NCBI GenBank assembly: GCA_964565195.1
Contig: CAZMCQ010000002.1
Location: 82,161-146,160, forward strand
Reading direction: 5' to 3'
DNA from: an uncultured Candidatus Saccharibacteria bacterium
GTDB lineage: Bacteria > Patescibacteriota > Doudnabacteria > UBA920 > 2-01-FULL-46-14
DNA length: 64,000 bases
Shown here: piece by piece, positions 1-64,000 of the stretch
How positions within the stretch are numbered: position 1 is the first letter of the stretch
Layout of the letters: each line of letters opens with the position of its first letter
Position numbers and translations under genes: made by a program
The notes under the pieces: model-generated
The model's input: the letters and a program-made list of their open reading frames with translations, nothing else
Databases searched by the model: none
Told to the model about the DNA's origin: nothing

Positions 1-562
1 TCCCGGCACAACTGATAATTATCAGAAAAAATATCCGGACGTGAATTTTGCCTTCAATCCCGAATTTCTTCGCGACAAGACTGCCAACGAGGATTTCATT
101 AACAATGATCGGCAGATCGTGGGTTACACCAGCAAAACGAAAGGTAGCACACTGGTCTCTGAGCTCGCAGCCATCTTGCCACCCGCGCCGTACGCCAAGC
201 TGATGCGCGCGGTGGACGCGGAGATGATCAAGTATGCCGGCAATACTTTTTTGGCGCTTCAGGTCATCTTTGCCAACCAAATTTTTGACATCTGCCAGGC
301 CGCCGGGATCAGCTACGAGCTAGTTAAAGATGCCCTCAAAGCTGATAAACGAATCGGCAAGAGTCACTGGGAAATTTTTCACACTGAATCGAGCCTTTCT
401 TCCAATATCGGCGAAGCTTACCGCGGTTATGGCGGTAAGTGTTTTCCGAAAGACATTAATTCCCTGATCGCGCAGGGCCGGGCGCTCGGCGTCGATATGG
501 CGCTTTTTGAGGCAGGCCGCGAGATCAACCTGGAGCTTAACGGGGGTAGATATGATCAATAA
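1..562 (+). CDS. UDP-glucose/GDP-mannose dehydrogenase family protein, C-terminal part (5' end truncated by window edge)
   Basis: Reading frame is open back to position 2 (PGTTDNYQKKYPDVNFAFNPEFL matches the internal segment PGTTYTYQEKFPNMNLVFSPEFL of the downstream paralog). Contains the GYGGKCFPKD catalytic-Cys motif typical of UDP-glucose 6-dehydrogenases. Confidence 0.75.
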   Translation, partial: PGTTDNYQKKYPDVNFAFNPEFLRDKTANEDFINNDRQIVGYTSKTKGSTLVSELAAILPPAPYAKLMRAVDAEMIKYAGNTFLALQVIFANQIFDICQAAGISYELVKDALKADKRIGKSHWEIFHTESSLSSNIGEAYRGYGGKCFPKDINSLIAQGRALGVDMALFEAGREINLELNGGRYDQ

Positions 563-1406
563 ATTGCTGAAAACTCTCTCTGTTCATCCGCTTGCGGTGC
601 GGGATAAACCGTCTGTCGGCATAGTCGGCGGGGGAGCAGTCGGCAAAGCGATTGCCGCATTTTACGAAGGCACAAAAATTTACGATAAATACCATCCGGT
701 CGACGCGCTGGCTGAAGTGGCGAGTGCGGACTACATTTTTGTGGCGGTCCCGACGCCGTTTAATGACCGAACGGGTTCGGCTGATCTTGCCGAGATGGAT
801 GACGCGCTCACCACGCTTAACGAAAATTTGCCGCATCCGGGCGAACAAGTCGTGATCATCAAATCCACGGTTTTTCCGGGCACCACTTATACTTACCAGG
901 AAAAATTTCCAAATATGAATTTGGTCTTCAGCCCGGAATTTTTGACGGAAAAAACCGCGATCGAGGATTTCGCGCATCCCGATAAGCAGATTGTCGGACA
1001 TACTGCCAAAACCGCGGAGTTTGCGCCGCGGGTTTTGGCCATGCTGCCGCGCGCGCCGTACGAGAAGATTATGCATGCCCGTGCCGCCGAGATGGTCAAA
1101 TATACGATCAATACTTATTACGCTTTCAAGGTTATTTTCGCCAATACGCTCTATGATCTCTGCCAGAAGACCGGCGCTAATTACGATCAGGTCCACGAGT
1201 CGCTCGTTCGAGATCCGCGCATTCCGGATTCGCATCTTGATGTAATGCATGGCGGTTACCGCGGCTATGGCGGCAAGTGCCTGCCCAAAGATGTGCAAAC
1301 CCTGGCCTGGTACGCAAGGAAGCAGGGGAAACCGGCGGAGCTTATCGAGACGATCATTAGCATGAACGAGAGATTGCGGGCCCGACAATCGTTAAGCGAA
1401 TCATGA
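552..1406 (+). CDS. UDP-glucose 6-dehydrogenase-like protein, short form (about 284 aa, apparently lacking the C-terminal UDP-binding domain)
   Basis: Rossmann motif GIVGGGAVGKA, FVAVPTP and STVFPGTT motifs, GGKCLPKD catalytic Cys. ATG at 552 overlaps the upstream stop by 11 nt. Tandem paralog of the preceding gene. Confidence 0.65.
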   Translation: MINKLLKTLSVHPLAVRDKPSVGIVGGGAVGKAIAAFYEGTKIYDKYHPVDALAEVASADYIFVAVPTPFNDRTGSADLAEMDDALTTLNENLPHPGEQVVIIKSTVFPGTTYTYQEKFPNMNLVFSPEFLTEKTAIEDFAHPDKQIVGHTAKTAEFAPRVLAMLPRAPYEKIMHARAAEMVKYTINTYYAFKVIFANTLYDLCQKTGANYDQVHESLVRDPRIPDSHLDVMHGGYRGYGGKCLPKDVQTLAWYARKQGKPAELIETIISMNERLRARQSLSES

Positions 1407-1407
1407 T

Positions 1408-2325
1408 ATGGCAAAGCTTTTAGTTACCGGCGGAGCCGGATTTATCGGTTCGCATCTTGTGGACCGGCTCGTCACCCTCGGTCATGAGGTGGTGGTGACC
1501 GACAATCTCTCCACCGGCAAAAAGGAAAATTTGAATCCTGCCGCAAAATTTATCGAAGTCGACATCGCGGACTACGAAAAAATCGCGCCGCACTTTGCCG
1601 GAGTGGAAGCCGTTTTCCACTGCGCGGCTCTGGCGCGGATTGCGCCGTCGGTCAAAGATCCGTTGCCTTCGCACGCCGCCAATGTCACCGGAACGCTGAA
1701 TGTTTTATGGGCGGCCAAAAACTTTGGAGTTAAAAAACTAATTTATAGCGGCTCGTCATCTGCCTATGGGGATCAACCAACCTTGCCTTTGAAGGAAGAC
1801 AAGCCAGGAGGGTTGAACCCTAAAAGTCCTTACGCTCTTCAGAAGGTTTTTGGTGAGATGTATTGCAAGCTTTTCTCCATTCTTTACGGATTAGATACCG
1901 TAATCCTTCGATATTTTAATGTCTATGGACCAAGGCAATTAACAGAAGGGGCTTATGCAACTGTGATCGGAATTTTTTTGAAACAGCGGGAGCAAGGCAA
2001 GCCCATGACTGTAGTTGGTGATGCTTGGGATAGAAGGCGGGATTATACATATATTTCTGACGTAGTCGAAGCGAACATACTTGCTTGGAAGAAGACAATT
2101 AGCATAGATGAAATGGTAATTAATATAGGTACTAACCGTAATTTCAGTGTAAGAGAGATAACAGAAAGAATTGGTGGTCCTACAATTGCAATAGAAAAGC
2201 GACCCTGGGAATATCAGGAAACTAAAGCTGATAATTCTAAAGCCAAGCGGCTGCTAGGTTGGGAACCAAAAATGAGATTTGAAGACGGGATTGCCGAGTT
2301 GAAGAAACTTCACCATTTACAATGA
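1408..2325 (+). CDS. NAD-dependent epimerase/dehydratase (extended SDR; UDP-sugar 4-epimerase/decarboxylase-like)
   Basis: N-terminal VTGGAGFIGSHLV Rossmann motif, YxxxK catalytic motif (PYALQK), about 305 aa. Confidence 0.75.
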   Translation: MAKLLVTGGAGFIGSHLVDRLVTLGHEVVVTDNLSTGKKENLNPAAKFIEVDIADYEKIAPHFAGVEAVFHCAALARIAPSVKDPLPSHAANVTGTLNVLWAAKNFGVKKLIYSGSSSAYGDQPTLPLKEDKPGGLNPKSPYALQKVFGEMYCKLFSILYGLDTVILRYFNVYGPRQLTEGAYATVIGIFLKQREQGKPMTVVGDAWDRRRDYTYISDVVEANILAWKKTISIDEMVINIGTNRNFSVREITERIGGPTIAIEKRPWEYQETKADNSKAKRLLGWEPKMRFEDGIAELKKLHHLQ

Positions 2326-3473
2326 AAAAACGAGTCCTCATTTTCAGCATTGCCTATGAGCCGCTCTTAGGGGGAGCAGAACTCGCGGTCAGGAATATCA
2401 CTGACCGTTTGTCTGCTTATGAGTTTGATTTGATCACCGCGCGTTTTTCCCGGAAGCACGCCGAGCAGGAGAGGATCGGCAACGTTAATGTTTACCGTGT
2501 TGGTTTTGGGAGTCGCTTGGGGCGCTATCTTTATCCAATGTTGGCCTGGCGGCTGGCGAGCAAACTTCACAAGGGGCGTCCTTACCAATTAGTTTGGTCA
2601 ATTATGGCCGCCTATGCGGGTGCGGCGGCCCTGATGTTTCTGCGCCGGTTTCCGGCAGTTAATTATTTGCTCACGCTGCAGGAAGGCGATCCGATCGTGC
2701 ATATTCACCGGCGCGTGCGAGGGATGAAGAAGATGTGGCAGCGGATTTTCGGCCGCGCCGATTATGTGCAGGCGATCAGCCGGCACCTCGCAGAGTGGGC
2801 GCGTGCCGAAGGCGCGGCGTGTCCGATCGAAATTGTACCCAATGGCGTTGCCGTTGAGAAATTTACCCCCACTCTTTCTCCCCCTCATGAGGGGGAGAGG
2901 AAGAGGGGGTCACAATTTACGATAATTACGACTTCAAGGTTGGTGCCGAAGAACGGTTTAGATATTTTGATTCGCGCTCTTGCTGTCATCCTGGAGGGAG
3001 CGAAGCGACTGATAGGATCTCGAGATATAAAATTGCAAATCCTCGGTTCTGGTTCGGAAGAACAAAAGCTTAAAAAACTCGCTCACGATTTGAACGTGAG
3101 TGATTGTGTGGAGTTTCTGGGCGATATCACACCCGATAAAGTTCCGGAATATTTAGTTCGTGCCGATATTTTTGTGCGGCCATCGCGGAGCGAAGGTCTG
3201 GGCACCGCTTTTTTGGAGGCCATGGCCGCGGGCTTGCCGGTTATTGGCACGGCGGTCGGCGGCATTCCGGATTTTTTGCAAGACGGCGCGACTGGACTGT
3301 TTTGCAAAGTCGAGGAGCCAAACGATTTAGCTGCAAAAATCAAATTGTTGTTTGAAGACGCACCGCTTCGGCGCCGCCTCGGGGAAAATGGAAAGAAACT
3401 CGTCGAAGAGCGGTATTCCTGGGACGGCATTGCCGCGCGGATGAATAATATTTTTCAAAAGCTAAGTGTATGA
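2322..3473 (+). CDS. GT4-family glycosyltransferase (carries an in-frame palindromic element insert)
   Basis: C-terminal EGLGTAFLEAMAAGLPVIGTAVGGIPDF motif of GT-B/GT4 enzymes. 4-nt overlap with upstream gene. Insert PTLSPPHEGERKRGS sits in the interdomain linker. Confidence 0.8.
   Translation: MKKRVLIFSIAYEPLLGGAELAVRNITDRLSAYEFDLITARFSRKHAEQERIGNVNVYRVGFGSRLGRYLYPMLAWRLASKLHKGRPYQLVWSIMAAYAGAAALMFLRRFPAVNYLLTLQEGDPIVHIHRRVRGMKKMWQRIFGRADYVQAISRHLAEWARAEGAACPIEIVPNGVAVEKFTPTLSPPHEGERKRGSQFTIITTSRLVPKNGLDILIRALAVILEGAKRLIGSRDIKLQILGSGSEEQKLKKLAHDLNVSDCVEFLGDITPDKVPEYLVRADIFVRPSRSEGLGTAFLEAMAAGLPVIGTAVGGIPDFLQDGATGLFCKVEEPNDLAAKIKLLFEDAPLRRRLGENGKKLVEERYSWDGIAARMNNIFQKLSV
2867..2911. repeat. 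GC-rich palindromic element copy 1 (intragenic, in-frame in a GT4 gene)
   Basis: CCCCCACTCTTTCTCCCCC-tcat-GAGGGGGAGAGGAAGAGGGGG. The arms are reverse complements. Confidence 0.85.
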
Positions 3474-5146
3474 CTCGAAATCAGAAAGTTATTTTCGCAA
3501 TCATTCTGGTCGTGGCAGCATTTTTGATTTTCTTCCGTTTGGGCCGCCAGGATATGCTTGGCGATGACGCGCACTACAGCCTGCGGGCCTATGGCTACTT
3601 GGACTATATGGCCTCGCAGAAGCAGACCACGCCCCTGCAATGGTTCGGCGAGCGGCCGGGCTGGTCGTATCTGTCTTTTCACGACCATCCGCCAGTGTAT
3701 TTTTTTATTCAGCATATCTTTTTCAAACTTTTCGGCGATTCAGTAGTGGTCTCGCGGCTGACTTCGGCGCTGGCCGCTTTAGGGTCTGTGCTGGTGATAT
3801 TTTTTATCGGCAAACATTTGGGTAGCGTCCGGCTCGGCCTCGCGGCTATGGTTGCCCTGGTGCTCAACAATTTTTTTATCTTGAACGGCCGGATCGCGCA
3901 TATCGAATCGCTGCTCATTTTCTGGTTTCTGCTGGGACTGCTGTTCCTGCTGCGCGCTCTGCAGGATTCGCCGAGGGATTTCAAATGGGCGGGATTGTTC
4001 TTCGGCCTCGCGCTGCTGACCAAAGTTTCGCTGCTCTTTATGCTTCCCGCGCTTCTGCTTTATTTTGTCTGGCAAAGGCGGGACGTTTTGCAAAAAAAGG
4101 AATTTTGGCTTGGCCTGGCGATTTTTGTCCTGGCGAGTTCGCCGCTGCTCTTTTATAACCTCAAAATGTATCAGGCGCGTGGGCATTTTGATGTACAATT
4201 TGCCGACCTGTTCGGCCAAAGCAACCGCGACTGGTTCAATCTCGACGGTCGCGTTGGCGGCTTCCATTTGGCGGTGCGCGACACACTGGCTTATTTTTAT
4301 CGGGGGATGTCGTGGCCGTACTTTGTCGCTGCGTTAGGCGCTTTGCTTTTTGCCGTCTGGCAGGGGAAGAAGAATCCGTTATGGTGGCTCGTGGTTTTGG
4401 GGGCGGTTCTGACCGCAATGTTTCTGATGTATGTCGGCGGGGCGTCGCGGTGGCTCGCGATCGTCACGCCATTCACCGCGCTGGCTTTGGGTGGACTAAT
4501 AGATTTTCTCTGGGACACGAAACGGCTGCCGATCGCTTTCGCCAGTGGGGCTCTGGCCGTGTATTCTTTGGTTTTTATTTTCAATTCGAACCATGCCTTG
4601 GCGGCAAGCCGGAATGAATTTTTGACCTCGGCACTGCGCCTGGAAAATTATGGTTACAATCAGCTGGATAAATGGGTGGACAGACTTCTGGCCGGAAAAA
4701 CCGTTCCTTTGCAAACCCGCGATGCCGTAAGTTATATGTGGTTTTTGGGCATTGAGCAGGACGCCTTGCCGTTTTTGCGGGATAAAACCGAATCTGGAAA
4801 TTATAATTCCCTGATTATCTACGATGACGCGATGAACTGGTTTCCGGCAATCTGGGCGCTGGGACGGCATCGTATATACGATGGGGTGCCGAGCATGACC
4901 ACGACGGAGTTTGAGGACTGGATCTCAAATGCAGAGGCACTGAAGTTTCTCAATTCCCTTGACTTCGATAGATTTTATTTCATTCGCGCCAGCGAAGCGC
5001 TGCGCCAGAACGAGCCGGAGGGTCGCAAACCCGCAGAGCCACTCGAATTAATGTACAAGGACCAGAGCGTCAAACCGGAAGTGATCCATAATCTGCAAGG
5101 AGATGAAGCATTTTACATTTACGAGACAGAAGAAATTCGTTTATGA
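3470..5146 (+). CDS. GT-C superfamily membrane glycosyltransferase (ArnT/PMT-like, GT39/GT83-like)
   Basis: 558 aa polytopic membrane protein. N-terminal first-loop GDDAHY motif (DE-like) followed by many hydrophobic helices, typical of polyprenyl-phosphate-sugar dependent GT-C enzymes. Confidence 0.65.
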   Translation: MTRNQKVIFAIILVVAAFLIFFRLGRQDMLGDDAHYSLRAYGYLDYMASQKQTTPLQWFGERPGWSYLSFHDHPPVYFFIQHIFFKLFGDSVVVSRLTSALAALGSVLVIFFIGKHLGSVRLGLAAMVALVLNNFFILNGRIAHIESLLIFWFLLGLLFLLRALQDSPRDFKWAGLFFGLALLTKVSLLFMLPALLLYFVWQRRDVLQKKEFWLGLAIFVLASSPLLFYNLKMYQARGHFDVQFADLFGQSNRDWFNLDGRVGGFHLAVRDTLAYFYRGMSWPYFVAALGALLFAVWQGKKNPLWWLVVLGAVLTAMFLMYVGGASRWLAIVTPFTALALGGLIDFLWDTKRLPIAFASGALAVYSLVFIFNSNHALAASRNEFLTSALRLENYGYNQLDKWVDRLLAGKTVPLQTRDAVSYMWFLGIEQDALPFLRDKTESGNYNSLIIYDDAMNWFPAIWALGRHRIYDGVPSMTTTEFEDWISNAEALKFLNSLDFDRFYFIRASEALRQNEPEGRKPAEPLELMYKDQSVKPEVIHNLQGDEAFYIYETEEIRL

Positions 5147-6222
5147 AAATTTTGCTTTGCACCGGAATTTATCCGCCGGAACCGGGAGGGCCGGCGACCT
5201 ACACCAAGCTTCTGGCGGAAGAGTTAGTGAAGCGTGGGCATATGATTAAAGTGATTACTTATTCTACCCCCACTCTTTCTCCCCCTTATCAAGGGGGAGA
5301 TGAAGAGGGGGTTGTCCGTATTTCTCGTAGCTGGTTCAAACCACTGCACTATTTCAGATATTTCCGAATGGTGAAGAAATTAGGCAAAAATTTTGATGTG
5401 CTTTATGCCCAGGATCCGGTTTCCGCAGGGTATCCGACTTATCTTGCAGCGCGAGTTTTAAAAAAACCTTACGTTGTCAAAGCCACTGGCGACTACTCCT
5501 GGGAACAGGCCATGGGGCGCAAGTTAACGACCGTCTTAATTGATGAATTCCAAAAGCTGCCGCATTATCCCTTTTGGATCAAATTGATGCGTCGCATTCA
5601 AATTCAGGTTTGCAAGGAAGCCAATCTGGTCATCGTACCGTCAGAATATTTGCGGCGCCTGGTGATGGGCTGGGGTATCAAAGAGAAAAAGCTTCATGTA
5701 ATTTATAATGCTTCGCTAGATGTTCCATCCATTTCCCGCGAACTGCACGGGGGCTTTCGGACTGTTTCCGTAGGACGCGATGTAAAGTGGAAAGGATTTG
5801 AAATGTTGCGCGAGGCGGCAGCGGAATTGCAAAAAGAGATTCCCGATCTCAAGCTCGAAATTTTGCAGAATACCCCGCGCGAAATTGTCCTCGAACGTTT
5901 AGCGGCAGCCGACGTGTTCGTATTAAACAGCGCTTACGAGGGGACTTCTCATGTCATTTTGGAGGCCATGGCGCTGGGGACGCCGGTCGTCACGACGCGC
6001 GTCGGGGGCAATTCGGAAATCGTCACGCCCGGGGTTGGTATTCTTGTGGAATTTAACAACAAAGAAGAGATTAAAGAAGCAATTCGCGAACTTTATCATG
6101 ATCCGTCCTTGCGGCAAAGACTTGCGGCGGCAGCGACCCGAATGGTAAAACAGAAATTTTCGCTGGACGGAATGATCAGCGAGACGCTGGCCGTGCTAAA
6201 ATTCTTGATTCCTAATTCATGA
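5143..6222 (+). CDS. GT4-family glycosyltransferase (carries an in-frame palindromic element insert near the N-terminus)
   Basis: C-terminal EGTSHVILEAMALGTPVVTTRVGGNSEIV GT4 motif. Insert encodes PTLSPPYQGGDEEGV. Confidence 0.8.
   Translation: MKILLCTGIYPPEPGGPATYTKLLAEELVKRGHMIKVITYSTPTLSPPYQGGDEEGVVRISRSWFKPLHYFRYFRMVKKLGKNFDVLYAQDPVSAGYPTYLAARVLKKPYVVKATGDYSWEQAMGRKLTTVLIDEFQKLPHYPFWIKLMRRIQIQVCKEANLVIVPSEYLRRLVMGWGIKEKKLHVIYNASLDVPSISRELHGGFRTVSVGRDVKWKGFEMLREAAAELQKEIPDLKLEILQNTPREIVLERLAAADVFVLNSAYEGTSHVILEAMALGTPVVTTRVGGNSEIVTPGVGILVEFNNKEEIKEAIRELYHDPSLRQRLAAAATRMVKQKFSLDGMISETLAVLKFLIPNS
5267..5312. repeat. GC-rich palindromic element copy 2 (intragenic, in-frame in a GT4 gene)
   Basis: CCCCCACTCTTTCTCCCCC-ttatcaa-GGGGGAGATGAAGAGGGGG. 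Left arm identical to copy 1. Confidence 0.85.
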
Positions 6223-6238
6223 TCCTTGATTCTATTTT

Positions 6239-7363
6239 ATGCGTGTCTTGATGTTGAGCTTGGACCGCGGACTGCTCGGCGAGGGGTCTTCGGGTGATGT
6301 TGTGGAACGCCACAAAAAGTACGCGGATCTTGTCGGCACTTTGGATGTCATAGTTTTTTCCTCCAAAAAATATGCGCCGCGGCAGCACGCGGAAAATTTT
6401 CGGGTCTTTCCGACCAAGTCGCGAAAATTTTCGCACTGGGCGCGCGCGGTTGAAATTGCCATAAAGCTTCATCGCGAGCAGCCTTATGATTTGCTTATTA
6501 CCCAGGAATTCGCGGCGCCGGCCGGAGCAAAAATCAAGCAAAAGACCGGCCTTCCCTGGCTCGTAAGCATTCATGGCATGTTTTTCAGTTCGGAATGGCT
6601 GCGCCTGCGGCCTTTGGAATGGTATCTCTACTTTCGTGTGAGGCGCGCCATAAAAGCGGCGGACGCTTTCCGGGTCAACAACGAAATTATTGAGGAGAAA
6701 CTGGAGGAGTGGGGGCTTCATAAACCGATTCTCGTACAGCCGACCGCAATAGACATAAAAAATTTTTTGAGCGCCGAGAAACCGGTAAATACAGTACCAA
6801 AAATTTTATACGTTGGCCGCCTTTCCCCGGAAAAGAATGTGGCGATGCTGATTGAGGCGGCCCGAGAAATCCGCCAGTGGTTTGAGCTGGAAATTGTCGG
6901 TTCAGGCCCCGAGGAAAAGCGGCTTAAAAAAATGGCGCGGGAGGCCGGGCGGATTTATTTTTTGGGCCGACAGAGCATGAAGCAGCTACCAGAGATCTAT
7001 CGCCGCGCGGATATTTTCGTTCTGCCTTCAAACACCGAAAGCTTCGGCCAAGTGCTGCTGCAGGCCGCAGCCGCTGGCTGCGCGATTATTGCCACGCGGA
7101 CGGCAGGGGCACGCAGCATTATTCAAGATGGTTTGGCTGGTATTCTCATTGCAGTTGGCGATCGCGAAGAATTAAAAAGCGCGATTGAGCGTTTGATAAC
7201 AGACCGGGAACTTCGCAGTCGCCTCTCGACTGCTGCGCGGAAAATGGCCGAGGATTACAATCAGGATGAGGCCGTTGGAAAGTTGATTGATTTTTGGAAA
7301 GAGATTGCTCGCAACCTCACCCCAACCCTCTCCGATATCGGAGAGGGAGAAAGGGTGAGGTAG
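6239..7363 (+). CDS. GT4-family glycosyltransferase (C-terminal 15 aa and stop codon supplied by a palindromic element)
   Basis: ESFGQVLLQAAAAGCAIIATRTAGARSII GT4 motif. Last residues LTPTLSDIGEGERVR are encoded by a palindrome at 7315-7360. Confidence 0.8.
   Translation: MRVLMLSLDRGLLGEGSSGDVVERHKKYADLVGTLDVIVFSSKKYAPRQHAENFRVFPTKSRKFSHWARAVEIAIKLHREQPYDLLITQEFAAPAGAKIKQKTGLPWLVSIHGMFFSSEWLRLRPLEWYLYFRVRRAIKAADAFRVNNEIIEEKLEEWGLHKPILVQPTAIDIKNFLSAEKPVNTVPKILYVGRLSPEKNVAMLIEAAREIRQWFELEIVGSGPEEKRLKKMAREAGRIYFLGRQSMKQLPEIYRRADIFVLPSNTESFGQVLLQAAAAGCAIIATRTAGARSIIQDGLAGILIAVGDREELKSAIERLITDRELRSRLSTAARKMAEDYNQDEAVGKLIDFWKEIARNLTPTLSDIGEGERVR
7315..7360. repeat. GC-rich palindromic element copy 3 (forms the 3' end of a GT4 gene)
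   Basis: CCTCACCCCAACCCTCTCC-gatatc-GGAGAGGGAGAAAGGGTGAGG. Confidence 0.8.
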
Positions 7364-7373
7364 GGAGCTCGTT

Positions 7374-8450
7374 ATGAAACTAATTTTTGTCACTCGAAAA
7401 GTTGACCGCGGCGATGCCATAACCGGCTTTGTTTTTGGGTGGATAAATGCTCTGGCGGCAAAGGTGGAAAAACTTTATGTTATCTGCCAGGAAAAAGGAG
7501 ACACATCAGGATTGCCAAGGAATGTTGAGGTTTATTCTTTTGGCAAAGAACTCGGCTACGGCAGGATTAGGCAAGGTTTGAAGCTTTGGAATTTGGTATT
7601 TGGAATTTGCAAAAACTCTGAAGGAGTTTTTGCCCATATGCATCCAATTTATGCGATCATTGCCGGTCTCGCTGCGCGTCTTCGTGGCAAGAGAGTAATT
7701 CTTTGGTACACGCACAAGGCCGTGGATTGGAAATTGAGAATTGCACACGCGCTGGTTAATGAAGTTTTGACAGCGAGTGCGGAAAGTTTTCGGTTGCCAT
7801 CGAAAAAAGTTAAGGTTGTCGGCCACGGCATTGACCTTGAAAAGTTCCACCCCCTCCCATCCCTCCCCCCTCGAGGGGGAGGAAAGGTGGGGGGGAAATT
7901 TAGAATAGCTTCCATTGGCCGCATCAGTCCGGTGAAAGATTATGAGACTCTGATCAAAGCCGCGGATATACTTCAAGAAAGTGGTATCAAGGATTTTGTC
8001 ATTGAGATCTATGGCCGGATCGGTTTGTCGGAGCATCAGGGCTATTACGATTCGCTTGTGGAATTTGTGAACAATGCCAATCTGGACGAGATTGTGAAGT
8101 TTCAGGGCGAACTTGATTATGGCTATGTTGATGAGATTTATAATGAAGCAGATCTTTTTGTAAATTTGAGTCAGACCGGCAGCATTGATAAAGCCGTGCT
8201 CGAAGCCGCAGCTTGTGAGACGCTGGTTTTGACTTCGAACGAAGCCTTTGAGAAGATTCTCAACGAGATTTCACCGCTTTTATTTTTTCGCCGCGATCAC
8301 CCCGAGGATTTAGCTGCGAAGATTGAGGGGATAAAATCATTATCCGGTGAAGTGCGCGTGAAGATTGGCAGGCAGCTTCGCAAAATGGTCGAGCAAAATC
8401 ATAATTTGAACAATTTGGCTGCGAAGATTGTCGAGGAGTTTAAATCATGA
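7374..8450 (+). CDS. GT4-family glycosyltransferase (carries an in-frame palindromic element insert in the interdomain linker)
   Basis: GT-B architecture. Insert HPLPSLPPRGGGKVGGK is at the same linker position as in the gene at 2322. Confidence 0.75.
   Translation: MKLIFVTRKVDRGDAITGFVFGWINALAAKVEKLYVICQEKGDTSGLPRNVEVYSFGKELGYGRIRQGLKLWNLVFGICKNSEGVFAHMHPIYAIIAGLAARLRGKRVILWYTHKAVDWKLRIAHALVNEVLTASAESFRLPSKKVKVVGHGIDLEKFHPLPSLPPRGGGKVGGKFRIASIGRISPVKDYETLIKAADILQESGIKDFVIEIYGRIGLSEHQGYYDSLVEFVNNANLDEIVKFQGELDYGYVDEIYNEADLFVNLSQTGSIDKAVLEAAACETLVLTSNEAFEKILNEISPLLFFRRDHPEDLAAKIEGIKSLSGEVRVKIGRQLRKMVEQNHNLNNLAAKIVEEFKS
7847..7895. repeat. GC-rich palindromic element copy 4 (intragenic, in-frame in a GT4 gene)
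   Basis: CCACCCCCTCCCATCCCTCCCCC-ctcgag-GGGGAGGAAAGGTGGGGGGG. Confidence 0.8.
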
Positions 8451-9847
8451 AGCTTTTGGCCAAAAACACCTTCGCCGGCGAAACCCTTATCTATTATGAC
8501 AGTCAGGGCCGGATCGCGTTCCACCCGGACGCGCTATGCGGACCACGCCCTCATTTAAACCCAGAAGCCATCTATGATTTTTTGCTGTTTGATACAATCC
8601 TTCCGCCGAACAGCATCTGGCAGGGGGTTGCTGCCCTGTTCCCGGGTGAGGAGCTGTGGCAGGACCGGGACGGTCAAATAATTCTGCAAAATAAAGAATA
8701 TCCCGCGCTCACAAGACTCGGGATAGTCGCCGGCACTCCCCGGGAACTGGCCGCGCATCTCGATAAAATGTTTGAAGAGTATTTCGCCCGCACCGTGTCC
8801 CGAGACAAACCGACTGCGCTCATGCTCTCGGGGGGAATTGATTCCGCGATCCTTGCCAGTTACCTGCCCAAAGACACTGTTTGTGTAACCTGGGCCGGGT
8901 GGGGGGAGGGGTCGTCAGATTTAAGATACGCGCGTCAAAATTTCCGCCAGTTTGCCCTGAAAAAACATCTGGTTTCCCATATTGACTATGCGGCCGATGA
9001 AAAAATTTTTGATGCAGCTTTGCGCAACCTCCGCCACCCTTTTTCGATTTCTTCAGGAGTTCCGTATTTACGGATGGCCGAACAGCTTCAGGAGTATTTT
9101 CAAGGCCGACCTTACCAGCTGTTCATGGGCGAGAATGCCGATACCATTGCGGGCGCGTACCACACCGGGGTTTATGTTTATTATTTTTCAAAAATAAACC
9201 GGCTGTGGGGTTTTGTGAGCATTCCGCCAAGCCTCATTGAAAAAAAAAGGAAGCTGTTTTTGCTGTCGAGCACCAATCCGGTAAAACTTTTTGCGTATTT
9301 CAGCTCCTTTGGCCTTTACCCCGGTTCGTGGATCAATCCGCCGCAGGGGTATTTTGAAACCAAGCTTGAGCAGATCAAAGTCCAGCTGGGGCGTTTGCGG
9401 AATTTTCGCGATCATATTCTCATGTTGGAACTTGCGATCGGGTCGCGTCGCAACCAGTTTCGGCAAGGCTATCTGCCGCCGCTCTATGGCGCAGAAATGA
9501 CTTTGCCTTATTATGACGAAGGCATTGTGAAATTTTTTTTACAAATTCCCCAGCGTATTCGCCGCCAGCAGTATTTTGGCAAAACTGTCTTGCAAGAGTT
9601 AGCGCGGCGCCGCGGTGTCCCGAATGAGGTGATTGAGAAAGGTAAAAAAGGACTCTCCTATGGATATGCGGATTTTTTGCAGCAGCATAGACACATTCCA
9701 ATTTGGGATCAAATGCAAAAAGATATTGTGCTCAACAAATTCGTGGATATCACGGCAGTACGTCAAAAACACGAGAGCAATTTTGCGCTGTTTGATATGC
9801 TGCGCAGCGCGCATAAATATCTGAAAGTTATTTTGGGTCCGGGCTAG
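8447..9847 (+). CDS. Asparagine synthetase (AsnB)-like PP-loop amidotransferase, lacking the N-terminal glutaminase domain
   Basis: PP-loop ATP pyrophosphatase motif LMLSGGIDSAILASYL. About 466 aa with no Cys2 Ntn-amidotransferase N-terminus. Confidence 0.65.
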   Translation: MKLLAKNTFAGETLIYYDSQGRIAFHPDALCGPRPHLNPEAIYDFLLFDTILPPNSIWQGVAALFPGEELWQDRDGQIILQNKEYPALTRLGIVAGTPRELAAHLDKMFEEYFARTVSRDKPTALMLSGGIDSAILASYLPKDTVCVTWAGWGEGSSDLRYARQNFRQFALKKHLVSHIDYAADEKIFDAALRNLRHPFSISSGVPYLRMAEQLQEYFQGRPYQLFMGENADTIAGAYHTGVYVYYFSKINRLWGFVSIPPSLIEKKRKLFLLSSTNPVKLFAYFSSFGLYPGSWINPPQGYFETKLEQIKVQLGRLRNFRDHILMLELAIGSRRNQFRQGYLPPLYGAEMTLPYYDEGIVKFFLQIPQRIRRQQYFGKTVLQELARRRGVPNEVIEKGKKGLSYGYADFLQQHRHIPIWDQMQKDIVLNKFVDITAVRQKHESNFALFDMLRSAHKYLKVILGPG

Positions 9848-10581
9848 CCTTTCTGCCTGAAATAGGCTTCCCGTATTCTTGCCTTATCATGGACAAGCCG
9901 CGGCCTGGTTACATTGCCATTCGTGTACCCAAGTTTTACCATAACGATATCAAAAATGACATCGAGGGCTTCTTTTTGAACACTCGCAGCCTTTCCACAC
10001 GTTGCACCGACAAGCGTTTCTGGTCCGATGTCGAGCACTATTTCATGGTCAACCTCTCCTCCCAGTTCCACGTTTTTCTGGCAAACCATTGCGATTGTGA
10101 ATGCACCACGCTGCCGAGCCACTGCCGCGGCTGTCCGAGTGTACGGGGTGCGCCCAGTCGCCGAAATGCAGATAAGCACATCGTTCTTAGAGAGGTGCAT
10201 CGCCTCAACATCCTTGCGACCTTCTTCCGGGCTGTCTTCAAGCTCCTCGCGGCCGAATTTTTCAAAGATTGCCGACCCGCCCGCAACGCAGTAAAAGAAT
10301 TGCTCCACTTTCGCATCTTGATGATTTTGGGGGAGCTCGCGCATAACTGACATGCCGGCCACGCCGCTTCCTCCGGCGCCAATGGTGATTACCCTTCCTC
10401 CCTGCCTGACCTTGTCAATGATCACTCTCGCAGCTGTTATAAGCTGTTCTGTGGCTTGTACCAGGGCTTTATGGATTTGCTGTGATTCCTTGATCCGGTA
10501 TTTCCCGATCTTCTCTTCGTCCCAGGTGTCGATACCCACGGTTTCTTGATTGAATTCCTTGTCCGGACTCCATTGTCTCAT
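9844..10581 (-). CDS. SIS-domain protein of the N-acetylmuramic acid 6-phosphate etherase (MurQ)/GckR family
   Basis: GGRVITIGAGGSGVAGM and ICISATGRTPYTRTAAAVARQRG align with the MurQ motifs GGRLIYLGAGTSGRLG and GIAASGRTPY. Convergent with the upstream gene, sharing a CTAG stop overlap. Confidence 0.6.
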   Translation of the reverse strand: MRQWSPDKEFNQETVGIDTWDEEKIGKYRIKESQQIHKALVQATEQLITAARVIIDKVRQGGRVITIGAGGSGVAGMSVMRELPQNHQDAKVEQFFYCVAGGSAIFEKFGREELEDSPEEGRKDVEAMHLSKNDVLICISATGRTPYTRTAAAVARQRGAFTIAMVCQKNVELGGEVDHEIVLDIGPETLVGATCGKAASVQKEALDVIFDIVMVKLGYTNGNVTRPRLVHDKARIREAYFRQKG

Positions 10582-10591
10582 AATTTTTTCC

Positions 10592-11251
10592 TTAAAATGC
10601 TGAATTTATTATTTCATGGATGCTCGGATCAGCGAAGGATTCCACCATAGCTATCGCTTTGGTAAAATCATGATCCGTATTGTAGTTGTGGCGAAATGCG
10701 ATTACTCGCAACCCTGCTTCTCGCGCGGCTGTCAGGCCCGTAGTGGAGTCTTCAATCGCAATTGCATTTTCTGGTTCGACGCCCATGCTTCTCAAGGCGA
10801 ACTGGTAGCTATCTGGGGCTGGTTTGGGTTTGCGGAAATGTTCTTTGGCAACAATTCTTTCAAATCCCGACCGCAAATTGGTGATCGCCAATATCTTTTC
10901 CGCTTGTTCTAGATAGTTTCCTGTTACGACCGCTTGTCTGTAACCTTTTGCATTCAACAAATTGATCAGTGAATGAATTCCCGGGGTTGGAAAAAGAGCA
11001 GCGAACAACAATTTGTAGAACACGTCGCTATAGTGTTGTTCATCAGTCTCGATTCCGCTTTCTCGAATGAACTCTTTTCGCACGTCCTCATGCGGCCTTC
11101 CAGTTCCGTCGATTTCAAGATAAAATCCAGGCGAGATAGTTCCGCCGAAATGTTTTACGGTTTCCTGATGGGCTTTGTCTCGCAGTGGTTCACTAGGAAC
11201 AAGAGGGCCATCCAGGTCCCATAATATTGTAGGCATCAAATAACTTCCCAA
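10592..11251 (-). CDS. HAD-superfamily hydrolase (beta-phosphoglucomutase/phosphatase-like)
   Basis: N-terminal ILWDLDGPL (DxDG) motif I and a C-terminal IAIEDSTTGLTAAREAGL motif IV region. Confidence 0.7.
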   Translation of the reverse strand: MGSYLMPTILWDLDGPLVPSEPLRDKAHQETVKHFGGTISPGFYLEIDGTGRPHEDVRKEFIRESGIETDEQHYSDVFYKLLFAALFPTPGIHSLINLLNAKGYRQAVVTGNYLEQAEKILAITNLRSGFERIVAKEHFRKPKPAPDSYQFALRSMGVEPENAIAIEDSTTGLTAAREAGLRVIAFRHNYNTDHDFTKAIAMVESFADPSIHEIINSAF

Positions 11252-11422
11252 TTAAAATAAACTTTAAACGTATCATAGATCAAAAACCCCTTTTTGTGAA
11301 GACCCAGTCTTGTACAATTATCCCGTGACGGTTTGGGGTAGTTGATTTTTTGTTGAATTCCGCCGCCGATATCAGCAGTGGATTTTTTGTTGTTTTTTTG
11401 CTATATTTAGTCGCGTATTTCA

Positions 11423-13228
11423 ATGACCGAAGACCGGAAACAATATATTGTGGGCATCAATCTGCCCATGAAGTCGCGTTGCCATGAAAGCGGGGTGGCG
11501 CTTTTGGATATGGAGGGCAGTATATTATTTGCAATCAATGAGGAGCGGCTGTCGAGAAAGAAGCAAGACGGCGATTTCCCGGAAAAATCCATAGCCGCGA
11601 TGTTTGCTCATACTGGGATAAAGAAAGAAGAGATTGCCGTGGTGGCGGTGCCGACACTGTCGTTTTGGGGCAAGGTCGGGCGTGTGATGCAATTTTTGTG
11701 GCGTGAGCGGCGAAGGAGAATGTTAAATCCGGCAACGTATTTCGCTATTTGGCGCGTGGCTTTTGGCAAAAAGAGATCAGGGAGATTGGGGAAATCGGGG
11801 GAAATAAACCAGGAGCAGGATCCGTTTATGATGCGCTACCAGTGGCGCGATTTCATAAAAAAGAATTTTCCGAACGCGAAGATAAAAATGATTGACCACC
11901 ATCTCTGCCACGCCGCCTCGGCATACTACACCAGCCCCTGGGAAAACGCCTTGATTATCACCGCTGACGGCGCGGGCAATATGCTTTCTTCAATCGTCGC
12001 CGTCGGAGAAAAAGGACGGATCAGAATTTTGGACAAAACCTTCGTCCCGCACTCGCCGGGAAGTTTTTGGGGGAGTATTACCAAGGTTTGCGGTTTCCGT
12101 TCCGGGACGCGCCACGGCGGCAAAACCACTGGTCTGGCCGCGGCCGGCGACCCAAATAAACTTATTTATAAAATGCGGCAGATTATCTCCTGCGATGGAA
12201 TTCGATTTCACGTTCGCGAAGAGTTGCTGTTTGATCCGCAGCGTCTCATCCCGAACTGGTCGAGTTATGAGCCAGAGCGGCTTAAGAATTTCCTGGGAGA
12301 AAATTCGCGCGAGGATGTGGCGGCGGCGGCGCAGAAACGGCTCGAAGAAATCATCGTGGAACTTGTGCGAAATGCTCGCAAGGTCGTGCCTTTTGACAAA
12401 GTCGTAATGGCTGGCGGCACTTTTGCCAACGTGCTTGTTAATGAAAAAGTTTTGGAACTTCCGGGAATTGACGATGTCTACATTTGCCCGGCCATGTCAG
12501 ATGGTGGTTTGGCCGTGGGTGCCGCGCTGTATACCCTTTCTAGGATTAAAAAATTTTTGCCGCGGCCGATTGGCAATGTTTATCTGGGGCCGAAATATTC
12601 GGAAGGTGCAATTAAGAATTATTTAGAAAAAATTGGCGCGAAATTCGAGCTGATGAATCGGCCAGCGACAAAAATTGCTGAGCTCATTCATAACAACAAG
12701 GTCGTCGCGTTCTACCAGGGCCGGATGGAGTGGGGGCCGCGCGCGCTGGGCAACCGTTCAATTCTTTACGCGGCCAAAGACCCGAAAGTAAATGACTGGC
12801 TCAATAAAAAGCTGCGGCGCAGCGAGTTTATGCCCTTTGCCCCGGTGACTCTGATTGAGCACATTAAAGACTGCTACATCGGCATTGCGGACGACCCCTT
12901 GGCGGCAAAATATATGACCATTACCTATCAGTGCACAGACCAAATGAAGCGCGAATCCCCGGCGTGCGCGCACCTCGACGGCACCGCGCGTCCGCAGGTG
13001 ATAAAGCGCGAGGATAATCCATATTATTACGACATTTTGAGCGAATACCACAAACTTTCCGGTATTCCGACCATCATAAATACGAGTTTCAATATGCACG
13101 AAGAGCCGATCGTCTGTCAGCCGGAAGACGCAGTCCGCGCCTTTCTTGACTCTGGGCTTGACTGCCTGGTAATGGAGAATTATCTTTTAAGACTGGAAGA
13201 AAATGAACCCCGTTCAATCCAACTTTGA
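11423..13228 (+). CDS. Carbamoyltransferase, NodU/CmcH family (O-carbamoylation of a sugar)
   Basis: 601 aa. N-terminal Kae1/YgjD-like fold (IVGINLPMKSRCHESGVALL, HHLCHAASAY) and a C-terminal carbamoyltransferase domain. Confidence 0.75.
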   Translation: MTEDRKQYIVGINLPMKSRCHESGVALLDMEGSILFAINEERLSRKKQDGDFPEKSIAAMFAHTGIKKEEIAVVAVPTLSFWGKVGRVMQFLWRERRRRMLNPATYFAIWRVAFGKKRSGRLGKSGEINQEQDPFMMRYQWRDFIKKNFPNAKIKMIDHHLCHAASAYYTSPWENALIITADGAGNMLSSIVAVGEKGRIRILDKTFVPHSPGSFWGSITKVCGFRSGTRHGGKTTGLAAAGDPNKLIYKMRQIISCDGIRFHVREELLFDPQRLIPNWSSYEPERLKNFLGENSREDVAAAAQKRLEEIIVELVRNARKVVPFDKVVMAGGTFANVLVNEKVLELPGIDDVYICPAMSDGGLAVGAALYTLSRIKKFLPRPIGNVYLGPKYSEGAIKNYLEKIGAKFELMNRPATKIAELIHNNKVVAFYQGRMEWGPRALGNRSILYAAKDPKVNDWLNKKLRRSEFMPFAPVTLIEHIKDCYIGIADDPLAAKYMTITYQCTDQMKRESPACAHLDGTARPQVIKREDNPYYYDILSEYHKLSGIPTIINTSFNMHEEPIVCQPEDAVRAFLDSGLDCLVMENYLLRLEENEPRSIQL

Positions 13229-13267
13229 TATAATGCTTACCATAATTAATTATAAGGATCGAACGAG

Positions 13268-14425
13268 GTGAAGATTTGCGTAGTCGCCTATAAATTTGGC
13301 ACGGAACAGGAAATCGGCGAGCATCTCGGCACTTATCACTATTTCATTGAGAAGATGCGCCGGCTGGCGCGGCTTGGAAATGAAGTCTATGTGATCGCGC
13401 CGTGGCTTTCGTATTTCAAAAAAGGCAGCACCGAAGTTGATGGCGTAAAAATTCTGCGCTATTATCCGCCATTTCAGAACCGCCCCAAGTTGAGAGTTTT
13501 GAATAATTTATTGCGCTGGTGGTATATCAAAGCAACGCAGATGCAAGTTTCAAAATTGGACAAACAAACTTCGTTGGATATTATCTACGTCTGGCAGGCG
13601 CGGGAGACTGGTTATGCCGTGGCACAAATTGTCGACAAGCTTCGCGCGCCCTTTGTTTTCCGGCAGATCACGGCTTGGGAGTGGCATTTCCAAAAAGGTA
13701 TGCCGGATCGCGCGGCGCAGATGAAATTTGCCAAAGTGATCTATGACACGGCAAAGAAAGTTGTGTTTGTGAGCCGCGCGGCTTCCGAAGAAGGGCGCCG
13801 TGCCGGACTTTCAGAAGAAAAAATTGCGATAATTGGCGTTGGAATAGAAACCGATTTTTTTCAGCCGCGGGATGTGAAAATAGAATGGGATGTTTCGTTC
13901 ATTGGGCGGATCAATTTTGCCGAGAAAGGCATTGGTTATCTGCTGGAGGCAATGCCGGAGATTGTTAAGATTATTCCCAGCGCCAAACTTGGCATTATCG
14001 GCGGCGGTGGCGAGACACCACGGATGCGGGAGTTTATTAAAGATTTAGGAATCGAAAAAAATGTGGAACTGCTCGGGCAACAGCCGTTTTCCAAGCTGCC
14101 TGCATATCTAAATTCCTCCAAAATTTTAGTTGTGCCTTCTGCGTGGGTCGAACATTTCGGCCAGGTGACGGTGGAGGGTATGGCTTCAGGAATTCCAGTC
14201 GTGAATACGAACATCGGCGGCAGTCCGGAGATAAATACCGACGGCCAGACCGGGCTCATCGTTCCGCCAAAAGATTCACATGCTTTGGCCGCAGCAATCA
14301 TAAAATTACTGACCGACGATGAATTAAGGCAAAGAATGGGCCGCGCGGCGCGCGAGCGCGTCCTGCAAAATTACACATATGATGTTTTGGTCAATAAATT
14401 CCTGGAGCTTGTAATAAATGTCTAA
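13268..14425 (+). CDS. GT4-family glycosyltransferase (GTG start)
   Basis: EHFGQVTVEGMASGIPVVNTNIGGSPEI GT4 motif, 385 aa. Confidence 0.75.
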   Translation: MKICVVAYKFGTEQEIGEHLGTYHYFIEKMRRLARLGNEVYVIAPWLSYFKKGSTEVDGVKILRYYPPFQNRPKLRVLNNLLRWWYIKATQMQVSKLDKQTSLDIIYVWQARETGYAVAQIVDKLRAPFVFRQITAWEWHFQKGMPDRAAQMKFAKVIYDTAKKVVFVSRAASEEGRRAGLSEEKIAIIGVGIETDFFQPRDVKIEWDVSFIGRINFAEKGIGYLLEAMPEIVKIIPSAKLGIIGGGGETPRMREFIKDLGIEKNVELLGQQPFSKLPAYLNSSKILVVPSAWVEHFGQVTVEGMASGIPVVNTNIGGSPEINTDGQTGLIVPPKDSHALAAAIIKLLTDDELRQRMGRAARERVLQNYTYDVLVNKFLELVINV

Positions 14426-15122
14426 AGTCGTCTTCATTTCCGGCGGCAGCCGCGGCATCGGCGCCGCGACCGTGCTACGTTTCGCGAGGGAGAAGTTTGA
14501 TATTGCCTTTACTTATAATGAAGGACAGGGCGAAGCTTCGGCGGTTGCGGAAAAAGCAAAAAGTTTGGGATCGCCTGAAGTTTTGACCATGCGACTTGAT
14601 ATGGAAAATGACGAAAATATCAGAAACGTTGTAAAAATCGCCCACGAGAAGTTTGGCAAGATCGACATTCTGATAAACAATGCGGGAACTTTTGAACGGG
14701 GAACGCTTTCCGAGCAGACTTTTGCTGTCATCCATCGCCAGATTGCGGCCAATCTCGAAGGTATGATCAAGCTCACCCACGAATTTTTGCCCTACGTCAA
14801 AGAAGCCATCATAAATATTGCAAGTGTGGTTGGGTTTCTCGGCAAACCTCGAATTTCCGTCTACACAGCGACCAAATGGGGCGTGCGCGGTTTTACCAAA
14901 TCCCTCGCCAGAGAGTACCCAGATCTACGCATATACGTCGTTAATCCCGGGCTGACCGATACCCGAATGGGCCGGCCCGAGGGCATGCCGGCGGAAAAAG
15001 TGGCCGAAACAATTTTTGACGCGGCGACTGGGAAACGCCGCCTTGCCAGCGGCAGTGATATTGCGGTAAAATCAAATCTTTACTTCTTAAAGTCGTTGAT
15101 GAAAAAATTATTGGGACGATGA
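14418..15122 (+). CDS. Short-chain dehydrogenase/reductase (SDR) family oxidoreductase
   Basis: VVFISGGSRGIGAAT glycine-rich NAD(P)-binding motif, NNAG, YTATKWGVRG (YxxxK). Confidence 0.8.
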   Translation: MSKVVFISGGSRGIGAATVLRFAREKFDIAFTYNEGQGEASAVAEKAKSLGSPEVLTMRLDMENDENIRNVVKIAHEKFGKIDILINNAGTFERGTLSEQTFAVIHRQIAANLEGMIKLTHEFLPYVKEAIINIASVVGFLGKPRISVYTATKWGVRGFTKSLAREYPDLRIYVVNPGLTDTRMGRPEGMPAEKVAETIFDAATGKRRLASGSDIAVKSNLYFLKSLMKKLLGR

Positions 15123-16291
15123 GGATCATCTATTTAGATAGTGGACGACTACCGACCGAAAAAGCGCACGGCCTGCAGATCATGAAGATGTGCGAAGCGT
15201 TTGCGGCAGGTGGCGCGGAAGTGGAGCTCGTCATTTCTTCCAGAAAAAACCCTGGAGCCGGCGATCCGTTTGAGTATTATCAAGTCAAGCGCAATTTCGA
15301 AATTACCAGGCTTTGGTCGCTGGATCTGGTCAATATTGTTTCAAAATACGGCAGTTGGCTGTCGCGATTAAGTTTTATTTTCACAGCGAAGCGATATTTG
15401 AAATCTCAAAGGTATGATGTTTTGTATCTTCGTGAACATATGAGTGGCCTGTTTTTCCGAAACTTTGTTTTGGAACTCCACATTCTCCCGCAAAAAATCC
15501 GACGTGCGGATTTAAAAATTTGGCAGAAGGCGAGAAAGCTCGTTGTGCTTACCAGCCACACGAAGAAGTTGCTCGTCGAGCACGGAATTCCTGAAGGAAA
15601 AATTCTGGTCGCACCGGATGCGGTTGAAGCCGCAAAATTCGAAATTCGAAATTCGAAATTCGAAACGAGGACAGCATTGGGACTGCCGCAGGATAAAAAG
15701 ATCGTGATGTACACTGGGCATGTCTATGAGTGGAAAGGCGCAGATGTATTGCTGGAAGCCGCTCGATTGTCGTCATTGCGAGCGCCAGCGAAGCAATCCC
15801 AAAGTGGCGAGATTGCTTCGTCGACCGAGGCTCCTCGCAATGACCAAGATATGCTTTTCATCTTCGTCGGCGGCACGGACTGGGATATGCAGAGATTCCG
15901 GCCGCTGGCCGAAGGGCTTGCCAATGTTTTGTTGCTCGGCCAGAAACCCCATGACTTGATTCCAAAATATCTGGGCGCAGCGGATATTTTAGTTTTGCCC
16001 AATTCCGGCAAATCCGATATTTCCAAATACTACACCTCGCCGCTGAAAATGTTTGAATACATGGCTGCTGGCAAACCAATCGTGGCCTCGGATCTGCCGG
16101 CTATCCGGGAGGTTTTAAATGAAAATAATGCTGTCTTGGTCAGGCCGGACGACCCGCAAGCTCTGGCACAAGGCATAAAAAGAATTTTGGAAAATCCGGA
16201 TTTGGGGACGAAACTGGCCAATCAGGCGCGTCTTGACGTGGCCAGCTACAACTGGCCAGCTCGCGCGCAAAAGATTATGATGTCATTATGA
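15119..16291 (+). CDS. GT4-family glycosyltransferase carrying a 7-bp tandem repeat and a 73-bp palindromic insert inside the CDS
   Basis: GT-B C-terminal motif (TSPLKMFEYMAAGKPIVASDLPAIREV). Internal segments FEIRNSKFET (from the AAATTCG x4 repeat) and SSLRAPAKQSQSGEIASSTEAPRNDQDM (from the palindrome). Confidence 0.7.
   Translation: MRIIYLDSGRLPTEKAHGLQIMKMCEAFAAGGAEVELVISSRKNPGAGDPFEYYQVKRNFEITRLWSLDLVNIVSKYGSWLSRLSFIFTAKRYLKSQRYDVLYLREHMSGLFFRNFVLELHILPQKIRRADLKIWQKARKLVVLTSHTKKLLVEHGIPEGKILVAPDAVEAAKFEIRNSKFETRTALGLPQDKKIVMYTGHVYEWKGADVLLEAARLSSLRAPAKQSQSGEIASSTEAPRNDQDMLFIFVGGTDWDMQRFRPLAEGLANVLLLGQKPHDLIPKYLGAADILVLPNSGKSDISKYYTSPLKMFEYMAAGKPIVASDLPAIREVLNENNAVLVRPDDPQALAQGIKRILENPDLGTKLANQARLDVASYNWPARAQKIMMSL
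15635..15667. repeat. Heptanucleotide tandem repeat (AAATTCG)x4 plus a partial unit, inside a GT4 CDS
   Basis: Four perfect 7-bp units at 15635-15662 followed by AAACG. The unit length is not a multiple of 3. Confidence 0.85.
15772..15844. repeat. 73-bp imperfect palindrome of a second type, in-frame inside a GT4 gene
   Basis: GTCATTGCGAG...CGAAGCAATC..(center)..GATTGCTTCG...CTCGCAATGAC. Outer and inner arm pairs are reverse complements. Confidence 0.7.
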
Positions 16292-17226
16292 AAATTTTAA
16301 TTACGGGCGGGGCCGGTTTTATCGGCTCCAATTTGGTCAATGTGTTAATAAAAAAAGACAAGGTTGTGGTTATCGACAATATGTTTTTGGGCAAGAAAGA
16401 ATTTATTCAATCAGCGATTGATGGTGGGCGGGTGGAATTTTATGAGCAGGATCTTTTGGATTTCCCCAAGACGCTCGAGGTATTTGAGAAGCATAAGTTT
16501 GATTTGGTTTTTCATATGTCCGCGAATTCCGACATCTCCTATGGCACGAAAAACACGGATTGGGATTTAAAGCAGGAGACGCTGGTAACCTACAATGTTT
16601 TGGAGAGCATGCGCCGGACCGGGGTGCAAAAGATAGTTTTTGCCTCCACTTCGGCAATCTACGGAGAAGCGCCGGTCAAACCGATTGCCGAAGATTACGG
16701 GCCGCTTTTGCCGATCTCTTTTTATGGCGCCGGCAAGCTCGCCAGCGAGGGACTGATCACCGCGTTTTGCCATAATTACGATTTGCAGGCGTGGCTGTTC
16801 CGCTTTGCCAATATTGTCGGCCGCAATGGTACGCACGGCGTGCTCGTGGACTTTATCAAAAAATTGCGGGCGAATCCGAAAGTTCTGGAAGTCTTAGGCG
16901 ACGGGAGGCAGGCGAAACCCTATCTGCATGTGGACGACTGCGTGGCTGGGATGCTCTTTGGGTATACCAATTCGCGCGAAAAGGTAAACTACTACAATTT
17001 AGCTTGCGAGGGGGCAACGCCAGTAGCAAAAATTGCCGAGCTGGTGATTGCAGCTATGAAGCTGGAAAACGTCGCGATTCATTACACCGGCGGCGCGCGC
17101 GGCTGGGCCGGCGACGTGCCGCAGGTGCGGCTTGATGCAGACAAACTTGCGCGCCTTGGCTGGAAGGCCAGTATGAGTTCCGACGAGGCAGTGAACAGAG
17201 CGATTAACGATCTCTTGAAGCAATGA
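16288..17226 (+). CDS. NAD-dependent epimerase/dehydratase (extended SDR)
   Basis: ILITGGAGFIGSNLV Rossmann motif and YGAGKLASE YxxxK motif. Confidence 0.75.
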   Translation: MKILITGGAGFIGSNLVNVLIKKDKVVVIDNMFLGKKEFIQSAIDGGRVEFYEQDLLDFPKTLEVFEKHKFDLVFHMSANSDISYGTKNTDWDLKQETLVTYNVLESMRRTGVQKIVFASTSAIYGEAPVKPIAEDYGPLLPISFYGAGKLASEGLITAFCHNYDLQAWLFRFANIVGRNGTHGVLVDFIKKLRANPKVLEVLGDGRQAKPYLHVDDCVAGMLFGYTNSREKVNYYNLACEGATPVAKIAELVIAAMKLENVAIHYTGGARGWAGDVPQVRLDADKLARLGWKASMSSDEAVNRAINDLLKQ

Positions 17227-18545
17227 AAGCAGTGATTGTCGCGGGCGGCAAAGGCACGCGCATGGCCAAACTTGGAGCAGTTATTCCCAAAGCGCTCATT
17301 CCGATCGCGGGCAAGCCGCTGATTGCTTACCAGATTGAAAATCTAAAAAGGCATGGATTGAGAGATGTCCTCCTCATCATCAATCACTTAGGTGAGCAGA
17401 TAAAAAAATACTGCGGCAACGGCCGGCGGTTCGGCGTAAAAATTACCTATTATGAGGAGCAAAAACCGCTCGGCACTGCCGGCGCGATCAAACTTCTCGA
17501 AAAAAAATTAAAAAATGATTTCATCGTCATCTATGGCGATGTTTTGATAAATGTCGATTTTACGCGCCTTATTAAGCAGCATAATCGAAACAAACTGACT
17601 GCAAAAAATTTGGCCGGCACCCTCGTCCTCCACCCCAATGACCACCCGTTCGACAGCGATCTCGTCGAGGCAGATGAAAACGGGCGCATTACCAGATTTA
17701 TTTCCAAACCCCATCGCGCAGGATTTTATTTTCGCAATCTCGTCAACGCGGGGTTGTATGTTTTGACGCCGCGTATTCACCGTTTTATTCCGAAAAATAA
17801 GGCGGCGGATTTTGGCAAACATATTTTCCCGCGCGTTTTAGAGCAAAACGGGGCGCTGTTCGCTTACAATACGCCGGAATACCTCAAAGATATGGGTACG
17901 CCCAAGCGGCGGAGAGAAGTCGAGATCGCCGTTCGGTCAGGCAAATTCAAAAGGAGCAATTTATCTCACAAACGGCCGGCGATTTTTATGGATCGCGATG
18001 GCGTGATCAATGAGGAGGTGGGCGACATTCGCCGCATAGAGGATTTCAAGCTGATTCCGAATTCCGCAAAGGCGATCAAACTCATCAATCAGCATAACTA
18101 TTTCGCGGTGGTGATTTCCAATCAGCCCCAGGTAGCCAAGGGTTTTTGTCGTTATGAGGATATTTTGGAATTCCATAAAAAAATGGAAACCCTGATTGCA
18201 GAGGGAGAGGGTGCCAAACTCGACGCCATCTATTTCTGTCCGCATCATCCAGACAAAGGCTTTCCCGGAGAAAATAAAAAATACAAGATTATCTGCGAGT
18301 GCCGAAAACCCAAAACCGGCCTGGCTCGCCGGGCCATTCGCGATCTCAACATTGCTCTCAAAAACAGCGTGATGATCGGCGACTCGACCCGCGATGCCAA
18401 GCTCGCGGAGAACCTCGGGATCCGATTTATCGGGGTCAAAACCGGCGAGGGAGTGAGGGACGGGATTTATAAGCTGAAAGCAAAGCCGAAAGTTTATAAA
18501 AATCTGCTCGCTGCAGTGCGCGTAATAGGCTTGCCTAAGTCCTGA
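17223..18545 (+). CDS. Bifunctional D-glycero-D-manno-heptose 1-phosphate guanylyltransferase (HddC-like) / D,D-heptose 1,7-bisphosphate phosphatase (GmhB-like)
   Basis: N-terminal sugar-phosphate nucleotidyltransferase motif (VIVAGGKGTRMAKLGAVIPKALIPIAGKPLI). C-terminal HAD-IIIA GmhB motifs (FMDRDGVIN, VISNQPQVAKG, YFCPHHPD, CECRKPKTG). Confidence 0.8.
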   Translation: MKAVIVAGGKGTRMAKLGAVIPKALIPIAGKPLIAYQIENLKRHGLRDVLLIINHLGEQIKKYCGNGRRFGVKITYYEEQKPLGTAGAIKLLEKKLKNDFIVIYGDVLINVDFTRLIKQHNRNKLTAKNLAGTLVLHPNDHPFDSDLVEADENGRITRFISKPHRAGFYFRNLVNAGLYVLTPRIHRFIPKNKAADFGKHIFPRVLEQNGALFAYNTPEYLKDMGTPKRRREVEIAVRSGKFKRSNLSHKRPAIFMDRDGVINEEVGDIRRIEDFKLIPNSAKAIKLINQHNYFAVVISNQPQVAKGFCRYEDILEFHKKMETLIAEGEGAKLDAIYFCPHHPDKGFPGENKKYKIICECRKPKTGLARRAIRDLNIALKNSVMIGDSTRDAKLAENLGIRFIGVKTGEGVRDGIYKLKAKPKVYKNLLAAVRVIGLPKS

Positions 18546-18568
18546 AAGGGTGTTAAATTATCTAGGTT

Positions 18569-19552
18569 ATGATTATCTCCAAAACGCCACTGCGGATCAG
18601 TTTTGTAGGCGGGGGCAGCGATTTGCGGTCCTTTTATGAACAGGCCGAAGAGGGTGGCGCAGTTGTTACCACAGCCATCAACAAACACATCTACGTCAGC
18701 GTCAATAAAAAATTTGACAACAGCATCCGCGTCAGTTACTCGAAGACCGAGGAGGTCGAGTACGCGGAAGATCTGGAACATCCGATCGTTCGCGAGGTGC
18801 TGAAGCTGCTGAATCTGTACGGTCTGGAGATTACGTCCGTTGCGGATATTCCCTCGCGGGGAACCGGCCTGGGCTCCTCGAGCGCGTTTACGGTCGGGCT
18901 GTTGCGCGCCCTTCACGCTTACCAGCGGAAATTTATCACGGCCGAGGAACTTGCGGAGCAGGCCGCCCGGATCGAAATTGAGATCTTGAAAGAGCCGATC
19001 GGCAAGCAGGATCAGTATGGCACGGCCATCGGGGGACTTAAGCTGTTGCGGTTTCATCGCGACGGACAGGTGAGCGTGGAGCCGATTTTTTGTCTGCGCG
19101 AGACCTGCCACGCGCTGGAAAAGAATATGATGCTCCTCTACACTGGCCTCACCCGCAGCGCTGGGGCGATTCTTTCGCGGCAGCAGGCCAACATGGCGGC
19201 GGATCAGAAAAAACATGAGCTTATGAAAAAGATGGTGCAGCTCGCGCACGATTTGCACCGCGAGTTAAAACAGAACCGACACGAAACCTTTGGCGACATT
19301 TTGCACGCCAACTGGATGTACAAAAAAGAACTGGCAGAAGGCATCACGAGTCCGGAGATTGACCTCTGGTACGAGACCGCGCGTCGCCATGGCGCCACCG
19401 GCGGCAAGCTCTTGGGCGCGGGCGGCGGCGGATTTTTGCTGATTTACGCGCCGCAGGAAAAACACGAAACGATCAAACGGGCGCTGCCTGACCTTCGCCG
19501 CGTGGATTTTCAGTTCGAGAATCAGGGCAGCCAGATTATTTTTATTCATTGA
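18569..19552 (+). CDS. GHMP-family kinase, D-glycero-alpha-D-manno-heptose 7-phosphate kinase (HddA)-like
   Basis: N-terminal KTPLRISFVGGGSDL motif and GHMP ATP-binding motif PSRGTGLGSSSA. Confidence 0.75.
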   Translation: MIISKTPLRISFVGGGSDLRSFYEQAEEGGAVVTTAINKHIYVSVNKKFDNSIRVSYSKTEEVEYAEDLEHPIVREVLKLLNLYGLEITSVADIPSRGTGLGSSSAFTVGLLRALHAYQRKFITAEELAEQAARIEIEILKEPIGKQDQYGTAIGGLKLLRFHRDGQVSVEPIFCLRETCHALEKNMMLLYTGLTRSAGAILSRQQANMAADQKKHELMKKMVQLAHDLHRELKQNRHETFGDILHANWMYKKELAEGITSPEIDLWYETARRHGATGGKLLGAGGGGFLLIYAPQEKHETIKRALPDLRRVDFQFENQGSQIIFIH

Positions 19553-19553
19553 T

Positions 19554-20141
19554 ATGGAAATAAAAGACCATCCGCAAAATTATTTATTCAGACTAGATAA
19601 GGTCCTTGCGAGCATTGACCGCGCCAAGCTGGCGACGCTTATCGAAAAGATCGCGTCCTTCAGCAAGACGGACCATACGATTTTTATCGCGGGCAATGGG
19701 GGCAGCGCTGGCACGGCCTCGCACATGGCCTGCGATCTCGGCAAGACCATCCTCATTGACAGTCTCGGCGAGCGGCCCTATCGTCTCCGCGCGATTTCCC
19801 TCACTGACAATGTCCCGCTCCTTACCGCATTGTCCAATGATTATGGCAATGAGTATATTTTTTCCGAGCAGCTGAAAAGCTTTGGCCGCGAGGGCGATAT
19901 GCTCATCGTCCTGACCGGCAGCGGCAACTCGCCGAATATCATCCAGGCCGTGCTCGCCGCCAAAGCCATGGGCATCCATACCTATGGACTGCTCGGATTT
20001 GGCGGCGGAAAAATTAGGGAAATTTTGGATGATATGCTGTTAATTGATTCAGACGATTATGGACCGGTGGAAGATGCCCATATGGTTATTAATCATCTCA
20101 TCACTGATTGGTTTCGGAATCAAAACCGTGGCGCAAGTTAA
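19554..20141 (+). CDS. gmhA: Phosphoheptose isomerase (GmhA, SIS domain)
   Basis: TIFIAGNGGSAGTASHMACDL SIS motif, about 195 aa. Confidence 0.8.
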   Translation: MEIKDHPQNYLFRLDKVLASIDRAKLATLIEKIASFSKTDHTIFIAGNGGSAGTASHMACDLGKTILIDSLGERPYRLRAISLTDNVPLLTALSNDYGNEYIFSEQLKSFGREGDMLIVLTGSGNSPNIIQAVLAAKAMGIHTYGLLGFGGGKIREILDDMLLIDSDDYGPVEDAHMVINHLITDWFRNQNRGAS

Positions 20142-21444
20142 AAAAAAGTTTGGCATTCTGGGTGGGGGTATTGCGGGATTGAGTTTGGCTCATTTTTTGC
20201 AGGACACCTCGGTCGCGATTATCGAGAAGGCGGACAAAGTCGGCGGACTTTGCCGTTCGTATGAAATAAACGGCCTGGCGTATGACGTGGGGCCGCATAT
20301 TATGTTTTCTAAAAACCCGCGCGTGCTTGAGTTTATGACGACCATCACGCCGACGCATCAGCTGCAGCGTTCCAATCAGATCTTTTTAAACGGGAAATTC
20401 ATCAAATACCCGTTTGAAAACTTCCTTGCCATGCTCGCGGATCCGGAAAAGATTGAGTATTGTCTCAACACCTTTTTGCATAACCCTTACAAAGATATGC
20501 CCGCGCAGAACATGCTGGCTTTTTTTCTCAAAACTTTCGGCGAAGGCATCACCAAGCTATACCTCCAGCCCTACAACGAAAAAATCTGGAAATTTGATCC
20601 AAGCATGTTGGATACGCAGATGGTGGAACGAATCCCGAAACCGCCCGAGGCGCATATCATCGAGTCGGCCAAGGGTAAATATTCCGAAGGATACACTCAC
20701 CAGCTGAATTTTTCTTACCCCGTTAAGGGCGGCTACCAAAGCATGGTGGACGCGGTGACGGCCAAAGACAAGGCCAAGGGCGTGGAGATCAAGACAGACG
20801 AGACGATTAAGGAAATTAGTAAGCAAGGTGAAGGTTGGCGCGTCGAGACTGCGAAAAATACCTATGAGTTTGATCGGCTTTTTAACTGCATGCCCATCCA
20901 CGAGCTTCTGCCGCTTCTCAAAGGCGTGCCGGAAGAAGTAAGCGCGGCAGTCCAACAGATGTATTACAACTCGATTTACATAGTTATCGTCAATGTGAAA
21001 AAAGACACGATTGGCGAGCACTTCGCGCTGATGGTGCCGCAATCTGACGTGATTTTCCACCGCATTTCCAAGCTGGACTTCCTGGGGGATAATTATCATC
21101 TGCCTGATTCCACATCCTTTCAGATCGAGGTCACGTTCCGCGCGGGGGACAAATACGACAAACTTTCGCGAGACGAGCTTATCTCGCGCTGTATTGAGGA
21201 TTTGGTCAGGATTGGTTTTATTTCCGGGCGCGACCAGGTGAACTTTACAGACCTGCACCGCGAGCAGTATGCTTATGTAATCTATGATTTAAATCACCGC
21301 CAGCATACGGATACGGTTCTCGACTACTTCCGAGGCTTAGGCATCGAGTCGAGCGGACGCTGGGCGGAGTTTGAATATATGAACTCGGATAAGGTTATCG
21401 AGCATTCTATGAATTTAGCAGATAAAATCAATGCCGGAAATTAA
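20128..21444 (+). CDS. NAD(P)/FAD-dependent oxidoreductase (amine oxidase/protoporphyrinogen oxidase-like fold); start uncertain (GTG 20128 or upstream ATG 20044/20074)
   Basis: GILGGGIAGLSLAHFL dinucleotide-binding motif immediately after the proposed GTG start. The open frame extends to 20044, overlapping gmhA. Confidence 0.55.
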   Translation: MAQVKKKFGILGGGIAGLSLAHFLQDTSVAIIEKADKVGGLCRSYEINGLAYDVGPHIMFSKNPRVLEFMTTITPTHQLQRSNQIFLNGKFIKYPFENFLAMLADPEKIEYCLNTFLHNPYKDMPAQNMLAFFLKTFGEGITKLYLQPYNEKIWKFDPSMLDTQMVERIPKPPEAHIIESAKGKYSEGYTHQLNFSYPVKGGYQSMVDAVTAKDKAKGVEIKTDETIKEISKQGEGWRVETAKNTYEFDRLFNCMPIHELLPLLKGVPEEVSAAVQQMYYNSIYIVIVNVKKDTIGEHFALMVPQSDVIFHRISKLDFLGDNYHLPDSTSFQIEVTFRAGDKYDKLSRDELISRCIEDLVRIGFISGRDQVNFTDLHREQYAYVIYDLNHRQHTDTVLDYFRGLGIESSGRWAEFEYMNSDKVIEHSMNLADKINAGN

Positions 21445-22162
21445 ACCCATTTCCCTCATTCTGGTTGTGCATCAGGAAGCCGAAACGCTGGAACGTGTGA
21501 TCACGGATTTTTATGGAAAAGTCATCGCAAAAATTCCCGGGTCAGAGTTCATCATCTGCGAGGATGGCAGCACGGACGGGACCAAGGAAATTTTGACGCG
21601 ACTGCGAGGGCCGTATGGTTTGACGCTTGACATGCGCGAAGGCAAGCGCGGATACACGCGCGCCATGCGCGACGGTTTTGCTCTGGCTAAAAATCCGGTG
21701 ATTTTTTTCAGCGACAGCGACGGCCAGCACGACCCAAATGATTTTTGGAAAATGTACCCGCTTCTGGAAAGCGCGGATATGGTAATTGGCTGGAAAACAG
21801 ACCGTAAGGATGTCTGGTATCGCCTGCTCCTGACGCGCGTGTTCAATTTTTTAATCCGCGTGTACTTCCGCTCGCGTCTGCACGACATCAATTGCGGCTT
21901 TCGTCTCATGAAAAAAGCAGTGGTGGATTTTATTCTTCAAAAAGAGTGGCGCCTCCGGCACTGCATCAATGCGGAATTCACAGTCAAAGCCGCGGCCGCG
22001 GGATTCAAAATCACAGAAACCCCGGTCGCGCACTCGTGGCGCGCGGTCGGCGAGTCGAGGGGTCTGCCGGTCAAAAAACTGCCGCAGGCCGTCTGGCACA
22101 TTTTGCGGGAATTTCCGCGGATCAAAAGGGACGCCAAAGTTATTCGCTCGCGGTCGCTTTGA
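21431..22162 (+). CDS. GT2-family glycosyltransferase (polyprenol-phosphate glycosyltransferase-like)
   Basis: ISLILVVHQEAETLERVI..CEDGSTDGT..FFSDSDGQHD motifs of GT-A/GT2 enzymes. Confidence 0.75.
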   Translation: MPEIKPISLILVVHQEAETLERVITDFYGKVIAKIPGSEFIICEDGSTDGTKEILTRLRGPYGLTLDMREGKRGYTRAMRDGFALAKNPVIFFSDSDGQHDPNDFWKMYPLLESADMVIGWKTDRKDVWYRLLLTRVFNFLIRVYFRSRLHDINCGFRLMKKAVVDFILQKEWRLRHCINAEFTVKAAAAGFKITETPVAHSWRAVGESRGLPVKKLPQAVWHILREFPRIKRDAKVIRSRSL

Positions 22163-22559
22163 AAGAATAGCGTTTGTTGAGCGTAAATTGGACGATAACG
22201 ACAAAGATAATGGTCACGGCTTTGGCGAGAAGCGGCACAATGTGCAGCCGGTCAATCAGGAGATAAAGCAGGAGAGCGCTCAAACCCAAACCTACGAAGC
22301 CGACCGCATAGAATTTGAAGAAGCGAATCAGCAGTCGGTCGGTGATGCGGAAATTGAGAAAGGCGTTGAGTAAAAAATTATTGGTAATACCGAGCGAGAC
22401 GCTCGCGAGATTGGCAAACTGGTAGTGAACGTGCAGCCGGCTGTTTAAGATGTAAAAGGCAAGGAAATCCAGAGTGACGCCGGATGCGCCAATGGCCGAG
22501 TACCAGATAAAAAGCCGGTACTTTTCGTAAAGCCCGCGTGCCTGAGATATAATGTCCAT
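22140..22559 (-). CDS. GtrA-family membrane protein (polyisoprenyl-sugar flippase-like); longer alternative start at 22754
   Basis: Four hydrophobic helices with YSAIGASGVTLDFLAFYIL and FKFYAVGFVGL GtrA-like segments. Start at the internal Met gives 139 aa, typical GtrA size. Confidence 0.6.
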   Translation of the reverse strand: MDIISQARGLYEKYRLFIWYSAIGASGVTLDFLAFYILNSRLHVHYQFANLASVSLGITNNFLLNAFLNFRITDRLLIRFFKFYAVGFVGLGLSALLLYLLIDRLHIVPLLAKAVTIIFVVIVQFTLNKRYSFKATASE

Positions 22560-24305
22560 ATGCAAAGGATAGCACAATTTTTTAGCCGGCATTATCTGGC
22601 TGTAGTTTTGGCAATTTTGGTTGGGGTGGCAGTGGTCTTTCCGCAGATACAGTTTATTTTTCAAGCCGGTGGTCAGTATCACGGCTTCAATATTTTTGAG
22701 ACGGACGGCGAATACTATTACGACGCGCGCATCCGCGAGATTTACGACGGACACTACCTGATGTCAAACCCGCTCCTTGCCGGAAAAGACCTGCCTTTTG
22801 TCTATTCGCCGCTTCCTGAATTTGTGATGGGCATGACCGGACGCATTTTGCATCTGAATTTAATCCAGATTTTGATCCTGTTTCGTTTTCTCGCCCCGGC
22901 CGGACTTTTTCTACTCATCTATTTTTTAATACTGCGCCTGACAAACGGGAGAAAACCCGTAGCACTGCTTGCCGCGACATTCATCCTGCTTGCCTCAAAC
23001 CTGGTTTCCTATCCGGGGCAACTTTTCTCGATGCTGCGCGGCACGTTTCATGCCGAGCAGTTCACGGATTTCGCGCGGCCTGTGAATCCGCAGCTGTCGG
23101 CTTTCTTTTTCTTCGGCTTTTTATATGCCTACTGGCGACTCATAGAAACTAACCAGAAGAAATATTTTTATTGGAGTTTGATTATTTATGGCCTGTCATT
23201 TTATGTCTATCAGTACTCGTGGACATTTTTGACTGTGTTTCTGGGGTTAAATGGAGCGCTGTTCCTTTGGCAGAAGAAAAAAGCACTATTCAAAAAAACC
23301 CTGCTCGTTTTCGGCGGAGGACTCGTGCTGGCCACACCATATTTTATAAATTTTTACAGAGCAACGCAGCATTTTTCATATCAGAACCTCGTTCTTTACA
23401 ATGGTTTGTATCAAAGCCATAAGTCGGTTTTCAGTCTGATCCTGCTTGCTGCAATAATTTTACTCGTTCCGCTTTATAAACTTGCTCAAAACAAAAATCT
23501 GTTTTGGTTTTTCGCGGCCTTAGTCGCAAGCGGATGGGTCGTCATAAACCAGCAGGTCATCACCGGCCAGGCCATCCAGCTCGGCCATTACCACTGGTAT
23601 TTCAACCGCCCTGTGTTCATTCTGCTTGCGGTGATTGTATTTTTTTCCCTTTTACGGCGCGCATCAGCCAAACAATTTTATCAATATGCTGCTCTCGGCA
23701 TCGCAGCCGCAGTCGCTTTCTTTAATGTTTATCAAGTTCAGGCCACTTCCTATCGCCATCATTTTGAGACCTATCTGAAGCTTCAGGATTACTATCCGGT
23801 CATTGACTGGCTGAATAAAAACGCGACCCGCGATCAGGTCGCATACATTCCGGAATCCAGACTTAACCAATTAGTACCAATGTATACCTCGCTCAATGTT
23901 TACTATGATGTCAAAGCGCCGTTAAGCCTGCAGCAATATAAGGACTATGACCGATATAATTTGTTTTTAAAGTTGAAATTGCAAAATGTTTCTCCGAAGG
24001 ATTTACCGGCGCACCTGCGCGCAAACGAGGCCCTCCTTGCGGAAACCTATGGAATATATTTCAAATCGCGGGGGTTGAATTATCAGGATGTTCCCGAGGA
24101 ATGGCTCGTGGCCTTACAAAAAGACTATGAAGAATTTTACAAAATATCTTGGGAAGATATTCTCACCAAATATCCGCTTGGTTACATTATTTGGGATAAA
24201 ACTGATCTGGCTGATTTGCCGCTAGAAAAAATTGTTCAGGAAGCGAACTTCAAACCAGTGTACGACAGCGGAGGAGTAGTCATCTACCAAAAAACGAGCG
24301 ATTGA
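22560..24305 (+). CDS. Large polytopic membrane protein, putative glycan polymerase or GT-C-like transferase
   Basis: 581 aa with more than 10 predicted hydrophobic helices. Located in the glycan locus next to GtrA and GT2. No diagnostic motif recognised. Confidence 0.35.
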   Translation: MQRIAQFFSRHYLAVVLAILVGVAVVFPQIQFIFQAGGQYHGFNIFETDGEYYYDARIREIYDGHYLMSNPLLAGKDLPFVYSPLPEFVMGMTGRILHLNLIQILILFRFLAPAGLFLLIYFLILRLTNGRKPVALLAATFILLASNLVSYPGQLFSMLRGTFHAEQFTDFARPVNPQLSAFFFFGFLYAYWRLIETNQKKYFYWSLIIYGLSFYVYQYSWTFLTVFLGLNGALFLWQKKKALFKKTLLVFGGGLVLATPYFINFYRATQHFSYQNLVLYNGLYQSHKSVFSLILLAAIILLVPLYKLAQNKNLFWFFAALVASGWVVINQQVITGQAIQLGHYHWYFNRPVFILLAVIVFFSLLRRASAKQFYQYAALGIAAAVAFFNVYQVQATSYRHHFETYLKLQDYYPVIDWLNKNATRDQVAYIPESRLNQLVPMYTSLNVYYDVKAPLSLQQYKDYDRYNLFLKLKLQNVSPKDLPAHLRANEALLAETYGIYFKSRGLNYQDVPEEWLVALQKDYEEFYKISWEDILTKYPLGYIIWDKTDLADLPLEKIVQEANFKPVYDSGGVVIYQKTSD

Positions 24306-24321
24306 CACGCTCGTTTTTTTT
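24289..24321 (+). terminator. Rho-independent terminator (A-tract, CGAGCG stem, 7-nt loop, T8) overlapping the stop codon of the large membrane protein gene
   Basis: AAAAAACGAGCG-attgaca-CGCTCG-TTTTTTTT. The TGA stop lies in the loop. Confidence 0.7.
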
Positions 24322-24390
24322 ATGATAATCTAATTAGTTCTTTTACAAACATACATAGTTTCGAAGCTACCTATCAAAGGAGGATTGGAA

Positions 24391-25134
24391 ATGAGCATAG
24401 CGCTGCTTACGATGACATACTATGCAAACGTCGAAGAGACGCGGTTCCATCTGGCTTGCCAAATGCTGGGCAATGCCAAAGCAGTGGGGTATATGACGGC
24501 GGTGCTGGATGGATCCCCAGATGATCTGGTTAGCTTAGCATTTGAACGGATCGGCACAGTGATTTTTAAACAGACTGCTCAAGGTATGGGTCCGGCGCGG
24601 CGGGAGTTATTCTTGAAGGCATCCGCCAACAAGCCGGGCATTTTTCTCTGGAGCGAAGAGAAGCCGGACATCGTGCGGCTGATTCCTCAAATTGTGGAAC
24701 CGATCGCGCGCGGATGGGCGGACATTGTCATCCCTTTTCGCACGGATAAGAGCTGGGAAAGCTACCCGGCTTACCAGGCCGAGTCAGAGAAGGCGGCGAA
24801 TGCGGTCTATGCGGAAGTAACCGGCAGACCGTTCGATGCAATGTTTGGTCCGGTCGCATTCCGGCGCGAGATGCTCCACTATTTTTACGAGTGCAATCCG
24901 GCAGAACAATTCGGCACGCACGACACCTACATCTATCACATCGCGCCTCTCGTGGCGATGGCAGCAGGAGCGCGGGTCGTTTCGGTTCCGGTGGATTTCT
25001 ATTATCCATCTGTTCAGAAGGCCGAAGAACTGGCGGCGTTGAATGATGCTATTCGCGAGAAGCGAAAGAGGCAGTTCGAAGAGTGCACCGCGAACTACCG
25101 CGCAGCCGCGGCAGCGTTAAATCTCAAATGGTAG
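24391..25134 (+). CDS. Hypothetical protein, possibly GT-A-like nucleotide-sugar transferase fold
   Basis: Strong SD AAGGAGG 7 nt upstream of ATG 24391. VLDGSPDD resembles a DXD-containing GT-A region. No firm family assignment. Confidence 0.3.
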   Translation: MSIALLTMTYYANVEETRFHLACQMLGNAKAVGYMTAVLDGSPDDLVSLAFERIGTVIFKQTAQGMGPARRELFLKASANKPGIFLWSEEKPDIVRLIPQIVEPIARGWADIVIPFRTDKSWESYPAYQAESEKAANAVYAEVTGRPFDAMFGPVAFRREMLHYFYECNPAEQFGTHDTYIYHIAPLVAMAAGARVVSVPVDFYYPSVQKAEELAALNDAIREKRKRQFEECTANYRAAAAALNLKW

Positions 25135-25139
25135 CTGTT

Positions 25140-25190
25140 CCGGAGAGTTGCTTTGCGAAAGCAGAGCGGCTCTCCGGGATTTTTTATTTT
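25140..25190 (+). terminator. Rho-independent terminator after the hypothetical gene ending at 25134
   Basis: CCGGAGAG...CTCTCCGG stem, followed by GATTTTTTATTTTTGG. Confidence 0.6.
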
Positions 25191-25208
25191 TGGCTTAAAT
25201 AAGCTAAA

Positions 25209-25252
25209 CTCCTTTCAATCTCCCCCTTATTAAGGGGGAGAAAAAGAGGGGG
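25209..25252. repeat. GC-rich palindromic element copy 5 (intergenic)
   Basis: CTCCTTTCAATCTCCCCC-ttattaa-GGGGGAGAAAAAGAGGGGG. Confidence 0.8.
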
Positions 25253-25329
25253 TTCTGATACCCCTTGACACTTTTTGACCCCTTTTGATATGATAGTTTT
25301 AGGTTTACGTATTTTTCATTCCTTTAGCA

Positions 25330-25370
25330 CCCCCACCTAACCTCCCCCATCAAGGGGGAGGAAAGGGGAG
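25330..25370. repeat. GC-rich palindromic element copy 6 (intergenic, just upstream of the HTH gene)
   Basis: CCCCCACCTAACCTCCCCC-atcaa-GGGGGAGGAAAGGGGAG. Confidence 0.75.
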
Positions 25371-25381
25371 AAAAAAGTAAA

Positions 25382-25630
25382 ATGCCACAAGAAATCATCG
25401 AAAACGCGGTTTACACGCGCGAGGAGGCGCAGGATCTGCTCAAAATCAGCACGAGCACGATCAAGCGCCTCTTAAAGCGCGGGCTTATCCGCGCGAACAA
25501 AGTCGGCGGGCAGTACCGGATCCTGGGCAAAGAGCTGCTGCGTCTGGTTTCGCCTGGGCTCGAGTCCAAAGCCGAAAAATCCTATCTCAAGCTCAAGAAG
25601 AAAGTCGTTGAAAAAATTAATCCCTGGTAA
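25382..25630 (+). CDS. Small excisionase-family helix-turn-helix DNA-binding protein
   Basis: 82 aa. YTREEAQDLLKISTSTIKRLLKRGLIRANKVGGQYRI matches the excisionase/MerR-like HTH pattern. Stop overlaps the start of the ABC gene (TAATG). Confidence 0.6.
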   Translation: MPQEIIENAVYTREEAQDLLKISTSTIKRLLKRGLIRANKVGGQYRILGKELLRLVSPGLESKAEKSYLKLKKKVVEKINPW

Positions 25631-27411
25631 TGACGCCTGCCTTTACCAATTTTTACCGCCTGTTCCGGGCGGCTTATGGCCGTTTTCGACCGCAGCTCAT
25701 CCTGCTCGTGGTTTTGGGTTTTTTAAGCGGCCTCCTCGAAGGTCTCGGCATCAACGCGCTCATCCCGCTGTTTTCTTTTGCGCCCGGCCAAGATCAGGCA
25801 GCGACCGATTTTATCACGCGGCAGTTGACCAATCTTTTTGCCTTTTTTGATCTCCACCTCTCGCTTACGGCCTTGGCTGTGTTCGTGGCCAGCGCGTTTT
25901 TTTTGAAGGCCGTCGTGAAGGTAATTCTGGATTATCTTAAATTCCGCATCACCGCAGATTATGAGTGGGAGACGAGGCAGGGTCTGTTCGCCAAAATTCT
26001 GGCCGCCGATTTCCGCCATCTGCTCAAACAGAAACTCGGCGTGCTGGAGACGATTTTGATGATTGATGTGCCGGTCAGCAGCAGCCTCTTGAATCAGTTA
26101 AGCGGCGGGATAATGTATGTTACCGGACTCCTGGTCTATGTGTTTGTGGCTTTGAATATTTCCGCGCGGATCACGATTTACACGCTGGCGCTCGGTCTGA
26201 TCTTTTTTTTCATTTTCCAGCCGATCCTGGTCCGGATCAAAAATTATGCGCAGCAGCGGAACCGCATCAACAAAGAGATGGCGCACCATATCAGCGAGAA
26301 CATTCTCGGCATGAAACGCGTAAAAACCATGCTGGTTGAGCCGAGCGTGGAGAAAAAGGCCCGCGAATATTTCTCGGCCCTCCGGGAGTTCGCCCAGAAG
26401 GTGCCCTTTCTCAAAAGCCTTCCGGCCACGGCCCTCGAGCCGGTCGCCGTGATTTTCGTCATCGCGGTCTATCTGGTCAACTACCAGGCGCCCGGTTTCA
26501 ATCTGATCGCGCTGGGCGCGATAATTTACCTGGTTAATAAAATTCTCAACTACGTGCAGCAGTTGCAGCGCGTCGGGCAGGCCATAACCGATTTTTCCCC
26601 GCACCTGCGCAGTATTTTGGAGTTCGAGCAGGACGCGCGTCGCGAGCGGGAGATTCGGCTTGCGGGCGAGCCGTTTGCCTTTTCGGACAAGCTGGTTTTC
26701 CAAAACGTCTCTTTTGCTTACGCGCCCGGCCGCCCCGTGCTGTCCGGGTTAACTTTTGAGATCCGCAAGGGTGAAATGGTGGGCTTGGTCGGTCCGTCCG
26801 GGGTCGGCAAAACCACGCTCGTGGATCTCCTGCTGCGGCTGTTTGCGCCCGACGGAGGGGAAATCCTGCTTGATGGACGAAGCGCGCGGGAAATTGATCT
26901 TGATGATTGGCGCCGTCACATCGGCTATGTTTCCCAGGATGTTTTTTTGATGAATGACACGATTGCGAATAATATCCGGTTTTATAGTCCAGCCATCACC
27001 CAGGACGAGATTGAAAACGCCGCGCAGATGGCGAACATACATGAATTCATCGAATCCTTGCCGCAGAAATACGAAACCCTGATCGGCGAACGGGGCGTGC
27101 GGCTTTCCGGCGGGGAACGCCAGCGCGTCGTGCTGGCCAGAATTTTCGCCCGCCGGCCGGAGATTTTGATTCTCGACGAGGCGACCAGCGCGCTCGACAA
27201 CGAATCCGAGCGCGAGATTCAGGAAGTTATCCGGAAGCTCAAAGGAAGAATGACGGTGATCGCCATCGCCCACCGGCTTACAACTGTCATGGATTCGGAC
27301 AAGCTTTTTATTCTCGAAGACGGCAAGCTTGTGGAGCAGGGCGAGCCGCAGGCGCTTTTGCAGGATAAAAATTCCTACTTTTTCAGGACTCTTCACATTG
27401 CCGGAACATGA
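25630..27411 (+). CDS. ABC transporter permease/ATP-binding fusion (MsbA/PglK-like exporter, putative lipid-linked glycan flippase)
   Basis: N-terminal 6-TM domain. Walker A GPSGVGKTT, signature LSGGERQRV, Walker B ILILDEATSALD. Confidence 0.85.
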   Translation: MTPAFTNFYRLFRAAYGRFRPQLILLVVLGFLSGLLEGLGINALIPLFSFAPGQDQAATDFITRQLTNLFAFFDLHLSLTALAVFVASAFFLKAVVKVILDYLKFRITADYEWETRQGLFAKILAADFRHLLKQKLGVLETILMIDVPVSSSLLNQLSGGIMYVTGLLVYVFVALNISARITIYTLALGLIFFFIFQPILVRIKNYAQQRNRINKEMAHHISENILGMKRVKTMLVEPSVEKKAREYFSALREFAQKVPFLKSLPATALEPVAVIFVIAVYLVNYQAPGFNLIALGAIIYLVNKILNYVQQLQRVGQAITDFSPHLRSILEFEQDARREREIRLAGEPFAFSDKLVFQNVSFAYAPGRPVLSGLTFEIRKGEMVGLVGPSGVGKTTLVDLLLRLFAPDGGEILLDGRSAREIDLDDWRRHIGYVSQDVFLMNDTIANNIRFYSPAITQDEIENAAQMANIHEFIESLPQKYETLIGERGVRLSGGERQRVVLARIFARRPEILILDEATSALDNESEREIQEVIRKLKGRMTVIAIAHRLTTVMDSDKLFILEDGKLVEQGEPQALLQDKNSYFFRTLHIAGT

Positions 27412-28364
27412 AACTTTTCAATGAGCGCAAGAAAATATTGATTACCGGCGGGGCTGGCTACATCGGTGGGTATTTAACCGACCTTTTGCTGAACAAGGGC
27501 TATGACGTTACGGTCTATGACAATCTGCTCTACGAATCGTCCTATCGCAAAAATGTGTCGTTTATCTATGGCGATGTGCGCGATCAGGAGAAGCTTGGCA
27601 GGATCATCAATGATTTTGACATTGTGATCTGGCTGGCGGCCATCGTCGGGGACCGCGCCTGCTCGTTCAATCCCGATCTCACCCGCGCGGTGAACGTTGA
27701 TTCCGTAGCGTGGCTTGTCAAAAATTTTCGAGGCAAGATCGTTTTTATGTCCACCTGTTCGGTCTACGGCGTTAACGAAAATCTGCTGGACGAAAATTCG
27801 CCGGTTAACCCGCTATCGCACTACGCTTCGTCAAAACTGGTCGCCGAGCAAATCCTGCTTGCGCAGGCGGACCAGCCGCTCGTCTTCCGCCTCGGCACGC
27901 TGTTCGGCCTTTCTGATTTTTATTCCCGGATCCGGCTCGATCTCGTGGCCAATATTTTGACCAAGCAGGCGGCCTTTGGCGAAACGCTTATCGCCTTTGG
28001 CGGCGGGCAGTGGCGGCCGCTTTTGCATGTGCGCGACGTGGCGCACGCGATTTTGTACGGCATCGAGCGCAAGATCGTGGGGCTTTATAACTTGAGCTAC
28101 AAAAATTACCAGATCCGCGAGATCGCCGAGGCGATCGTGAAACATATTCCGACCGTGCGCGTGAGCTATCATAATATTAAATTTGAGGACCTTCGGAATT
28201 ACAAAGTTAGCGCGGATAAATATCGCGCGCTTGGCTGGCAGCCACGCTTCACGCTTACGGACGGCATTACCGAGATCGCCGAGCTGTTCGGCAGCGGGCG
28301 CATCAAAAATCCTGATGATCCAGTTTATTCCAACGAGAAATTTATCAAGAATCGCATTATTTAA
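27408..28364 (+). CDS. NAD-dependent epimerase/dehydratase (nucleotide-sugar 4,6-dehydratase/epimerase-like)
   Basis: ILITGGAGYIGGYL Rossmann motif and YASSKLVAE YxxxK motif. Confidence 0.7.
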   Translation: MKLFNERKKILITGGAGYIGGYLTDLLLNKGYDVTVYDNLLYESSYRKNVSFIYGDVRDQEKLGRIINDFDIVIWLAAIVGDRACSFNPDLTRAVNVDSVAWLVKNFRGKIVFMSTCSVYGVNENLLDENSPVNPLSHYASSKLVAEQILLAQADQPLVFRLGTLFGLSDFYSRIRLDLVANILTKQAAFGETLIAFGGGQWRPLLHVRDVAHAILYGIERKIVGLYNLSYKNYQIREIAEAIVKHIPTVRVSYHNIKFEDLRNYKVSADKYRALGWQPRFTLTDGITEIAELFGSGRIKNPDDPVYSNEKFIKNRII

Positions 28365-28390
28365 TACCCCACAGGGGTGAAAGGAGAAAC

Positions 28391-28798
28391 ATGGCCAACA
28401 TTTTGACCGGAGACAGCATAGTTGACGAGTACGGAGCGATCCGCTTCGTCAATGATTTTGATTTCAAAAACGTCAAGCGGTTTTACCAGATGCAGACGAA
28501 CCGCGTCGGCGGAGTCCGCGCCTGGATGGGCAGTAAGACCGCAGATACTTATATCTACGTGCCGAGCGGCAGCGCCGAAATCGCGGTCGTAAATCTCGGT
28601 ACCGACGAGACCCAGAAAATCGTCCTATCCGATGTCAAACCACGCGTGATGTGGGTCGCGCCGAGCAATGCTTTCGGTTTCCGGTCCCTCGAGGAGAAGA
28701 CGATCCTGATCTTTTTCTCATCTGAAACCGAAAGCCAGAGCAAATTAAGCGAGCTCAAATTTCCGAAAGAGCAATGGGGAGTCTTCAAAAATGAGTGA
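28391..28798 (+). CDS. Cupin-fold sugar isomerase/epimerase (WxcM/FdtA-like, putative dTDP-4-keto-6-deoxyhexose 3,4-isomerase)
   Basis: 135 aa, SD AAAGGAG before the ATG. Small size and position directly upstream of an LbH acetyltransferase and a DegT aminotransferase (FdtA-FdtC-FdtB arrangement). Confidence 0.45.
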   Translation: MANILTGDSIVDEYGAIRFVNDFDFKNVKRFYQMQTNRVGGVRAWMGSKTADTYIYVPSGSAEIAVVNLGTDETQKIVLSDVKPRVMWVAPSNAFGFRSLEEKTILIFFSSETESQSKLSELKFPKEQWGVFKNE

Positions 28799-29186
28799 GC
28801 GCTTTAGAGCATGGGAGGCGCCAAAGATCGAGAGTGGCCGGCTCACCCGCTGGAACTGGCTCGTGCAGGATGCGGACAATTTGGAGCTGGGCACGCGCAC
28901 GGATATTGGGGCTTTTACGTATATCAATGCCAAATACGGAGTGGTGATCGAGGATGATGTGCAGATCGGCTCGCACTGCTCGATCTACAGCGCCTCCACG
29001 ATCGACAACAAGCAGGGCCGGGTGGTATTGAAAAAGAACTGCAAAATCGGCACGCACAGCGTGGTAATGCCGGGCGTTATAGTCGGCGAGAATTCGATCA
29101 TTGGCGCATTTTCATTCGTCAACCGCGATGTGCCGCCAAATTCTGTTGCCTATGGCATTCCGGCAAAGGTCAGGAGAAATCTATAA
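28791..29186 (+). CDS. Left-handed beta-helix (hexapeptide repeat) acetyltransferase, FdtC/WxcM-like sugar N-acetyltransferase
   Basis: Hexapeptide repeats IGAFTYINAKYGVVIEDDVQIGSHCSIYS..IGTHSVVMPGVIVGENSIIGAFSFV. Confidence 0.75.
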   Translation: MSERFRAWEAPKIESGRLTRWNWLVQDADNLELGTRTDIGAFTYINAKYGVVIEDDVQIGSHCSIYSASTIDNKQGRVVLKKNCKIGTHSVVMPGVIVGENSIIGAFSFVNRDVPPNSVAYGIPAKVRRNL

Positions 29187-29188
29187 CA

Positions 29189-30313
29189 ATGCCAACCTAC
29201 CAAATGGCTAAACCGCATATTGGCAAGGCCGAGATTGACGCGGTCAAGCGCGTGTTGGAGAGCGGCGTTTTGAGTCTGGGGCCGAAGCATCGCGAATTTG
29301 AACAGGCACTGGCAAAGCGAATCGGCACCAAATATGCCGCATCAGTTTCGAACGGCACCGCTGGGCTGCATTTGGCAATGATTGCCGCAGGAATCGGGCC
29401 GGGCGATGAAGTAATCACGACGCCGTTTTCTTTTGTGGCTTCCGCCAATTCGATCCTGTTTGTCGGCGCAAAGCCGATTTTCGTGGATATTGATCCGGTG
29501 ACTTACAATTTGGATCCGCGTTATATCGAGGAGGCGATTACGAAAAAGACTAAAGCCATTTTGGCGGTGCATATCTTCGGCCAGGGCGCGGATATGGATC
29601 CGATCATGAAAATCGCCAGAAAGCACAAGCTCATAGTTTTGGAAGATGCCTGCGAGTCGCTGGGAGCGACTTATAAAGGCAAAAAACTTGGCACATTTGG
29701 GCAGTCGTCGGTGTTCGCGTTTTACGCGAACAAGCAGATCACGACCGGTGAGGGCGGCATGGTCTGCACAAACAGCAAACGGGTTTATGATCTCTCAAAG
29801 AGTCTTTCCAATCAGGGCCGCAGCGGCAATATGCAGTGGCTTGACCACGCGCGGCTTGGCTATAACTACCGGCTCAATGAGATGAGCGCGGCTCTTGGGG
29901 TGGAGCAGCTGAAAAAACTTGATTTTCTGATTCAGGAGAGGAAAAAAATCGCGCGTTGGTATTCGAAATATTTAAAGAAATATTCGAAACTTGTGCAAAT
30001 CCCGAGGGTTGGCAAATACAATACTCATACTTGGCAAGTTTATGTGACCAAGATTTTGCGCCGCGATGTGAACCGCGACAGATTGATTGAGAACTTGGCC
30101 AAGTGCGGTATAAGCTCCAAACCGTATCTGCCGTCCATTCACCTTTTTAGTTTTTATCGCAAGCAGTTCGGCTATAAGCCCGGGTCTTATCCGATCGCCG
30201 AGGATTTGAGCCGCTATTCCCTGGCCCTGCCGTTCTATATCGGACTCAAAGAAAACGACGTCAAGCATATTTCTAATCAATTCATCAGCGCAATAGAGGA
30301 GTACAAAAAATGA
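29189..30313 (+). CDS. DegT/DnrJ/EryC1/StrS-family PLP-dependent sugar aminotransferase
   Basis: N-terminal KPHIGKAEIDAVKRVLESGVLSLGP and an internal NKQITTGEGGMV PLP-lysine region. 374 aa. Confidence 0.85.
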   Translation: MPTYQMAKPHIGKAEIDAVKRVLESGVLSLGPKHREFEQALAKRIGTKYAASVSNGTAGLHLAMIAAGIGPGDEVITTPFSFVASANSILFVGAKPIFVDIDPVTYNLDPRYIEEAITKKTKAILAVHIFGQGADMDPIMKIARKHKLIVLEDACESLGATYKGKKLGTFGQSSVFAFYANKQITTGEGGMVCTNSKRVYDLSKSLSNQGRSGNMQWLDHARLGYNYRLNEMSAALGVEQLKKLDFLIQERKKIARWYSKYLKKYSKLVQIPRVGKYNTHTWQVYVTKILRRDVNRDRLIENLAKCGISSKPYLPSIHLFSFYRKQFGYKPGSYPIAEDLSRYSLALPFYIGLKENDVKHISNQFISAIEEYKK

Positions 30314-31329
30314 CAATGTTCAAAAAGGACCGGACATTTATCATCGCGGAAGCCGGCATCAATCACAATGGCAGTTTTAATATTGCCAAGAAATTGATTG
30401 TCGCAGCGAAAGCGGTCGGCGCAGATGCCGTGAAATTCCAGGCCTTCAAAACCGGGGAGTTCATTATTAAGGAAGCGCGGAAGGCTGCGCACGTCAAAGG
30501 CCAGAAAAGTTTTTTTGAGCTCATCAAGAGCTGGGAGCTGAAAGAGCAGGATTATGTGAAGCTCGCTGCGTTCGCGAAGCGGCAGAAGATGATGTTCTTT
30601 GCCTCGGTCTTTGGTCCGAAGTCTATGAAAATGCTGGAAAAGATCCGCGTGCCGATTTACAAGATCGCGTCAATGGATCTTAATAACCACCCGTTCCTGC
30701 GCGCGGTAGCCAAAACGCGAAAGCCAGTCATAATTTCTACGGGTATGGGCAACCTGGTTGAGATCAGGCGCGCCGTTAAAATTTTAGAAAGTGGGCGCGG
30801 GGAAATCGGCATTCTGCACTGCGTCGCGCTTTATCCGCCGGAGGCCGGGGAATTTCATCTCGAAAAAATCGGAATTTTGAAAAAAATTTTCCCGCGCCAT
30901 ACCATCGGGTTCTCTGACCACAGCCTGGATATTTTAACGCCCGTTGCTGCGGCCGCTTTAGGCGCGCGAATCATCGAAAAGCATTTTACGCTGGATAAAA
31001 AAATGGCCGGTCCTGACCAGAGAAGCTCGGCTGATCCGAAGGAGTTTCGGAAAATGGTTGATCAGATTCGCTACCTCGAGAAAGCCATCACTGCTCCGGG
31101 CTCGAAGTTTGTGGCCGTGCCGCGCGAGCAGAAAATGAAAAGCGCCTTCCGCCGGAGCATTGTCACGGAAAGGGCAATAAAGAAGGGTGCGGTATTGCAC
31201 GAAAAAATGCTTGGCTTCAAGCGACCAGGCAGCGGCATCGCGCCTTCGGAGCTGCGGAAAATTGTGGGCAGAAAAGCCAAACGCGACCTTGCGCCGAACA
31301 CGATCATTAAATTTTCCGACTTAAGATGA
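30310..31329 (+). CDS. N-acetylneuraminate synthase family (NeuB/PseI/LegI-like nonulosonic acid synthase) with C-terminal SAF domain
   Basis: FIIAEAGINHNGSFNIAKKLIVAAKAVGADAVKFQ NeuB motif. SAF-like C-terminus (RSIVTERAIKKGAVL). Confidence 0.85.
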   Translation: MTMFKKDRTFIIAEAGINHNGSFNIAKKLIVAAKAVGADAVKFQAFKTGEFIIKEARKAAHVKGQKSFFELIKSWELKEQDYVKLAAFAKRQKMMFFASVFGPKSMKMLEKIRVPIYKIASMDLNNHPFLRAVAKTRKPVIISTGMGNLVEIRRAVKILESGRGEIGILHCVALYPPEAGEFHLEKIGILKKIFPRHTIGFSDHSLDILTPVAAAALGARIIEKHFTLDKKMAGPDQRSSADPKEFRKMVDQIRYLEKAITAPGSKFVAVPREQKMKSAFRRSIVTERAIKKGAVLHEKMLGFKRPGSGIAPSELRKIVGRKAKRDLAPNTIIKFSDLR

Positions 31330-32006
31330 GGAATATCTGTATCATTCCCGCCCGCGGCGGATCCAAACGCATTCCGAAAAAAAACATCGTGGATTTTCAC
31401 GGCCAGCCAATGATTGCCTACACGATCGGGGCAGCTCTGAAATCCGGCCTGTTCGGCAAGAACATATATATCAGTTCTGACTCAGAGAAAATATTGAAAG
31501 TCGCGCGGCGCTACAAAGGCGTCAGGACCATAAAGCGGCCATTGAAAATTTCTGATGATACAGCGTTGCTTGATTCGGTACTACTCCATTTTCTCGAGAA
31601 CGTTCCGGGCAAATTCGACAACTTGTGTCTACTCCTGCCGACATGCCCGCTTCGCAACGCCACTGATGTGAAAAGAGCTTACCGGCTCTTTTTGAAAAGC
31701 AAGGCGCCGGCGTTGATGAGTGTTGTGGCCTACAACTGGCTTTATCCGTTCTGGACCGTCGCGGAAAAGAACGGCATTGTCGATTTCTTCTTTGGTCGAA
31801 AGTATCTCGTGGACTCGAAACTTCTGCCCAAACACGTTTATTGCCCGGCGGGAGGCATTCGTTTCATGAAGGTCAAGAATTTTTTGCGCAAGCAGACATT
31901 CTACGGGCTGAAGGTCGCGAAATATGAGATCCCGTTCGAGCGCTCGGCGGATATAGATACTTACGACGATCTGGCCTTGGCCAAAAAACTTTTTGAACTT
32001 CAATGA
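31326..32006 (+). CDS. Acylneuraminate cytidylyltransferase family (CMP-nonulosonic acid synthetase, NeuA/PseF/LegF-like)
   Basis: ICIIPARGGSKRIPKKNI N-terminal motif. Confidence 0.8.
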   Translation: MRNICIIPARGGSKRIPKKNIVDFHGQPMIAYTIGAALKSGLFGKNIYISSDSEKILKVARRYKGVRTIKRPLKISDDTALLDSVLLHFLENVPGKFDNLCLLLPTCPLRNATDVKRAYRLFLKSKAPALMSVVAYNWLYPFWTVAEKNGIVDFFFGRKYLVDSKLLPKHVYCPAGGIRFMKVKNFLRKQTFYGLKVAKYEIPFERSADIDTYDDLALAKKLFELQ

Positions 32007-32740
32007 CAAACGGCAACTGGAAAGTCTGGAATAAAAATGAGGAATATGGGCAGTTGCTCTATCGCCGCGCGATTGGAGAAGAGGCGGAAATGGAATCAGC
32101 CAAAGCGCTTTGTGAAATTTTAAAACCGTTCTACAAAAGCGGGATGACCGTGCTCGATGTGGGTTGCGGTGCCGGGCATTATTTGCGCAGTTTACGGATG
32201 CGCCTTGATCCAAAGGTCAATTACACTGGCGTGGATGCTACGGAAAAATATGTGGCGCTTGCGCGACAGGCCTTTCCCGAGGCGCGGTTCATTGTCGGCG
32301 ATATTTTTGCCTTACCGTTTAGAGACCGAGAATTTGATATCGTGATGTGCAACAATGTCCTCTATCATCTCCCGCCGCCGCCCGGAAAACCACTTTCTGA
32401 ACTTACGCGTGTGGCCAAAAAGCACGCGGTGATTCGCACCGTATTTGGCGAGCGCAACTATATCATCCGCGAGCTTCCGTATGAAGGTGAGATCATCCAC
32501 GCGGATGGGGAGATACCGAGCTTCAATTTTTTTAATATGTATACCGAGGATTATTACCGGAAAGTTCTGTCGCAAGCTGCGCCGGACTGGAAGATTGAGA
32601 TCATCCCGGATACTTTCTGGAAGGATTTCGACGTGCGCCAAGAGATTGACAATCCCACGGCGACGCACATCGTGGACGGCAAGCAGGTTTCGGGAAATTT
32701 AATTCTTGATTTCCGATTTATCGTTCTGGAAAGGAAATAG
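32003..32740 (+). CDS. Class I SAM-dependent methyltransferase
   Basis: VLDVGCGAGHY motif I. Confidence 0.7.
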   Translation: MTNGNWKVWNKNEEYGQLLYRRAIGEEAEMESAKALCEILKPFYKSGMTVLDVGCGAGHYLRSLRMRLDPKVNYTGVDATEKYVALARQAFPEARFIVGDIFALPFRDREFDIVMCNNVLYHLPPPPGKPLSELTRVAKKHAVIRTVFGERNYIIRELPYEGEIIHADGEIPSFNFFNMYTEDYYRKVLSQAAPDWKIEIIPDTFWKDFDVRQEIDNPTATHIVDGKQVSGNLILDFRFIVLERK

Positions 32741-32741
32741 T

Positions 32742-34247
32742 ATGGAGCTGCAAGGCAAGCGAATCTTAATCTTTCAGCAGCGGGATTGGGGCCGCCGGAT
32801 CGGCCATTTTTTGGCGAAGAAGCTGCAAAGCGAGGGCGCGCGCCTGGCGGCTTTGACGTTCAAGAACGAATCGCACCAGTTTGTTCTGGCGCAGAAAGAT
32901 GTGCGATATGATCTTATCATCAGTAACGACGCCGTCATGGCCGATCCCTTCAAATTTTTAGGCGGTGACAAAATTTCTCTCGAGGAAATTTGCGCCGACT
33001 TGGGGGTGGCTTCGGTTTGGCCGTTTATTTATTCGCTGCGAAATCACGTCAAAAACTACGGCGAAAAGTATTTCTATAGCTTTCGCCAGAATGTTCCGGA
33101 CGAGGAGATCGTGGCATATGCCAAGGCCGCTTACAAATATTTAAAGCGTTTTTTTGACGAGTTCCGACCGGAGGTTATTCTCGCCCCGAATTACGCGGAT
33201 ATCACGCATATTATGTGCAATCTCATGGCCCGAAAGCGCGGGGCCGTGATGCTGGTGCCCGTGGACTGCAAGGTTCGCGGAATAAGCGTTTTTTCGCGCA
33301 GTTTTCATGACGACCAAAGCCGGTTTTGTGCGCGAGTGGACGAATTAAACGCTGGCGCGGCCAAGAGCGGAAACCGCGAACGAGCGCGGCAATATATTGC
33401 CGAGTTTCGGCAGCGCTTCAAAAATCCGAAATATGCCGAGCAGCTGCTGCGCAAAAAATCTCCTTGGAAAACCCTGCGGCATAATTTGTCGCCCCTGCGA
33501 AAAATTTTGCGCTGGTACACAAGGAGACAGACCAACTATGTGCCGAGTCTGGGTGCGACGATTGACTACAAGCCGCCACGGATTATTTTGCGGGATTTTT
33601 TCGCAAATCGCCGGTACAAAAAATTTGCGCAAAATTTTCCTTACCATCCGTTAGAAAAACTTGGTAAATTTATCTATTTTCCCTTGCAGTTCCAGCCAGA
33701 GGCCACAATTGATGTGCAGGCGCCGTATTTCTCGAACCAGCTTGAGACCGCGCGCCTGGTGGCGATGTCCCTGCCCGGCGACTATACCCTGGCAGTAAAA
33801 GAGCACCCGGCCATGGTCGGCCACCGTTCGCCTTCTTATCTGGACAAGTTCGCGCGAACGGCCAATGTGACACTCATCGATCACCGGATCTCCTCTGGAG
33901 AAGTTTTTAAACAAGCTGACCTGATCGTGAGCCCCTCGAGCACGAGCATCGCGGAAGCCGCTTTTTACAATAAACCAGCGATCCAGCTTGGCGACCTTGG
34001 AACGACCCTGAAGCTGCCCAATGTTTTTAAACATTCGGATATGCCGACCTTGCCGCAAAAGATCAAGGAGGTGCTGAAGATTGATTTGCAAACGCCGGAT
34101 TACGAGCGGCGGCTCGAGAATTATGTTGCGGCCGCTTATGACACGGGCTTTGATTTTGATTATTTCGGCGTCTGGTATCATGGCGAAAAAGAAGATCTGG
34201 AAAAATTGTGGCAAATTTACCGCCGAGGAATTTTAAACGAGTTATGA
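32742..34247 (+). CDS. GT-B fold protein of the capsule polysaccharide biosynthesis KpsS/KpsC (PF05159)/NeuC-like type, putative CMP-ulosonic acid transferase
   Basis: C-terminal half YFPLQFQPEATIDVQAPY...KEHP...DLIVSPSSTSIAEAAFYNKPAIQLG resembles the Capsule_synth/Epimerase_2 GT-B pattern. ATG 32742 lies 1 nt after the upstream stop. Confidence 0.4.
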   Translation: MELQGKRILIFQQRDWGRRIGHFLAKKLQSEGARLAALTFKNESHQFVLAQKDVRYDLIISNDAVMADPFKFLGGDKISLEEICADLGVASVWPFIYSLRNHVKNYGEKYFYSFRQNVPDEEIVAYAKAAYKYLKRFFDEFRPEVILAPNYADITHIMCNLMARKRGAVMLVPVDCKVRGISVFSRSFHDDQSRFCARVDELNAGAAKSGNRERARQYIAEFRQRFKNPKYAEQLLRKKSPWKTLRHNLSPLRKILRWYTRRQTNYVPSLGATIDYKPPRIILRDFFANRRYKKFAQNFPYHPLEKLGKFIYFPLQFQPEATIDVQAPYFSNQLETARLVAMSLPGDYTLAVKEHPAMVGHRSPSYLDKFARTANVTLIDHRISSGEVFKQADLIVSPSSTSIAEAAFYNKPAIQLGDLGTTLKLPNVFKHSDMPTLPQKIKEVLKIDLQTPDYERRLENYVAAAYDTGFDFDYFGVWYHGEKEDLEKLWQIYRRGILNEL

Positions 34248-35527
34248 TGAAGATTATCTCCCAAATAAAAAAACACCTGGCGCGACCGCTGCTGGCCCTG
34301 GCTCTGCTCTTGGGAAGCGCCAAGCTCGCGGCCTGGATTTTATCAGTCGTCGCCTGGACAGTCGGTCGGGCCGAGCAGCGGATTTTGTGTTTGGGCCGGA
34401 CGATTTTTGTTGACGACATCAAAGCCATGGTGAGCTATTCCGGCCGGTTGCAATATTATGTGATTCACCGCCACTATTTTGAGCAAATTTTCAGTTATTT
34501 TTTAGGAAACGAGCGGAAGGAGGTAACCGAGTACAATTATCATGTTTCAGAGATTGGGAAATCAGGCAAAGAAAAATATTATCAATTTTTGTTTGAGATG
34601 TTGCCGCAGCTTCGGCGTGCTTTGGGGTTTTCCGCCATCCTTTCAGGCAATTTCGGCTATGTTGAGCAACAGGAACTTGCCAAAGTCGCGGAGACACAAG
34701 GTGTGCCAGTTATTGTTTTTCACAAAGAAGGAATGGATGTCTTCAAGGATCCAAAGCTCGTGTATAAAGATCTGCGTTTTATTGGTAAGAAAATGCTTTT
34801 GTACAATGACAGAATAAAAAATGAGTTTTTAAAGATGCGAGTTCCAGGATTCACTGAAAAAAATTCGGTTGTGGTAGGGATACCGCGCCTTGATCAATAC
34901 TTTGCTGCCGCCAATCCTGGAAACGACCGCCGCCAGGTAGTTCTATTTTCTTTTTACCCCAAAAGCTATTTGAGCTTTCTGGGCGCTGCCCCGGCGAATT
35001 ATGCGGAAATAGAAAAGCGGATGAACGATTTTCATATCTGGGCCATGCAGTATGCCAAAGCGAATCCAGAGGTAAAAGTCGTTATAAAAACCAAAGTGCC
35101 GCAGTATTACGTGGACTATGTCGTCTCGATGCGCGATCGGAATTTTCCAGAAGTAATTTCCAACCTTGAGATCACGAGCGAAAGAAGTTCCACAATCCTT
35201 ATTCCGGAGTCTTACGCCGTGATGAGTTTCAACTCTACAACCTTGATTGAGGCCTTGATTGCTGGTAAAATAATCCTTAGTCCTGATTTGCGTGATCTAG
35301 TGCCAGGGAACAACTGGAACTATTTTGAAGATCATCCCGAACTCGTAAATTACGTGCATTCGCGCGAGGAGTTATTTGCTATTTTAGATAATCCGGGGCG
35401 GAAAAATTATGCCGACGAGCAGAAGAATGATTTTTTGGAGAGTCTTATATCCACGCCGGATGGGCAGGCCGGCAAACGAGCAGAAAGCGAGATCATTAAC
35501 ACCATAGCCAATGCCAAAACAGCTTGA
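34244..35527 (+). CDS. Second GT-B fold KpsS/KpsC-like protein (paralog type of the preceding gene)
   Basis: C-terminal AVMSFNSTTLIEALIAGKIILSPD motif. ATGA overlap with the upstream gene. Confidence 0.35.
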   Translation: MMKIISQIKKHLARPLLALALLLGSAKLAAWILSVVAWTVGRAEQRILCLGRTIFVDDIKAMVSYSGRLQYYVIHRHYFEQIFSYFLGNERKEVTEYNYHVSEIGKSGKEKYYQFLFEMLPQLRRALGFSAILSGNFGYVEQQELAKVAETQGVPVIVFHKEGMDVFKDPKLVYKDLRFIGKKMLLYNDRIKNEFLKMRVPGFTEKNSVVVGIPRLDQYFAAANPGNDRRQVVLFSFYPKSYLSFLGAAPANYAEIEKRMNDFHIWAMQYAKANPEVKVVIKTKVPQYYVDYVVSMRDRNFPEVISNLEITSERSSTILIPESYAVMSFNSTTLIEALIAGKIILSPDLRDLVPGNNWNYFEDHPELVNYVHSREELFAILDNPGRKNYADEQKNDFLESLISTPDGQAGKRAESEIINTIANAKTA

Positions 35528-36224
35528 AGTCAAAGTTCTTGGGATTATCCCGGCTCGTGGCGGATCGAAAAGCATCCCCTACAAAAATATTGTCCTCTTC
35601 CGCGGCAAGCCGCTTATTTACCATACCATCAAGGCGGCGAAGGCGGCAAAACTTCTTGATGCGGTTATCGTTTCAACAGATGACGAAAAAATTGCAGCAG
35701 TGGCGAGGTCGTTTGGCGCAGATGTGCCTTTCCTCCGGCCGAAGCGATTCGCCGGCGATAAATCGCCGGATTTGGAGTTTTTGCAACACGCACTATGGTG
35801 GCTGGAAAAGAACCGTGGTTGGCGGCCGGAAATTGTGGTCGTGCTCCGTCCTACCGCTCCGACGCGTCGCTCCGCGGATATCGACAAAGTGATCCGTATT
35901 ATACAGAACACTGGATGCGATTCCGTTCGGACGGTAACCATGCCCGACAAAAATCCTTTCAAAATGTGGTACTTTTCCGGGAAAGACGGGAGCGTCCTCC
36001 GGCCCTTCGCGCCGACCAAGCACTATTCCAAATGGGGAACTGACGTGCCGCGCCAGGCCCTGCCGAAGGTTTTCTGGCAGAACGCAATGGTGGACGCCAC
36101 GCGCGCGAAATTCATCAAGAAGGGGCGAGTGTACGGACGCGACATCCGCGGCGTGGTCGTTGATTCTGAACGCGCAATCGACATCGACACTTACCAAGAC
36201 TTAAAAGCGGTAAAGAGAAAGTAA
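35511..36224 (+). CDS. Second acylneuraminate cytidylyltransferase family protein (CMP-ulosonic/nonulosonic acid synthetase)
   Basis: VLGIIPARGGSKSIPYKNIV motif. 237 aa. Confidence 0.8.
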   Translation: MPKQLEVKVLGIIPARGGSKSIPYKNIVLFRGKPLIYHTIKAAKAAKLLDAVIVSTDDEKIAAVARSFGADVPFLRPKRFAGDKSPDLEFLQHALWWLEKNRGWRPEIVVVLRPTAPTRRSADIDKVIRIIQNTGCDSVRTVTMPDKNPFKMWYFSGKDGSVLRPFAPTKHYSKWGTDVPRQALPKVFWQNAMVDATRAKFIKKGRVYGRDIRGVVVDSERAIDIDTYQDLKAVKRK

Positions 36225-36228
36225 ATTT

Positions 36229-36894
36229 ATGGACAAATATCTCAATGTCTTCTACAATTTTAACCTCAAACCCAAGACTGACTACCCCGCCAAGCTTGCG
36301 AACTATTTGATCAACCGGTATAAAATCCAACCGGGCGCCGAAATTTTAGATGTCGGCTGCGGCCGCGGCGATTTGCTTCGCGCGTTCGCCAAAGAGGGCC
36401 TTCTGACACAGGGACTCGACCTCATGCCCTATGACATGGAACTCACGGCCGGACTTCCAATCAAACACGCCAATTTTGAAAGCGAGAGATTTCCGTTTGA
36501 AGATGAAAGTTTTGATTTGGTTTTTTCCAAATCAGTGATCGAGCATCTGCACAAGCCGGATAATTTTCTGCGCGAGGCGCGTCGTGTTCTAAAGACCGGC
36601 GGGAGGCTCATCATCATGACTCCTGATTGGCAGACTCAGCTCTATACTTTTTACAACGATCACACGCACGTTCAGCCATATATCGTCTCTGGCCTCATAA
36701 ACGCGTTGAAACTTTATGAGCTTAATGATGTTACGGCGGAACTTTTCTACCAGCTGCCGTCAGTCTGGAAATTTCCTTTTCTAAAAATTTTCTACAAACC
36801 ACTCCAGCTTCTTTTTCCGGTCAAAAAGGTGAGGAAAAGTAGCTGGTGGCGGTGGGCAAGAGAATTAATGATTTTGGGTTCGGCGATAAAATAA
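36229..36894 (+). CDS. Class I SAM-dependent methyltransferase
   Basis: ILDVGCGRGDLL motif I and LVFSKSVIEHL motif. Confidence 0.7.
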   Translation: MDKYLNVFYNFNLKPKTDYPAKLANYLINRYKIQPGAEILDVGCGRGDLLRAFAKEGLLTQGLDLMPYDMELTAGLPIKHANFESERFPFEDESFDLVFSKSVIEHLHKPDNFLREARRVLKTGGRLIIMTPDWQTQLYTFYNDHTHVQPYIVSGLINALKLYELNDVTAELFYQLPSVWKFPFLKIFYKPLQLLFPVKKVRKSSWWRWARELMILGSAIK

Positions 36895-36895
36895 T

Positions 36896-38452
36896 ATGAA
36901 CTTTATTTCCAGTAATAAAAAATACGATTTTGAAGGTTTGTTTATTTTCGATATGGCGAACAATCACCAGGGCAGCGTGGAGCATGGCCTGCGAATCATC
37001 CGCGAGTTTGCGCCGGTGATCCGCGCGGCGGGCGTCCGCGCGGCCATGAAGTTTCAACTTCGCAACCTGGATACCTTTATTCATCCCGTGCATCATGAGA
37101 ACAAAGAAAATAAACATATCAGTCGCTTCCTCTCGACGCGGCTTTCCGATGCGGAGTTTCAAACTTTGACTGATGAATGTCGCAAACACGGCTTTATCCC
37201 GATGGCCACACCGTTCGATGAAGATTCAGTGGAACTTGCGAAACAATTGAACGTGGAGATTCTAAAAGTTGCGAGTTGTTCGGCGCGAGATTGGCCACTC
37301 CTAGAAAAAATTTCTGAAACCGGAAAACCAGTTGTCATCTCCACCGCTGGTCTGTCCGTAGACGACGTCGATAACCTCGTGAGCTTTTTCGATCACCGCG
37401 CGGTGCAATACGCGCTCATGCACTGCGTCGCCATTTATCCAACGCCGAGCCATCTCATGAATCTAGGGCGCATCAGTTTTATGAGGAAGCGCTACCCGCA
37501 TGTTCCTCTTGGTTTTTCTACGCATGAAGATCCGGACGATACCCACGTTATTGCTCTGGCTTATGCCAAAGGCGCGCGACTGTTTGAGCGCCATGTTGGC
37601 GTAGAAACGGAGCGCGTGAAGCTCAATGCCTACTCTTCTCGTCCCGAACAGATCAGAAAGTGGCTCAAAGCTTATGCGGAGGGCGTGGCCATGACTGGCG
37701 CAGCTGGGGGCCAGGAATATTCGCAGGACCAGAGCGAACAAGCATCACTGCGATCCCTGCAGCGCGGGGTGTTTGCGAAAAAAGATATTAAAAAGGACGA
37801 AGTGATCAAGCGTGATGATGTGTTTTTTGCCATGCCGCATCTAGCAGGACAGCTGCACAGCGGTAAATTTAAAACTGGTCTGGTTGCCGATCAGGATTAC
37901 CCGGCGCTCGTCCCGCTCTCGGCCGTGCTTGTCCCGGAGCGCCTCACCAAGAAGCAGATCATCTACCGCGTCCTGCACAAAGTCAAAGGCATGCTCCGCG
38001 AAGCCAATGTCGCGGTCAATCATGACTCGAGCGTGGAACTCTCGCACCACAAAGGCCTCGAAAATTTACAAGAGGTTGGCGCGGTTATCATTACCTGTAT
38101 CAATCGCGAATACTGCAAGAAGATCATTGTCATCCTGCCCGGGCAGATCCACCCGCAGCATTATCACGATAAGAAAGAAGAGTCCTTTCAGGTTTTGTCA
38201 GGGGAGCTGCATGTTGAAGTAAATGACAAACCGAAGATATTATTCCCCGGAGACATCCTGCTTATCCCGCGCGGCGTCTGGCACAGTTTCGCCGCGCCGG
38301 ACGGGGCGATTTTTGAAGAAGTCTCCACTATGCACTTTATGAATGATTCGGCCTATTCAGACAAAGAGATTGCCGCCATGAAACCCGAACAGCGTAAGAC
38401 ACAATTAATCAACTGGGGAGAACACCAATTCGATAACGTTGACGATCTATGA
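36896..38452 (+). CDS. Second N-acetylneuraminate synthase family protein (NeuB-like) fused to a C-terminal cupin domain
   Basis: N-terminal FIFDMANNHQGSVEHGLRIIREFA..MKFQ NeuB-like domain. C-terminal about 110 aa with cupin motifs (HPQHYHDKKEESFQVLSGELHV...GDILLIPRGVWHSF). Confidence 0.7.
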   Translation: MNFISSNKKYDFEGLFIFDMANNHQGSVEHGLRIIREFAPVIRAAGVRAAMKFQLRNLDTFIHPVHHENKENKHISRFLSTRLSDAEFQTLTDECRKHGFIPMATPFDEDSVELAKQLNVEILKVASCSARDWPLLEKISETGKPVVISTAGLSVDDVDNLVSFFDHRAVQYALMHCVAIYPTPSHLMNLGRISFMRKRYPHVPLGFSTHEDPDDTHVIALAYAKGARLFERHVGVETERVKLNAYSSRPEQIRKWLKAYAEGVAMTGAAGGQEYSQDQSEQASLRSLQRGVFAKKDIKKDEVIKRDDVFFAMPHLAGQLHSGKFKTGLVADQDYPALVPLSAVLVPERLTKKQIIYRVLHKVKGMLREANVAVNHDSSVELSHHKGLENLQEVGAVIITCINREYCKKIIVILPGQIHPQHYHDKKEESFQVLSGELHVEVNDKPKILFPGDILLIPRGVWHSFAAPDGAIFEEVSTMHFMNDSAYSDKEIAAMKPEQRKTQLINWGEHQFDNVDDL

Positions 38453-38481
38453 GAGACTTAGTGATAAAAAAAGGAGGGAAT

Positions 38482-39963
38482 ATGGTGGATGTGTTTGACT
38501 TCGATGGGGTTCTAGCGGACTCGAATCAAATCAAGATTGATTCGTTTGTGGAGACTCTGCCCGAGAACGAACAGAAATTGCGACGGTTAATGAAAGAAAT
38601 GTATGATCCCGCTAAAGTTCGCGATGAAATGTTTGCCGCGGTTTTGAAAGCACAGGGACGATCGCCGGAAGCGGTGGCGCGTTTAGGCGCCCTCTACACA
38701 AAGCAGTATGGTCAAACCGTGCAGGACGCGATTGTCCGTCGCGGGGCGCGGCCGGAAGCCAAAGCAGTCCTCGAGAGACTCCTCGCAGCTGGCCACACTT
38801 TGTATATCAATTCTGATACGCCCGAGGACGCTCTCAAACAATGTGTTGAGGCCCTGGGTCTTGCGAGTTTTTTCAAAGCGGTCCTGGGCCGTCCGGCAAG
38901 CAAGGAGGAGAATTTAGAGAAGATCGCGCACGCAGAAGGCGTGGGGCCTGACAGAATTCTCTTTTTTGCGGACGGTGAAAGCGATTTGCGGGCCGCGCGC
39001 CACTTCGGTTGCCGTTTTATCGGGCTTCGAAATGAATTCAACCATTGGACCGATCATGAGGAGTTCACTACGGTTGGGAGCATCGAAGAGCTAGTGGGTC
39101 TGCTTATGACGGATCAGACGCAACATACAACCCATATATTCCCGAAAGCAAAGAATTTATATAAATTTTTTTTTCGTTCTCAGAGATTCAACAGGATCGT
39201 AAAAAGTTTTCTTTCTAGGTTTGCTAACTTCCTGGCCAAAATGAAAGGATTCGATTTCCCGCCGAAATTCCAGTGGGACTGGAAATTGGAGATGCTGCTT
39301 GGGAAATATGAGAAAGAGACTACCAAAGAGTTTAAGAAAATCATCAAACCAGGGATGACAGTCGTTGATATCGGAGGCCATATTGGCTATTTTACCATCC
39401 TGTTCTCGAAACTGGTGGGAAAGCGCGGCCGCGTCTTGGCTTTCGAAGCAGATGCTGAAAATTATCAGCTGCTCAAAAAAAATACAACGGGCAGAAAAAA
39501 CGTAAATATTTACAATGTCGCCGTGTCGGACAAAAGCGGCGAGATGAATTTTTTTAAGACGATCAATAAAACAGGATCACACAGTTTGTTTCCCTCAGAT
39601 TTTCGTCCTATCAGTATAACCGTCAAGGCCGACACTCTCGATCATCTGTTGGAAGAGCTGGCAGTTCCCAAAGTTGACGTGATCAAAATGGATATTGAGG
39701 GGGGCGAACCGCTTGCCCTGCAGGGCATGGCTAAAATTTTGGAGCAAAATCCTGATATTGTCATCATCATGGAATTTTCTGTAATGAATCTGAAGGTGGC
39801 AGGCTACGACCCGCTGCAAATCCTGCAGTCTTTGTCAGACAAGGGGTTTGCCGTGAGAGCGATAGAAGATAACAAATTGCTTGCAGTAACACGCGAAACA
39901 ATAGCATGGGTAGAAGCAAAAAATAACAGCTATGTGAATATCTTAGTTTCGAGGAAAGTCTAA
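38482..39963 (+). CDS. HAD-like hydrolase fused to an FkbM-family methyltransferase
   Basis: Strong SD AAGGAGGG before ATG 38482. N-terminal VFDFDGVLADS (DxD) and FFADGESDL HAD motifs. C-terminal VVDIGGHIGYFT FkbM methyltransferase motif. Confidence 0.65.
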   Translation: MVDVFDFDGVLADSNQIKIDSFVETLPENEQKLRRLMKEMYDPAKVRDEMFAAVLKAQGRSPEAVARLGALYTKQYGQTVQDAIVRRGARPEAKAVLERLLAAGHTLYINSDTPEDALKQCVEALGLASFFKAVLGRPASKEENLEKIAHAEGVGPDRILFFADGESDLRAARHFGCRFIGLRNEFNHWTDHEEFTTVGSIEELVGLLMTDQTQHTTHIFPKAKNLYKFFFRSQRFNRIVKSFLSRFANFLAKMKGFDFPPKFQWDWKLEMLLGKYEKETTKEFKKIIKPGMTVVDIGGHIGYFTILFSKLVGKRGRVLAFEADAENYQLLKKNTTGRKNVNIYNVAVSDKSGEMNFFKTINKTGSHSLFPSDFRPISITVKADTLDHLLEELAVPKVDVIKMDIEGGEPLALQGMAKILEQNPDIVIIMEFSVMNLKVAGYDPLQILQSLSDKGFAVRAIEDNKLLAVTRETIAWVEAKNNSYVNILVSRKV

Positions 39964-39966
39964 GGT

Positions 39967-41151
39967 ATGCGAATCATTCTCGTTACTTCAAAGTTAAATT
40001 TTCTCACTTCCGGAGGTTCTATCACTGATACTGACCTGAAAGCCGAAAACCTCAAGGCAATGGGCCACGATGTCAGCGCGCTGACGGTTTATTCCCAGAA
40101 TAATATTATCAACAAAACACTTACTTATCGTCTGATCGAGGAGCGGTTCCAGACGCGCTATCAGCTTCGTGTGCAATATCATATTTGGAAAGTTTTAAAG
40201 AAATACTCTGCCGAAGCAGATATCTTCCATGTGGAGGGCCAGTACATGCTCGGAGCAGGTTTATATCGCTGGTTCGGCGGTGAGAAGCCGGTGGTTCTGC
40301 ATTTTAATCGCGAATATTTTGCCTGGCGAATGGGATCTTTTTGGAAAAATCCGGTGCGGTTCTTTAAGCAGCGCATTCGTTATTTGCTGGAAAGAATACT
40401 AGTCCCGCTGATCGCGAACAAAAATGATCATTTTATGTTCAATACCCCTTTTTTGAGGGATGCGTTCGAGCGATTTGGACTGCGCTATGATTCTCCTGCG
40501 ACCGTCATGCCGGATTTTGTGGATGAAAAGCGACTATTCACAGGAGCTGGCACGAATGCAGATGAGGCACTCAAGCTACGCCGCGAACGAAACGATACCG
40601 TCCAGCTTTATGCAACCGGCAGGCTGATTTCTGAAAAAGGATTTGATATCCTCATCAGAGCGCTCGCTACTTTGTCAGGAAAACCGGATGTTCATCTAAC
40701 GCTCGGCGGTCAGGGACCGGAAATGGACCGACTCAAAAAATTGGCCGAGGATCTTGGGGTGGGCAATCTGGTCTCATTTCCGGGCTGGGTGACTTATGAA
40801 CAAATGGCAAAGTTTTTGTCTGCCTCAGATGTCTTTATTCTGCCACGCTGGTTTCATGAGGTAGGCTCTGTGATCTTGCTCGAAGCCATGGCATTCGGTC
40901 TTCCCTGCGTGGTTATGGGAGGCGGCGCGCTAGAGTGGCTGGTTGGCCGCGATGACCTGACTTTTAATCCGGGTGATCCACGTGACCTTGCAAAAAAAAT
41001 TGAGGTGCTCGTCGCTGATAGAGAACGCCGCCTCGAGTTTTCGCAGTATTGCCGCGACCGTTTCGTTGGAACTTTCCACATAAGAACGCTTGCACCGCAA
41101 CTCGAGTCAGTATTTACTAAAGTTGTAGCAGGAAGTATTATTGACGCATGA
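39967..41151 (+). CDS. GT4-family glycosyltransferase
   Basis: GT-B pattern with C-terminal HEVGSVILLEAMAFGLPCVVMGGGALEWL motif. Confidence 0.75.
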   Translation: MRIILVTSKLNFLTSGGSITDTDLKAENLKAMGHDVSALTVYSQNNIINKTLTYRLIEERFQTRYQLRVQYHIWKVLKKYSAEADIFHVEGQYMLGAGLYRWFGGEKPVVLHFNREYFAWRMGSFWKNPVRFFKQRIRYLLERILVPLIANKNDHFMFNTPFLRDAFERFGLRYDSPATVMPDFVDEKRLFTGAGTNADEALKLRRERNDTVQLYATGRLISEKGFDILIRALATLSGKPDVHLTLGGQGPEMDRLKKLAEDLGVGNLVSFPGWVTYEQMAKFLSASDVFILPRWFHEVGSVILLEAMAFGLPCVVMGGGALEWLVGRDDLTFNPGDPRDLAKKIEVLVADRERRLEFSQYCRDRFVGTFHIRTLAPQLESVFTKVVAGSIIDA

Positions 41152-42320
41152 TCCAGAGAGAGAAGTTGGGCGTTGGCTGCGTGGAGATCAGCCCGACTGC
41201 CGTTAAATACCTCAATCAAGCCCTGAAAAACAAACGGCTTTCCTATGGGCCATTTGTCAAGAAATTCGAGCGGGGTTTCGCGCGAATGCATCAGGCGAAA
41301 TTTGCTGTCATGGTAAACAGCGGGACATCCGCGCTGCGCATCGCGGTCGCTGCTCTCAAAGAGCTTGAGCGATGGAAAGAGGGTGATGAGGTTATTGTTC
41401 CTGCTGTGACGTTCGTGGCCACTGCCAACGTTGTCCTCCAGCAGGGATTGAAACCGGTTTTTGTTGATGTGGATAGCCGGACTTATAATATTGACCCCGA
41501 AAAGATCGCGGCCAAGATCACCAAGCGCACGCGTGCCATCATTCCGGTGCATCTTTTCGGCCAGAGCGCGGACATAGTGCCGATCGTAAAAATTGCGAGA
41601 AAGCACGGCTTGAAGATCATCGAAGACTCCTGCGAAACGATGGGGGTCAATTATCGAGGCAAACGAGTCGGCAGCTTTGGCGATATCTCCTGTTTTTCCA
41701 CTTATGCCGCGCATCTGATCGTCACCGGTGTTGGTGGACTTGCCGTGACAAGCAGCCGCAAATATGCGGAAGTGCTGCGTTCCCTTGCCAATCACGGACG
41801 TGACGGAATCTATTTTACTGACAAAAAAGGCAGCAGGGAACTCATTGCGCGGCGGTTTCGCTTCATCCGGCCGGGTTTTAGCTTCCGCGTCACCGAAATG
41901 GAAGGCGCGCTTGGACTCGCGCAGCTGTCTCGGCTCCCTATTATTCTTCGCAAGCGCCGTCGCAATGCCAGGTATTTGATTTCTAAACTCAAGCCATTTG
42001 AAAAATTTTTGCAACTTCCTTCGCATCCCGCTTACATCGAACACGCCTTTATGATGTTCCCGATCGTGATCCGGAAAAACGCAAGAATAAAAAAAGAAAT
42101 CCTGGTAAATTATCTCGAAAAACAGGGCATTGAGACGCGCGACATGCTGCCCCTTATCAACCAGCCATATTTGCTAAAAAGCTATAAGCTACAAGCAAAT
42201 TCCTACCCAGTGGCCGACTGGATTAACAATTATGGCTTTTATATCGGCTGCCACCAGTTGATGGGGAGGCCGGAGTTGGATTATATTATTAAGATGTTTA
42301 AGAAGTTTTTTAAGATATGA
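41148..42320 (+). CDS. DegT/DnrJ/EryC1/StrS-family aminotransferase (GDP-perosamine synthase-like, placed directly before gmd)
   Basis: PLP-dependent aminotransferase fold motifs ([31 protein letters not shown]). ATGA overlap both sides. Confidence 0.7.
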
Positions 42321-43381
42321 AAAAAGCGTTGATTACCGGTATCAACGGACAGGACGGCTCATACCTCGCGGAGCTTTTGCTCGCCCGCGGCTATGAGGTC
42401 CACGGCATTGTGCGGCGCGCCTCGACTTTTAACCGCTGGCGTATTGATCATCTTCACCGGCACCTTTTCCAGCGGCATCCCAATTTTCACCTCGAGTATG
42501 GGGATCTCACTGACTCGTCCAATCTGCTCCGCATTATGAAAAAGGTGGAGCCGGACGAGATTTATAATCTCGGCGCGCAGTCCCATGTGCAGGTCTCCTT
42601 TGAGACCCCGGAATACACGGCCAATGTTGATGCGCTCGGCACGCTCCGCCTCATTGAGGCGATGCGCATCTTGGGCCTGGAAAAAAAGACGAAATTTTAC
42701 CAGGCCTCGACGAGTGAGATTTATGGCAATACCCCGATTGTGCCGCAAAATGAGGAGACGCCGTTTCTGCCGCGCAATCCCTATGGCGTGGCTAAACTTT
42801 ATGGCTACTGGATCATCCGTACGTACCGCGAGGCGTATGGCATGTTTTTGGTCAACGGTGTTTTGTTTAATCATGAATCTCCGCGGCGCGGCGAAAATTT
42901 TGTCAGCAAAAAGATCACCCAGAGTTTGGCGCGCGTGAAACTGGGACTCCAGGATAAACTCGTTTTGGGCAACCTCGATGCGAAGCGTGACTGGGGGTAT
43001 GCCAAGGAATATGTCGAGGCCATGTGGCTGATGTTGCAGCAGAACAAGCCGCAGGATCTTGTCATTGCCACGGGCGAGGCGCACACCGTGCGAGAATTCG
43101 TGGAGGAGACCGCCAAAGTTTTGGAAATTCCCCTTAAGTGGGAGGGCGCGGGACGCGAGGAATGCGGTATTGATGAGAAAACCGGGCAAGTGATCGTGGC
43201 GCTGGATGCCTTTTTTCTGCGTCCGACAGAAATAAATATTCTCCAAGGCGACGCGCGCCGCGCAAAAAAAATGCTCGGCTGGGAACCGAAGGTGAAATTC
43301 AAAGAACTCGTCCGCCTCATGGCCACGTATGATCTCGAACGTTTCAAGAAAGGTGACGATAAAATCTTCATCGATGAATGA
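42317..43381 (+). CDS. gmd: GDP-mannose 4,6-dehydratase
   Basis: [36 protein letters not shown] and the internal [11 protein letters not shown] catalytic motif. Classic Gmd. Confidence 0.9.
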
Positions 43382-45632
43382 GGTTTTAGTTATCGTCCCG
43401 ACTTATAAGGAACGGGATAATATCGAAAAACTGGTCAATACGTTATTCTCCCTAGGAAAGGGCCTGGACGTTTTGATCGTGGATGATGGCAGCGATGGAA
43501 CGGACGAACTGATCCGTGAGATGCAGCGCGGGAATTCGCGCCTGTACCTTATTAAAAGGGAAGGCAAGGGCGGCCGCGGGAGCGCGGTGAATGAAGGGCT
43601 GCAATGGGGTTTGAAAAAGAACTATGATTATCTTGTGGAAATGGATGCGGATATTTCCCATGATCCCGAAGAGCTTCCTAAGCTTTTGGAAAGGGCGGCG
43701 CCTGATACCGTGGTGATCGGCTCGCGGTACGCGCGGGGCAGCCAGATCATTAGCTGGCCTTTGAAACGCCGCGTGTTCAGCAAACTCGCCAATGTCTACG
43801 CCAGCCTGGTTTTGGGACTTGGCATTCATGATTATACCAACGGCTTCCGGGTCTATCCGCGCGCTTTGATTGCGCGAATGGATTTTGAAAAGACCAGGTC
43901 GCGCGGATTTATCGCGCTTTCCGAGATTGCTTACGAACTGGCGGGACTTGGCGCAAAGTTTGTCGAAGTGCCGATCCGGTTTGTGAACCGCAAGCGCGGG
44001 GCCTCCAGCTTCTCGTTGAAAGAAATCAAAGAATCATTTTTATCTGTACTCAAAATAAAATTCAGCGTTTTGGAAATCGTTGCTTTGGGTTTGTTGGCTT
44101 TAAGTTTTTTCATCGGGCTGACCCATGGTTTTCCGCTCACGCGCGTCATCGGCGACGAGGCGCCCAATGTCGGCGGCGTCCTGCGGGCGCTGGAGGCCAA
44201 AACATTGCTGCCGGCCGTGGGCGACGTGCCGTATGCAACGGTCACGTATCTTTTGAGCTATTTCTTCATTGTCGTTTATCTTCTCCTGGCTTTCCCTTTG
44301 TTTGGTTTCAATATGGCGGCTTTAAAGCTGCATTTTCTCGAAAACCCGCATGAACTTTATTTTGTCGTGCGGCTAGGAAGTGCGCTACTGGCCATTGCCA
44401 CGATCGTCTTGCTCGAAAGGATGGCGAGGAAGAGCGGTGCGGCGCGCGGCGAGCGGTTAAGCATCATCCTGCTCGTGATGACCAACCTGCTTATCGCCTC
44501 GCATTTCCGCACCACCAAGGTCTGGGTGCTCTCCACTTTTTTGGTGCTGCTTTCCATTTATTATTTGTATCGCGCGCAAAAGGCGTCGGCGCCGCAAAGC
44601 AGAAGAGCGGCAATCGTTCGGGCGATTTTTTTTGCCTGTCTCTCCCTGGCCAACTTTCCTCTTAACCTTTATAGTGTGGCGGCGGTTTTGCTGTTGGTGT
44701 TTGTGTTTTTCCGCAAAGAAGAGGGCTTTTATCAAACCGTTTTTTGGGGATTGTTTTGGGGCGGTTTGGCCATCGGGGCGGTGTCGGCCCTGAATTGGCA
44801 AAACATTTTGGATCAGGCGCAAACCATGCTCGTTGAGGCCGGCGCCGGCTCGCAGTTTTCGCTCGTGCCTAAAATCCTGCTCAATAATTTGCAGCGCATT
44901 CTGTTGCTCTTTCCGCTGCTGCTCATTCCGGTGTTGTTTGTCCGGCGGATCCGCGACCAAAAACTGTTCACAATCGCGCTGGTCTGTCTGTTTCTGTATT
45001 TGGGCGCGATCAGCTTCACCGCGACCTGGATAAGCGGCACAGCCATTTTCTTGCGCTACCTCATTCCTTTTGGTTTATTTCTGGGTTTGCTGCTTATGAG
45101 CCTGGAGTTTCGTCCCAGGTTTGTTTTGCCAGTGCTGGCGGGATTGTCAGTGGTGTATTATCTGTTTTTGGTAGTTTATTTAAGTCGGCCCACAACTTAC
45201 AATCTCGTCAATGATTGGACGTATAAAAATTTAAATTCCGAACAAACGGTCATCATCAGCGACGCGCAATGGCTCGAGCTGCCGCTGAACAAAAAGTCGG
45301 CGCAGTATTTGCAGAACCGCTATTGCGGTACGCTTTGTCGCGAGACTATTCGCGGTGATCTCAAAGCCGAGTTCAAGCCGCTGGTTTTTGATGCGCGGCG
45401 GAGCGAAATGGAGGTTTATAAAAATTTGCTGAAAAATCCGGCGGGAATGGAATTTTATCTTTATACCGACACAGAGCGGCCGGAATTTTCCGACCGCCTG
45501 GTCGTGGCCGTGGGCCAGCTTTCTACCAAGGAGTATTTCGGCGTGGACCACCGCCTCGGGACATATTTCGATCCGCGCTATTTTACCGCCAAAAACTTCG
45601 GCGAGCGGATCTACGTCTATCGTTTTCAATGA
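43374..45632 (+). CDS. GT2 glycosyltransferase (Dpm1-like polyprenol-phosphate sugar synthase domain) fused to a large C-terminal polytopic membrane domain
   Basis: N-terminal [37 protein letters not shown]2 motifs. About 500 aa of hydrophobic helices follow. ATG 43374 overlaps the gmd stop. Confidence 0.7.
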
Positions 45633-47012
45633 TTACCGGCCTTTGCCGCCGAGCATAATATTGACGGTCTTCAAAATAATCCCGAAATCGAGTGGCAGGG
45701 ACCGGTTTTTGATGTAGAAAAGATCATATTGCAGTTTTTTCAGGGCGTCTTTGGGCGAGTCGCCATATTGAAAGTTGATCTGCGCCCAACCCGTAAGGCC
45801 TGGTTTGATCAAGTGCCGCTCATTGTAAAAGGGGATGATTTTTTGGAGCTCGCGGACAAATTCGGGCCGTTCCGGGCGCGGGCCAACGAGCGACATCTCG
45901 CCTTTCAAAACATTTAGAAGCTGCGGGATCTCGTCAATGCGCGTCAGTCGCATAAAGTGACCAAAGCGCGTCACGCGCGGGTCTCCTGGCTTCGCCCACT
46001 GCGGTTCGCCCTCTTTTTCCGCGCCAACGACCATGCTGCGAAATTTAATCGCGCGAAACGGCCGGCCGAGCTCGCCAATGCGGGTTTGGGAAAAAAGAAT
46101 CGGGCCCGGACTGTCCAGGCGGATGAGCAGCGTGATGAGCGGGATGAAGGGCAAAGAAATGGCCAGGCCAAGCGTGGCAATGACTATGTCCAGGACGCGC
46201 TTCGTCGTCTGGTAGACGCTTTTTTCACTCTCCGCAAGATTTTCCAGAAACCAGATATGGCCGATGTTGGTGATTGGGATTTTGCCGGTGAGGCGCTCGT
46301 AGAAAGATGGCAGGTCGCGGATCTCCAGACGCAGCGAAAGACTCTCAAAAAGCTGGGCGACAAGATTCGAGTCAGTCCGCGGATCGAGCACGGTCAGCAC
46401 GGTGCTGATATTTTTTTCCCGGATAAGTTTTTTGAAATTGGGAATGTCCGCGTAAACCGCGACCCCGGGAAATTCCTGGCCGCCTTTGTAGCTCCCGTGG
46501 ACAATGGCCGCCACGCGGTAGCCGAGCTGGGGTTTGCGGATGATTTCCGCGATGAGCTCGTGCGCCTCGTCATTCATGCCGATGACGAGTACGCTGCGGG
46601 TTAAGCGGTCGCGAACGATAAAGCCATTGTACCAGTAGCGCCACAGGGAATAAAAAACCGTGAAGACGGCGAGGTAGATGAAAAAGACAAGCTGCGGCTT
46701 GATGTTGAAAAGCTTGTCCGTCAGAAAATAGAAATAAGCCGCGGCCAGCCCGTAGCTAACGAGAATCGTGCCGAGGATTTTGTTGTAAAAGGCGAAATCG
46801 TTTTTGCTGATGGCAATATCGTAAAGCCCATTGATATAGAAAACGACCAGCCAGAGCAGGAAGAGCAGGGAAAAAGGCAGAAGGTGAAGGCCCCATTCTT
46901 TGTCGTTGGGTAAGGACTGGAAACGGAGCAACAGCGTAGCATAGAGCGCGGCATACATCGCCAAAATATCCCCGCCCACGAGCAAAATTTTTTTAAAACG
47001 GCTTAAGAGCAT
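45633..47012 (-). CDS. Polyprenyl-phosphate sugar phosphotransferase (bacterial sugar transferase, WbaP/PssY-like initiating enzyme)
   Basis: C-terminal RLTRIDEIPQLLNVLKGEMSLVGPRPERPEF motif and N-terminal TM helices. Stop abuts the stop of the convergent upstream gene. Confidence 0.85.
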   Translation of the reverse strand: MLLSRFKKILLVGGDILAMYAALYATLLLRFQSLPNDKEWGLHLLPFSLLFLLWLVVFYINGLYDIAISKNDFAFYNKILGTILVSYGLAAAYFYFLTDKLFNIKPQLVFFIYLAVFTVFYSLWRYWYNGFIVRDRLTRSVLVIGMNDEAHELIAEIIRKPQLGYRVAAIVHGSYKGGQEFPGVAVYADIPNFKKLIREKNISTVLTVLDPRTDSNLVAQLFESLSLRLEIRDLPSFYERLTGKIPITNIGHIWFLENLAESEKSVYQTTKRVLDIVIATLGLAISLPFIPLITLLIRLDSPGPILFSQTRIGELGRPFRAIKFRSMVVGAEKEGEPQWAKPGDPRVTRFGHFMRLTRIDEIPQLLNVLKGEMSLVGPRPERPEFVRELQKIIPFYNERHLIKPGLTGWAQINFQYGDSPKDALKKLQYDLFYIKNRSLPLDFGIILKTVNIMLGGKGR

Positions 47013-47056
47013 CGCTTTCGCTTGATAAAGCCCAGTATAGCAGCTAAAATTGATTT

Positions 47057-49204
47057 ATGCCAGTCATCTACCGTCTTTTGAAGTGGAACCTGTACGCGTT
47101 GCTCATCCTGCCGCTTCTGGTGTGGGGCATTTTTTTATTTCCCTTTATCACTACAAAAGTTCTCTATTTCCGTCTCCTCGTGGAAGCGGCCTTGGTGTTG
47201 TACCTTCCGCTTGCCATCCGTTACCGGGAGCTACGCCCAAAATTCGATCTAATCACCAAAATGGTCTTTGCGTATTTTGCCGTTCTCATCGTGAGCGCGC
47301 TTTTTGGCGTGGACGTTTACCGGAGCTTTTGGGGCACGATTGAGCGCGGCGAGGGGCTCATCACCATTGCGCATTATGTCGCCTATTTTGTGATCCTCAC
47401 CGCGGTTTTTCGAACCAAAGAAGACTGGCATCGTTATTTACGCGCGGCCGTCATCTCGACGCTGCTCGTGGCGCTCTACGCCTTCGCGCAAATTTTGAAT
47501 CTGTCCTTCGTAATGAACGCAGCCGGTGTCCGGATTTCCGGCACGGTTGGCAATGCCTTGTTTTTCGCTGCCCTGATGATGTTCGGCATGTTTCTCTCCC
47601 TGTACCTGGTCGGCGCGAGCCGGACCGGGGAACGTTTTTTTCTTTACGGAGTTTTCGCCTTTGAGTTCTTCCTGCTGTACAAGTCGGCTTCGCGCGGCGC
47701 GATTTTGGCGACTGCCCTGGCCATATTTTTTTATTTGGTCCTTAAATTTTTTAGAAGTGGCGGCTGGCGCCTCAAAATTGCGACTGGCGCTCTCGCCCTG
47801 CTTCTTCTGCTCGGCGCGGGGCTGGTTTATTTTAGCCGCGAGCGCGCGTGGGTGAAGCAAAACAGCACGCTGCTTCGCTTTGCGTCCATTTCGACGCGCG
47901 ATGTGACGACCCAGTCGCGGCTTGACACTTGGCAGGCCTCCTGGAAAGGTTGGCAGGAGCGTTTTTTCCTCGGCTATGGTTATGAAAATTACAACATTGC
48001 CTTTAACAAATATTTTCCGGCGCGAATTTTCAAAAAGCCCGGCAGCCAGATCTGGTTCGACCGCGCGCATAATACCGTCTTTGACGTTGCCGTGGCGTCC
48101 GGGATTTTCGGCCTCGTCGCTTATCTTGGCATTTTTGCCGCGGCCAGCATTGTGCTTATCCGCCAACGCGGCCGAAGTCTAATTCTCCTCTTTGGCCTGG
48201 CCGCCTATTTTGTGCAGAACCTGTTTGTGTTCGACACGCACGCCACGCACCTGATGTTCTACCTCGTTCTCGCCCACATTGTGTTTCTCGGTCGCGTCGA
48301 GCAGGGTACGTCCGCGTTTGCGCGACGGCGGGTGTGGTGGCTCGCCGTACCAGTCGCGTTATTTTTTTTAGTCTTTGCGTATTTTGTCAACGTCCAGCCA
48401 CTTTTGGCGAACTACAATGCCGTTGCCGCGCTGAAAGGTCTGCGGGGCGGGGATGCAAACGCCGGTTTGGATTATTTTCGGCGCGCCTTGTCTTACGGCA
48501 CTTATATGGATGCGGAGATCCGCCAGCATTTTGCTGACGCAGTGCTGCAGACCCAGGCCAAGACGTTGTATGGGTTGATCGCCATGGAAATGCGGAAAAA
48601 CGTCCTCGCCGCCCCGCGGGATGTCAAAAACTACCTCTATCTTATGAACATTCTCAATCGACTGCCGAACGAAGCGAGCAGCTATCAGGAAATCCTGTCC
48701 TTGGCCGAGCGGGCCATCCGGCTTTCCCCAACCCGGCCGCAAATCTATTCCGAGCTTGGCCAGGCCATGTTTTTCCGAAAGGAGTTCAGCGCGGGACTAG
48801 AAAATTTCCGCAAGGCCATCGAACTTTCTCCGGAGCCGTATATTTCGCATTTTAACTATCTGCTGGCTGGTATCATGGCGGGCGAAGCAAAAATTATCGC
48901 TGAGGAAACGGCGATTATCGAAAGGCAGTATAAGCATAAATTTACCGGCGAGGAGTACGCGCAGATTGCGCGCGCCTATCAGACCGCTGGTGACAGGGAT
49001 GCGGCTTTGGCAAATTATCGCACCGCCATTGCAATTGAGCCGACGCGGGTGGAATTCCGCATCAATCTGGTTTCTTTCTTTGGCGAACAGTGCGACCTTA
49101 CGGCGGTCCGGGACGAAATCAATGAAATCATCCGTTTAAATCGCGCCTACCAAAACGACGCGGTTGCCTATTTGAGCCAGGTGGAAAAAAACTGCAAGAA
49201 ATGA
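47057..49204 (+). CDS. O-antigen ligase/Wzy_C-domain membrane protein with C-terminal TPR repeats (putative O-oligosaccharyltransferase or polymerase)
   Basis: Polytopic N-terminal half with a Wzy_C-like segment WFDRAHNTVFDVAVASGIFGLVAYL. C-terminal TPR-like helical repeats. Confidence 0.65.
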   Translation: MPVIYRLLKWNLYALLILPLLVWGIFLFPFITTKVLYFRLLVEAALVLYLPLAIRYRELRPKFDLITKMVFAYFAVLIVSALFGVDVYRSFWGTIERGEGLITIAHYVAYFVILTAVFRTKEDWHRYLRAAVISTLLVALYAFAQILNLSFVMNAAGVRISGTVGNALFFAALMMFGMFLSLYLVGASRTGERFFLYGVFAFEFFLLYKSASRGAILATALAIFFYLVLKFFRSGGWRLKIATGALALLLLLGAGLVYFSRERAWVKQNSTLLRFASISTRDVTTQSRLDTWQASWKGWQERFFLGYGYENYNIAFNKYFPARIFKKPGSQIWFDRAHNTVFDVAVASGIFGLVAYLGIFAAASIVLIRQRGRSLILLFGLAAYFVQNLFVFDTHATHLMFYLVLAHIVFLGRVEQGTSAFARRRVWWLAVPVALFFLVFAYFVNVQPLLANYNAVAALKGLRGGDANAGLDYFRRALSYGTYMDAEIRQHFADAVLQTQAKTLYGLIAMEMRKNVLAAPRDVKNYLYLMNILNRLPNEASSYQEILSLAERAIRLSPTRPQIYSELGQAMFFRKEFSAGLENFRKAIELSPEPYISHFNYLLAGIMAGEAKIIAEETAIIERQYKHKFTGEEYAQIARAYQTAGDRDAALANYRTAIAIEPTRVEFRINLVSFFGEQCDLTAVRDEINEIIRLNRAYQNDAVAYLSQVEKNCKK

Positions 49205-49240
49205 TACAATAAACACAAATTCGAAGCACGAAATCCTAAA

Positions 49241-49312
49241 TCCGAAACAAATTTAAATGTTCAAAATTCAAAATTCTAAACGTTTCGAATTTCGAAATTC
49301 GAATTTCGGATT
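49241..49312. repeat. AAATTC/TTCGAAA-type repeats including a perfect 20-nt palindrome TTCGAATTTCGAAATTCGAA, upstream of pilB
   Basis: Seen directly in the 117-bp pilB upstream region. Sequence-related to the heptamer repeat at 15635. Confidence 0.7.
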
Positions 49313-49321
49313 TTAACGCTT

Positions 49322-51067
49322 ATGGCACTCGCATCCACTGATTTAAAAAAAATTCTCGTCGGTCAGAGTGTCTTGAGCGAAGGCGATTTTGACAAACTCG
49401 AACGGGAAGCGCGCGACAAGAAACAAAGTCTGGCGAATTACCTGGTCTTCCGCAAGATTATTCCCGAGGAGCGTTTGGCGAAAATGGTCAGCGATTTTCT
49501 GTCCGTACCCATCGTTGATCTTTCCTCTCTCAAAATCCCGCAGGAAGTTTTGAAGATCATTCCCGAGCCGATCGCGCGGCGCCATCAGGTCGTCGCCTTC
49601 AACAAGAAGGGCAACGAGCTGGATCTCGCCATGACTGACCCCGAGGATTTGCAGACGCGCGAGTTTGTCAAAAAGAAAACCGGCTTTGTAATCGTGCCTT
49701 TTCTTGCGACCAAGACCGGCATGGATAACGCCCTAGCGCAATACCACTCGAGTTTAAAAGCCGAATTCGAAAAGATTCTGGAGGACAAAAAACAAGAGCA
49801 GCCAAAAAGCTCCACGGAGCCCGGAGCCGAGCTCAAAAAAATGGCGGAAGAGATTCCGGTCGTGCGGGTTGTGGATACGCTGCTTGAGTACGCAATTTTT
49901 GAAAACGCTTCGGACATCCACATCGAGCCGCAGGAGAAAGAGGTAACGGTGCGCTACCGCATTGATGGCATTCTTCATGACGTGATGACGCTGCCCAAAG
50001 TGATCCAGCCCGCGCTGGTCGCCCGGCTCAAAGTGCTTTCCAGCCTCAAGATTGACGAGCATCGCCTTCCCCAGGACGGCCGATTCAAATTGCAGACCGA
50101 ACAGTACAACATTTCCTTCCGCGTTTCGACCATTCCAGTTTTTGACGGGGAAAAAGTCGTGCTGCGGCTCCTTGACGAGGGCGCGCGGGCCCTTACCTTT
50201 GAGGAGCTCGGGTTTGCCCGGTCAGCGCTCGATATTATCAAACGCAACCTCACGCGCTCGCACGGCATGACGCTCATCACCGGCCCGACCGGCTCGGGAA
50301 AATCCACCACGCTTTATACCATTCTCACGAAGCTCAATGTGAAGGGCGTCAACATCAGCACGATTGAGGATCCGATCGAATACCGCATTCCCGGCGTGAA
50401 TCAGATGCAGGTCAACCCAAAAATCGGACTGACGTTTGCCGTGGGTCTGCGCGCGCTCCTGCGCCAGGACCCGAACATCATCATGATCGGCGAAATCCGC
50501 GACCTCGAAACCAGTGAGGAGGCCATCCACGCCGCGATGACCGGCCACATCGTGCTCTCCACGCTGCACACGAACAACGCGGCCGGCGCGATTCCGCGCC
50601 TCCTCGACATGGGCGTCGAGCCATACCTTATTGCCTCTACAGTGAATACCGTCGTCGGGCAGCGCCTGGTCCGCAAGGTTTGCCAGGATTGCAAAGTGGC
50701 GAAAAACCTTGACGGCGAGACGTTCGCCAGTCTCAAGCGCGACTTTGATCTGGACAATCTGATTGCCATCATGAAAAAGGAAGGCGTGCTCGAGCCGGCC
50801 GTTGCCTCCCTGGAACAAGTTGAGTTTTACGAAGGGCAGGGTTGTGAAAAATGCGGCCGGTCCGGCTTCCGTGGCCGGATGGGGATCTATGAGGTGCTCG
50901 ATATTACCGAGGCCGTTGCGAGATTAATCCTGGAACGCGGTACGACCAGCCAGATTGAGAATACGGCCGTGAAGAGTGGCATGGTCCTCATGTGGCAGGA
51001 CGGCTTTCTCAAAGCCCATTTGGGTTTTACCACAATCGCCGAGGTTCTCCGGGTTTCCAAAGAGTAA
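49322..51067 (+). CDS. pilB: Type IV pilus assembly ATPase PilB (GspE family)
   Basis: N-terminal GspII domain, Walker A GPTGSGKSTT, the tetracysteine-like CQDC..CEKCGRSG motif, Walker B and His box. Confidence 0.9.
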   Translation: MALASTDLKKILVGQSVLSEGDFDKLEREARDKKQSLANYLVFRKIIPEERLAKMVSDFLSVPIVDLSSLKIPQEVLKIIPEPIARRHQVVAFNKKGNELDLAMTDPEDLQTREFVKKKTGFVIVPFLATKTGMDNALAQYHSSLKAEFEKILEDKKQEQPKSSTEPGAELKKMAEEIPVVRVVDTLLEYAIFENASDIHIEPQEKEVTVRYRIDGILHDVMTLPKVIQPALVARLKVLSSLKIDEHRLPQDGRFKLQTEQYNISFRVSTIPVFDGEKVVLRLLDEGARALTFEELGFARSALDIIKRNLTRSHGMTLITGPTGSGKSTTLYTILTKLNVKGVNISTIEDPIEYRIPGVNQMQVNPKIGLTFAVGLRALLRQDPNIIMIGEIRDLETSEEAIHAAMTGHIVLSTLHTNNAAGAIPRLLDMGVEPYLIASTVNTVVGQRLVRKVCQDCKVAKNLDGETFASLKRDFDLDNLIAIMKKEGVLEPAVASLEQVEFYEGQGCEKCGRSGFRGRMGIYEVLDITEAVARLILERGTTSQIENTAVKSGMVLMWQDGFLKAHLGFTTIAEVLRVSKE

Positions 51068-51078
51068 TTGGATTTATT

Positions 51079-52293
51079 ATGCCAGAGTTTAATTATACTG
51101 CGCGAAATAAAAACGGCGAAATCGTCAGCGAAACCATGACCGCCAGCTCTCGTGAGGCCTTGGCTGCGAGTTTGCGCGCGCGCGGGCTTCTGCCGACCGC
51201 GATTCGGGAAAAGCGACGGCCGTTTTGGAATTTCAAAAACCTCGGTACCACGATCCACCACGTGTCGCTGCTCGAGAAGCTCACATTTATAAAAAATCTT
51301 TCGGTAACCATCCGGGCCGGACTGCCGGTTTCCCGCGCGCTCAAAGTTCTCGCCAGGCAAATGGACAATGCGTATTTTCAGCAGGTGATTTCCGAGATCG
51401 CGCAGTCCGTGGAGAGCGGCAAGACACTTTCGGAAAGCATGGCGCGCTACGATCGGATCTTCTCGCCGATCACGGTAAGCATGGTGCGGGTCGGCGAGTC
51501 AAGCGGGGAATTGGACAACATTCTTGAATATCTGGGTGCCCAGATCGCGCGCGATTATAACCTCATCCGCCGGACGCGTGGCGCCATGATCTATCCGGCC
51601 GTGGTGCTGGTGGCTTTGGCCGGCATCGGGTACCTCATGTTCACTTTTGTCCTGCCGCGGCTTACGGAATCATTTAAGGAGTTCAATACCGAACTGCCGG
51701 CCCTGACGCGCGCCATTATCCGGACGGTGGATATTTTTTCCCATTATTCGGCCTTTATACTCTTTGGTTTCATCGCGCTCATCATCGGCTTTGTCATCTG
51801 GCACCGGACGCCCTCCGGCCGTCGCGTGGTGCACAAGCTTTTCCTCACCGCACCGATCGTCAAAGGCATCGTGAAAAAACTGAACCTGGCGCGGTTCACG
51901 ATTATCTTCGGCGGGCTCCTCAAAAGCGGGATGCCGATCGTGGAGGCCCTCAAAATCACCAGCGAAACCATGACCAATGTTTATTACCAGGACGCGATTG
52001 CGGACGCTTCGGAGAAAGTCCGCATCGGCGTGGACCTGGTCGCGGCCATTGACAAATACCCGCACCTGTTCACCCCGATGGTGAGCCAGATGATTGCTGT
52101 GGGTGAGGAGTCCGGAACCATGGAAAAAGTCCTGGCCGAAGTCGCGGCCTTTTATGAAACCGAGGTGGACGAGACGGTGAGCAATCTTTCGTCGATCATC
52201 GAGCCGGTGCTGATCATGGTTATTGGCGCGGTCGTCGGCGTGCTGGCAATCGGCCTGATCCTGCCGATTTATAATTTAAGCCAAAGCTTTTAG
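51079..52293 (+). CDS. pilC: Type IV pilus platform protein PilC (GspF family)
   Basis: Two T2SS-F domain repeats and 3 predicted TM segments. 404 aa. Confidence 0.85.
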   Translation: MPEFNYTARNKNGEIVSETMTASSREALAASLRARGLLPTAIREKRRPFWNFKNLGTTIHHVSLLEKLTFIKNLSVTIRAGLPVSRALKVLARQMDNAYFQQVISEIAQSVESGKTLSESMARYDRIFSPITVSMVRVGESSGELDNILEYLGAQIARDYNLIRRTRGAMIYPAVVLVALAGIGYLMFTFVLPRLTESFKEFNTELPALTRAIIRTVDIFSHYSAFILFGFIALIIGFVIWHRTPSGRRVVHKLFLTAPIVKGIVKKLNLARFTIIFGGLLKSGMPIVEALKITSETMTNVYYQDAIADASEKVRIGVDLVAAIDKYPHLFTPMVSQMIAVGEESGTMEKVLAEVAAFYETEVDETVSNLSSIIEPVLIMVIGAVVGVLAIGLILPIYNLSQSF

Positions 52294-52309
52294 TACTACG
52301 AAATACGAA

Positions 52310-52711
52310 ATGGTACGAAAGTACGAAAAAAATTCAGGGTTTTCACTCATCGAGGTGATTATAGCGTTGTTTGTGATTTCGGCCGCGCTTTTGCTTTATG
52401 CCGGATCATATGCCACAGTGCGTCTCACGCGGGCCACACGCGACGAGACGCAGGCTTATCGGATCGCGGCGCGGCAGCTCGAACTGCTGCGCTCCACAGC
52501 GTTTAGCGCCCTGCCGGCCTCGGGGCAGATCTTTGATACCAATTTGGCAGCTCTACCTTCCGGCAGCGGCAGCTACACGGTCGCGGATTATCCCGATACA
52601 AGCAGCCGTCTGAAGGTCGCCTCGAGCACAGTGAGCTGGACTCGCGATGGGACCGGGCGGTCAGTGAATCTGCAAACGTTGATTGGCGAGACCGGTTTCA
52701 ATCCACCATGA
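52310..52711 (+). CDS. Prepilin-type N-terminal cleavage/methylation domain protein (pilin or minor pilin)
   Basis: Class III signal KNSG/FSLIEVIIALFVISAALLLYAG with a conserved Glu at +5. Confidence 0.7.
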   Translation: MVRKYEKNSGFSLIEVIIALFVISAALLLYAGSYATVRLTRATRDETQAYRIAARQLELLRSTAFSALPASGQIFDTNLAALPSGSGSYTVADYPDTSSRLKVASSTVSWTRDGTGRSVNLQTLIGETGFNPP

Positions 52712-53274
52712 GAAACGCCGCGTTTACGATCGTCGAAATCGTAGTTGTAATTGGCCTATTTGCTTTGCTGATGCTGTTCGCGAGCGGAATTTTTTTGAGC
52801 CACAACAGTCTTTATTACGCGCAGCGAGCCGAAATCAATGCTGTTGGTACGGCTCGCTCGGCTTTGGATGACATCACGGACGAAATCCGCGAAGCTGCCG
52901 CGGTCGCAGCCTCCACCGATTACCAGGGCGCTACTTACACCACCGACGCCGATACGCTCGTGCTCTCCTTGCCGGCCGTTGATGCCGCGAATGTGGTGCT
53001 CGGCAATGTCTACGACTATGTGGTCTACTATATTGACGCGGCGAACCCAAAGCAATTGCGCAAAATCGCGGCTCCAAACGCTGCCTCGTTTCGCCGCGCC
53101 GAGGATCGGAAACTGCTCTCCGAGCACCTGTTCGCCTTGAGTTTCACCTACAATGATCCTGACCCAACCAATGCCAGCCGAATTATCATTAATCTGACCG
53201 CGGAAGATACCGCGCGTCTCGCGAGCCGAAAAATCACCCTCGTTGAAGACGTGTATCTTCGCAACCGCGACTAA
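52708..53274 (+). CDS. Prepilin-type N-terminal domain protein (minor pilin)
   Basis: N-terminal RNAAFTIVEIVVVIGLFALLMLF hydrophobic segment with Glu at +5. Atypical Ala at -1. Confidence 0.55.
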   Translation: MRNAAFTIVEIVVVIGLFALLMLFASGIFLSHNSLYYAQRAEINAVGTARSALDDITDEIREAAAVAASTDYQGATYTTDADTLVLSLPAVDAANVVLGNVYDYVVYYIDAANPKQLRKIAAPNAASFRRAEDRKLLSEHLFALSFTYNDPDPTNASRIIINLTAEDTARLASRKITLVEDVYLRNRD

Positions 53275-53275
53275 T

Positions 53276-54625
53276 ATGCGCGCCCAAAACGGACAAATTC
53301 TCATCATCGCTCTCATCTTTATGGTAATTATTCTGGTGCTCTCCGGCATCCTGGTAAGCTTGACCGTTCTGCACACGGCCGGCGAGCGTCAGGGCAAAGC
53401 CCGTGAGCAGGCGATGAATCTGGCCGAAGCCGGGGTGGAGCGGGCGCTTTATCAGCTCAACTATGGCGCGGGCTCTGGTTATGTCGGAGAAACTGATTTC
53501 AGCTTCGGCGGCGGAGTGACAGACATCGCGGTCGTGGCGATCTCCGCAAGTTTGAAACGAGTGACTGCCACTGCCTATGTGCCGGACAAAGGTGTCCCTC
53601 GCGCGAAGCGGAGCGTTCAGGCGGATCTGGACACCGGCGGGCCGATCATCGTTTTTAGTTTTGCGGTGCAGGTTGGCGAGGGGGGACTCGAGATGGCCAA
53701 AGACGCGCAGGTCGTCGGCAATATTTATTCCAATGGCCCGATTAAAGGCACCGAGGACGGCGCGCGCGCCACCGGCGACGCTATTTCCGCCGGCACCGTG
53801 GGCAGGATCGAAAAGCTGCAGGTGGACGGCACGGCGACCGCGCACACAATTAAAAATTCCGAGATTGGCGGGAGCGCATACGGTTATGTCTTGGATGACA
53901 CGACGGTCGGCGGGAGTGTTTTGGCCTATTCGCTCAAGAACTGCACGATTGGCGGCAATGCCGATTATACGACCAAAACCAACTGCACTATCGGCGGGGC
54001 GCAGACTACGCCGTACGCCGGCTATCCCGACCAGCCCGCGCAGGATTTTCCCATCACCGACCAACAGATCACGGACTGGAAAAATGCCGCCGAGGCCGGG
54101 GGCGTCATTTCTGGAAATTACACTTTGAATAACGGCCAGAGCGCTTCGCTCGGTCCAAAGAAGATCACCGGTGATTTGAAGATGAAAGAAAATTCCACCT
54201 TGACCCTCACGGGTCCGATTTGGGTTGAGGGAAAAATTGATATTGACAAAGATGGAACGATAGCATTGGATACGGCCTATGGCTCATCGAGTGAAGTTTT
54301 AATCACTGATGAACAGGCCGATCTCTCCAAAGAAGTTAATTTCCAGCGCGCGGGTGCTGACAGCTACGTTCTGCTGATTAGCCTCTCGGTTGCAGGTGAT
54401 GCCATCAAGATCGCGAAAAATTCCGATGCACTTGTGGCCTATGCTCCAAACGGCACAGTGACTATCCAGAAGTCCGTAACTTTGCGGGAAGTGACTGCGA
54501 ATAAACTGAAATTGGAAAAAGACGCTCAAGTGATTTATGAGTCAGGACTTGCGAGTGTGGAATTTACCTCTGGTCCTTCTGGCGGCTGGCGATTAAAGCG
54601 CGGCACCAGGGTTGAAAAAAAATGA
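53276..54625 (+). CDS. PilX-like minor pilin/tip protein with a large beta-helix-like extracellular domain
   Basis: N-terminal QNGQILIIALIFMVIILVLSGILV PilX_N-like segment. C-terminal repetitive GG/IGG-containing strands (NSEIGGSAYGYVLDDTTVGGSVLAYSLKNCTIGGNADY) suggesting a parallel beta-helix. Confidence 0.55.
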   Translation: MRAQNGQILIIALIFMVIILVLSGILVSLTVLHTAGERQGKAREQAMNLAEAGVERALYQLNYGAGSGYVGETDFSFGGGVTDIAVVAISASLKRVTATAYVPDKGVPRAKRSVQADLDTGGPIIVFSFAVQVGEGGLEMAKDAQVVGNIYSNGPIKGTEDGARATGDAISAGTVGRIEKLQVDGTATAHTIKNSEIGGSAYGYVLDDTTVGGSVLAYSLKNCTIGGNADYTTKTNCTIGGAQTTPYAGYPDQPAQDFPITDQQITDWKNAAEAGGVISGNYTLNNGQSASLGPKKITGDLKMKENSTLTLTGPIWVEGKIDIDKDGTIALDTAYGSSSEVLITDEQADLSKEVNFQRAGADSYVLLISLSVAGDAIKIAKNSDALVAYAPNGTVTIQKSVTLREVTANKLKLEKDAQVIYESGLASVEFTSGPSGGWRLKRGTRVEKK

Positions 54626-54640
54626 GATTTGTGCTATAAT
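54612..54640 (+). promoter_or_regulatory. Sigma70-like promoter TTGAAA-17-TATAAT for the pilMNO operon, embedded in the 3' end of the PilX-like gene
   Basis: Consensus-like -35 and -10 hexamers with a 17-bp spacer. About 100 nt upstream of the pilM ATG. Confidence 0.55.
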
Positions 54641-54741
54641 AATAAGTGTGTTGGAAGTCCAGCATAGAAACAAAAATTAAGAGGCTCCGCCTCTTCGGCG
54701 GATGGGCCGAGGAGGCCCAAAAAACCAAAATAAAATCTACA

Positions 54742-55833
54742 ATGTTTGGCCTGAAAAAAAGGCGGCGCGAGCCGATTGGTTTGGATATCAGCGACGTCTC
54801 CCTGAAACTCGCGATGCTTTCTGGTACCCGAGGAAATATCGCGCTCTCGGCTTACGCGCAAGCAAAAATCGGCCCAGATATTCTCGCCCAGGACAATATC
54901 AAAAATCCGGGGGAGCTTTCGGGGTTGATCAAGGCGGCCCTGCTCCGGCCGCAATTTGGCCAGATCAATTCCCGACAGGTGATTGCCTCTATCCCGGAGA
55001 CAAAATCTTTTGTGCGCGTTATCCAGGTGCCGGTGATAACCGCGGAGGAGGCGGCCGAGGCGGTTCCCTTTGAAGCCGAAGCCTACATCCCAATGCCGAT
55101 CAGCCAGGTTTATTTGGATTGGGTAATCTTGTCGTCGCTCGAGCCGGGCACGCCCGGCGGCCCTGAGGCAGGGAAGATGACGGTGTTGATTACGGCCTCA
55201 CCCAGGGATTATGTGGATACTTATGTGGCGGTATTGAAGGGGGCCGGGCTCGAGCCGGTTGCGCTCGAGGTCGAATCACAAGCGACGGCGCGCGCACTCG
55301 TGCCGCTTCAAGAGTTTAGCGAAGCCGTGCTCATCGCCGACCTGGGCGGCACACGAACGAGTCTGACGATTGTTGATCGCGGAGTGCTGCAGTTTACTTC
55401 GTCAGTGCCGGTCGGAGGCAATTCGCTAACCGAGAGTATTGGCCGCGCGCTCTCGCTGGATGCGGATAAAGCCGAAGAACTGAAACGTAAAGTGGGCCTT
55501 GATGAGGCACAGGATCAGCGCGGCGCGGAAGTGAAAAATGCGCTCTTGCCTCTCTTGAATAATTTGGTTGAGGAAATAAAAAACACCATGCGGTTTTATG
55601 AGGAGCATACCGGGCCGCAGGCCAAAATTTCACGTCTCCTGCTCGCCGGCGGCGCGAGCAAACTCCGGAACTTGTCCGAATTTTTGTCGGCGAGCCTTTC
55701 CGGCCTTAAAGTGGAACTGGGCAACCCCTGGCTCAATCTTGTCCGTGGTCAGGGAACTTCCGCCGCAGCGAGTCAGGACTCATTAAATTTTGCCACGGCC
55801 ATTGGCCTGGCCTTGCGGGGGTTTGAAGAATGA
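54742..55833 (+). CDS. pilM: Type IV pilus assembly protein PilM (actin-like ATPase fold)
   Basis: N-terminal IGLDISDVSLKLAML, an internal DLGGTRTSLTIV motif and position upstream of pilN/pilO. Confidence 0.75.
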   Translation: MFGLKKRRREPIGLDISDVSLKLAMLSGTRGNIALSAYAQAKIGPDILAQDNIKNPGELSGLIKAALLRPQFGQINSRQVIASIPETKSFVRVIQVPVITAEEAAEAVPFEAEAYIPMPISQVYLDWVILSSLEPGTPGGPEAGKMTVLITASPRDYVDTYVAVLKGAGLEPVALEVESQATARALVPLQEFSEAVLIADLGGTRTSLTIVDRGVLQFTSSVPVGGNSLTESIGRALSLDADKAEELKRKVGLDEAQDQRGAEVKNALLPLLNNLVEEIKNTMRFYEEHTGPQAKISRLLLAGGASKLRNLSEFLSASLSGLKVELGNPWLNLVRGQGTSAAASQDSLNFATAIGLALRGFEE

Positions 55834-56376
55834 ATGATTAAAAAATACATAAATTTACTGCCGCCTGAGGAGCTGAAGTTTAAGGCGCAAAGAGAATTCG
55901 CGCGGCAGCTTTGGTTGTTCGGCGTGGTGTTTCTGGCGAGTTTGGTTGCGTTAGCGGCCGTATTGTTTGGTGCGGAAGTTTATTTGCAAAGGCAGCTCCG
56001 CATGAAAAGCGAAGCTATTGCGGTGCGTTCGGCAGAACTCACAAGTCTCGAAGAATCGCAGCTTCAAGACGAGCTTGGGACCATCAACCGCAATTTGGAG
56101 AATTTTCAGATCCTGCAGAGAGAGCAGATGAAGTGGTCCGGGGCCTTCGAGGAGTTGGCGCAACTCTTGCCGCGCGGCTTGACGCTCGACAGTCTGATTT
56201 TTACCCGTGAGGAGAAAAAGATTGAAATCGCCGGCCGTGCGGCGACCCGTGAAGAGGTGCTGGCCCTCCGCGAAAATCTGCTTGCCTCGCAGCACTTCAA
56301 GGGCGTAAATTTTCCGCTGCAAAATCTGGAACGCGCTCGCGACGTACCTTGGCGATATCGGTTTTACCTCAAATGA
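55834..56376 (+). CDS. pilN: PilN-like pilus assembly protein
   Basis: N-terminal INLLPPEE motif followed by a single TM helix, then a periplasmic coiled coil. 180 aa. Confidence 0.6.
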   Translation: MIKKYINLLPPEELKFKAQREFARQLWLFGVVFLASLVALAAVLFGAEVYLQRQLRMKSEAIAVRSAELTSLEESQLQDELGTINRNLENFQILQREQMKWSGAFEELAQLLPRGLTLDSLIFTREEKKIEIAGRAATREEVLALRENLLASQHFKGVNFPLQNLERARDVPWRYRFYLK

Positions 56377-56377
56377 T

Positions 56378-57001
56378 ATGCAGAAAGTTTTAGCCGCAAA
56401 AAACCCTGGCATTTTTTTGACCTTGAGTGTGATGCTGCTTCTTGCTGGCGCGCTCCTTGTCTTTGTGATCTCGCCTTACTTGCGAAAAATCGGCGCGAGC
56501 CAAGCCGCCATCCGCTCGGCCGTGGCCGAGCTTTCTGCGCTCGAGCAGAAGATTGCAGGTTATAAAACCGCCATCGCGGAATTGGCGAAAATCGAGACCA
56601 ACAAAGAAGAGATTGTCGGCCTTTTTCCGAAACGCGAGAATATGGTCTCGCTCGTTTCCGGAATCGAGAGCGCGGTCGCCCGGGCGGGCGCGTTCTCGGA
56701 GCTAAAGATTATTGATAAAAAAGAGGATCCGCTCGCCGCGGATGTTGACCGGGCAGCCAGGCCCGTTGCCTCGAGCCTAAAAGGCGTGGAGGAAGTGCCC
56801 TATAAGCTTACGCTTTCAGGGAATTATCGGAGTTTTACGGATTTTTTGCTGTATTTCGAACACCAGCCCTTTATTTCAGAACTCAAAAAGATCGGCATCA
56901 CCGCGATCACGGTTCAGGATGAGACGAGCAAGGTGCTTCGGAATACGGGGCTGGCAACCGGCATTTTTGAAGGCGTATTTTTTATCGCGCGCGCGCCATG
57001 A
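56378..57001 (+). CDS. pilO: PilO-like pilus assembly protein
   Basis: Single N-terminal TM helix then a coiled coil. Gene order pilM-N-O. Confidence 0.55.
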   Translation: MQKVLAAKNPGIFLTLSVMLLLAGALLVFVISPYLRKIGASQAAIRSAVAELSALEQKIAGYKTAIAELAKIETNKEEIVGLFPKRENMVSLVSGIESAVARAGAFSELKIIDKKEDPLAADVDRAARPVASSLKGVEEVPYKLTLSGNYRSFTDFLLYFEHQPFISELKKIGITAITVQDETSKVLRNTGLATGIFEGVFFIARAP

Positions 57002-57297
57002 AAAAACTGCAGCTGCCAAAACTCAAAATCAGGATCAAGCCGGGCTGGATTCTCCTTGCCGTCTTGTTAGTGGCCTTGGCGCTTGAAGCCGCCGCGCTCT
57101 ATAAATATCTCTATCTGAATCCGCGCCAGGCGCCCGCGCCGGTGATGACGCAGCAAGAAGCGGAAAGCCCGCGCGTCAATCTACCGGTGTATCAAAACGC
57201 GGTGCAGTGGCTCGACGAGAACGCAAAATTTACTGTCCCGAATTATCAGCTGGAAAAAGAAACCACGGGCCGCGACAACCCGTTTACGGAATATTAA
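56998..57297 (+). CDS. Small membrane-anchored protein (possible PilP-like component)
   Basis: 99 aa, one N-terminal TM helix. ATGA overlap with pilO. Confidence 0.35.
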   Translation: MKKLQLPKLKIRIKPGWILLAVLLVALALEAAALYKYLYLNPRQAPAPVMTQQEAESPRVNLPVYQNAVQWLDENAKFTVPNYQLEKETTGRDNPFTEY

Positions 57298-57362
57298 ATA
57301 AATATTTGCGCTTGAAATTGGAGGATTTTTTTCGTATACTTACGAGGTCCTTGTGTAGTCGG

Positions 57363-57439
57363 GCGCCCGTAGCTCAGCGGATTAGAGCATCTGTCTTCGG
57401 AACAGAGGGTCGGGGGTTCGAATCCCTCCGGGCGCGCCA
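57363..57439 (+). tRNA. tRNA-Arg (anticodon TCG), CCA encoded
   Basis: Manual fold: acceptor GCGCCCG/CGGGCGC, D-arm GCTC-AGCGGATTA-GAGC, anticodon arm TCTGT-CTTCGGA-ACAGA, T-arm GGGGG-TTCGAAT-CCCTC, discriminator G, CCA. Confidence 0.85.
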
Positions 57440-57625
57440 AAGCAACTTTGTTGCTTTGGCGCAATCCCAAAAATGGGGCCCCCCAAAAATGCTTGCATTT
57501 TTTGGGGAGAGCGGGATGCGATTGGAGATTGCAGAAATCCCGACTTGTCGGGATTGCGAAAATCGCAGATCCGCATCACGCGAGGGTCGCTGGCTCAACT
57601 GGCAGACCTGCCCGCCAATGCCTAC

Positions 57626-57698
57626 GCCTCCATAGCTCAACTGGTAGAGCAGCTCCCTCTTAAGGAGAAGGTTGGGGGTTCGAGACCCTCTGGGGGCA
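57626..57698 (+). tRNA. tRNA-Lys (anticodon CTT), CCA not encoded
   Basis: Manual fold: acceptor GCCTCCA/TGGGGGC (one G-T pair), D-arm GCTC-AACTGGTA-GAGC, anticodon loop CTCTTAA, T-arm GGGGG-TTCGAGA-CCCTC. Confidence 0.75.
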
Positions 57699-57792
57699 TA
57701 GGCGTTGGCAGGCGGGGCAGGTCCCTCTTAAGGACAAGATTGACACTTGTTTTCATTAGGCATAAACTTTGAGCATAACGTAAGGAGGGGGT

Positions 57793-57900
57793 ATGAGATA
57801 TGAAGAAGCGGTGAGCAAAGGTTTCGATCTCGCAGGGTGGTTGGTCGCAGTTTTGGTCTTGGCGGCTCTTATGGCTTGGCTGTCGACATTCTTTTTTTGA
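57793..57900 (+). CDS. Small hydrophobic peptide (35 aa) not in the ORF track
   Basis: Strong SD AAGGAGGGGG 5 nt upstream of the ATG. Translates to MRYEEAVSKGFDLAGWLVAVLVLAALMAWLSTFFF. Confidence 0.4.
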   Translation: MRYEEAVSKGFDLAGWLVAVLVLAALMAWLSTFFF

Positions 57901-57909
57901 GGAGGTGTT

Positions 57910-58008
57910 ATGAATTGGGAATTCATCGGCGCGGTCGTCGTGATTTCTTTGGGAATTCTTGCTTTCATGTTCTGCATTGTGGCGAGTTTTCTCAAGCAAC
58001 CGAATTGA
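57910..58008 (+). CDS. Small hydrophobic peptide (32 aa) not in the ORF track
   Basis: SD GAGGAGGTG before the ATG. Translates to MNWEFIGAVVVISLGILAFMFCIVASFLKQPN. Followed by a rho-independent terminator. Confidence 0.4.
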   Translation: MNWEFIGAVVVISLGILAFMFCIVASFLKQPN

Positions 58009-58033
58009 ACAGCCCCGTTTTACTGACGCTGCG

Positions 58034-58064
58034 GTGCCCGGGCTTATAGCAGGGCACTTTTTTA
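58034..58064 (+). terminator. Rho-independent terminator after the two small peptide genes
   Basis: Stem GTGCCC...GGGCAC followed by a run of 7 T. Confidence 0.6.
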
Positions 58065-58094
58065 TTTGCCTTGAGGGGGTTATAATAAAGCCAT

Positions 58095-58307
58095 ATGGCA
58101 GGGGAAAGCGATAAAATTTACGGGGCGCCGGAGCTCGCGAAATTCTTCGGTGTGACAGTGAAAACCATCTGGGAGTGGTGTAAAAAAGGCCGTCTTCCTG
58201 CCTTTAAAATTGGCAAGGAGTGGAAAGTAAGAGTAAGCGATTTGAATAAGACGATTAGTCAAAAGGTTAATGTTAATCGTGATGAACCAGGGAGTAGACT
58301 GTTCTAA
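58095..58307 (+). CDS. Small excisionase-family helix-turn-helix DNA-binding protein
   Basis: 70 aa. APELAKFFGVTVKTIWEWCKKGRLPAFKIGKEWKV is an HTH_17-like pattern. Confidence 0.6.
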   Translation: MAGESDKIYGAPELAKFFGVTVKTIWEWCKKGRLPAFKIGKEWKVRVSDLNKTISQKVNVNRDEPGSRLF

Positions 58308-58311
58308 ATTT

Positions 58312-59292
58312 ATGATCCATCTTCTTTACGGTCCTGACACTTATACTATGTCGCAAGACCTGGCCGCGTTCCGCGCGGATTTTAAAACACACGCGCCGCA
58401 AGGGGCGGTGGAGGATTTAAATGCCGCGGCCGAAAATTTTACGACTCGCTTGCGCGAAGCTTTGGAAAGTCAGGGATTGTTCGCCCGCGAAAAACTGATT
58501 ATCATTCGCGATTTCGTTTCCGAAGCTGCCAGGCTTGTCGAGGAAGAAAAATTTCTGTCCCGCGCCATGGAGGCATTGCCGGAGAATTATGGACTCGTAT
58601 TCGTTGAAGCGGGGGAGGTGGATGAGCGGCGGGTGTTTTTTAAAAAATTAAAAAAGATCGCCAAGGTTAAGAGTTATCCGCTTCTGGAGGGGAAGGATTT
58701 GGAAGTTTGGATCGGAGCATATTTGCACAAGCAGGGATTTAGGATTGAAAAGGCCGCTTCGATTAGATTTTTTGAACTTCTGGGTGGTAGCGCGGATCTT
58801 TGGCAGGTGACTTCGGAATTGGAGAAGCTGATGCTTTATCGGGAGGGAGGCAGGGTGGGGGGGGCAATTAGGCTTTCTGATGTTACAGCGTTGGTCCCGC
58901 CAAATGTCAGCCAAACCGTCTTCGACCTCACTAACCTCTTTGCGGAAAAGCGTCAGCCGGAAGCCCTGCGCGTTTTGGAAAATCTGCTCCGCGACGGCCC
59001 GGCGTATGAAGTTAAAAATCAAGCGATCCAGATCATTGGCGCGCTGGCTGGCCAGATCCGCTCTCTGCTCCTGCTTAAAGGGTTTGCGAATAAGGACAAC
59101 GATGCCGTTGCGGCAGAGCTTGGCTGGAAATCAGGCCGTGTCTGGATCAACCGCAAACTTGCTGCCAGGTTTTCGGAGACACGCCTTTCGCAGATGTTGC
59201 GCGATCTGCGCGCGATTGATCTGCGGCTCAAAACCAGCGAAGAACCGCCGAAGCTTTTACTCGCGTTGTTCCTGCAAAAAGCCGCGCATTAG
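58312..59292 (+). CDS. holA: DNA polymerase III delta subunit (HolA)-like
   Basis: N-terminal IHLLYGPDTY and a later VFVEAGEVDERRVFFKKL region consistent with the clamp-loader delta fold. 326 aa. Confidence 0.6.
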   Translation: MIHLLYGPDTYTMSQDLAAFRADFKTHAPQGAVEDLNAAAENFTTRLREALESQGLFAREKLIIIRDFVSEAARLVEEEKFLSRAMEALPENYGLVFVEAGEVDERRVFFKKLKKIAKVKSYPLLEGKDLEVWIGAYLHKQGFRIEKAASIRFFELLGGSADLWQVTSELEKLMLYREGGRVGGAIRLSDVTALVPPNVSQTVFDLTNLFAEKRQPEALRVLENLLRDGPAYEVKNQAIQIIGALAGQIRSLLLLKGFANKDNDAVAAELGWKSGRVWINRKLAARFSETRLSQMLRDLRAIDLRLKTSEEPPKLLLALFLQKAAH

Positions 59293-59368
59293 ACAAACAC
59301 GCGTTTTTTTGCTATAATGATATTGAATGTGAAGTTATGGGCCATCAAATATTTTGATATTTGATGGC
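59290..59368 (+). promoter_or_regulatory. Putative promoter (TTAGAC-18-TATAAT) followed by a perfect 12-4-12 inverted-repeat operator GCCATCAAATAT-tttg-ATATTTGATGGC
   Basis: Seen directly. -10 at 59313-59318, palindrome at 59341-59368, 28 nt upstream of the HTH gene start. Confidence 0.55.
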
Positions 59369-59396
59369 TAGAAACCAAAATAAAAATCAATAAAAA

Positions 59397-60662
59397 ATGG
59401 ATATTGCTTCAGAGCAGCTGATGCCGCTGGCGCAGGCCGCGCGGTATGCGGGCGTAACCGCGGAACATTTGAATTTGCTCGCGCGCCGCGGCAAACTTCT
59501 GGCCAGAAAGATCGGCCGGAACTGGTTTACCACGCGTCAGTGGCTGGACGCGTATTTTCGCAATGAAACAACTGGCACGGCCGAACAGAATCCCGATATT
59601 CAGCTTGAGCTTCGTCGTATCGAAAAGGAGGAAAAACTGGAGCTGGCCAAAATTCAGGCGCAGCTTGAGTTTCGCCGCATTGAGGTGCAGGAAAAGCTGG
59701 AGCGCATGCGCGCGCCTGCTGCTCCTTCCGCGCCGCTGCCGATCAATATTGAGATTCGTTCGCGCGAGCGCGAAGCCGATCCGGTGATGACCCGGGCCGC
59801 CGGCTTTGCCGCCGAGCTTTTCAAAGAAGAGCTTGACAAAATCGCGCGGCAGGCCGAGGCGCAGATCGCCGAGCTGCAGAACGAGAAGCAGCTCATGGCC
59901 GAGTTTTTTACGCGCGAGCTGGATGAAATCCGGACGCATCTCGTGGCCGAACAGGAGCAGAAGCAGATGCTCATCAGCGAGTTGCAGGCCGCGGCGCAGA
60001 GCGCGCAACGAAACCGCGTCGTCACGGAACTGGAGACGCTCAAGGAAAGTTTTGCGAAGAATTTGACTTTACTCGCAGCGAATTTTGAAGAAGCGCCAGT
60101 TGCAGTTCTGCCGGAGCTTGTCAGCATTGAGCCAGATCAATCCGAGTGGCAACATGAACCCCTTCACCGGGAGGGCGTTTATTATCTGGCCAAAAATATG
60201 CCGCTGGCGCGCCGCAGAATGGCGAAAAAAATTGGCGCGTCGGCTTTCGCGGCGGGTATTCTCGGCTTTATGGGAATGTGGGCGGCGCCGCATCTCTCTT
60301 CATTGGGAACTGAACAGTTGTTCGCGGCCGAGGTCGGCGAGCGGATGGGGGCGGCGATGATCATCAGCACTCGCGATCTTTACGAAAAATTTGCGCCAAG
60401 CTTTGCCTATCACTTTACGGACTTTTCATTCGCGGCCGAGCCGTTTCGTGAATTTTACGAACCGGCCGTGGAACGGGGACTGGCGCTCTACGAAAAAACC
60501 GTGAGCACGCCGGTTGATCTGTCGCCATTTACGGATGAGTTTCGAGAAGTTTTAGCTTCATTTACGCAAACCACAGACCGCCTTGGCGAGGTAGCCGGCG
60601 CCACGACATTCCGGCCGATTCCCTGGCAGGGCGGGGCGAGCACCGCGGCCCCGCCAGAGTAG
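59397..60662 (+). CDS. Hypothetical protein with an N-terminal excisionase-family HTH, a long coiled-coil region and a C-terminal domain of unknown function
   Basis: N-terminal LAQAARYAGVTAEHLNLLARRGKLLARKIGRNWF HTH. Repeated heptad-like segments ELRRIEKEEKLELAKIQAQLEFRRIEVQEKLERMR. Confidence 0.4.
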   Translation: MDIASEQLMPLAQAARYAGVTAEHLNLLARRGKLLARKIGRNWFTTRQWLDAYFRNETTGTAEQNPDIQLELRRIEKEEKLELAKIQAQLEFRRIEVQEKLERMRAPAAPSAPLPINIEIRSREREADPVMTRAAGFAAELFKEELDKIARQAEAQIAELQNEKQLMAEFFTRELDEIRTHLVAEQEQKQMLISELQAAAQSAQRNRVVTELETLKESFAKNLTLLAANFEEAPVAVLPELVSIEPDQSEWQHEPLHREGVYYLAKNMPLARRRMAKKIGASAFAAGILGFMGMWAAPHLSSLGTEQLFAAEVGERMGAAMIISTRDLYEKFAPSFAYHFTDFSFAAEPFREFYEPAVERGLALYEKTVSTPVDLSPFTDEFREVLASFTQTTDRLGEVAGATTFRPIPWQGGASTAAPPE

Positions 60663-60676
60663 GGTATAATCAGTTT

Positions 60677-61315
60677 ATGCGTTATTGGGATATCTCAATG
60701 TCGCTTGAGAGCGGCATGGTGACTTGGGCGGGACAAGAAAAGTTTAAGCGCAAAGAAATAGTGGCCGGCGAGGCAATCGTCTCGCTACTTTCTATGACCA
60801 CGCATACCGGCACGCACGTGGACGCGCCGAAGCATTTTCTCGGCAGAAAAGCCGGCAGCGTGGATAAATTGGACTTAAGCAAGTTGATCGGGCCGTGTGA
60901 GGTGATTGAATTACCCCCCCACCTTTCCTCCCCCTCGAGGGGGGAGGGATGGGAGGGGATATTCCGTCGACTGAACAAAGGGGATAGGGTTCTTTTCAAG
61001 ACTTCAAATTCCCGCCGCCGCCTTTTGGAAAAGAAAAACTTCGTGACTGATTATGTTTCGCTAAATCTTGAACAGGCGAAATTATTGGCTGCAAAAAAGA
61101 TCGCGCTTGTTGGCGTGGACTACCTTGGCGTGGAAGCAAAAGGCAGCCAGGGGCGGGGGCACCCGGTGCACAAAACCCTGCTCAAAGCCGGTATCGTCGT
61201 GGTGGAGGGATTAAATCTCTCAAAAATAAAGCCAGGTCATTACAACCTGGCTGTGTTGCCTTTGAAAATTGTGAATGGCGACGGCGCCCCGGCGCGGGCT
61301 ATTCTTTATAAGTAA
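60677..61315 (+). CDS. Putative cyclase family protein (kynurenine formamidase-like) with an in-frame palindromic insert
   Basis: HTGTHVDAPKHF metal-binding motif. TATAAT is only 6 nt upstream of the ATG (possibly leaderless). Insert LPPHLSSPSRGEGWEGI. Confidence 0.7.
   Translation: MRYWDISMSLESGMVTWAGQEKFKRKEIVAGEAIVSLLSMTTHTGTHVDAPKHFLGRKAGSVDKLDLSKLIGPCEVIELPPHLSSPSRGEGWEGIFRRLNKGDRVLFKTSNSRRRLLEKKNFVTDYVSLNLEQAKLLAAKKIALVGVDYLGVEAKGSQGRGHPVHKTLLKAGIVVVEGLNLSKIKPGHYNLAVLPLKIVNGDGAPARAILYK
60914..60958. repeat. GC-rich palindromic element copy 7 (intragenic, in-frame in the cyclase gene)
   Basis: CCCCCCCACCTTTCCTCCCCC-tcgag-GGGGGGAGGGATGGGAGGGG. Near-identical peptide to copy 4 (PPHLSSPSRGEGWEG). 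Confidence 0.8.
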
Positions 61316-62330
61316 CGTCGTGACCACCAAATTGCTTCCTTAATAATGCTACGATCTTGTTGGAAAATTTTTCCTGGTTTTTGGGGTCGGCCGATTCCTG
61401 ACGGACCTTAAACGAATCTTCTATGACTCGGGCGTCTATCCCGAGTTTTTTTGCTTCTTTGATAGTCCACTCGCCCTCGCCTGTTGAATGGATTTCGCCG
61501 ATGACTTTGTTCAAATTTTCCGTATCCAAAGCGTTCTTGGCGAGATCAATAAGCCATGATGAGACGACTGATCCTTTGCGCCAGATTTGAGCAATTTGCG
61601 AGAGATGAAGCTGGAAGGGTGAGGCCTTGAGCACTGCGAATCCCTCGGCAATGGCTTCCATCATTCCGTACTCAATGCCGTTGTGCACCATTTTTACGAA
61701 ATGCCCGGCGCCAGAAGGGCCGACGAGGCCATAATGCGACCCCTCCCGGCCTTCGGCCACCCTCCCCTCGCCAGGAGAGGGAGTAGCGGAAGGGGCAGCC
61801 AATGCTTTGAACACTGGTTCAACCCGGGGCCAGACTTTTTTGGGACCGCCGACCATGAGCGAGAAGCCGTTTTTCTCACCATGCACGCCCCCAGAAGTTC
61901 CGGCGTCAAAAAAGTGAATACCTTTTTCGGCGAGCTTTTTCGCGCGCTCCTGTGAGTCGCGGTAAAAAGAATTGCCGCCGTCAATAATGATGTCTCCAGC
62001 CGATAATTTTTTGGAGACAGTCCTAATGAACTCATCTACGAGTTCACCAGAGGGCAGCATCAGCCAGATGATCTTGGGGAGAGGGAGGGCTGCGATTAAA
62101 CTTTCAACAGTTTCGTAAGTCGCACTCGCGCCCCCTCTTCTTTTATTCCTCTCCACCGAGTTCGGGGGAGAGGAGGGAGGTGAGGGGGGTGTCTCCGCAG
62201 TGAAAAACTTTTGCAATTCTTCTCGCGGTTCGGCAGAACGATTCCAGGCAAGTACCCGAAATCCTTTCGAATGCAGGCGCCGCGCGATCTGCGACCCCAT
62301 CCGGCCCAGACCAATTATTCCTATGGTCAT
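61299..62330 (-). CDS. gnd: 6-phosphogluconate dehydrogenase, decarboxylating (short NAD-binding Gnd/YqeC type) with two in-frame palindromic inserts
   Basis: N-terminal MTIGIIGLGRMGSQIARRL Rossmann motif and 6PGDH C-terminal domain motifs (MVHNGIEYGMMEAIAEGF). ATGA overlap with the upstream zwf. Confidence 0.8.
   Translation of the reverse strand: MTIGIIGLGRMGSQIARRLHSKGFRVLAWNRSAEPREELQKFFTAETPPSPPSSPPNSVERNKRRGGASATYETVESLIAALPLPKIIWLMLPSGELVDEFIRTVSKKLSAGDIIIDGGNSFYRDSQERAKKLAEKGIHFFDAGTSGGVHGEKNGFSLMVGGPKKVWPRVEPVFKALAAPSATPSPGEGRVAEGREGSHYGLVGPSGAGHFVKMVHNGIEYGMMEAIAEGFAVLKASPFQLHLSQIAQIWRKGSVVSSWLIDLAKNALDTENLNKVIGEIHSTGEGEWTIKEAKKLGIDARVIEDSFKVRQESADPKNQEKFSNKIVALLRKQFGGHDVTYKE
61739..61798. 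repeat. Diverged GC-rich palindromic element copy 8 (intragenic, in-frame in gnd)
   Basis: CCCCTCCCGGCCTTCGGCCACCCTCCCCTC-gccagg-AGAGGGAGTAGCGGAAGGGGCAGCC. Imperfect arms. Encodes TPSPGEGRVAEGREG on the - strand. Confidence 0.55.
62131..62190. repeat. GC-rich palindromic element copy 9 (intragenic, in-frame in gnd)
   Basis: CCCCCTCTTCTTTTATTCCTCTCCACCGAG-TTCGGGGGAGAGGAGGGAGGTGAGGGGGG. Encodes PPSPPSSPPNSVERNKRRGG on the - strand. Confidence 0.7.
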
Positions 62331-63802
62331 ATGTGCCAACTCCTTTCGTCTTTTTCAATTAATTTTTGCGCGCTGTCCGGACCCATGCCGCCCGCGTCGT
62401 AGTTGGGAAACTTTGGGCGGTTGCGCGATAGATAAGCCATCAAAACGTCGATATATTTCCAGGCAGATTCGATCTCTTCGGTCGAGGCAAACAGCCGCTG
62501 GTCGCCCTGCATGAAATCGAGGAGCAGCCGCTCGTGCGCGTCAGGGATTTCCGTGCCAAATGCCACCCGGTAGCCGAGTTCCATTTTGACCGGATGCAGG
62601 CGAATGCCAAAGCCCGGATATTTGGCCAGGATCTCAAAAAACACGCCTTCATTGGGCTGGATTTGAAAGGTCAAAACGTTTGGCATTAATTTTTCCTTGA
62701 ACAAAGAGCGCGCCAAGGGCTTGAAATGAATTGAGATTTCCGTGCATTTTTTCGCCAGTTTTTTGCCGGTGCGCAGATAAAACGGCACGCCGCGCCAGCG
62801 TTCGGCATGAACGTATAGTTTTACGGCGGCAAAGGTTTCCGTTTGGGAACGGGGCGAGACATTTGCTTCTTGGCGGTAGCCGCGGTACTGGCCGACCGCT
62901 AAAGAATTTTTGAGGCTCTGCATTTTTGGCGGTTTGATCGCAGCGACCACCGCGGCCCGCGCACTTCTGATGGAGTAAGTTGAGAGATCACTCGGCCGTT
63001 CCATAGCCACGAGCGAGAGCAGCTGAAGGAGATGATTTTGGATGAAGTCGCGCAGCGCGCCGGTTTGTTCATAGAAACTGCCGCGGCTGCCCACGCCGTT
63101 TTCTTCCAGCGCGGCAATCTGGATGTGGTCAATGAATTTGTGATTCCAGATCGGTTCGAAGACGCTGTTCGCAAAGCGGGTGGCGAGTATATTCTGGACA
63201 GTTTCTTTGCCGAGATAGTGGTCAATGCGGTAGATTTGGTCTTCGGCGAAGTAGCGCGCAAGCATGGCATCGAGTTTGCGCGCCGAGCTCGCATCGGCCC
63301 CGAACGGCTTTTCCACGATCACGCGCGTGGTGCGTTCAATCGTCCCGGTTTTGTTTGTGCAGGCTATGAGCAGGCCGGAGCGGGAGAGCTCGCCCGAGAT
63401 TGTTTCATAGTGGCGTGGCAGGGTTGCGAAATAAAACAGCCGCTGCGGGCAGAGATTTTGCGCGACCACTTTTTTTTCGAGGCCATGCAGAAGTGTGGCA
63501 AGTTTTTTGAAATCCGCCCCGGCCATAAAATTGCCGCGATGATAGTGAAGTTTTTCGGCAAAACTCTGCCAGATTTTTTCCGAGAAAGGTGGCCGTGCGT
63601 TTTTTTTGACGCCGGCCTTCACCATCGCCTGAAAAGCGGCGGCAGTAAACTGTTTGCGGCCAAAACCCACGGCCGCAAAATTTTCCGGCAGGATGCCGTG
63701 TCTTTCGAGATGATAAAGCGCCGGGAAAAGGCGCTCCAGGGCCAGATCGCCGGTTGCGCCAAAGATGACGAGCGTGGTCGGGCCGATATCCTGCGTTTCC
63801 AT
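62327..63802 (-). CDS. zwf: Glucose-6-phosphate 1-dehydrogenase
   Basis: TLVIFGATGDLALERLFPALYHL NADP-binding motif, the IDHYLGKE catalytic motif and the RDFIQNHLLQLLSLVAME motif. Confidence 0.9.
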   Translation of the reverse strand: METQDIGPTTLVIFGATGDLALERLFPALYHLERHGILPENFAAVGFGRKQFTAAAFQAMVKAGVKKNARPPFSEKIWQSFAEKLHYHRGNFMAGADFKKLATLLHGLEKKVVAQNLCPQRLFYFATLPRHYETISGELSRSGLLIACTNKTGTIERTTRVIVEKPFGADASSARKLDAMLARYFAEDQIYRIDHYLGKETVQNILATRFANSVFEPIWNHKFIDHIQIAALEENGVGSRGSFYEQTGALRDFIQNHLLQLLSLVAMERPSDLSTYSIRSARAAVVAAIKPPKMQSLKNSLAVGQYRGYRQEANVSPRSQTETFAAVKLYVHAERWRGVPFYLRTGKKLAKKCTEISIHFKPLARSLFKEKLMPNVLTFQIQPNEGVFFEILAKYPGFGIRLHPVKMELGYRVAFGTEIPDAHERLLLDFMQGDQRLFASTEEIESAWKYIDVLMAYLSRNRPKFPNYDAGGMGPDSAQKLIEKDERSWHI

Positions 63803-63844
63803 GGGTTTATTATAACATGATTTTTGGTTATAATAAGCGCACGC

Positions 63845-63919
63845 GGCCCCGTAGTTCAATGGATAGAATAGGGGACTTCTAATCCCTAGATGCAGGTTCG
63901 ATTCCTGCCGGGGTCACCA
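63845..63919 (+). tRNA. tRNA-Arg (anticodon TCT), CCA encoded
   Basis: Manual fold: acceptor GGCCCCG/CGGGGTC, D-arm GTTC-AATGGATA-GAAT, anticodon arm GGGGA-CTTCTAA-TCCCT, T-arm GCAGG-TTCGATT-CCTGC, A, CCA. Confidence 0.75.
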
Positions 63920-63923
63920 AAGT

Positions 63924-64000
63924 ATGTTGAAAAAACTCTTGGCAGTTTTTATTCTGGCATTCGTCCTCAACTGGATCTGGGAGATTTTGCACAGCCCGCT
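63924..64000 (+). CDS. Hypothetical membrane protein, N-terminal fragment (3' end truncated by window edge)
   Basis: ATG at 63924 with an open frame to the window end. MLKKLLAVFILAFVLNWIWEILHSP is hydrophobic. Confidence 0.3.
   Translation, partial: MLKKLLAVFILAFVLNWIWEILHSP

Follow-up and report, generated by a model that had tools for sequence, protein, structure and literature searches.

The 64-kb stretch of DNA analysed here (the window) comes from a genome of Candidatus Doudnabacteria (Patescibacteria/CPR), a groundwater bacterium with a tiny genome, and carries copies of a palindrome that quite probably form a family of short, non-autonomous mobile elements. We observe that these copies are dispersed among unrelated genes in both orientations, that near-identical copies exist within the genome and that the occupied sites differ between relatives. 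The initial annotation had named nine copies, at coordinates that proved right to within a few bases; six share a common core, two others (7314 and 62130) are clear relatives by covariance model, and the one at 61738 is a weak member. Seven of the nine lie inside genes (e1 to e4 and e7 to e9) and two are intergenic (e5 and e6), a copy number and a coding-to-intergenic ratio drawn from a small sample, 64 kb of the genome.

The core CTCCCCC-N(2-10)-GGGGGAG occurs six times in the window (starting at 2878, 5279, 7863, 25220, 25342 and 60928), against an expectation of 0.00 from 100 dinucleotide shuffles. A covariance model built from these six copies (R1) recovers them at 56-67 bits, adds 7310-7366 (E = 0.03) and 62141-62193 (E = 0.12), and finds no further match in the window. 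From the 62130-type copy as it occurs in five genomes we derived a further model, R2, which gives 7307-7368 (e3) a score of 40 bits and also matches e7, e4, e1, e2, e5 and e6, so that eight copies can be regarded as one superfamily; Rfam has no match for the elements. The unit measures about 43-61 bp, with e9 longer, and consists of a 5' arm of pyrimidines only and a 3' arm of purines only, which pair as a two-tier hairpin: an inner stem (CTCCCCC/GGGGGAG), a small internal loop, an outer stem (CCCCC/GGGGG) and a variable apical loop. The 20-nt arms are conserved around a centre of 4 to ~40 nt. An AC precedes the C-run in all seven strong copies and may merely extend the palindrome (ACCCCC...GGGGGT); no fixed tetranucleotide of the GTAG type stands beside the hairpin among the copies. 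As RNA, all nine copies fold into two-tier hairpins (−24 to −42 kcal/mol).

Four copies reside in glycosyltransferase genes. Element e1 (2865-2911), the palindrome ACCCCCACTCTTTCTCCCCC-TCATGA-GGGGGAGAGGAAGAGGGGGT with an RNA fold of −32.6 kcal/mol, lies in the GT4 gene at 2322-3473 (GT4_a), reads as TPTLSPPHEGERKRGS (aa 182-197) and occupies the interdomain linker, where AF2 pLDDT falls to 56-66 (residues 181-200). This linker is hypervariable among 120 orthologs, none of which has fewer than about 9-10 residues. The 7-bp repeat that flanks e1, AATTTAC, would coincide with the Phe codons at the edges of the linker, judging from the ortholog comparison; Phe codons stand on both sides of e4 as well. 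Element e2 (5266-5312; gene 5143-6222) belongs to the e1 subfamily and reads as TPTLSPPYQGGDEEGV (aa 42-57); at its site the L208 and L209 orthologs have an 11-aa non-palindromic loop and L286 has a different element. Element e3 (7314-7359), the variant CCTCACCCCAACCCTCTCC-GATATC-GGAGAGGGAGAAAGGGTGAGG in the glycosyltransferase gene at 6239-7363, provides the last ~15 residues of the protein, with the TAG stop directly after the right arm, and is thus the copy correctly described as supplying a C-terminus and stop codon; the orthologs in L208, L209 and L286 stop before such a tail. Its arms are those of a copy in the L287 6-phosphogluconate dehydrogenase (6PGDH) gene, with a different loop. 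Element e4 (7849-7896; CCCCTCCCATCCCTCCCCCCTCGAGGGGGAGGAAAGGTGGGGGGG, read as HPLPSLPPRGGGKVGG, aa 159-174) sits in the gene at 7374-8450 at the same linker position as e1 in its paralog, as the initial annotation had noted. Other variants occupy the e4 site in L209 and L286, and L227, L219 and L253 have no element there. A further paralog carries a heptamer array in its linker (15635-15665).

The cyclase gene at 60677-61315 contains e7 (60913-60958), read as PPHLSSPSRGEGWEG (aa 80-94). This is the same 45-nt element as e4 in the opposite orientation, an identity that had been missed before: e4 and the reverse complement of e7 agree at 45/46 positions, one in a GT4 gene and the other in the cyclase gene, and e1 and e2 agree at 43/46. 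Such near-identity points to recent dispersal. Six cyclase orthologs lack any element at the e7 site, and the same loop holds other variants in L125 and L204.

These comparisons bear on the idea that the palindromes arose locally and independently, by template switching, fold-back repair or slippage, and look alike through their G/C-rich composition, which we consider very improbable. It would accord with the unrelated hairpins and heptamer tandem repeats that fill the corresponding GT4 linker of other CPR genomes, with the paralog's heptamer array, with inserts at 6PGDH site 1 that are not all hairpins and with the fact that shuffled sequences of the same composition also fold well. It is largely refuted by the near-identity of copies in non-homologous genes, and six core matches against none in shuffles, R1 scores of 56-67 bits and arms that are identical between two genomes at sites that are not orthologous likewise argue against it. 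Core counts, model scores and pairwise identity thus far exceed what low-complexity similarity would yield.

The 6PGDH gene (61299-62339, minus strand) holds two copies. At site 2, the boundary between the NAD-binding and C-terminal domains, e8 (61738-61797; read as PSATPSPGEGRVAEGREGS) is degenerate and doubtful: neither R1 nor R2 finds it, and the stability of its DNA fold does not exceed that of shuffled sequences (z = −0.13). We accept it only as a degenerate relative, because it encodes a Pro/Ser-then-Gly/Glu insert where orthologs carry clear palindromes (an e3-type element in L287). At this site 103/120 orthologs have five residues or fewer. At site 1, e9 (62124-62195; read as TPPSPPSSPPNSVERNKRRGGA) is of a longer, three-tier type (type B), and part of its inner stem has degenerated in this genome; the baseline loop there is five residues in 83/120 orthologs, and some site-1 inserts are not hairpins. 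The DNA of e9 is 83-93% identical to copies in L203, L204, L205 and L124, compared with 57-69% for the rest of the gene, and third codon positions of the site-1 copy are 75-95% conserved across genomes versus 31-48%. Synonymous sites are saturated across the five carrier genomes, and the divergence of the copy does not follow that of the host gene (rho = −0.43, not significant). A neutral old insertion would have decayed. In the AF2 model of 6PGDH, pLDDT is below 50 at residues 56-69 (e9) and 186-200 (e8) only. The structure models are confident except at the inserts, which would place the inserts in loops.

The two intergenic copies, both bearing out the initial annotation, amount to an excess (2/9 copies, P = 0.04) over the non-coding fraction of 3.7%. 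Element e5 (25206-25254) lies between the terminator of the gene at 24385-25134, which is a separate structure at 25137-25180, and the −35 box of a near-consensus promoter (25265-25294). Element e6 (25329-25371) belongs to the 5' leader that precedes an 82-aa ORF (25382-25630), and its purine arm stops 11 nt upstream of the ATG. Intrinsic transcription terminators were rejected as an identity for the family, as a T tract follows none of the copies.

The positions of e5, abutting a promoter, and of e6, by the ribosome-binding region, are among the observations that would fit hairpins which serve the host as DNA or RNA (by stabilising or processing mRNA, by pausing translation at domain boundaries or by binding a nucleoid or regulatory protein) and are retained for that reason, rather than parasites. 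So would the copies lying exactly at domain boundaries (GT4 linkers, 6PGDH site 2) and the conservation of the site-1 copy despite saturated synonymous sites, together with the restriction of the e9-type copy to that one site in 1.5 Mb. We nevertheless regard such a function as unlikely. Most orthologs lack the hairpins and have short loops, the same element is found in both orientations in unrelated genes, and close relatives carry different elements at the same site. The sense strand is not consistently better folded than the antisense strand, G-U pairs show no sense bias, and compensatory changes are nearly absent (one pair in A5, three pairs in A2).

As originally proposed, none of the seven genic copies disrupts the reading frame of its host gene or brings a stop codon into it, and Pfam domains flank the inserts. 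The same domains confirm the hosts as GT4 genes in four cases, a PF04199 cyclase and 6PGDH (NAD_binding_2 and 6PGD). Over the family, 40 of the 54 element frames are stop-free, and for e4 and e7 none of the six contains a stop. GC-rich byp hairpins in Magnusiomyces mitochondria and T4 gene 60 are subject to translational bypass, and stable hairpins inside ORFs, with Phe codons on either side of e1 and e4, might suggest that ribosomes hop over the elements here too or that they are removed from the mRNA. An untranslated insert would be free in length and frame and might carry stops; here all seven copies are in frame and stop-free, and seven of seven would be in frame by chance with a probability of ~(1/3)^7. 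The flanking Phe codons appear to be linker-border residues of the orthologs, and removal of e1 would leave no linker at all, against a shortest ortholog linker of about 9-10 residues. We therefore attach next to no probability to bypass and take the copies to be translated.

Across related genomes, the family is dispersed, as first described, and is not confined to this genome. In the syntenic relative GCA_964396685.1 (protein identity 53-69%) we observe seven family copies in 39.7 kb, partly at sites other than those of the window; three of these have the arms ACCCCCACTTCATCTCCCCC / GGGGGAGAAAGAGAGGGGGT in common, where the window counterpart is ACCCCCACTCTTTCTCCCCC, and arm consensuses that differ by genome suggest genome-specific subfamilies. 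The window is empty at two places occupied in L286 (a second GT4_a site and the GT_b linker), and L286 and L287 lack e3 and e7. The distribution is patchy, with ~8 matches in 1.31 Mb of 80 related genomes versus 8-9 in the 64-kb window; metagenome loci totalling 0.55 Mb gave few. In several other CPR genomes these loops are occupied by members of this family or by hairpins of other families, so that the element found in a given loop varies with the lineage, and nested hairpins occur within loops (L286 at 6429 and 18364, L125 site 2, and L209).

The initial annotation's reading of a dispersed family that resides in frame in genes and is lineage-specific in its presence is supported: comparison of the host proteins with orthologs shows that most lack the segments. 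It does not stand as simple addition, since several copies (e1, e2 and e7) stand where a native loop of much the same length would be. We give a negligible probability to the view that the segments are old loops native to these proteins or were produced by metagenome assembly. Several divergent orthologs do share site-1 and site-2 inserts; the segment-free orthologs are nevertheless the majority, and those with inserts lie dispersed across the tree. The stretch 60929-63913, with e8 and e9 in it, recurs at 99.8-99.9% identity in two independent Logan assemblies, and the element sequence is therefore not an assembly artefact; related copies also occur in MAGs and contigs from other studies. Both Logan contigs break at the centre of e7.

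Under the mobile-element reading, copies would spread through a trans-acting enzyme with the arms or the folded hairpin as its target, perhaps assisted by gene conversion between copies. The genome is ~96% coding, and therefore most landings would hit genes; the survivors would be those that preserve the frame and happen to lie in an interdomain linker, in a surface loop or at the end of a gene, where they would be translated as flexible Pro/Ser/Leu then Gly/Glu/Arg/Lys peptides. The composition of the arms would aid survival because pure C/T and pure G/A stretches cannot hold stop codons. Permissive loops would be occupied repeatedly, and whichever subfamily is currently active in a genome would replace or homogenise the resident copies; this would account for the frequent replacement of a native loop by an element. 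The replacement of native residues by several copies is not predicted by simple cut-and-paste. No transposase or RAYT-like gene was found in the 64-kb window or in 40 kb of the element-rich relative, no IS element is present in the sequence examined, and no target-site duplication is evident at the e4/e7 boundaries, as set by their 45/46 identity.

Several known systems resemble these elements in part. Hairpin repeats of the form CTCCCCC...GGGGGAG in high-GC IMG/VR contigs have the same 7-bp inner stem and several copies per contig; they differ in flanks and outer stems, come from contigs of 63-70% GC and receive only about 17-18 bits from R2, and they probably represent convergence on a stable stem. 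Volvox organelle palindromes (PMC2670323) and Nematomorpha coding palindromes (PMC6649704) are organellar and have been read as selfish. Like yeast mitochondrial GC clusters, they are short hairpin repeats tolerated in frame in coding sequence, but they belong to eukaryote organelle genomes and are unrelated in sequence, and the Nematomorpha repeats reach 284 bp, with both arms coding within one gene, and do not make up a family of short dispersed units. Small bacterial repeats fused to ORFs include BRE of Bordetella, BOX/RUP/SPRITE and RU-1/2/3 (PMC3184786, section 15). With these and with MITEs our elements share arms that act as terminal inverted repeats around a variable centre and ORFs that are extended or interrupted in frame. 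Compared with MITEs they are much shorter and have a far higher genic fraction, no target-site duplication and no parent IS in the sequence examined.

REP, BIME and REPIN sequences, which RAYT (TnpA-REP) transposases mobilise, are likewise short, imperfect GC-rich hairpins with conserved mismatches, a genome-specific consensus, no target duplication and a non-autonomous nature. However, REPs are extragenic by definition, whereas seven of our nine copies are genic; neither stretch searched yielded a RAYT gene, the arms are not themselves palindromic as are the two REPs of a REPIN, and no conserved GTAG-type flank was found. The closest parallel is with the Rickettsia palindromic elements RPE-1 to RPE-10, of ~105-146 bp (Ogata et al. 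2000, as listed in PMC3184786). Both are dispersed palindromic hairpin families of small, gene-dense genomes, with in-frame (7/9 here) and intergenic copies, encoded peptides in loops (here from pLDDT at the inserts of predicted AF2 models) and no known transposase. The elements described here differ in length (43-61 bp, a third to half the size), in host (a Patescibacterium, not Rickettsiales), in arms that are strictly pyrimidine then purine and in the replacement of loops and their re-occupation by variants, and no sequence relation has been shown. The likeness to RPEs made in the initial annotation therefore holds as an analogy and not as membership. Elements of this kind are undescribed for this phylum in the literature searched; they may be selfish and might affect expression, and they are best read as non-autonomous selfish hairpins that would be analogous to RPEs without belonging to them.

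The window has a G+C content of about 50% and consists to about 96% of ORFs, which include a glycan-synthesis cluster, type IV pilus genes, holA, a cyclase gene, gnd and zwf, and homologs of its proteins point to Candidatus Doudnabacteria (Patescibacteria/CPR), one protein being MBI4049964.1. Two adjacent overlapping ORFs (41-562 and 507-1406) each match UDP-glucose/GDP-mannose dehydrogenase domains, and the identical two-gene arrangement in the syntenic relative GCA_964396685.1 (locus L286, 7488-8315 and 8305-9096) indicates that the split is conserved and not a frameshift artefact. We also observe a 25-nt inverted repeat (57520-57571, 72% complementary) between tRNA-Arg (57363-57439) and tRNA-Lys (57626-57698), as well as an AT-rich intergenic region upstream of a pilB-like ATPase gene (49260-49313), where TTCAAAA-type heptamers are followed by inverted TTTCGAA heptamers, together forming a long imperfect palindrome.

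The motif CTCCCCC-N(2-10)-GGGGGAG occurs six times in the window (0.00 expected from shuffles), each time as the inner stem of an imperfect palindrome of 43-49 nt with a left arm of 76-90% pyrimidine and a right arm of 90-100% purine. The initial annotation had proposed a palindrome family of at least nine members, here e1 (2865-2911), e2 (5266-5312), e3 (7314-7359) and e4 (7849-7896) in glycosyltransferase genes, e5 (25206-25254) and e6 (25329-25371) between genes, e7 (60913-60958) in the cyclase gene, and e8 (61738-61797) and e9 (62124-62195) in the 6-phosphogluconate dehydrogenase (6PGDH) gene. A covariance model built from the six core copies re-found them in the window at 56-67 bits, with weak matches at 7310-7366 and 62141-62193 and nothing further, and a second model, trained on 62130-type copies (e9) of five genomes, gave 40 bits for 7307-7368 and likewise recovered e7, e4, e1, e2, e5 and e6. 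Since the two models cross-detect them, we assign eight copies to one superfamily; membership is weak for the ninth, e8, which neither model detects and which is probably a decayed copy. The RNA hairpins foreseen for the element are predicted for 9/9 copies, all two-tiered (−24 to −42 kcal/mol), and DNA folding was above shuffled controls in 7/9 copies, with e4 and e7 marginal and e8 negative.

Searches of Rfam gave a sub-threshold chance hit and nothing else, PLSDB plasmids held no match to the family, and the concatenated element-encoded peptides had no match in a database-wide protein search; at the protein level, the same element peptides are carried by proteins P0002 and P0137. Among the IMG/VR matches listed, contigs of 63-70% GC (L007, L026, L035, L049 and others) contain multiple CTCCCCC..GGGGGAG hairpins each, with flanks that are conserved but different, for example ..GTCGCTGCGCGAC.. 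beside the stem. These hairpins are REP-like families that have the inner stem alone in common with the Doudnabacteria family, and the core-motif matches listed, with their unrelated flanks, are uninformative about it. Across e8 and e9, the window agrees at 99.8-99.9% identity with two independent short-read assemblies (Logan contigs L001 and L002). Both contigs stop at 60929, the center of e7, as would be expected of a repeat, and the terminal 30 nt of each are an exact match to e4 as well.

With respect to location, all seven genic copies are in frame without stops in the frame used, and Pfam domains flank each of them on both sides, which bears out the in-frame location first read from the sequence. 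A translational bypass, by which the elements would be skipped rather than translated, is unlikely because 7/7 genic copies are in frame. The segments are lineage-specific, as had also been suggested. In 6PGDH, site 1 (e9) is a 5-residue loop of the FGGKT type in 83/120 closest relatives and site 2 (e8) comprises ≤5 residues in 103/120, versus ~25 and ~17 extra residues, respectively, in the window protein. Six cyclase orthologs have the e7 loop without any element, the orthologs in three related loci (L208, L209 and L286) lack the C-terminal tail that e3 supplies, and L208 and L209 have an ordinary 11-residue segment at the e2 position. In structure models of two hosts, the segments of low confidence coincide with the inserts: the 6PGDH model (mean pLDDT, 87.7) falls below 50 at residues 56-69 and 186-200 only, and that of GT4_a, the glycosyltransferase holding e1 (mean pLDDT, 89.4), dips at residues 181-200. 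The family is restricted to permissive protein positions.

The comparison of copies shows a dispersed family of hairpins, present in either orientation and with copies that arose recently within the genome. In the GT4 gene and the cyclase gene, e4 and e7 represent one 45-nt sequence in opposite orientation (45/46 identical) that encodes two different peptides and is open in 6/6 frames, and e1 and e2 match at 43/46 positions, including the whole left arm. The syntenic relative GCA_964396685.1, whose proteins are 53-69% identical to those of the window, has seven family copies in 39.7 kb, all genic, and three of them share arms unlike the window consensus (ACCCCCACTTCATCTCCCCC versus ACCCCCACTCTTTCTCCCCC in the window), indicating that each genome has its own subfamily. 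Occupancy is not the same in the two genomes: where the window retains native sequence, the relative has elements in the GT_b linker and at an additional position of the GT4_a ortholog, and it is without e3 and e7. A copy in the relative's 6PGDH site 2 has exactly the arms of e3 with a different loop, and several copies hold small nested hairpins in the apical loop; conserved arms around a free center are the pattern expected if a mobilizing activity recognizes the arms. Such nested palindromes, with a second small hairpin in the apical loop, lie at L209 7740-7850 and at L286 6429-6497 and 18364-18432, and the apical loop at L125 10480-10620 contains a second palindrome of 40 nt. Elsewhere the distribution is patchy: 1.31 Mb of sequence from 80 related genomes yields ~8 hits, and metagenome loci totaling 0.55 Mb yield very few.

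Within the window, the noncoding 3.7% holds 2/9 copies (P = 0.04), which fits selection removing most genic landings. Both lie in a compact regulatory region (25137-25630) composed, in order, of a strong terminator (25137-25180), e5, a sigma-70 promoter with an 11/12 match (25265-25294), e6 and an unannotated 82-aa ORF (25382-25630) that ends at the start of an ABC transporter gene and whose product, judged from its sequence, looks like a small DNA-binding protein.

Several copies take the place of a native loop and are not additive. The e1 copy occupies the entire GT4 interdomain linker, which is hypervariable across 120 orthologs (9 to >30 residues), e2 stands in place of an 11-residue loop, and e7 stands in place of most of a native segment of ~15 residues, with a net gain of 3-4 residues; in the L204 cyclase, an element is simply added at the e7 loop. 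The same positions are re-used: the cyclase loop has three variants in three genomes, the linker holding e4 (GT_d) carries an e4-type copy in the window and L209 and the relative's own subfamily in L286, and 6PGDH site 2 has e8 in the window versus an e3-type copy in L287, from the same relative. Other CPR genomes have unrelated hairpin families or heptamer tandem repeats at the same linkers. Different in-frame hairpin families are found in the L123 cyclase gene (~11375-12001) and in GT4 genes of L210, L213 and L216 and in L286 (14198-15340 and 10001-11230), one being a double hairpin, TCGGCCCAAGGCCGA-TCCGCCTCGGGCGGA, read as SAQGRSASGG, another being CCTGCCGGCGAGGCAGG, read as LPAGEAGL, and a third, longer element being read as VIASDRRERGNL..ASSQTPRND (peptide VIAS...ASSQTPRND). 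Across the sampled Patescibacteria relatives, hairpins read in frame seem to be widespread. The window itself has a perfect heptamer tandem repeat (AAATTCG x4.4, 15635-15665) inside a GT4 gene (15119-16291), read as KFEIRNSKFE, at the interdomain-linker position that matches the e1 and e4 sites in paralogs, and 7-mer arrays also occur in orthologous linkers of other CPR genomes.

Between the window, L203, L204, L205 and L124, DNA identity is 83-93% for the element at 6PGDH site 1 versus 57-69% for the remaining gene, and the corresponding values for third codon positions are 75-95% versus 31-48%. In 1.5 Mb, copies of this type with high scores are confined to that site, and their divergence does not track host divergence (rho = −0.43, not significant). 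In a neighbor-joining tree of 120 6PGDH orthologs, carriers are interspersed with relatives whose site is empty; given the weak resolution of this tree, the distribution fits one ancient site-1 insertion with many losses as well as repeated insertions. Any of three explanations would fit the conservation: a conserved master inserting repeatedly at this one site, conversion that renews the copy, or selection at the DNA/RNA level. A host RNA function of the hairpins finds no support, with no strand asymmetry in sense-strand folding energies or G-U counts, and we make no claim of structural selection because the stems are conserved rather than covarying.

As to mechanism, the elements would be nonautonomous and mobilized in trans, with the arms or the folded single strand as the putative recognition unit; a stop-free arm composition would let them survive within ORFs, and conversion or re-insertion could produce both loop replacement and genome-specific homogeneity. 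Neither the window nor 40 kb of the relative yielded a transposase, and no flanking repeat is evident around e4 or e7 as a target duplication. A 7-bp repeat around e1 is probably not one either, as it coincides with the Phe codons at the linker borders of orthologs. As a lead only, classical MITEs are a poorer parallel to the family than the single-strand hairpin biology of the REP/RAYT or IS200/IS605 type. A more far-reaching scenario, which we regard as improbable, makes the elements more than parasites carried passively and consists of hairpin-targeted turnover in CPR genomes: at a limited number of protein loops, the currently active subfamily would overwrite the resident hairpins time and again, through gene conversion or by inserting anew into the existing copy, continually rewriting enzyme surface loops and interdomain linkers. 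The copy at 6PGDH site 1, at least, would then be a domesticated one, under DNA/RNA-level purifying selection across lineages with saturated synonymous sites.

The genomes of Patescibacteria rank among the smallest and most gene-dense known and are usually called streamlined. A putatively selfish, active hairpin family inside their enzyme genes parallels the Rickettsia case, an analogy which suggests that, where intergenic space is scarce, mobile DNA may persist by being translatable. In practice, the inserts inflate apparent protein divergence and produce spurious low-complexity segments in CPR protein families, the copies break short-read assemblies (two contigs end mid-copy), and the inserts could act as strain-level markers. 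The re-used loops and the synonymous-site conservation of one copy provide a concrete system for two questions, namely, how elements of this kind move when no transposase is obvious and whether host co-option ever occurs.

In-frame repeat elements are already known as Rickettsia palindromic elements (RPEs), BRE, BOX/RUP and RU elements (PMC3184786), as are organellar coding palindromes (PMC2670323, PMC6649704), and the literature searched contains no account of such a family for CPR, Patescibacteria or Doudnabacteria. The Doudnabacteria family is set apart from MITEs in that no target duplication is evident and from REPs by location, its copies being mostly genic. The label "RPE-like" given in the initial annotation is apt insofar as the family works like RPEs, but it does not extend to membership, from which the family is separated by size and taxon, with no sequence relation to RPEs evident.

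Follow-up and report, generated by a model that had tools for sequence, protein, structure and literature searches.

Why does a glycosyltransferase gene carry, within its reading frame, a 73-base palindrome with strong folding potential? The gene lies in a Patescibacteria-type polysaccharide gene cluster in the window, by which we mean the whole 64-kb stretch of DNA analysed here. A preliminary description, made from the sequence alone, had singled out the palindrome as an insertion, and the question is whether it is a native linker, a structure acting in the RNA or a piece of DNA that arrived from elsewhere. Here, we describe the anatomy of the palindrome, its relatives in other genomes and in phage contigs, and the gene that accompanies these relatives.

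A palindromic segment within a GT4 glycosyltransferase gene

The palindrome is genuine and lies where the preliminary description had placed it, as checked from its arms and its folding (Table 1). It is a nested inverted repeat, with outer and inner arms that are complementary at every position. The stretch 15765-15851 folds at -37.7 kcal/mol as RNA (z -4.9) and at -23.9 kcal/mol as DNA (z -5.2), and none of 200 dinucleotide shuffles folded as well. Moreover, the G+C content of the palindrome is 59% compared with 49% for the GT4 gene. It had been read as one long imperfect hairpin; instead, it consists of two self-folding modules of 27-34 nt that are inverted and placed tail-to-tail. The left module reads C-GTC...GCAAT-C-CCA, and an identical module is present in another locus (L014). 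The right one reads G-GTC...GCAAT-C-TCG and is thus preceded by G, not by the usual C or T.

No further copy was found in the 64-kb window, even when 2+2 arm mismatches were tolerated, and the palindrome indeed shows no sequence relationship to the C-rich palindromes that occur at other places in the window. No direct target-site duplication is visible at its edges, where the flanks read TTGTC on the left and CAAGA on the right. A literature search with the arm sequences returned unrelated primers only.

Table 1. Coordinates of the GT4 gene, the extra segment and the parts of the palindrome (positions in the window).
Feature	Position	Strand	Description
Host gene, GT4-family glycosyltransferase	15119..16291	+	390 aa; ORF list and Pfam
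Heptamer repeat	15635-15665		(AAATTCG)x4.4
Segment extra relative to orthologues	15770..15844	+	~75 nt, 25 codons; alignment of best 120 homologues
Palindrome	15772-15844		Nested inverted repeat, 73 bases
Outer arms	15772-15782 and 15834-15844		GTCATTGCGAG and CTCGCAATGAC; complementary 11/11
Inner arms	15789-15798 and 15811-15820		CGAAGCAATC and GATTGCTTCG; complementary 10/10
Left hairpin module	15772..15798	+	27 nt; exact match to family pattern
Left module, base helix	15775-15779 and 15793-15797	+	ATTGC paired with GCAAT
Left module, internal loop	15780-81 and 15790-92	+	GA facing GAA
Left module, distal stem	15782-83 and 15788-89; loop 15784-87	+	GC paired with GC; loop GCCA
Left module, ends	3' C at 15798	+	C precedes (tag CGTC); C 15798, then tail CCA
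Spacer between modules	15799..15810		12 nt; CCAAAGTGGCGA
Right hairpin module	15811..15844	-	34 nt; GTCATTGCGAG-GAGCCTCGGTCGAC-GAAGCAATC; both arms match exactly

Pfam analysis of the host protein returned PF00534 (Glycos_transf_1), PF13692 (Glyco_trans_1_4) and the GT4 N-terminal families PF13439 and PF13579, and its homologues are named as GT4 proteins of Patescibacteria, Parcubacteria or Magasanikbacteria. The palindrome is read in frame between conserved GT4 blocks and translates to ...SSLRAPAKQSQSGEIASSTEAPRNDQD..., as had been stated, and the heptamer repeat reported from the same gene is also present. That the insert is in frame stands, whereas a 73-bp in-frame unit does not; 73 is not a multiple of three, and the unit is ~75 nt (~25 codons). 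The preliminary description had proposed a comparison with GT4 orthologues. When the best 120 homologues were aligned, the segment was missing from nearly all of them, and nearly all have a linker of ~4 aa at its site. Deletion of the 75 nt yields EAARL-QD-MLFIFVGG, in agreement with ..ARxx-QD-xLFVFVGG in the orthologues.

The AlphaFold model of the host protein has a mean pLDDT of 92.1. In this model the extra segment joins helix 208-219 to strand 245-250 as a disordered loop, and values below 50 are confined to residues 222-228 and 231-242. We found no closely related genome with an empty site, and the insertion boundaries are therefore inferred from distant orthologues that are at most ~60% identical. 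Within these boundaries, the alignment and the model suggest that the segment is an insertion into a permissive, floppy surface loop of the GT4 protein.

At the same codon of this loop, and read in the same frame, a second GT4 protein (P0104) has one module only, whose stem is different and paired throughout. P0104 does not belong to a sister lineage of the window protein. Shared ancestry of the two copies was rejected, because the nearest relatives of each protein are without the insert. The same GT4 codon was struck independently in two lineages. This GT4 loop also gathers different repeat families in different lineages.

A family of bulged hairpin modules in bacteria and phage contigs

We scanned IMG/VR viral contigs and genome stretches with the family pattern GTCATTGCGAG-N2-20-CGAAGCAATC. 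Each of the two scans gave at least 120 matching contigs or stretches, the latter from many phyla. Among the matches listed, the genomes include Alpha-, Gamma- and Deltaproteobacteria, Bacteroidota, Chloroflexota, Cyanobacteria, Planctomycetota, Patescibacteria, Sporomusa and Helicobacter, and the variant is abundant in Chloroflexota, Deltaproteobacteria, Bacteroidota, CPR and phage contigs. The palindrome had been taken to suggest a second class of intragenic palindromic element in this genome; the window instead holds a single dimer of a family that is pan-bacterial and extends to phage contigs. Judged by its sequence, the palindrome is a genuine element of this repeat family and not a chance palindrome.

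The module is 27-34 nt long and reads, in order, Y-GTC, ATTGC, GA, a variable stem-loop, GAA, GCAAT and C-Y. After the unpaired 5' Y-GTC tag, ATTGC and GCAAT form a base helix of 5 bp, which leads to a conserved internal loop of purines (GA/GAA). Beyond this loop, the distal stem-loop varies in sequence and length and keeps its self-complementarity, and an invariant C and then Y follow the helix. The commonest distal form is GCGAAGC, and d(GCGAAGC) is a classic DNA mini-hairpin. Among the matches listed there are 207 different inserts of 4-24 nt, which are self-complementary, and 132 of the 159 long inserts fold better than their own shuffles. The tagged strand, in the same set of matches listed, has 34 G.T pairs against 17 A.C pairs, an indirect hint at strand-specific recognition.

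Among the matches listed, 94-98% of family copies have C or T just before the module (position -1), the tail in dimers reads C (79%), A (70%) and G (67%), and conservation ends at Y-GTC on the 5' side and at C-Y-(C/A) on the 3' side, with no conserved or duplicated bases in the flanks. The 424 modules among these matches include 218 that are single and 174 in convergent dimers, whose spacers in other loci measure 8-37 nt (mode 22-24). The family, again among the matches listed, is mostly intergenic, with at most ~18% of copies within long open frames.

Several other structures were considered and rejected. Only the GA-G...C-GAA tandem resembles the core of a hammerhead-like ribozyme, whose three-way junction the module lacks. 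A k-turn would require a longer bulge. Tandem module copies in one locus (L046) are separated by 8-nt gaps and have no spacers, unlike a CRISPR repeat. Integron attC sites and IS200/IS605 ends have no sequence features in common with the module.

Association with a stand-alone GIY-YIG gene

The first examples of a module-bracketed GIY-YIG gene came from two loci (L180 and L238), where ORFs lie between oppositely oriented module pairs. A viral-contig search with a single GIY-YIG protein returned no relatives, and relatives were gathered by an alignment-based metagenome scan. From this, 80 metagenome loci were selected solely because they encode a ~95-aa stand-alone GIY-YIG protein. A module was found within 200 nt upstream of the gene in 71/77 loci and within 200 nt downstream in 68/76, with modules on both sides in 61 of the 80 loci chosen by protein. 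The median gaps between module and gene are 24 nt upstream and 8 nt downstream. Moreover, the top 9-mers found de novo in the flanks of the gene are the module arms. Almost always, a forward module lies shortly before the gene and a reverse one shortly after it, and the gene therefore occupies the position of the dimer's spacer.

Pfam analysis of the GIY-YIG protein returned PF01541 only. When its consensus is aligned with the sole homologue in N. gonorrhoeae, which sits among 13 NTS repeats, the two share 49% identity over 92 aa (E 3e-32). On the strength of this alignment, the ~95-aa protein is homologous to the Neisseria protein whose gene has NTS on its flanks and was named ssnA by Chenal et al. 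2025. Since the module flanks ssnA-homologous GIY-YIG genes, we class the element as an Ssn-related hairpin motif.

Proposed origin of the GT4 copy and alternative explanations

We consider it likely that the palindrome consists of two copies of an Ssn-related hairpin motif placed tail-to-tail with no ORF between them, that this motif belongs to the CGTC-tagged REP superfamily and that the dimer became inserted in a permissive GT4 loop. Ssn binds its hairpin only as single-stranded DNA and only in the tagged orientation, cuts a few nt 5' of the hairpin, and does not act on dsDNA or RNA (PMC11893778). The dimer could be the non-autonomous counterpart of the module-ssn-module unit and may have been copied or inserted via single-stranded DNA intermediates. 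The Ssn nuclease would have acted in trans and might have come from the genome outside the window, from a phage or from a past resident. The dimer would have survived at this site because its orientation and frame bring in no stop codon and the loop can accommodate 25 further hydrophilic residues; in its host it is most likely a neutral passenger. If a cognate Ssn is present, either strand of the dimer is predicted to be cut when the locus becomes single-stranded. With one dimer and no ssn homologue in the window, any activity in this genome is putative. Several points count against the proposed origin: GIY-YIG enzymes do not form covalent intermediates of the HUH-transposase type, we know of no transposition activity shown for any Ssn, and a convergent dimer offers one cleavable site per strand only. 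The mismatch with the published SRM string, the interrupted stem, the lack of a visible target-site duplication and the G before the right module also speak against it.

A bolder proposal, which we regard as possible but doubtful, is that the bulged GCGAG/CGAAGC module and the ~95-aa GIY-YIG gene together form an autonomous, horizontally spreading ssDNA mobile element of a new enzymatic class, a "GIY-YIG insertion sequence". It is raised because the GIY-YIG proteins of unrelated phyla share ~70% identity and modules flank ~90% of the genes. If it were true, ORF-less dimers would be MITE-like parasites of phage genomes, of coding regions and even of reduced CPR genomes. The independent hits on one codon of the GT4 loop would then hint that the site is a preferred target and not just a permissive one.

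The module may instead be a target or docking site and not a mobile unit, at which ssn, IS110/Piv-type recombinases and phages insert, the GT4 copy having arisen by recombination or gene conversion. The exact placement of ssn in the dimer spacer would suit such a site, as would a Patescibacteria contig (L164) in which a module pair flanks a Mutator-family transposase ORF, and Neisseria dRS3 is a known target of a phage recombinase (PMC11893778). However, the first appearance of a dimer inside a gene whose orthologues are without it is left unexplained, and most modules lie far from ssn, which is near them in only 4/240 loci among the matches listed. We therefore judge this explanation unlikely.

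Somewhat less likely again is a role mainly at the RNA level, in which the hairpin would affect mRNA stability, processing or termination, or slow GT4 translation. The RNA fold is strong, and in phage contigs (for example L003, L006, L029, L036 and L089) single sense modules lie a few nt upstream of a ribosome-binding site and ATG; REPs in general have documented 3'-UTR effects (PMC3733652). Yet GCGNAGC, the commonest core, forms a mini-hairpin of the DNA type in which a C-G pair closes the GNA triloop (PMC13037366), and the RNA form is not bound by Neisseria SsnA (PMC11893778). Rfam returned no match on the element, either across the whole window at the gathering threshold or for 15600-16000 at E<=10. 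Moreover, one module of the dimer is antisense whichever strand is transcribed, and the association with a nuclease gene is left unexplained.

We think it very improbable that the palindrome is a REPIN-type REP dimer moved by a RAYT or an IS200/IS605-type Y1 (HUH) transposase. The architecture is similar, with an unpaired 5' tag, singletons and inverted dimers, and mostly extragenic copies, and RAYT systems likewise use single-stranded hairpins (PMC3116915, PMC3333891). However, the tag is Y-GTC and not GTAG, and Di Nocera et al. found no RAYT with flanking CGTC repeats (PMC3733652). When the 1520 ORFs within 400 nt of the 424 modules were clustered, no recurrent transposase family emerged; the clusters were phage structural proteins of related phages and spurious frames through the repeats, and the recurrent neighbour is the GIY-YIG protein.

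Lastly, a native, vertically inherited GT4 linker that is palindromic by chance is scarcely credible and in practice refuted, because both arms match, base for base, a motif found in the viral-contig and genome scans at no fewer than 240 unrelated loci of many phyla and phages; the single copy in the window and the varying linker length among GT4 orthologues would suit it, but the ~4-aa linker of nearly all orthologues, the fold z of about -5 and a G+C content 10 points over that of the gene do not.

Implications

An oddity of raw sequence can now be placed in a recently defined system, that of the Ssn single-strand-specific nucleases and their hairpin repeats. This system appears wider than published, given that the bulged variant escapes the published search string and occurs in many phyla, in phage contigs and in Patescibacteria. 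The variant may provide natural hairpin-nuclease pairs for the study of Ssn specificity, in which the distal stem is free against a conserved base helix and GA/GAA loop. It also bears on the possible mobility of the repeat-ssn-repeat unit. In annotation, the peptides SLRA..AKQS, EIAS..PRND, HCE..SEAI and VIAS.. that these repeats encode are repeat-derived inserts and not domain features. For protein evolution, the GT4 gene offers a further example, this time outside Rickettsia, of an enzyme that has gained a tolerated surface loop from palindromic DNA.

Comparison with known systems

Rickettsia palindromic elements (RPE) are said to have been described, by Ogata et al. in 2000 and by Claverie and Ogata in 2003 (as cited in PMC3733652), as inserted in frame in protein-coding genes of Rickettsia. 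Like these, the window element is an in-frame palindromic repeat in a functional enzyme, where it appears from the model to add a hydrophilic surface segment and leave the fold intact. The sequence family differs, except for the CGTC-type RPE-4 and RPE-6, and the host is a free-living or episymbiotic CPR bacterium as opposed to Rickettsia. Unlike RPE, the window element has a candidate cognate nuclease that can be named.

The REPIN/RAYT system (Bertels and Rainey 2011, PMC3116915) works along the same lines as the module: its monomers are hairpins, the unit that replicates is an inverted dimer, and a nuclease that acts on single-stranded DNA is encoded by a single-copy gene with repeats on its flanks. 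The two differ in their tags, GTAG against Y-GTC, and in their enzymes, a Y1 HUH transposase against GIY-YIG. The flanking direct target-site duplication of a MITE is not seen at the window element.

The CGTC-tagged REP superfamily comprises CGTC-1 to CGTC-4 and includes Neisseria dRS3 and Rickettsia RPE-4 and RPE-6 (Di Nocera, De Gregorio, Rocco, BMC Genomics 2013, PMC3733652). Intragenic, in-frame CGTC REP dimers coding for 20-30 aa were reported in the same survey (PMC3733652). These repeats and the module have in common an unpaired CGTC/TGTC tag, a stem beginning A-T and a CCA-like tail; inverted dimers, which predominate in the CGTC REPs, are common to both, and neither is flanked by a RAYT. 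CGTC-3, as deduced from the peptide VIAGLDPAIH, also shares the frame CGTC-ATTGC...GCAAT-CCA. However, CGTC-1 to CGTC-4 have an uninterrupted 8-9-bp stem and a 4-5-nt loop, which the bulged module has not, and Patescibacteria are not among the phyla of that study. According to its authors, a bulged or variable-hairpin type could have escaped the survey (PMC3733652).

The Ssn-related motifs (SRM) and NTS (Chenal et al., Nat Commun 2025, PMC11893778) differ from the module in several respects. The published SRM string HGTCWYN(0-2)YYVSBRHN(0-5)WNVSBRGN(0-2)RNCYNB matches 0/424 modules and 0/2 window modules, whereas a Neisseria NTS control does match. In place of the SRM stem, the module has an interrupted one, with a 5-bp base helix, the GA/GAA internal loop and a distal stem free in sequence and length. 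Published SRM occur mainly in symbiotic Proteobacteria, which is not so for the bulged variant, and the window copy is intragenic with no ssn gene in the window, unlike NTS-ssnA-NTS. Nevertheless, module and SRM alike are hairpin repeats with an orientation, 20-50 nt in length and built as CGTC-ATT...AAT-C-Y-R-G, both occur as single copies and inverted pairs, and both bracket a ~95-aa single-domain GIY-YIG gene. The window modules, at 27 and 34 nt, fall within the SRM size range. They carry the unpaired 5' HGTC tag and the 3' C followed by a Y-R-G-type tail, the first base of the right module being atypical. Repeats on both sides of Ssn (GIY-YIG_unchar_3) genes are found at the level of the family, not in the window, and the protein between them is homologous to Neisseria SsnA (cd10448) by its 49% identity.

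The palindrome is a dimer of hairpin modules

The ORF that contains the palindrome is, judging from its Pfam matches (Glycos_transf_1, 4e-23; Glyco_trans_1_4, 6e-24; plus GT4 N-terminal domains), a GT4-type glycosyltransferase gene, and the named homologues of its product are from Patescibacteria. The preliminary description was correct in placing a palindrome here and a heptamer repeat in the same gene (Table). The outer arms are complementary at 11/11 positions and the inner arms at 10/10, and 15765-15851 folds with z about -5 (RNA, -37.7 kcal/mol, z -4.9; DNA, -23.9 kcal/mol, z -5.2), whilst 0 of 200 dinucleotide-preserving shuffles fold as well. However, instead of the one long hairpin claimed, we find a convergent (tail-to-tail) dimer of a smaller module, with a spacer of 12 nt. 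The G+C content of the palindrome is 59%, compared with 49% for the gene. No second copy of the arms was found in the 64-kb window with 2 mismatches allowed per arm, and no Rfam family matches the element.

Table. Coordinates of the GT4 gene and of repeats in the window
Feature	Position	Strand	Remarks
GT4 gene ORF	15119..16291	+	390 aa; palindrome inside
Palindrome	15772-15844		GTCATTGCGAG-CGCCAG-CGAAGCAATC-CCAAAGTGGCGA-GATTGCTTCG-TCGACCGAGGCTC-CTCGCAATGAC
Heptamer array (AAATTCG)x4.4	15635-15665		in frame in GT4 gene, encodes FEIRNSKFE
Reverse complement array (TTTCGAA)x4.4	49283-49313		34 kb from GT4 array, in longer imperfect palindrome 49217-49306
Third heptamer array (TTTGGAA)x3.6	7585-7609
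C/G-rich palindrome, ~46 bp, five copies	2865-2910, 5266-5312, 7850-7895, 25206-25254, 60912-60961		ACCCCC.CTCTTTCTCCCCCT..AGGGGGAGA..AAGAGGGGGT

In-frame insertion in a GT4 linker

In almost all of the best 120 homologues, the linker between the helix ...LLEAAxxL and the strand xLFVFVGG is ~4 residues long; that of the window protein is ~25 residues longer, so the comparison with orthologues bears out an added segment. Its in-frame location stands, but 73 nt is not the unit: removal of the palindrome alone would shift the frame, whereas deletion of 75 nt (15770-15844) yields EAARL-QD-MLFIFVGG, the orthologue pattern. Of the three frames in which the reversed arm can be read, one contains TGA. 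An AlphaFold model (42 sequences in the alignment) has a mean pLDDT of 92.1, and because values below 50 are confined to residues 222-228 and 231-242, between helix 208-219 and strand 245-250, the insert is predicted to be a disordered surface loop on an otherwise intact GT-B fold.

One homologue, P0104 (47% identity to the window protein), has one module inserted at the identical codon and read in the same frame (SLRAP..AKQSQ). The distal stem of this module differs from those in the window, being fully paired (CCCCGT/ACGGGG), and a decayed right arm comes after it. Since the closest relatives of P0104 have no insert, comparison of these sequences argues for independent acquisition in the two proteins, at a position where an insert is allowed by selection or favoured by targeting. 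Moreover, unrelated repeat-derived peptides occupy the same loop of other orthologues (NFQFPISNFQN, TPTLSPPYQGGDEE), and in CPR genomes this linker has the look of a hot spot of several repeat families. At the equivalent of 15765-15850, inserts in the 120 homologues differ by lineage (NFQFPISNFQN, SISPPTGDLLKGDNYQFP, SEIRNPKSE, and one of 30 aa in P0113). At the heptamer position, orthologues carry similar low-complexity peptides (FKVQSSKFKV, FQILDFRFK).

The C/G-rich palindrome of the Table is presumably the first palindrome of the preliminary description. Three of its copies are in frame in other ORFs of glycosyltransferase size, encoding TPTLSPPHEGERKRGS, TPTLSPPYQGGDEEG and HPLPSLPPRGGGKVGG, each directly after ...KF. 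The peptide TPTLSPPYQGGDEE is found in orthologue P0003, in the loop equivalent to the site of the window dimer. On two other contigs (L003, 5562-5640; L017, 1914-1990) a module is followed at once by an unrelated palindrome, CCCCTCTCCCTTGAAGGGAGAGGATTAAGGGG, which resembles this C-rich family; thus the two repeat families co-occur outside the window.

Distribution and anatomy of the module

The pattern GTCATTGCGAG-N2-20-CGAAGCAATC matches at least 120 IMG/VR contigs and at least 120 genome stretches (GTDB contigs, one genome per species). Among the matches listed are Alphaproteobacteria (Bradyrhizobium, Sphingomonas and others), Gamma- and Deltaproteobacteria, Bacteroidota (Pedobacter, Mucilaginibacter, Flavobacterium, Bacteroidales), Chloroflexus, Anaerolineales, Microcoleus, Melainabacteria, Planctomycetota, Zixibacteria, Latescibacterota, Sporomusa, Helicobacter rodentium and Patescibacteria. 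With at most 1 mismatch per arm, 424 modules were extracted from the matches listed, at 240 loci. These comprise 218 singletons, 174 modules in convergent dimers (spacers of 8-37 nt, mode 22-24) and a few in divergent or tandem arrangement. One contig (L046, 2695-2818) has four head-to-tail modules with a period of 33 nt.

Conservation of the module ends sharply, one pyrimidine before GTC on the 5′ side and at C-Y-(C/A) after GCAAT on the 3′ side; in dimers the tail is CCAG. In the base helix ATTGC pairs with GCAAT. It is followed inwards by GA in the 5′ arm and GAA in the 3′ arm, and these surround an insert that is 4-24 nt long and occurs in 207 versions. The commonest include CGNAGC, giving GCGNAGC, as well as GAGCGAAGCGAC and wholly different paired stems (TCCCGA-TAAA-TCGGGA, GCTGAC-GAA-GTCAGC). 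GCGNAGC is the d(GCGAAGC) mini-hairpin with its GNA triloop, known to be extraordinarily stable (PMC13037366). Among long inserts, 132/159 fold better than their own shuffles, and on the tagged strand G.T pairs number 34 against 17 A.C. In a sister variant on a Planktothrix plasmid, GTCATTCTGAG...GAAGAATC, the base helix is altered on both sides and the GA/GAA loop is retained. The picture is one of a putative protein-recognised foot (tag, base helix, purine loop and 3′ C) bearing a free distal hairpin. Because its loop chemistry is of DNA type, the sequence points to a module that acts as single-stranded DNA rather than RNA.

Association with ssn genes

Clustering of neighbouring ORFs revealed no transposase near the modules. 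We also inspected module pairs of opposite orientation that lie 200-2500 nt from each other. Two loci, L180 (Planctomycetota) and L238, have a 96-aa ORF closely framed by one forward and one reverse module; it encodes a stand-alone GIY-YIG domain protein (PF01541, E 6e-18 and 2e-13). The family is very large (7985/8000 scored candidates with E<=1e-10), and its members, of 95-98 aa, share ~70% identity across phyla. For an unbiased test, 80 metagenome loci were picked by two GIY-YIG peptide patterns alone and confirmed by tblastn. A module lies within 200 nt upstream at 71/77 loci, downstream at 68/76 and on both sides at 61, where shuffles give a chance expectation of ~2 matches in an equal amount of sequence. 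Between the upstream module and the start codon the median gap is 24 nt, and between the stop codon and the downstream module it is 8 nt. In 47/72 cases the gene has the same orientation as its nearest upstream module, and in 48/68 the nearest downstream module is reversed; at the remaining loci the genes are flanked by whole dimers. The module arms themselves supply the top 9-mers of the 120-nt flanks (GAAGCAATC, 59/80 loci; CGCAATGAC, 49/80). In the reverse direction, only 4/240 module-selected loci, among the matches listed, contain the gene; this asymmetry with ~90% is what one expects when a repeat is dispersed and its cognate gene has few copies. No ssn gene was found in the window.

Long alternating module arrays, resembling BIME clusters, adjoin ssn genes at L244 (1528-2112) and L306 (931-2273). 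The Planktothrix agardhii plasmid with the sister variant (NZ_LR882964.1) has an ssn-type gene at 698-982 of locus L323, flanked by partly tandem variant modules; on one side of it is a gene for type IIL MmeI-like restriction-modification and on the other the gene for the DISARM helicase, drmA. In a Patescibacteria MAG contig (JBBTVC010000013.1; locus L164, 556-1838), a single case, a convergent module pair surrounds a 308-aa ORF with similarity to Mutator-family transposases (PF00872, E 1e-7).

Possible mechanism

SsnA of Neisseria binds its hairpin only as single-stranded DNA and in one orientation, cuts a few nucleotides upstream, and is inactive on dsDNA and RNA (PMC11893778). By analogy with such relatives, Ssn would cut the module hairpin on single-stranded DNA. 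The dimer would then correspond to the module-ssn-module unit without its ORF, may have entered the GT4 gene via single-stranded intermediates with Ssn acting in trans, and was probably retained since the frame stayed open and the loop was tolerant. No target duplication is visible at the GT4 insertion, and we know of no demonstration of transposition by any Ssn. A single-strand-DNA transposon that is driven by GIY-YIG and has MITE-like dimers is a tentative reading, and on balance rather an unlikely one.

In five related IMG/VR phage contigs (L003, L006, L029, L036, L089), single sense modules stand 5-10 nt before the AAGGAGG-N-ATG of structural genes (for example L003, 7062-7093). Such contigs carry several modules each, on one strand throughout, with six in L015. 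This suggests an extra role for the module in phage intergenic regions, or a favoured landing place. A role at the RNA level is unlikely, less so for the single modules just before ribosome-binding sites in phage contigs, and would leave the nuclease association unaccounted for.

Relationship to known repeats

Small GIY-YIG genes (ssnA, cd10448) are flanked by the Neisseria repeat NTS (CGTCATTCCCGCGMAVGCGGGAATCYRG) and by repeats akin to it, the Ssn-related motifs (SRMs), and Chenal et al. 2025 describe NTS-ssnA-NTS as insertion sequence-like (PMC11893778). A tblastn search of PLSDB with our GIY-YIG consensus found two N. gonorrhoeae records (NZ_CP119140.1, NZ_CP119142.1) with one homologue each, of 49% identity over 92 residues (E 3e-32). 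It lies among 13 NTS copies spread over at most 1.7 kb, which is how ssnA is arranged. Both 2.17-Mb records are filed as plasmids and, judging from size, are chromosomes.

CGTC-tagged REPs, defined by Di Nocera et al. 2013, have an unpaired CGTC or TGTC tag, stems beginning A-T and a CCA tail, are mostly inverted dimers and have no associated RAYT; Neisseria dRS3 and Rickettsia RPE-4 and RPE-6 belong to them, and occasional dimers are intragenic and in frame, encoding 20-30 aa (PMC3733652). Since the module shares CGTC-ATT...AAT-C-Y-R-G with NTS, its assignment as an SRM of the CGTC superfamily is well supported. However, it is a distinct variant within this kind, because 0/424 modules match the published degenerate SRM string, which the NTS control matches, and because its interrupted stem places it outside families CGTC-1 to CGTC-4. 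The idea of an intragenic palindromic element is upheld, with an element of a known kind, and there is precedent for dimers of this sort being inserted in frame. What apparently goes beyond the literature found is the bulged variant, its very wide spread, which takes in phage contigs as well as CPR, and its association, at ~90%, with a single Ssn subfamily.

What the first reader, a model, noticed from the sequence alone, without database searches (positions are those of the whole stretch)
15635..15667. Heptanucleotide repeat (AAATTCG)x4 inside a glycosyltransferase CDS: candidate slipped-strand phase-variation switch
Four perfect 7-bp tandem units lie within the GT4 reading frame, encoding KFEIRNSKFET. 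Gain or loss of one unit shifts the frame and would switch the enzyme off. Slipped-strand phase variation of surface-glycan glycosyltransferases is well known in other bacteria. Here it sits in a locus that may glycosylate pilins or the cell surface.
Basis: partly seen in the sequence, partly recalled or inferred. Interest (0 to 1): 0.65.

Follow-up and report, generated by a model that had tools for sequence, protein, structure and literature searches.

The report
Repeat-driven on/off switch in glycosyltransferase
A perfect 7-base repeat inside a sugar-transferase gene of an uncultivated Candidatus Doudnabacteria (CPR) bacterium has 4 copies here (gene intact) and 3 copies in a 99.96%-identical public genome (gene broken), so it behaves as a slippage on/off site for a surface-sugar enzyme, of a kind I could not find reported for this bacterial group.

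Summary
(AAATTCG)x4.4 lies at 15635-15665, perfect, inside the GT4 glycosyltransferase ORF 15119-16291. It encodes the interdomain linker KFEIRNSKFET. The lag-7 identity run is 24, against at most 13 in 100 shuffles.

A public MAG (GCA_016198105.1, Candidatus Doudnabacteria) matches window 5119-25707 at 99.956% identity, with 2 SNPs and one gap. That gap is exactly one AAATTCG unit. The MAG has 3 units, and its gene is split into 193-aa and 204-aa ORFs. The 193-aa product equals my prediction for a 3-unit allele. A third assembly (SRR12113383) breaks inside the array.

Context tempers the claim. Seven orthologs carry same-site arrays in phase with the conserved (K/R)-F codons, and strong coding heptamer arrays in CPR glycan loci are almost all in GT4 genes. 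However, similar ~4-unit arrays also sit stably in frame in essential genes (SecA, TrmD, a tRNA synthetase). Other orthologous arrays showed no copy-number variation.

Shown: slippage-type ON/OFF alleles at this array. Inferred: reversibility, rate and adaptive value. It is a new member of a known kind, SSR contingency loci.

The parts
15635..15665 (+). Perfect heptanucleotide array (AAATTCG)x4 plus AAA. This is the slippage site. Four units keep the frame (ON), and the 3-unit allele in GCA_016198105.1 is OFF.
   Evidence: array and its significance. (3-unit allele in a 99.956% identical genome). (frame consequences).
15119..16291 (+). GT4 (GT-B fold) glycosyltransferase gene, 390 aa, carrying the array at 44-47% of its length.
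   Evidence: ORF; Pfam; AlphaFold2 pLDDT 90.8, two Rossmann-like domains; PimA-type nearest solved relatives; no NCBIfam equivalog.
15119..15634 (+). Coding region for the N-terminal (acceptor-side) domain. It is all that remains, plus a short out-of-frame tail, in 2-, 3-, 5- or 6-unit alleles.
   Evidence: (Glyco_transf_4, aa 21-170), (P0268, 193 aa).
15666..16291 (+). Coding region for the end of the linker and the C-terminal (nucleotide-sugar-binding) domain. It is out of frame in the 3-unit allele, where it is annotated as a separate 204-aa ORF that is otherwise identical.
   Evidence: Glycos_transf_1, aa 181-371; 203/204 identical; the only difference is the start codon.
15772..15844 (+). 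Separate element in the same gene: a nested perfect hairpin inserted in frame in the second variable loop (aa 222-242). It is not part of the switch.
   Evidence: arms of 11 and 10 nt, 100% complementary; dG -23.6 kcal/mol, z -5.5; about 20 extra residues relative to homologs; the only segment with pLDDT below 50.
49283..49313 (+). Same repeat class and the reverse-complement unit family (TTTCGAA x4.4, 87%). It is intergenic and ends 8 nt before the pilB-like ATG at 49322. It contains the 20-bp palindrome TTCGAATTTCGAAATTCGAA (49284-49303). It is not part of the switch, but it shows the unit is used elsewhere in this genome.
52297..52328 (+). Same repeat class: (TACGAAA)~4 overlapping the start of the pilin gene (ATG 52310) and encoding its leader peptide.
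   Evidence: N_methyl motif.
7585..7609 (+). Same repeat class: (TTTGGAA)x3.6, 88% matches, inside another GT4 gene (7374-8450). It is identical in both MAGs.

Best explanation
The array is a slippage-prone heptanucleotide simple-sequence repeat. It was built from the gene's own conserved Lys-Phe codons (AAA TTC plus G) in the DNA that encodes the linker between the two Rossmann domains of a GT4 glycosyltransferase. The gene lies in a Candidatus Doudnabacteria surface-glycan cluster.

With 4 units the frame is kept and the linker has its native length (ON, 390 aa). Slipped-strand mispairing during replication adds or removes one 7-nt unit. That shifts the frame and terminates translation 10-20 codons later. 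The result is an N-terminal domain without the nucleotide-sugar-binding domain (OFF), so one sugar-transfer step is lost.

Shown:
- the array itself;
- its frame logic;
- a natural 3-unit OFF allele in an otherwise 99.96% identical genome;
- no secondary decay of the OFF allele;
- recurrence of in-phase arrays at the same site in orthologs.

Inferred:
- that switching is frequent and reversible enough to act as a contingency (phase-variation) switch;
- that ON/OFF heterogeneity of this glycan is advantageous, for example in host attachment or phage escape.
For: (1) L211 (GCA_016198105.1) against window 5119-25707: 20,589 aligned columns, 99.956% identity, 2 mismatches and 1 gap of 7 nt inside the array. 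TRF gives 3.4 copies there against 4.4 here. Under uniform placement, the only indel in 20.6 kb would fall in a 31-nt array with probability of about 0.0015.

(2) P0268 (193 aa) ends in KFEIRNSKRGQHWDCRRIKRS, exactly the 3-unit product predicted. The C-terminal ORF is 203/204 identical to window aa 187-390, so the OFF allele is young.

(3) The 390-aa allele is independently on record on a 147,636-nt NCBI contig. A Logan assembly of SRR12113383 is 100% identical over 4,245 nt and ends inside the array after 4 units.

(4) In seven lineages (window, L001, L002, L003, L206, L207, L208), period-7 arrays occupy the same linker site in phase with the conserved (K/R)-F codons. Each unit is that lineage's own KF codons plus one base. 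This indicates local amplification or homogenisation, not a foreign insert.

(5) In 1.43 Mb of CPR glycan loci, 12 of 13 strong coding period-7 arrays lie in GT4 genes, which are 18.6% of coding bp. The 13th is also a Glyco_transf_4 fragment. p = 2e-8, or 5e-5 without the discovery loci.

(6) Array-encoded residues 173-183 form the interdomain linker in a confident model. Their length matches that of array-free orthologs, so 4 units is the functional state.

(7) Among all target-family genes in the fetched loci, the only split gene found is this one, and it is split at the array.
Against: - Only two consensus states (3 and 4 units) are seen. No reversion, no 5-unit allele and no read-level mixture were observed (the cluster has only these two members).
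- Four units is few. It passes the permissive threshold of 3 or more units for heptamers (PMC2651432) but not the 5-or-more cut-off that PhasomeIt applied to the longer-unit repeats it screened (tetra- and pentanucleotides) (PMC6321876). Proven heptanucleotide phase-variable tracts have 13-38 units.
- The array is mid-gene, not near the 5' end.
- Orthologous and paralogous arrays looked stable. The P0001, P0003 and P0120 clusters (about 20 near-identical sequences) show no copy-number variants.
- Array length is conserved across orthologs that are 45-59% identical.
- A CPR SecA array is unchanged in length between proteins 78% identical.
- The same array class sits in frame in essential genes.
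- The 3-unit allele could therefore be a single inactivating deletion in a dispensable gene and not one state of a switch.
Confidence: 0.62

Rival explanations
1. The array is a tolerated heptamer array with no switching role. It is one of many short heptamer tandem arrays that arise by polymerase slippage in CPR and other bacteria and persist wherever a protein linker or loop tolerates them. The 3-unit allele is a one-off loss-of-function deletion in an accessory gene (incipient pseudogene), not one state of a reversible, selected switch.
For: - (AAATTCR)3-5.6 arrays occur in frame in SecA, a class I tRNA synthetase, TrmD, MiaA, GcvP, PurL, Mfd and UvrD-like genes. They appear as a net insertion in TrmD and as a same-length replacement in MiaA.
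- The CPR SecA loop is filled with decayed arrays. P0148 and P0149 (78% identical) keep the same length.
- No copy-number variation was seen in three orthologous clusters.
- Other truncated relatives of this GT family exist with frameshifts away from arrays (P0275, P0272), so the family is often inactivated anyway.
- Heptamers are reported as the over-represented long SSR unit in bacteria (PMC4692102).
Against: - The only indel between two genomes that differ by 2 SNPs in 20.6 kb is an in-register unit loss in this array. This shows locally elevated instability.
- The OFF allele has no secondary damage.
- Strong coding arrays in CPR glycan loci are concentrated in GT4 genes and absent from about 1,100 other genes.
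- A perfect array of native linker length implies recent unit-wise turnover, which passes through frameshifted states.
Confidence: 0.28
2. One of the two alleles is an assembly or consensus artefact, and there is no real polymorphism.
For: All sequences are metagenome assemblies. A Logan contig ends inside the array, which shows that assemblers can struggle at this site.
Against: - The array (24-31 nt) is much shorter than Illumina reads and typical k-mers.
- The flanks are identical, and the difference is exactly one unit in register.
- The 4-unit state is seen in two independent assemblies (the window's 147,636-nt contig and SRR12113383).
- Homologous arrays exist in independent assemblies of other species.
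Confidence: 0.05
3. The array is a mobile or templated block (an RPE- or MITE-like mini-insertion) that landed in the gene, as the hairpin element 100 nt downstream probably did.
For: - The same AT-rich units occur sharply bounded in contigs of 22-65% GC.
- A composite string ...CCGAAACAAAT... recurs in 10 or more unrelated loci, including the window's pilB upstream region and a SecA insert.
- Perfect-run lengths peak at 3.6-4.7 units and do not decay from 3.0.
Against: For this array there is no net insertion relative to orthologs. The unit equals the gene's own conserved KF codons, and units in orthologs track their own synonymous codon choice. The 3-versus-4 difference is a unit-wise change, not presence or absence of a block.
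Confidence: 0.04
4. The heptads are a cis-acting nucleic-acid signal, such as a binding site for a heptad-reading protein or a translation signal, as proposed for TAACTGA repeats upstream of start codons. The coding copy would be functional at the DNA or RNA level.
For: Related arrays lie directly upstream of the pilB-like start and over the pilin start in this window. They also lie immediately before ATGs in metagenome loci. MacGregor 2015 proposes translational regulation for such sets (PMC4679880).
Against: - There is no significant RNA structure (z -1.15) and no Rfam match.
- The array is mid-ORF.
- Orthologs use different units at the same site, which argues against a conserved recognition sequence.
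Confidence: 0.02

Closest known systems
Tetranucleotide- or homopolymer-repeat phase-variable LOS/LPS glycosyltransferases of Haemophilus, Neisseria and Campylobacter (e.g. lic2A, lgtC, lex2A; reviewed in PMC2651432 and PMC6321876; gene names from my own knowledge)
   Same: An intragenic SSR whose unit is not a multiple of 3, in a surface-glycan glycosyltransferase. Gain or loss of one unit frameshifts the gene. ON and OFF alleles are found in near-identical genomes.
   Different: The unit is 7 nt and there are only 4 copies, against typically 6-30 or more. The tract sits mid-gene in the interdomain linker and not near the 5' end. The organism is an uncultivated CPR bacterium. Rate and reversibility are not measured.
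Heptanucleotide SSRs of H. influenzae hmw1A/hmw2A, including the intragenic (AATTTTG)14 with a frameshift in strain PittAA (PMC2651432)
   Same: A 7-nt AT-rich unit. The intragenic case causes a frameshift attributed to repeat-number change.
   Different: Those tracts have 13-38 units, are mostly in promoters, and modulate the level of an adhesin. Here there are 4 units inside a GT.
TAACTGA heptamer direct-repeat sets of Beggiatoaceae, Cyanobacteria and Bacteroidetes (MacGregor 2015, PMC4679880)
   Same: Sets of 2-6 heptamer copies, many per genome, mostly just upstream of start codons and occasionally inside ORFs at tolerant positions. The function is unknown. The window's arrays at 49283 and 52297, and the metagenome arrays, behave in the same way.
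   Different: The unit is different, and the forward orientation of TAACTGA carries stop codons. No ON/OFF copy-number polymorphism in a gene was reported there.
Cyanobacterial STRR and other over-represented heptameric SSRs (Rehm 2015, PMC4692102, citing Mrazek 2007 and Mazel 1990)
   Same: A genome-wide excess of period-7 tandem repeats over other long periods. In my 1.43 Mb of loci there are 23 strong arrays of period 7, against 7 of period 8, 2 of period 10 and 1 of period 9.
   Different: Those are mainly intergenic and, in the cases studied, G-rich. Here they are AT-rich, translated, and concentrated in GT4 genes.
Hypervariable 9-mer (PTD) repeat gene of a Gracilibacterium (Sieber 2019, PMC6851277)
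   Same: A CPR bacterium with slipped-strand mispairing invoked and population-level repeat variation that breaks assemblies.
   Different: The 9-nt unit is in frame, so it gives length and sequence variation of a protein, not ON/OFF switching.
Rickettsia palindromic elements (my own knowledge)
   Same: Short repeats tolerated in frame within protein-coding genes, including essential ones. This is relevant to the neighbouring hairpin insert (15772-15844) and to the array class in SecA, TrmD and similar genes.
   Different: RPEs are 100-150-bp palindromic mobile elements. The array here is a tandem amplification of resident codons with no net insertion.

Membership tests
SSR-mediated phase-variable (contingency) locus | Tandem repeat with a unit not divisible by 3 inside the reading frame (or in the promoter), so that unit changes alter expression | tested here: met
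   Period 7, inside ORF 15119-16291. Alleles with 2, 3, 5 or 6 units truncate the product at 187-200 aa.
SSR-mediated phase-variable (contingency) locus | Repeat-number polymorphism between otherwise near-identical genomes, including out-of-frame alleles | tested here: met
   3 units (OFF) in GCA_016198105.1 against 4 units (ON) in the window, at 99.956% identity over 20.6 kb. Only two states were seen.
SSR-mediated phase-variable (contingency) locus | Tract long enough for hypermutability | tested here: inconclusive
   4.4 units. This is above the permissive threshold of 3 or more (PMC2651432) and below the 5-or-more cut-off that PhasomeIt applied to the longer-unit repeats it screened (tetra- and pentanucleotides) (PMC6321876). 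One slippage event against 2 SNPs per 20.6 kb suggests a rate far above the per-base rate, but n = 1.
SSR-mediated phase-variable (contingency) locus | High-frequency, reversible switching within a clonal population | not testable with these tools
   This needs read-level or culture data. The Logan contig break inside the array is only suggestive.
SSR-mediated phase-variable (contingency) locus | Host gene acts on a surface or interaction structure | tested here: met
   A GT4 gene in a cluster with seven GT4 genes in all (this one included), PMT_2, Wzy_C, Bac_transf and heptose-pathway-like genes, next to type IV pilus genes. The actual substrate is unknown.
Short heptameric tandem-repeat class (STRR / TAACTGA-like sets) | 7-nt unit, about 2-6 copies per set, several sets per genome, many next to start codons and some in ORFs at tolerant positions | tested here: met
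   The window has period-7 arrays at 7585, 15635, 49229, 49260, 49283 and 52297. Of 82 metagenome arrays, 81 have 3.0-5.6 units. Placement is shown.
In-frame mobile mini-insertion (RPE-like) | Net insertion relative to orthologs, with a sequence unrelated to the resident codons | tested here: not met
   Linker length equals that of array-free orthologs. The unit is the gene's own KF codons plus 1 nt, and orthologs' units follow their own codon choice.
GT4 family glycosyltransferase (GT-B fold) | N-terminal Glyco_transf_4 and C-terminal Glycos_transf_1 domains above Pfam thresholds, with a two-Rossmann-domain fold | tested here: met
   Pfam scores of 29.7 and 82.2 bits, above the cut-offs of 28.5 and 26.4. 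AlphaFold2 pLDDT 90.8 with alternating beta/alpha in two domains. PimA-type PDB hits. There is no NCBIfam equivalog, so the specific activity is unknown.

The most novel reading that the evidence does not exclude
CPR (Patescibacteria) bacteria carry a lineage-wide set of phase-variable glycosyltransferase genes. In this reading, heptanucleotide arrays amplified from conserved Lys/Arg-Phe codons at three permissive sites of GT4 enzymes (the interdomain linker, the loop before the FVGG strand and the helix after it) act as low-copy contingency switches. They would diversify the cell-surface or pilin glycan of these episymbionts against hosts and phages. The same heptamer-specific slippage process would also be a general source of 7-residue-periodic peptide insertions in CPR proteins, including essential ones such as SecA.
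Probability: 0.3. Interest if true: 0.75.

Novelty: new member of a known kind. Interest (0 to 1): 0.58.

Why it matters
CPR bacteria are ultra-small, mostly uncultivated episymbionts. Their surface and pili mediate attachment to hosts, and how they vary those surfaces is largely unknown. I found no report of frameshifting SSR switching in this group. Four papers mention both phase variation and the Candidate Phyla Radiation, none describing this, and no paper pairs 'phase-variable' with Patescibacteria.

This locus gives a concrete case that can be checked at read level: ON (4-unit) and OFF (3-unit) alleles of a glycan-cluster glycosyltransferase in near-identical natural genomes.

The case also generalises into a testable screen, because period-7 arrays recur at three defined sites of GT4 genes across CPR lineages. 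For annotators, it is a warning that 'split' or 'partial' GT genes in CPR MAGs may be OFF-phase alleles and not assembly errors or pseudogenes. It also shows that short heptamer arrays are a recurrent source of in-frame peptide inserts.

Tried and rejected
(1) The full-length protein search returned nothing above 59% identity and missed the same-species cluster. Only an N-domain query found it.

(3) I looked for copy-number variants among near-identical members of the P0001, P0003, P0120, P0043 and P0020 clusters and found none.
- P0130 is a T-to-A nonsense change of the same length at a contig tip.
- P0131 is a chimeric join at a hairpin element.
- The 363-aa versus 373-aa difference is a start-codon call.

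(4) The hypothesis that heptamer arrays are GT4-specific is rejected in general. None of 82 AAATTCR arrays from metagenomes are in GT4-like ORFs, and 20 of 20 examined sit in diverse genes, many of them essential.

(5) The 'seed continuum' hypothesis (the KF[EKD]I codons grading gradually into arrays) is rejected. Lag-7 scores across 62 orthologs are bimodal, 18-21 against 4-13.

(6) The first enrichment test used an HMM built partly from array-bearing ORFs, which is circular. I redid it with the family HMM only.

(7) An RNA-structure or known-RNA explanation is not supported. The fold z-score is -1.15, and Rfam finds only 3 tRNAs in the window.

(8) A literature search for the exact repeat or peptide strings found nothing.

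(9) A scan of all fetched loci for other split target-family GT4 genes found only the L211/L212 control. The HMMs were family-specific, so paralogs may have been missed.

(10) The other array-adjacent proteins of this genome (the pilin and the GT4 at 7374) show no variants in the collection.
Full report
**1. Observation**

The window carries (AAATTCG)x4 plus AAA at 15635-15665. TRF gives period 7, 4.4 copies, 100% matches and score 62. The array lies in the + strand ORF 15119-16291 (390 aa). Pfam assigns an N-terminal Glyco_transf_4 domain (aa 21-170) and a C-terminal Glycos_transf_1 domain (aa 181-371). The array encodes KFEIRNSKFET (aa 173-183), exactly between the two domains.

The longest lag-7 identity run in the window is 24 nt. 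The maximum over lags 4-11 in 100 dinucleotide shuffles is 13, and about 2e-10 such runs are expected by chance.

**2. The gene and its setting**

An AlphaFold2 model built on 20 homologs is confident (pLDDT 90.8) and shows the two-Rossmann-domain GT-B architecture. Residues 171-186 form the interdomain connection: a short helix, a loop and a helix. The nearest solved relatives are PimA-type GT4 enzymes. No NCBIfam equivalog is reached, so the specific reaction is unknown.

The surrounding genes form a large glycan cluster:
- six further GT4 genes;
- a PMT_2 glycosyltransferase;
- a carbamoyltransferase, an SDR and epimerases;
- genes resembling a nucleotide-heptose pathway;
- a Bac_transf initiating transferase;
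- a Wzy_C/TPR protein.

This cluster is followed by type IV pilus genes: a PilB-like ATPase, PilC, a pilin and PilM. Exact-sequence look-ups name the organism as Candidatus Doudnabacteria, a member of the Patescibacteria/CPR.

**3. Frame logic**

Simulating unit changes gives these products:

| Units | Product |
|---|---|
| 2 | 187 aa (truncated) |
| 3 | 193 aa (truncated) |
| 5 | 194 aa (truncated) |
| 6 | 200 aa (truncated) |
| 1 | 383 aa (in frame) |
| 7 | 397 aa (in frame) |

The truncated products are the N-terminal domain plus a short out-of-frame tail. In an alignment with 19 homologs, the array-encoded segment aligns without gaps to the family's linker (consensus KFxIxxxKxEAR; F174 and R184 invariant, K180 nearly so). 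Four units therefore give the native linker length.

**4. The decisive result**

A search with only the N-terminal domain plus linker found P0268, a 193-aa protein 100% identical to the query. It is annotated in NCBI as a glycosyltransferase of a Candidatus Doudnabacteria MAG. Its C-terminus, KFEIRNSKRGQHWDCRRIKRS, is exactly the product I had predicted for a 3-unit allele.

The encoding contig (GCA_016198105.1, JACQJL010000006.1, 59,991 nt) is fully syntenic with the window. There the GT is called as two ORFs of 193 and 204 aa. BLASTN of 20,582 nt of that contig against window 5119-25707 gives 99.956% identity over 20,589 columns, with 2 mismatches and one gap. Both mismatches lie in the downstream epimerase, at 16314 and 16384. 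The gap is 7 nt, in register, inside the array. TRF reports (AAATTCG)x3.4 there.

The C-terminal ORF is 203/204 identical to window residues 187-390, the single difference being the annotated start codon. The OFF allele therefore carries no secondary damage.

The 390-aa allele is itself on record on a 147,636-nt NCBI contig, presumably the window's source. The 90% cluster holds only these two alleles. A third, independent assembly (Logan, run SRR12113383) is 100% identical to window 11418-15662 and stops inside the array after four complete units. This is compatible with graph branching at a heterogeneous repeat but does not prove it.

If indels fell uniformly, the only indel in 20.6 kb would land in a 31-nt array with probability of about 0.0015, and an exact unit in register is less likely still. 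This is the signature of slipped-strand mispairing. It yields one ON and one OFF allele in genomes that differ at about 1 base in 10,000.

**5. Is this array special, or one of many?**

(a) Same site, other species. I obtained DNA for six orthologs 45-59% identical to this protein and found period-7 arrays at the same linker site in all six. All are in phase with the conserved (K/R)-F codons:

| Locus | Units from the (K/R)-F codon |
|---|---|
| L001 | AAGTTTA AAGTGCA AAGTGAA AAGTTAA |
| L208 | AAGTTTA AGGTTAA AAGTGAA AAGTTTA |
| L002 | CGATTTA AGATTTA TGATTTA AGATTTA |
| L003 | AGATTTC AGATTTT AGATTTC AGATTTA |
| L206 | AAATTCG AAATCCG AAACACG AAATCCG |
| L207 | AAATTCA AAATTCA GGATTCC AAATTCG AAATTCA |

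Each lineage's unit is its own KF/RF codon pair plus one base. Units are more alike within a lineage than between lineages. This means local amplification and occasional homogenisation, followed by decay. The window's array is the only perfect one. Across 62 orthologs the lag-7 signal at the linker is bimodal (18-21 of 21 against 4-13), so arrays are discrete states and not a gradient.

(b) Other sites and paralogs. Two further sites host such arrays. One is the loop before the FVGG strand, for example (AAATTTC)x4.4 perfect in L001 and (AATTTCC)x4.3 in L003 and L209. Roughly 15 of the 120 homologs show the 7-residue-periodic signature there, several of them reading NFQFPISNFQ. P0092 and P0039 differ there by exactly 7 aa, which is 3 units. 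The other is the helix after that strand (L022 (AAATTCA)x5.1 perfect, L007, L024, L206). GT4 paralogs from other subfamilies also carry linker arrays (L078, L055, L007, L024, L209).

(c) Enrichment. In 1.43 Mb from 84 loci (mostly CPR), period 7 dominates strong short-period arrays: 23 at TRF score 45 or more, against 7 for period 8, 2 for period 10 and 1 for period 9. With a non-circular classifier, 12 of 13 strong coding arrays lie in GT4 genes, which make up 18.6% of coding bp. The 13th is a Glyco_transf_4 fragment by Pfam. p = 2e-8, or 5e-5 when the discovery loci are excluded.

**6. Evidence that tempers the claim**

I scanned metagenome contigs for three or more perfect AAATTCR units, without regard to frame. 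I analysed 82 arrays in 80 loci. Their properties are as follows.
- Perfect-run length is 3.0-5.6 units (one of 7.0), peaking at 3.6-4.7.
- Host contigs span 22-65% GC.
- None is in a GT4-like ORF.
- Of 20 ORFs with deeply internal arrays, Pfam identifies SecA, a class I aminoacyl-tRNA synthetase, TrmD, MiaA, GcvP, PurL, Mfd, a UvrD/AddA-type helicase, a MiaB-like enzyme, the xanthine-dehydrogenase Mo subunit and others. In several of these the array lies between Pfam domains.

In TrmD the array is a net 12-residue insertion. In MiaA it replaces a loop with no length change. The SecA host is itself a CPR bacterium. CPR SecA proteins have a 36-70-residue variable loop filled with decayed array peptides, and two SecAs 78% identical keep the same array at the same length.

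About 20 near-identical members of three orthologous GT clusters show no copy-number variants. The two suspicious fragments proved to be a nonsense substitution at a contig tip and a chimeric join.

A ~4-unit heptamer array is therefore not by itself hypermutable enough to be a switch. Published cut-offs place 4 units in a grey zone. A survey of H. influenzae SSRs uses 3 or more units (PMC2651432). PhasomeIt uses 5 or more units for the longer-unit repeats it screened, which were tetra- and pentanucleotides (PMC6321876). Proven heptanucleotide tracts have 13-38 units.

**7. Synthesis**

Shown:
- a perfect intragenic heptamer array built from resident codons;
- correct frame logic;
- an in-register 3-unit OFF allele, free of secondary decay, in a near-identical genome;
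- recurrence of in-phase arrays at three permissive sites of GT4 genes across CPR lineages.

Inferred: that unit changes are frequent and reversible enough, and ON/OFF heterogeneity useful enough, to call this a contingency switch.

The main rival is that this is a tolerated product of a general heptamer-slippage process, and that the 3-unit allele is a single inactivating deletion in a dispensable gene. One argument favours more than passive tolerance. A perfect array of native linker length cannot be built unit by unit without passing through frameshifted states. That path is open only to genes whose temporary loss is tolerated or favoured, and GT4 genes are where such arrays accumulate in these loci.

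I put about 0.6 on the slippage ON/OFF switch reading, with the adaptive part being the weaker half. I put about 0.3 on the neutral reading, and small residues on artefact, mobile block and cis-signal readings.

**8. Comparison with what is known**

Mechanistically this is the classical SSR contingency locus of Haemophilus, Neisseria and Campylobacter glycosyltransferases. It differs in unit length (7 nt), low copy number, mid-gene linker position and phylum.

As a sequence class it belongs with over-represented bacterial heptameric repeats: STRR, GGGAATC in Xanthomonas (PMC4692102) and TAACTGA sets of 2-6 copies near start codons (PMC4679880). The function of these is unknown.

In CPR, the nearest report I found is an in-frame 9-mer hypervariable repeat in a Gracilibacterium (PMC6851277). 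Searches for phase variation together with CPR or Patescibacteria found no frameshifting SSR switch.

Verdict: a new member of a known kind, in a group where it had not been described, with a generalisable pattern that can be tested on existing read data.

Noticed in passing
window 15772-15844: A nested perfect hairpin (arms of 11 nt and 10 nt; DNA dG -23.6 kcal/mol, z -5.5) is inserted in frame in the second variable loop of the same GT. It corresponds to aa 222-242, the only disordered segment of the model. P0104 has a related insert at the same loop, and L002 has a different GC-rich hairpin there. The contig L085 is a chimeric join exactly at that hairpin. This suggests a dispersed palindromic (REP/RPE-like) element tolerated in frame.
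   Followed up: partly
window 49205-49320: The intergenic region upstream of the pilB-like ATPase (ATG at 49322) consists of three mini heptamer arrays: CGAAATC x2.7, TTCAAAA x3 and TTTCGAA x4.4. It includes a perfect 20-bp palindrome TTCGAATTTCGAAATTCGAA at 49284-49303. The last array uses the reverse-complement unit family of the GT array.
   Followed up: partly
window 49231-49253; L094, L106, L133, L141, L175, L182, L209 863: A composite string, (GAAATCC)n-GAAACAAAT-(TCAAAAT)n, recurs in 10 or more unrelated loci. It includes a 23-mer identical between the window's pilB upstream region and an in-frame insert in a CPR SecA gene. The origin (common descent or mobility versus convergence) is unexplained.
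   Followed up: partly
window 52297-52328: A (TACGAAA)~4 array overlaps the start of the pilin gene (ATG at 52310) and encodes its leader peptide MVRKYEKNSG before the G|FSLIEV processing motif. The pilin is identical on 3 contigs in the collection.
   Followed up: partly
metagenome loci L086-L165 (e.g. L094, L158, L091, L087, L149, L122, L092, L112): (AAATTCR)3-5.6 arrays are translated in frame inside housekeeping and essential genes (SecA, aaRS, TrmD, MiaA, GcvP, PurL, Mfd, UvrD-like), in several cases between Pfam domains. The host contigs span 22-65% GC. Perfect-run length peaks at 3.6-4.7 units and does not decay from 3.0.
   Followed up: partly
P0148-P0267 (CPR SecA homologs), loop after ...LYDENF: CPR SecA has a 36-70-residue hypervariable loop repeatedly filled with heptamer-array-derived peptides in various states of decay. 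Heptamer arrays look like a general source of loop expansion in CPR proteins.
   Followed up: partly
L036 1390-1440, 5753-5831, 6248-6278: A Parcubacteria contig carries non-coding heptamer arrays of up to 11.3 units (GAATTAA) within 5 kb. Longer expansions therefore do occur outside genes.
   Followed up: no
window 16314 and 16384: The only two SNPs between the window and GCA_016198105.1 over 20.6 kb lie 70 nt apart at the 5' end of the epimerase gene immediately downstream of the switchable GT. One causes F33I.
   Followed up: no
window 7374-8450 (array 7585-7609; linker about aa 160-185): Another GT4 gene carries a weaker (TTTGGAA)x3.6 array and a Pro/Gly-rich insert (PLPSLPPRGGGKVGG) in its linker. 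A Logan contig (P0289) begins right after that insert.
   Followed up: partly
P0275, P0276, P0272: Several relatives of this GT are truncated by frameshifts on long contigs. One example is P0275, 212 aa on a 42.7-kb contig, which is broken just after the linker. The family seems to be inactivated often in nature. DNA could not be fetched because the look-ups were exhausted.
   Followed up: no
window 17223-20141: The genes downstream of the GT resemble a nucleotide-activated heptose pathway: an HddC/GmhB-like fusion, an HddA-like kinase and a GmhA-like isomerase. All score below NCBIfam cut-offs. They hint at the sugar handled by this cluster.
   Followed up: partly
L206 about 2600-2650 (P0120 gene): A GC-rich heptamer array (GCAGGTT)x~4.6 at site 3 of an ortholog again starts right after a Lys-Phe codon pair. 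The phenomenon is therefore not restricted to AT-rich units.
   Followed up: no
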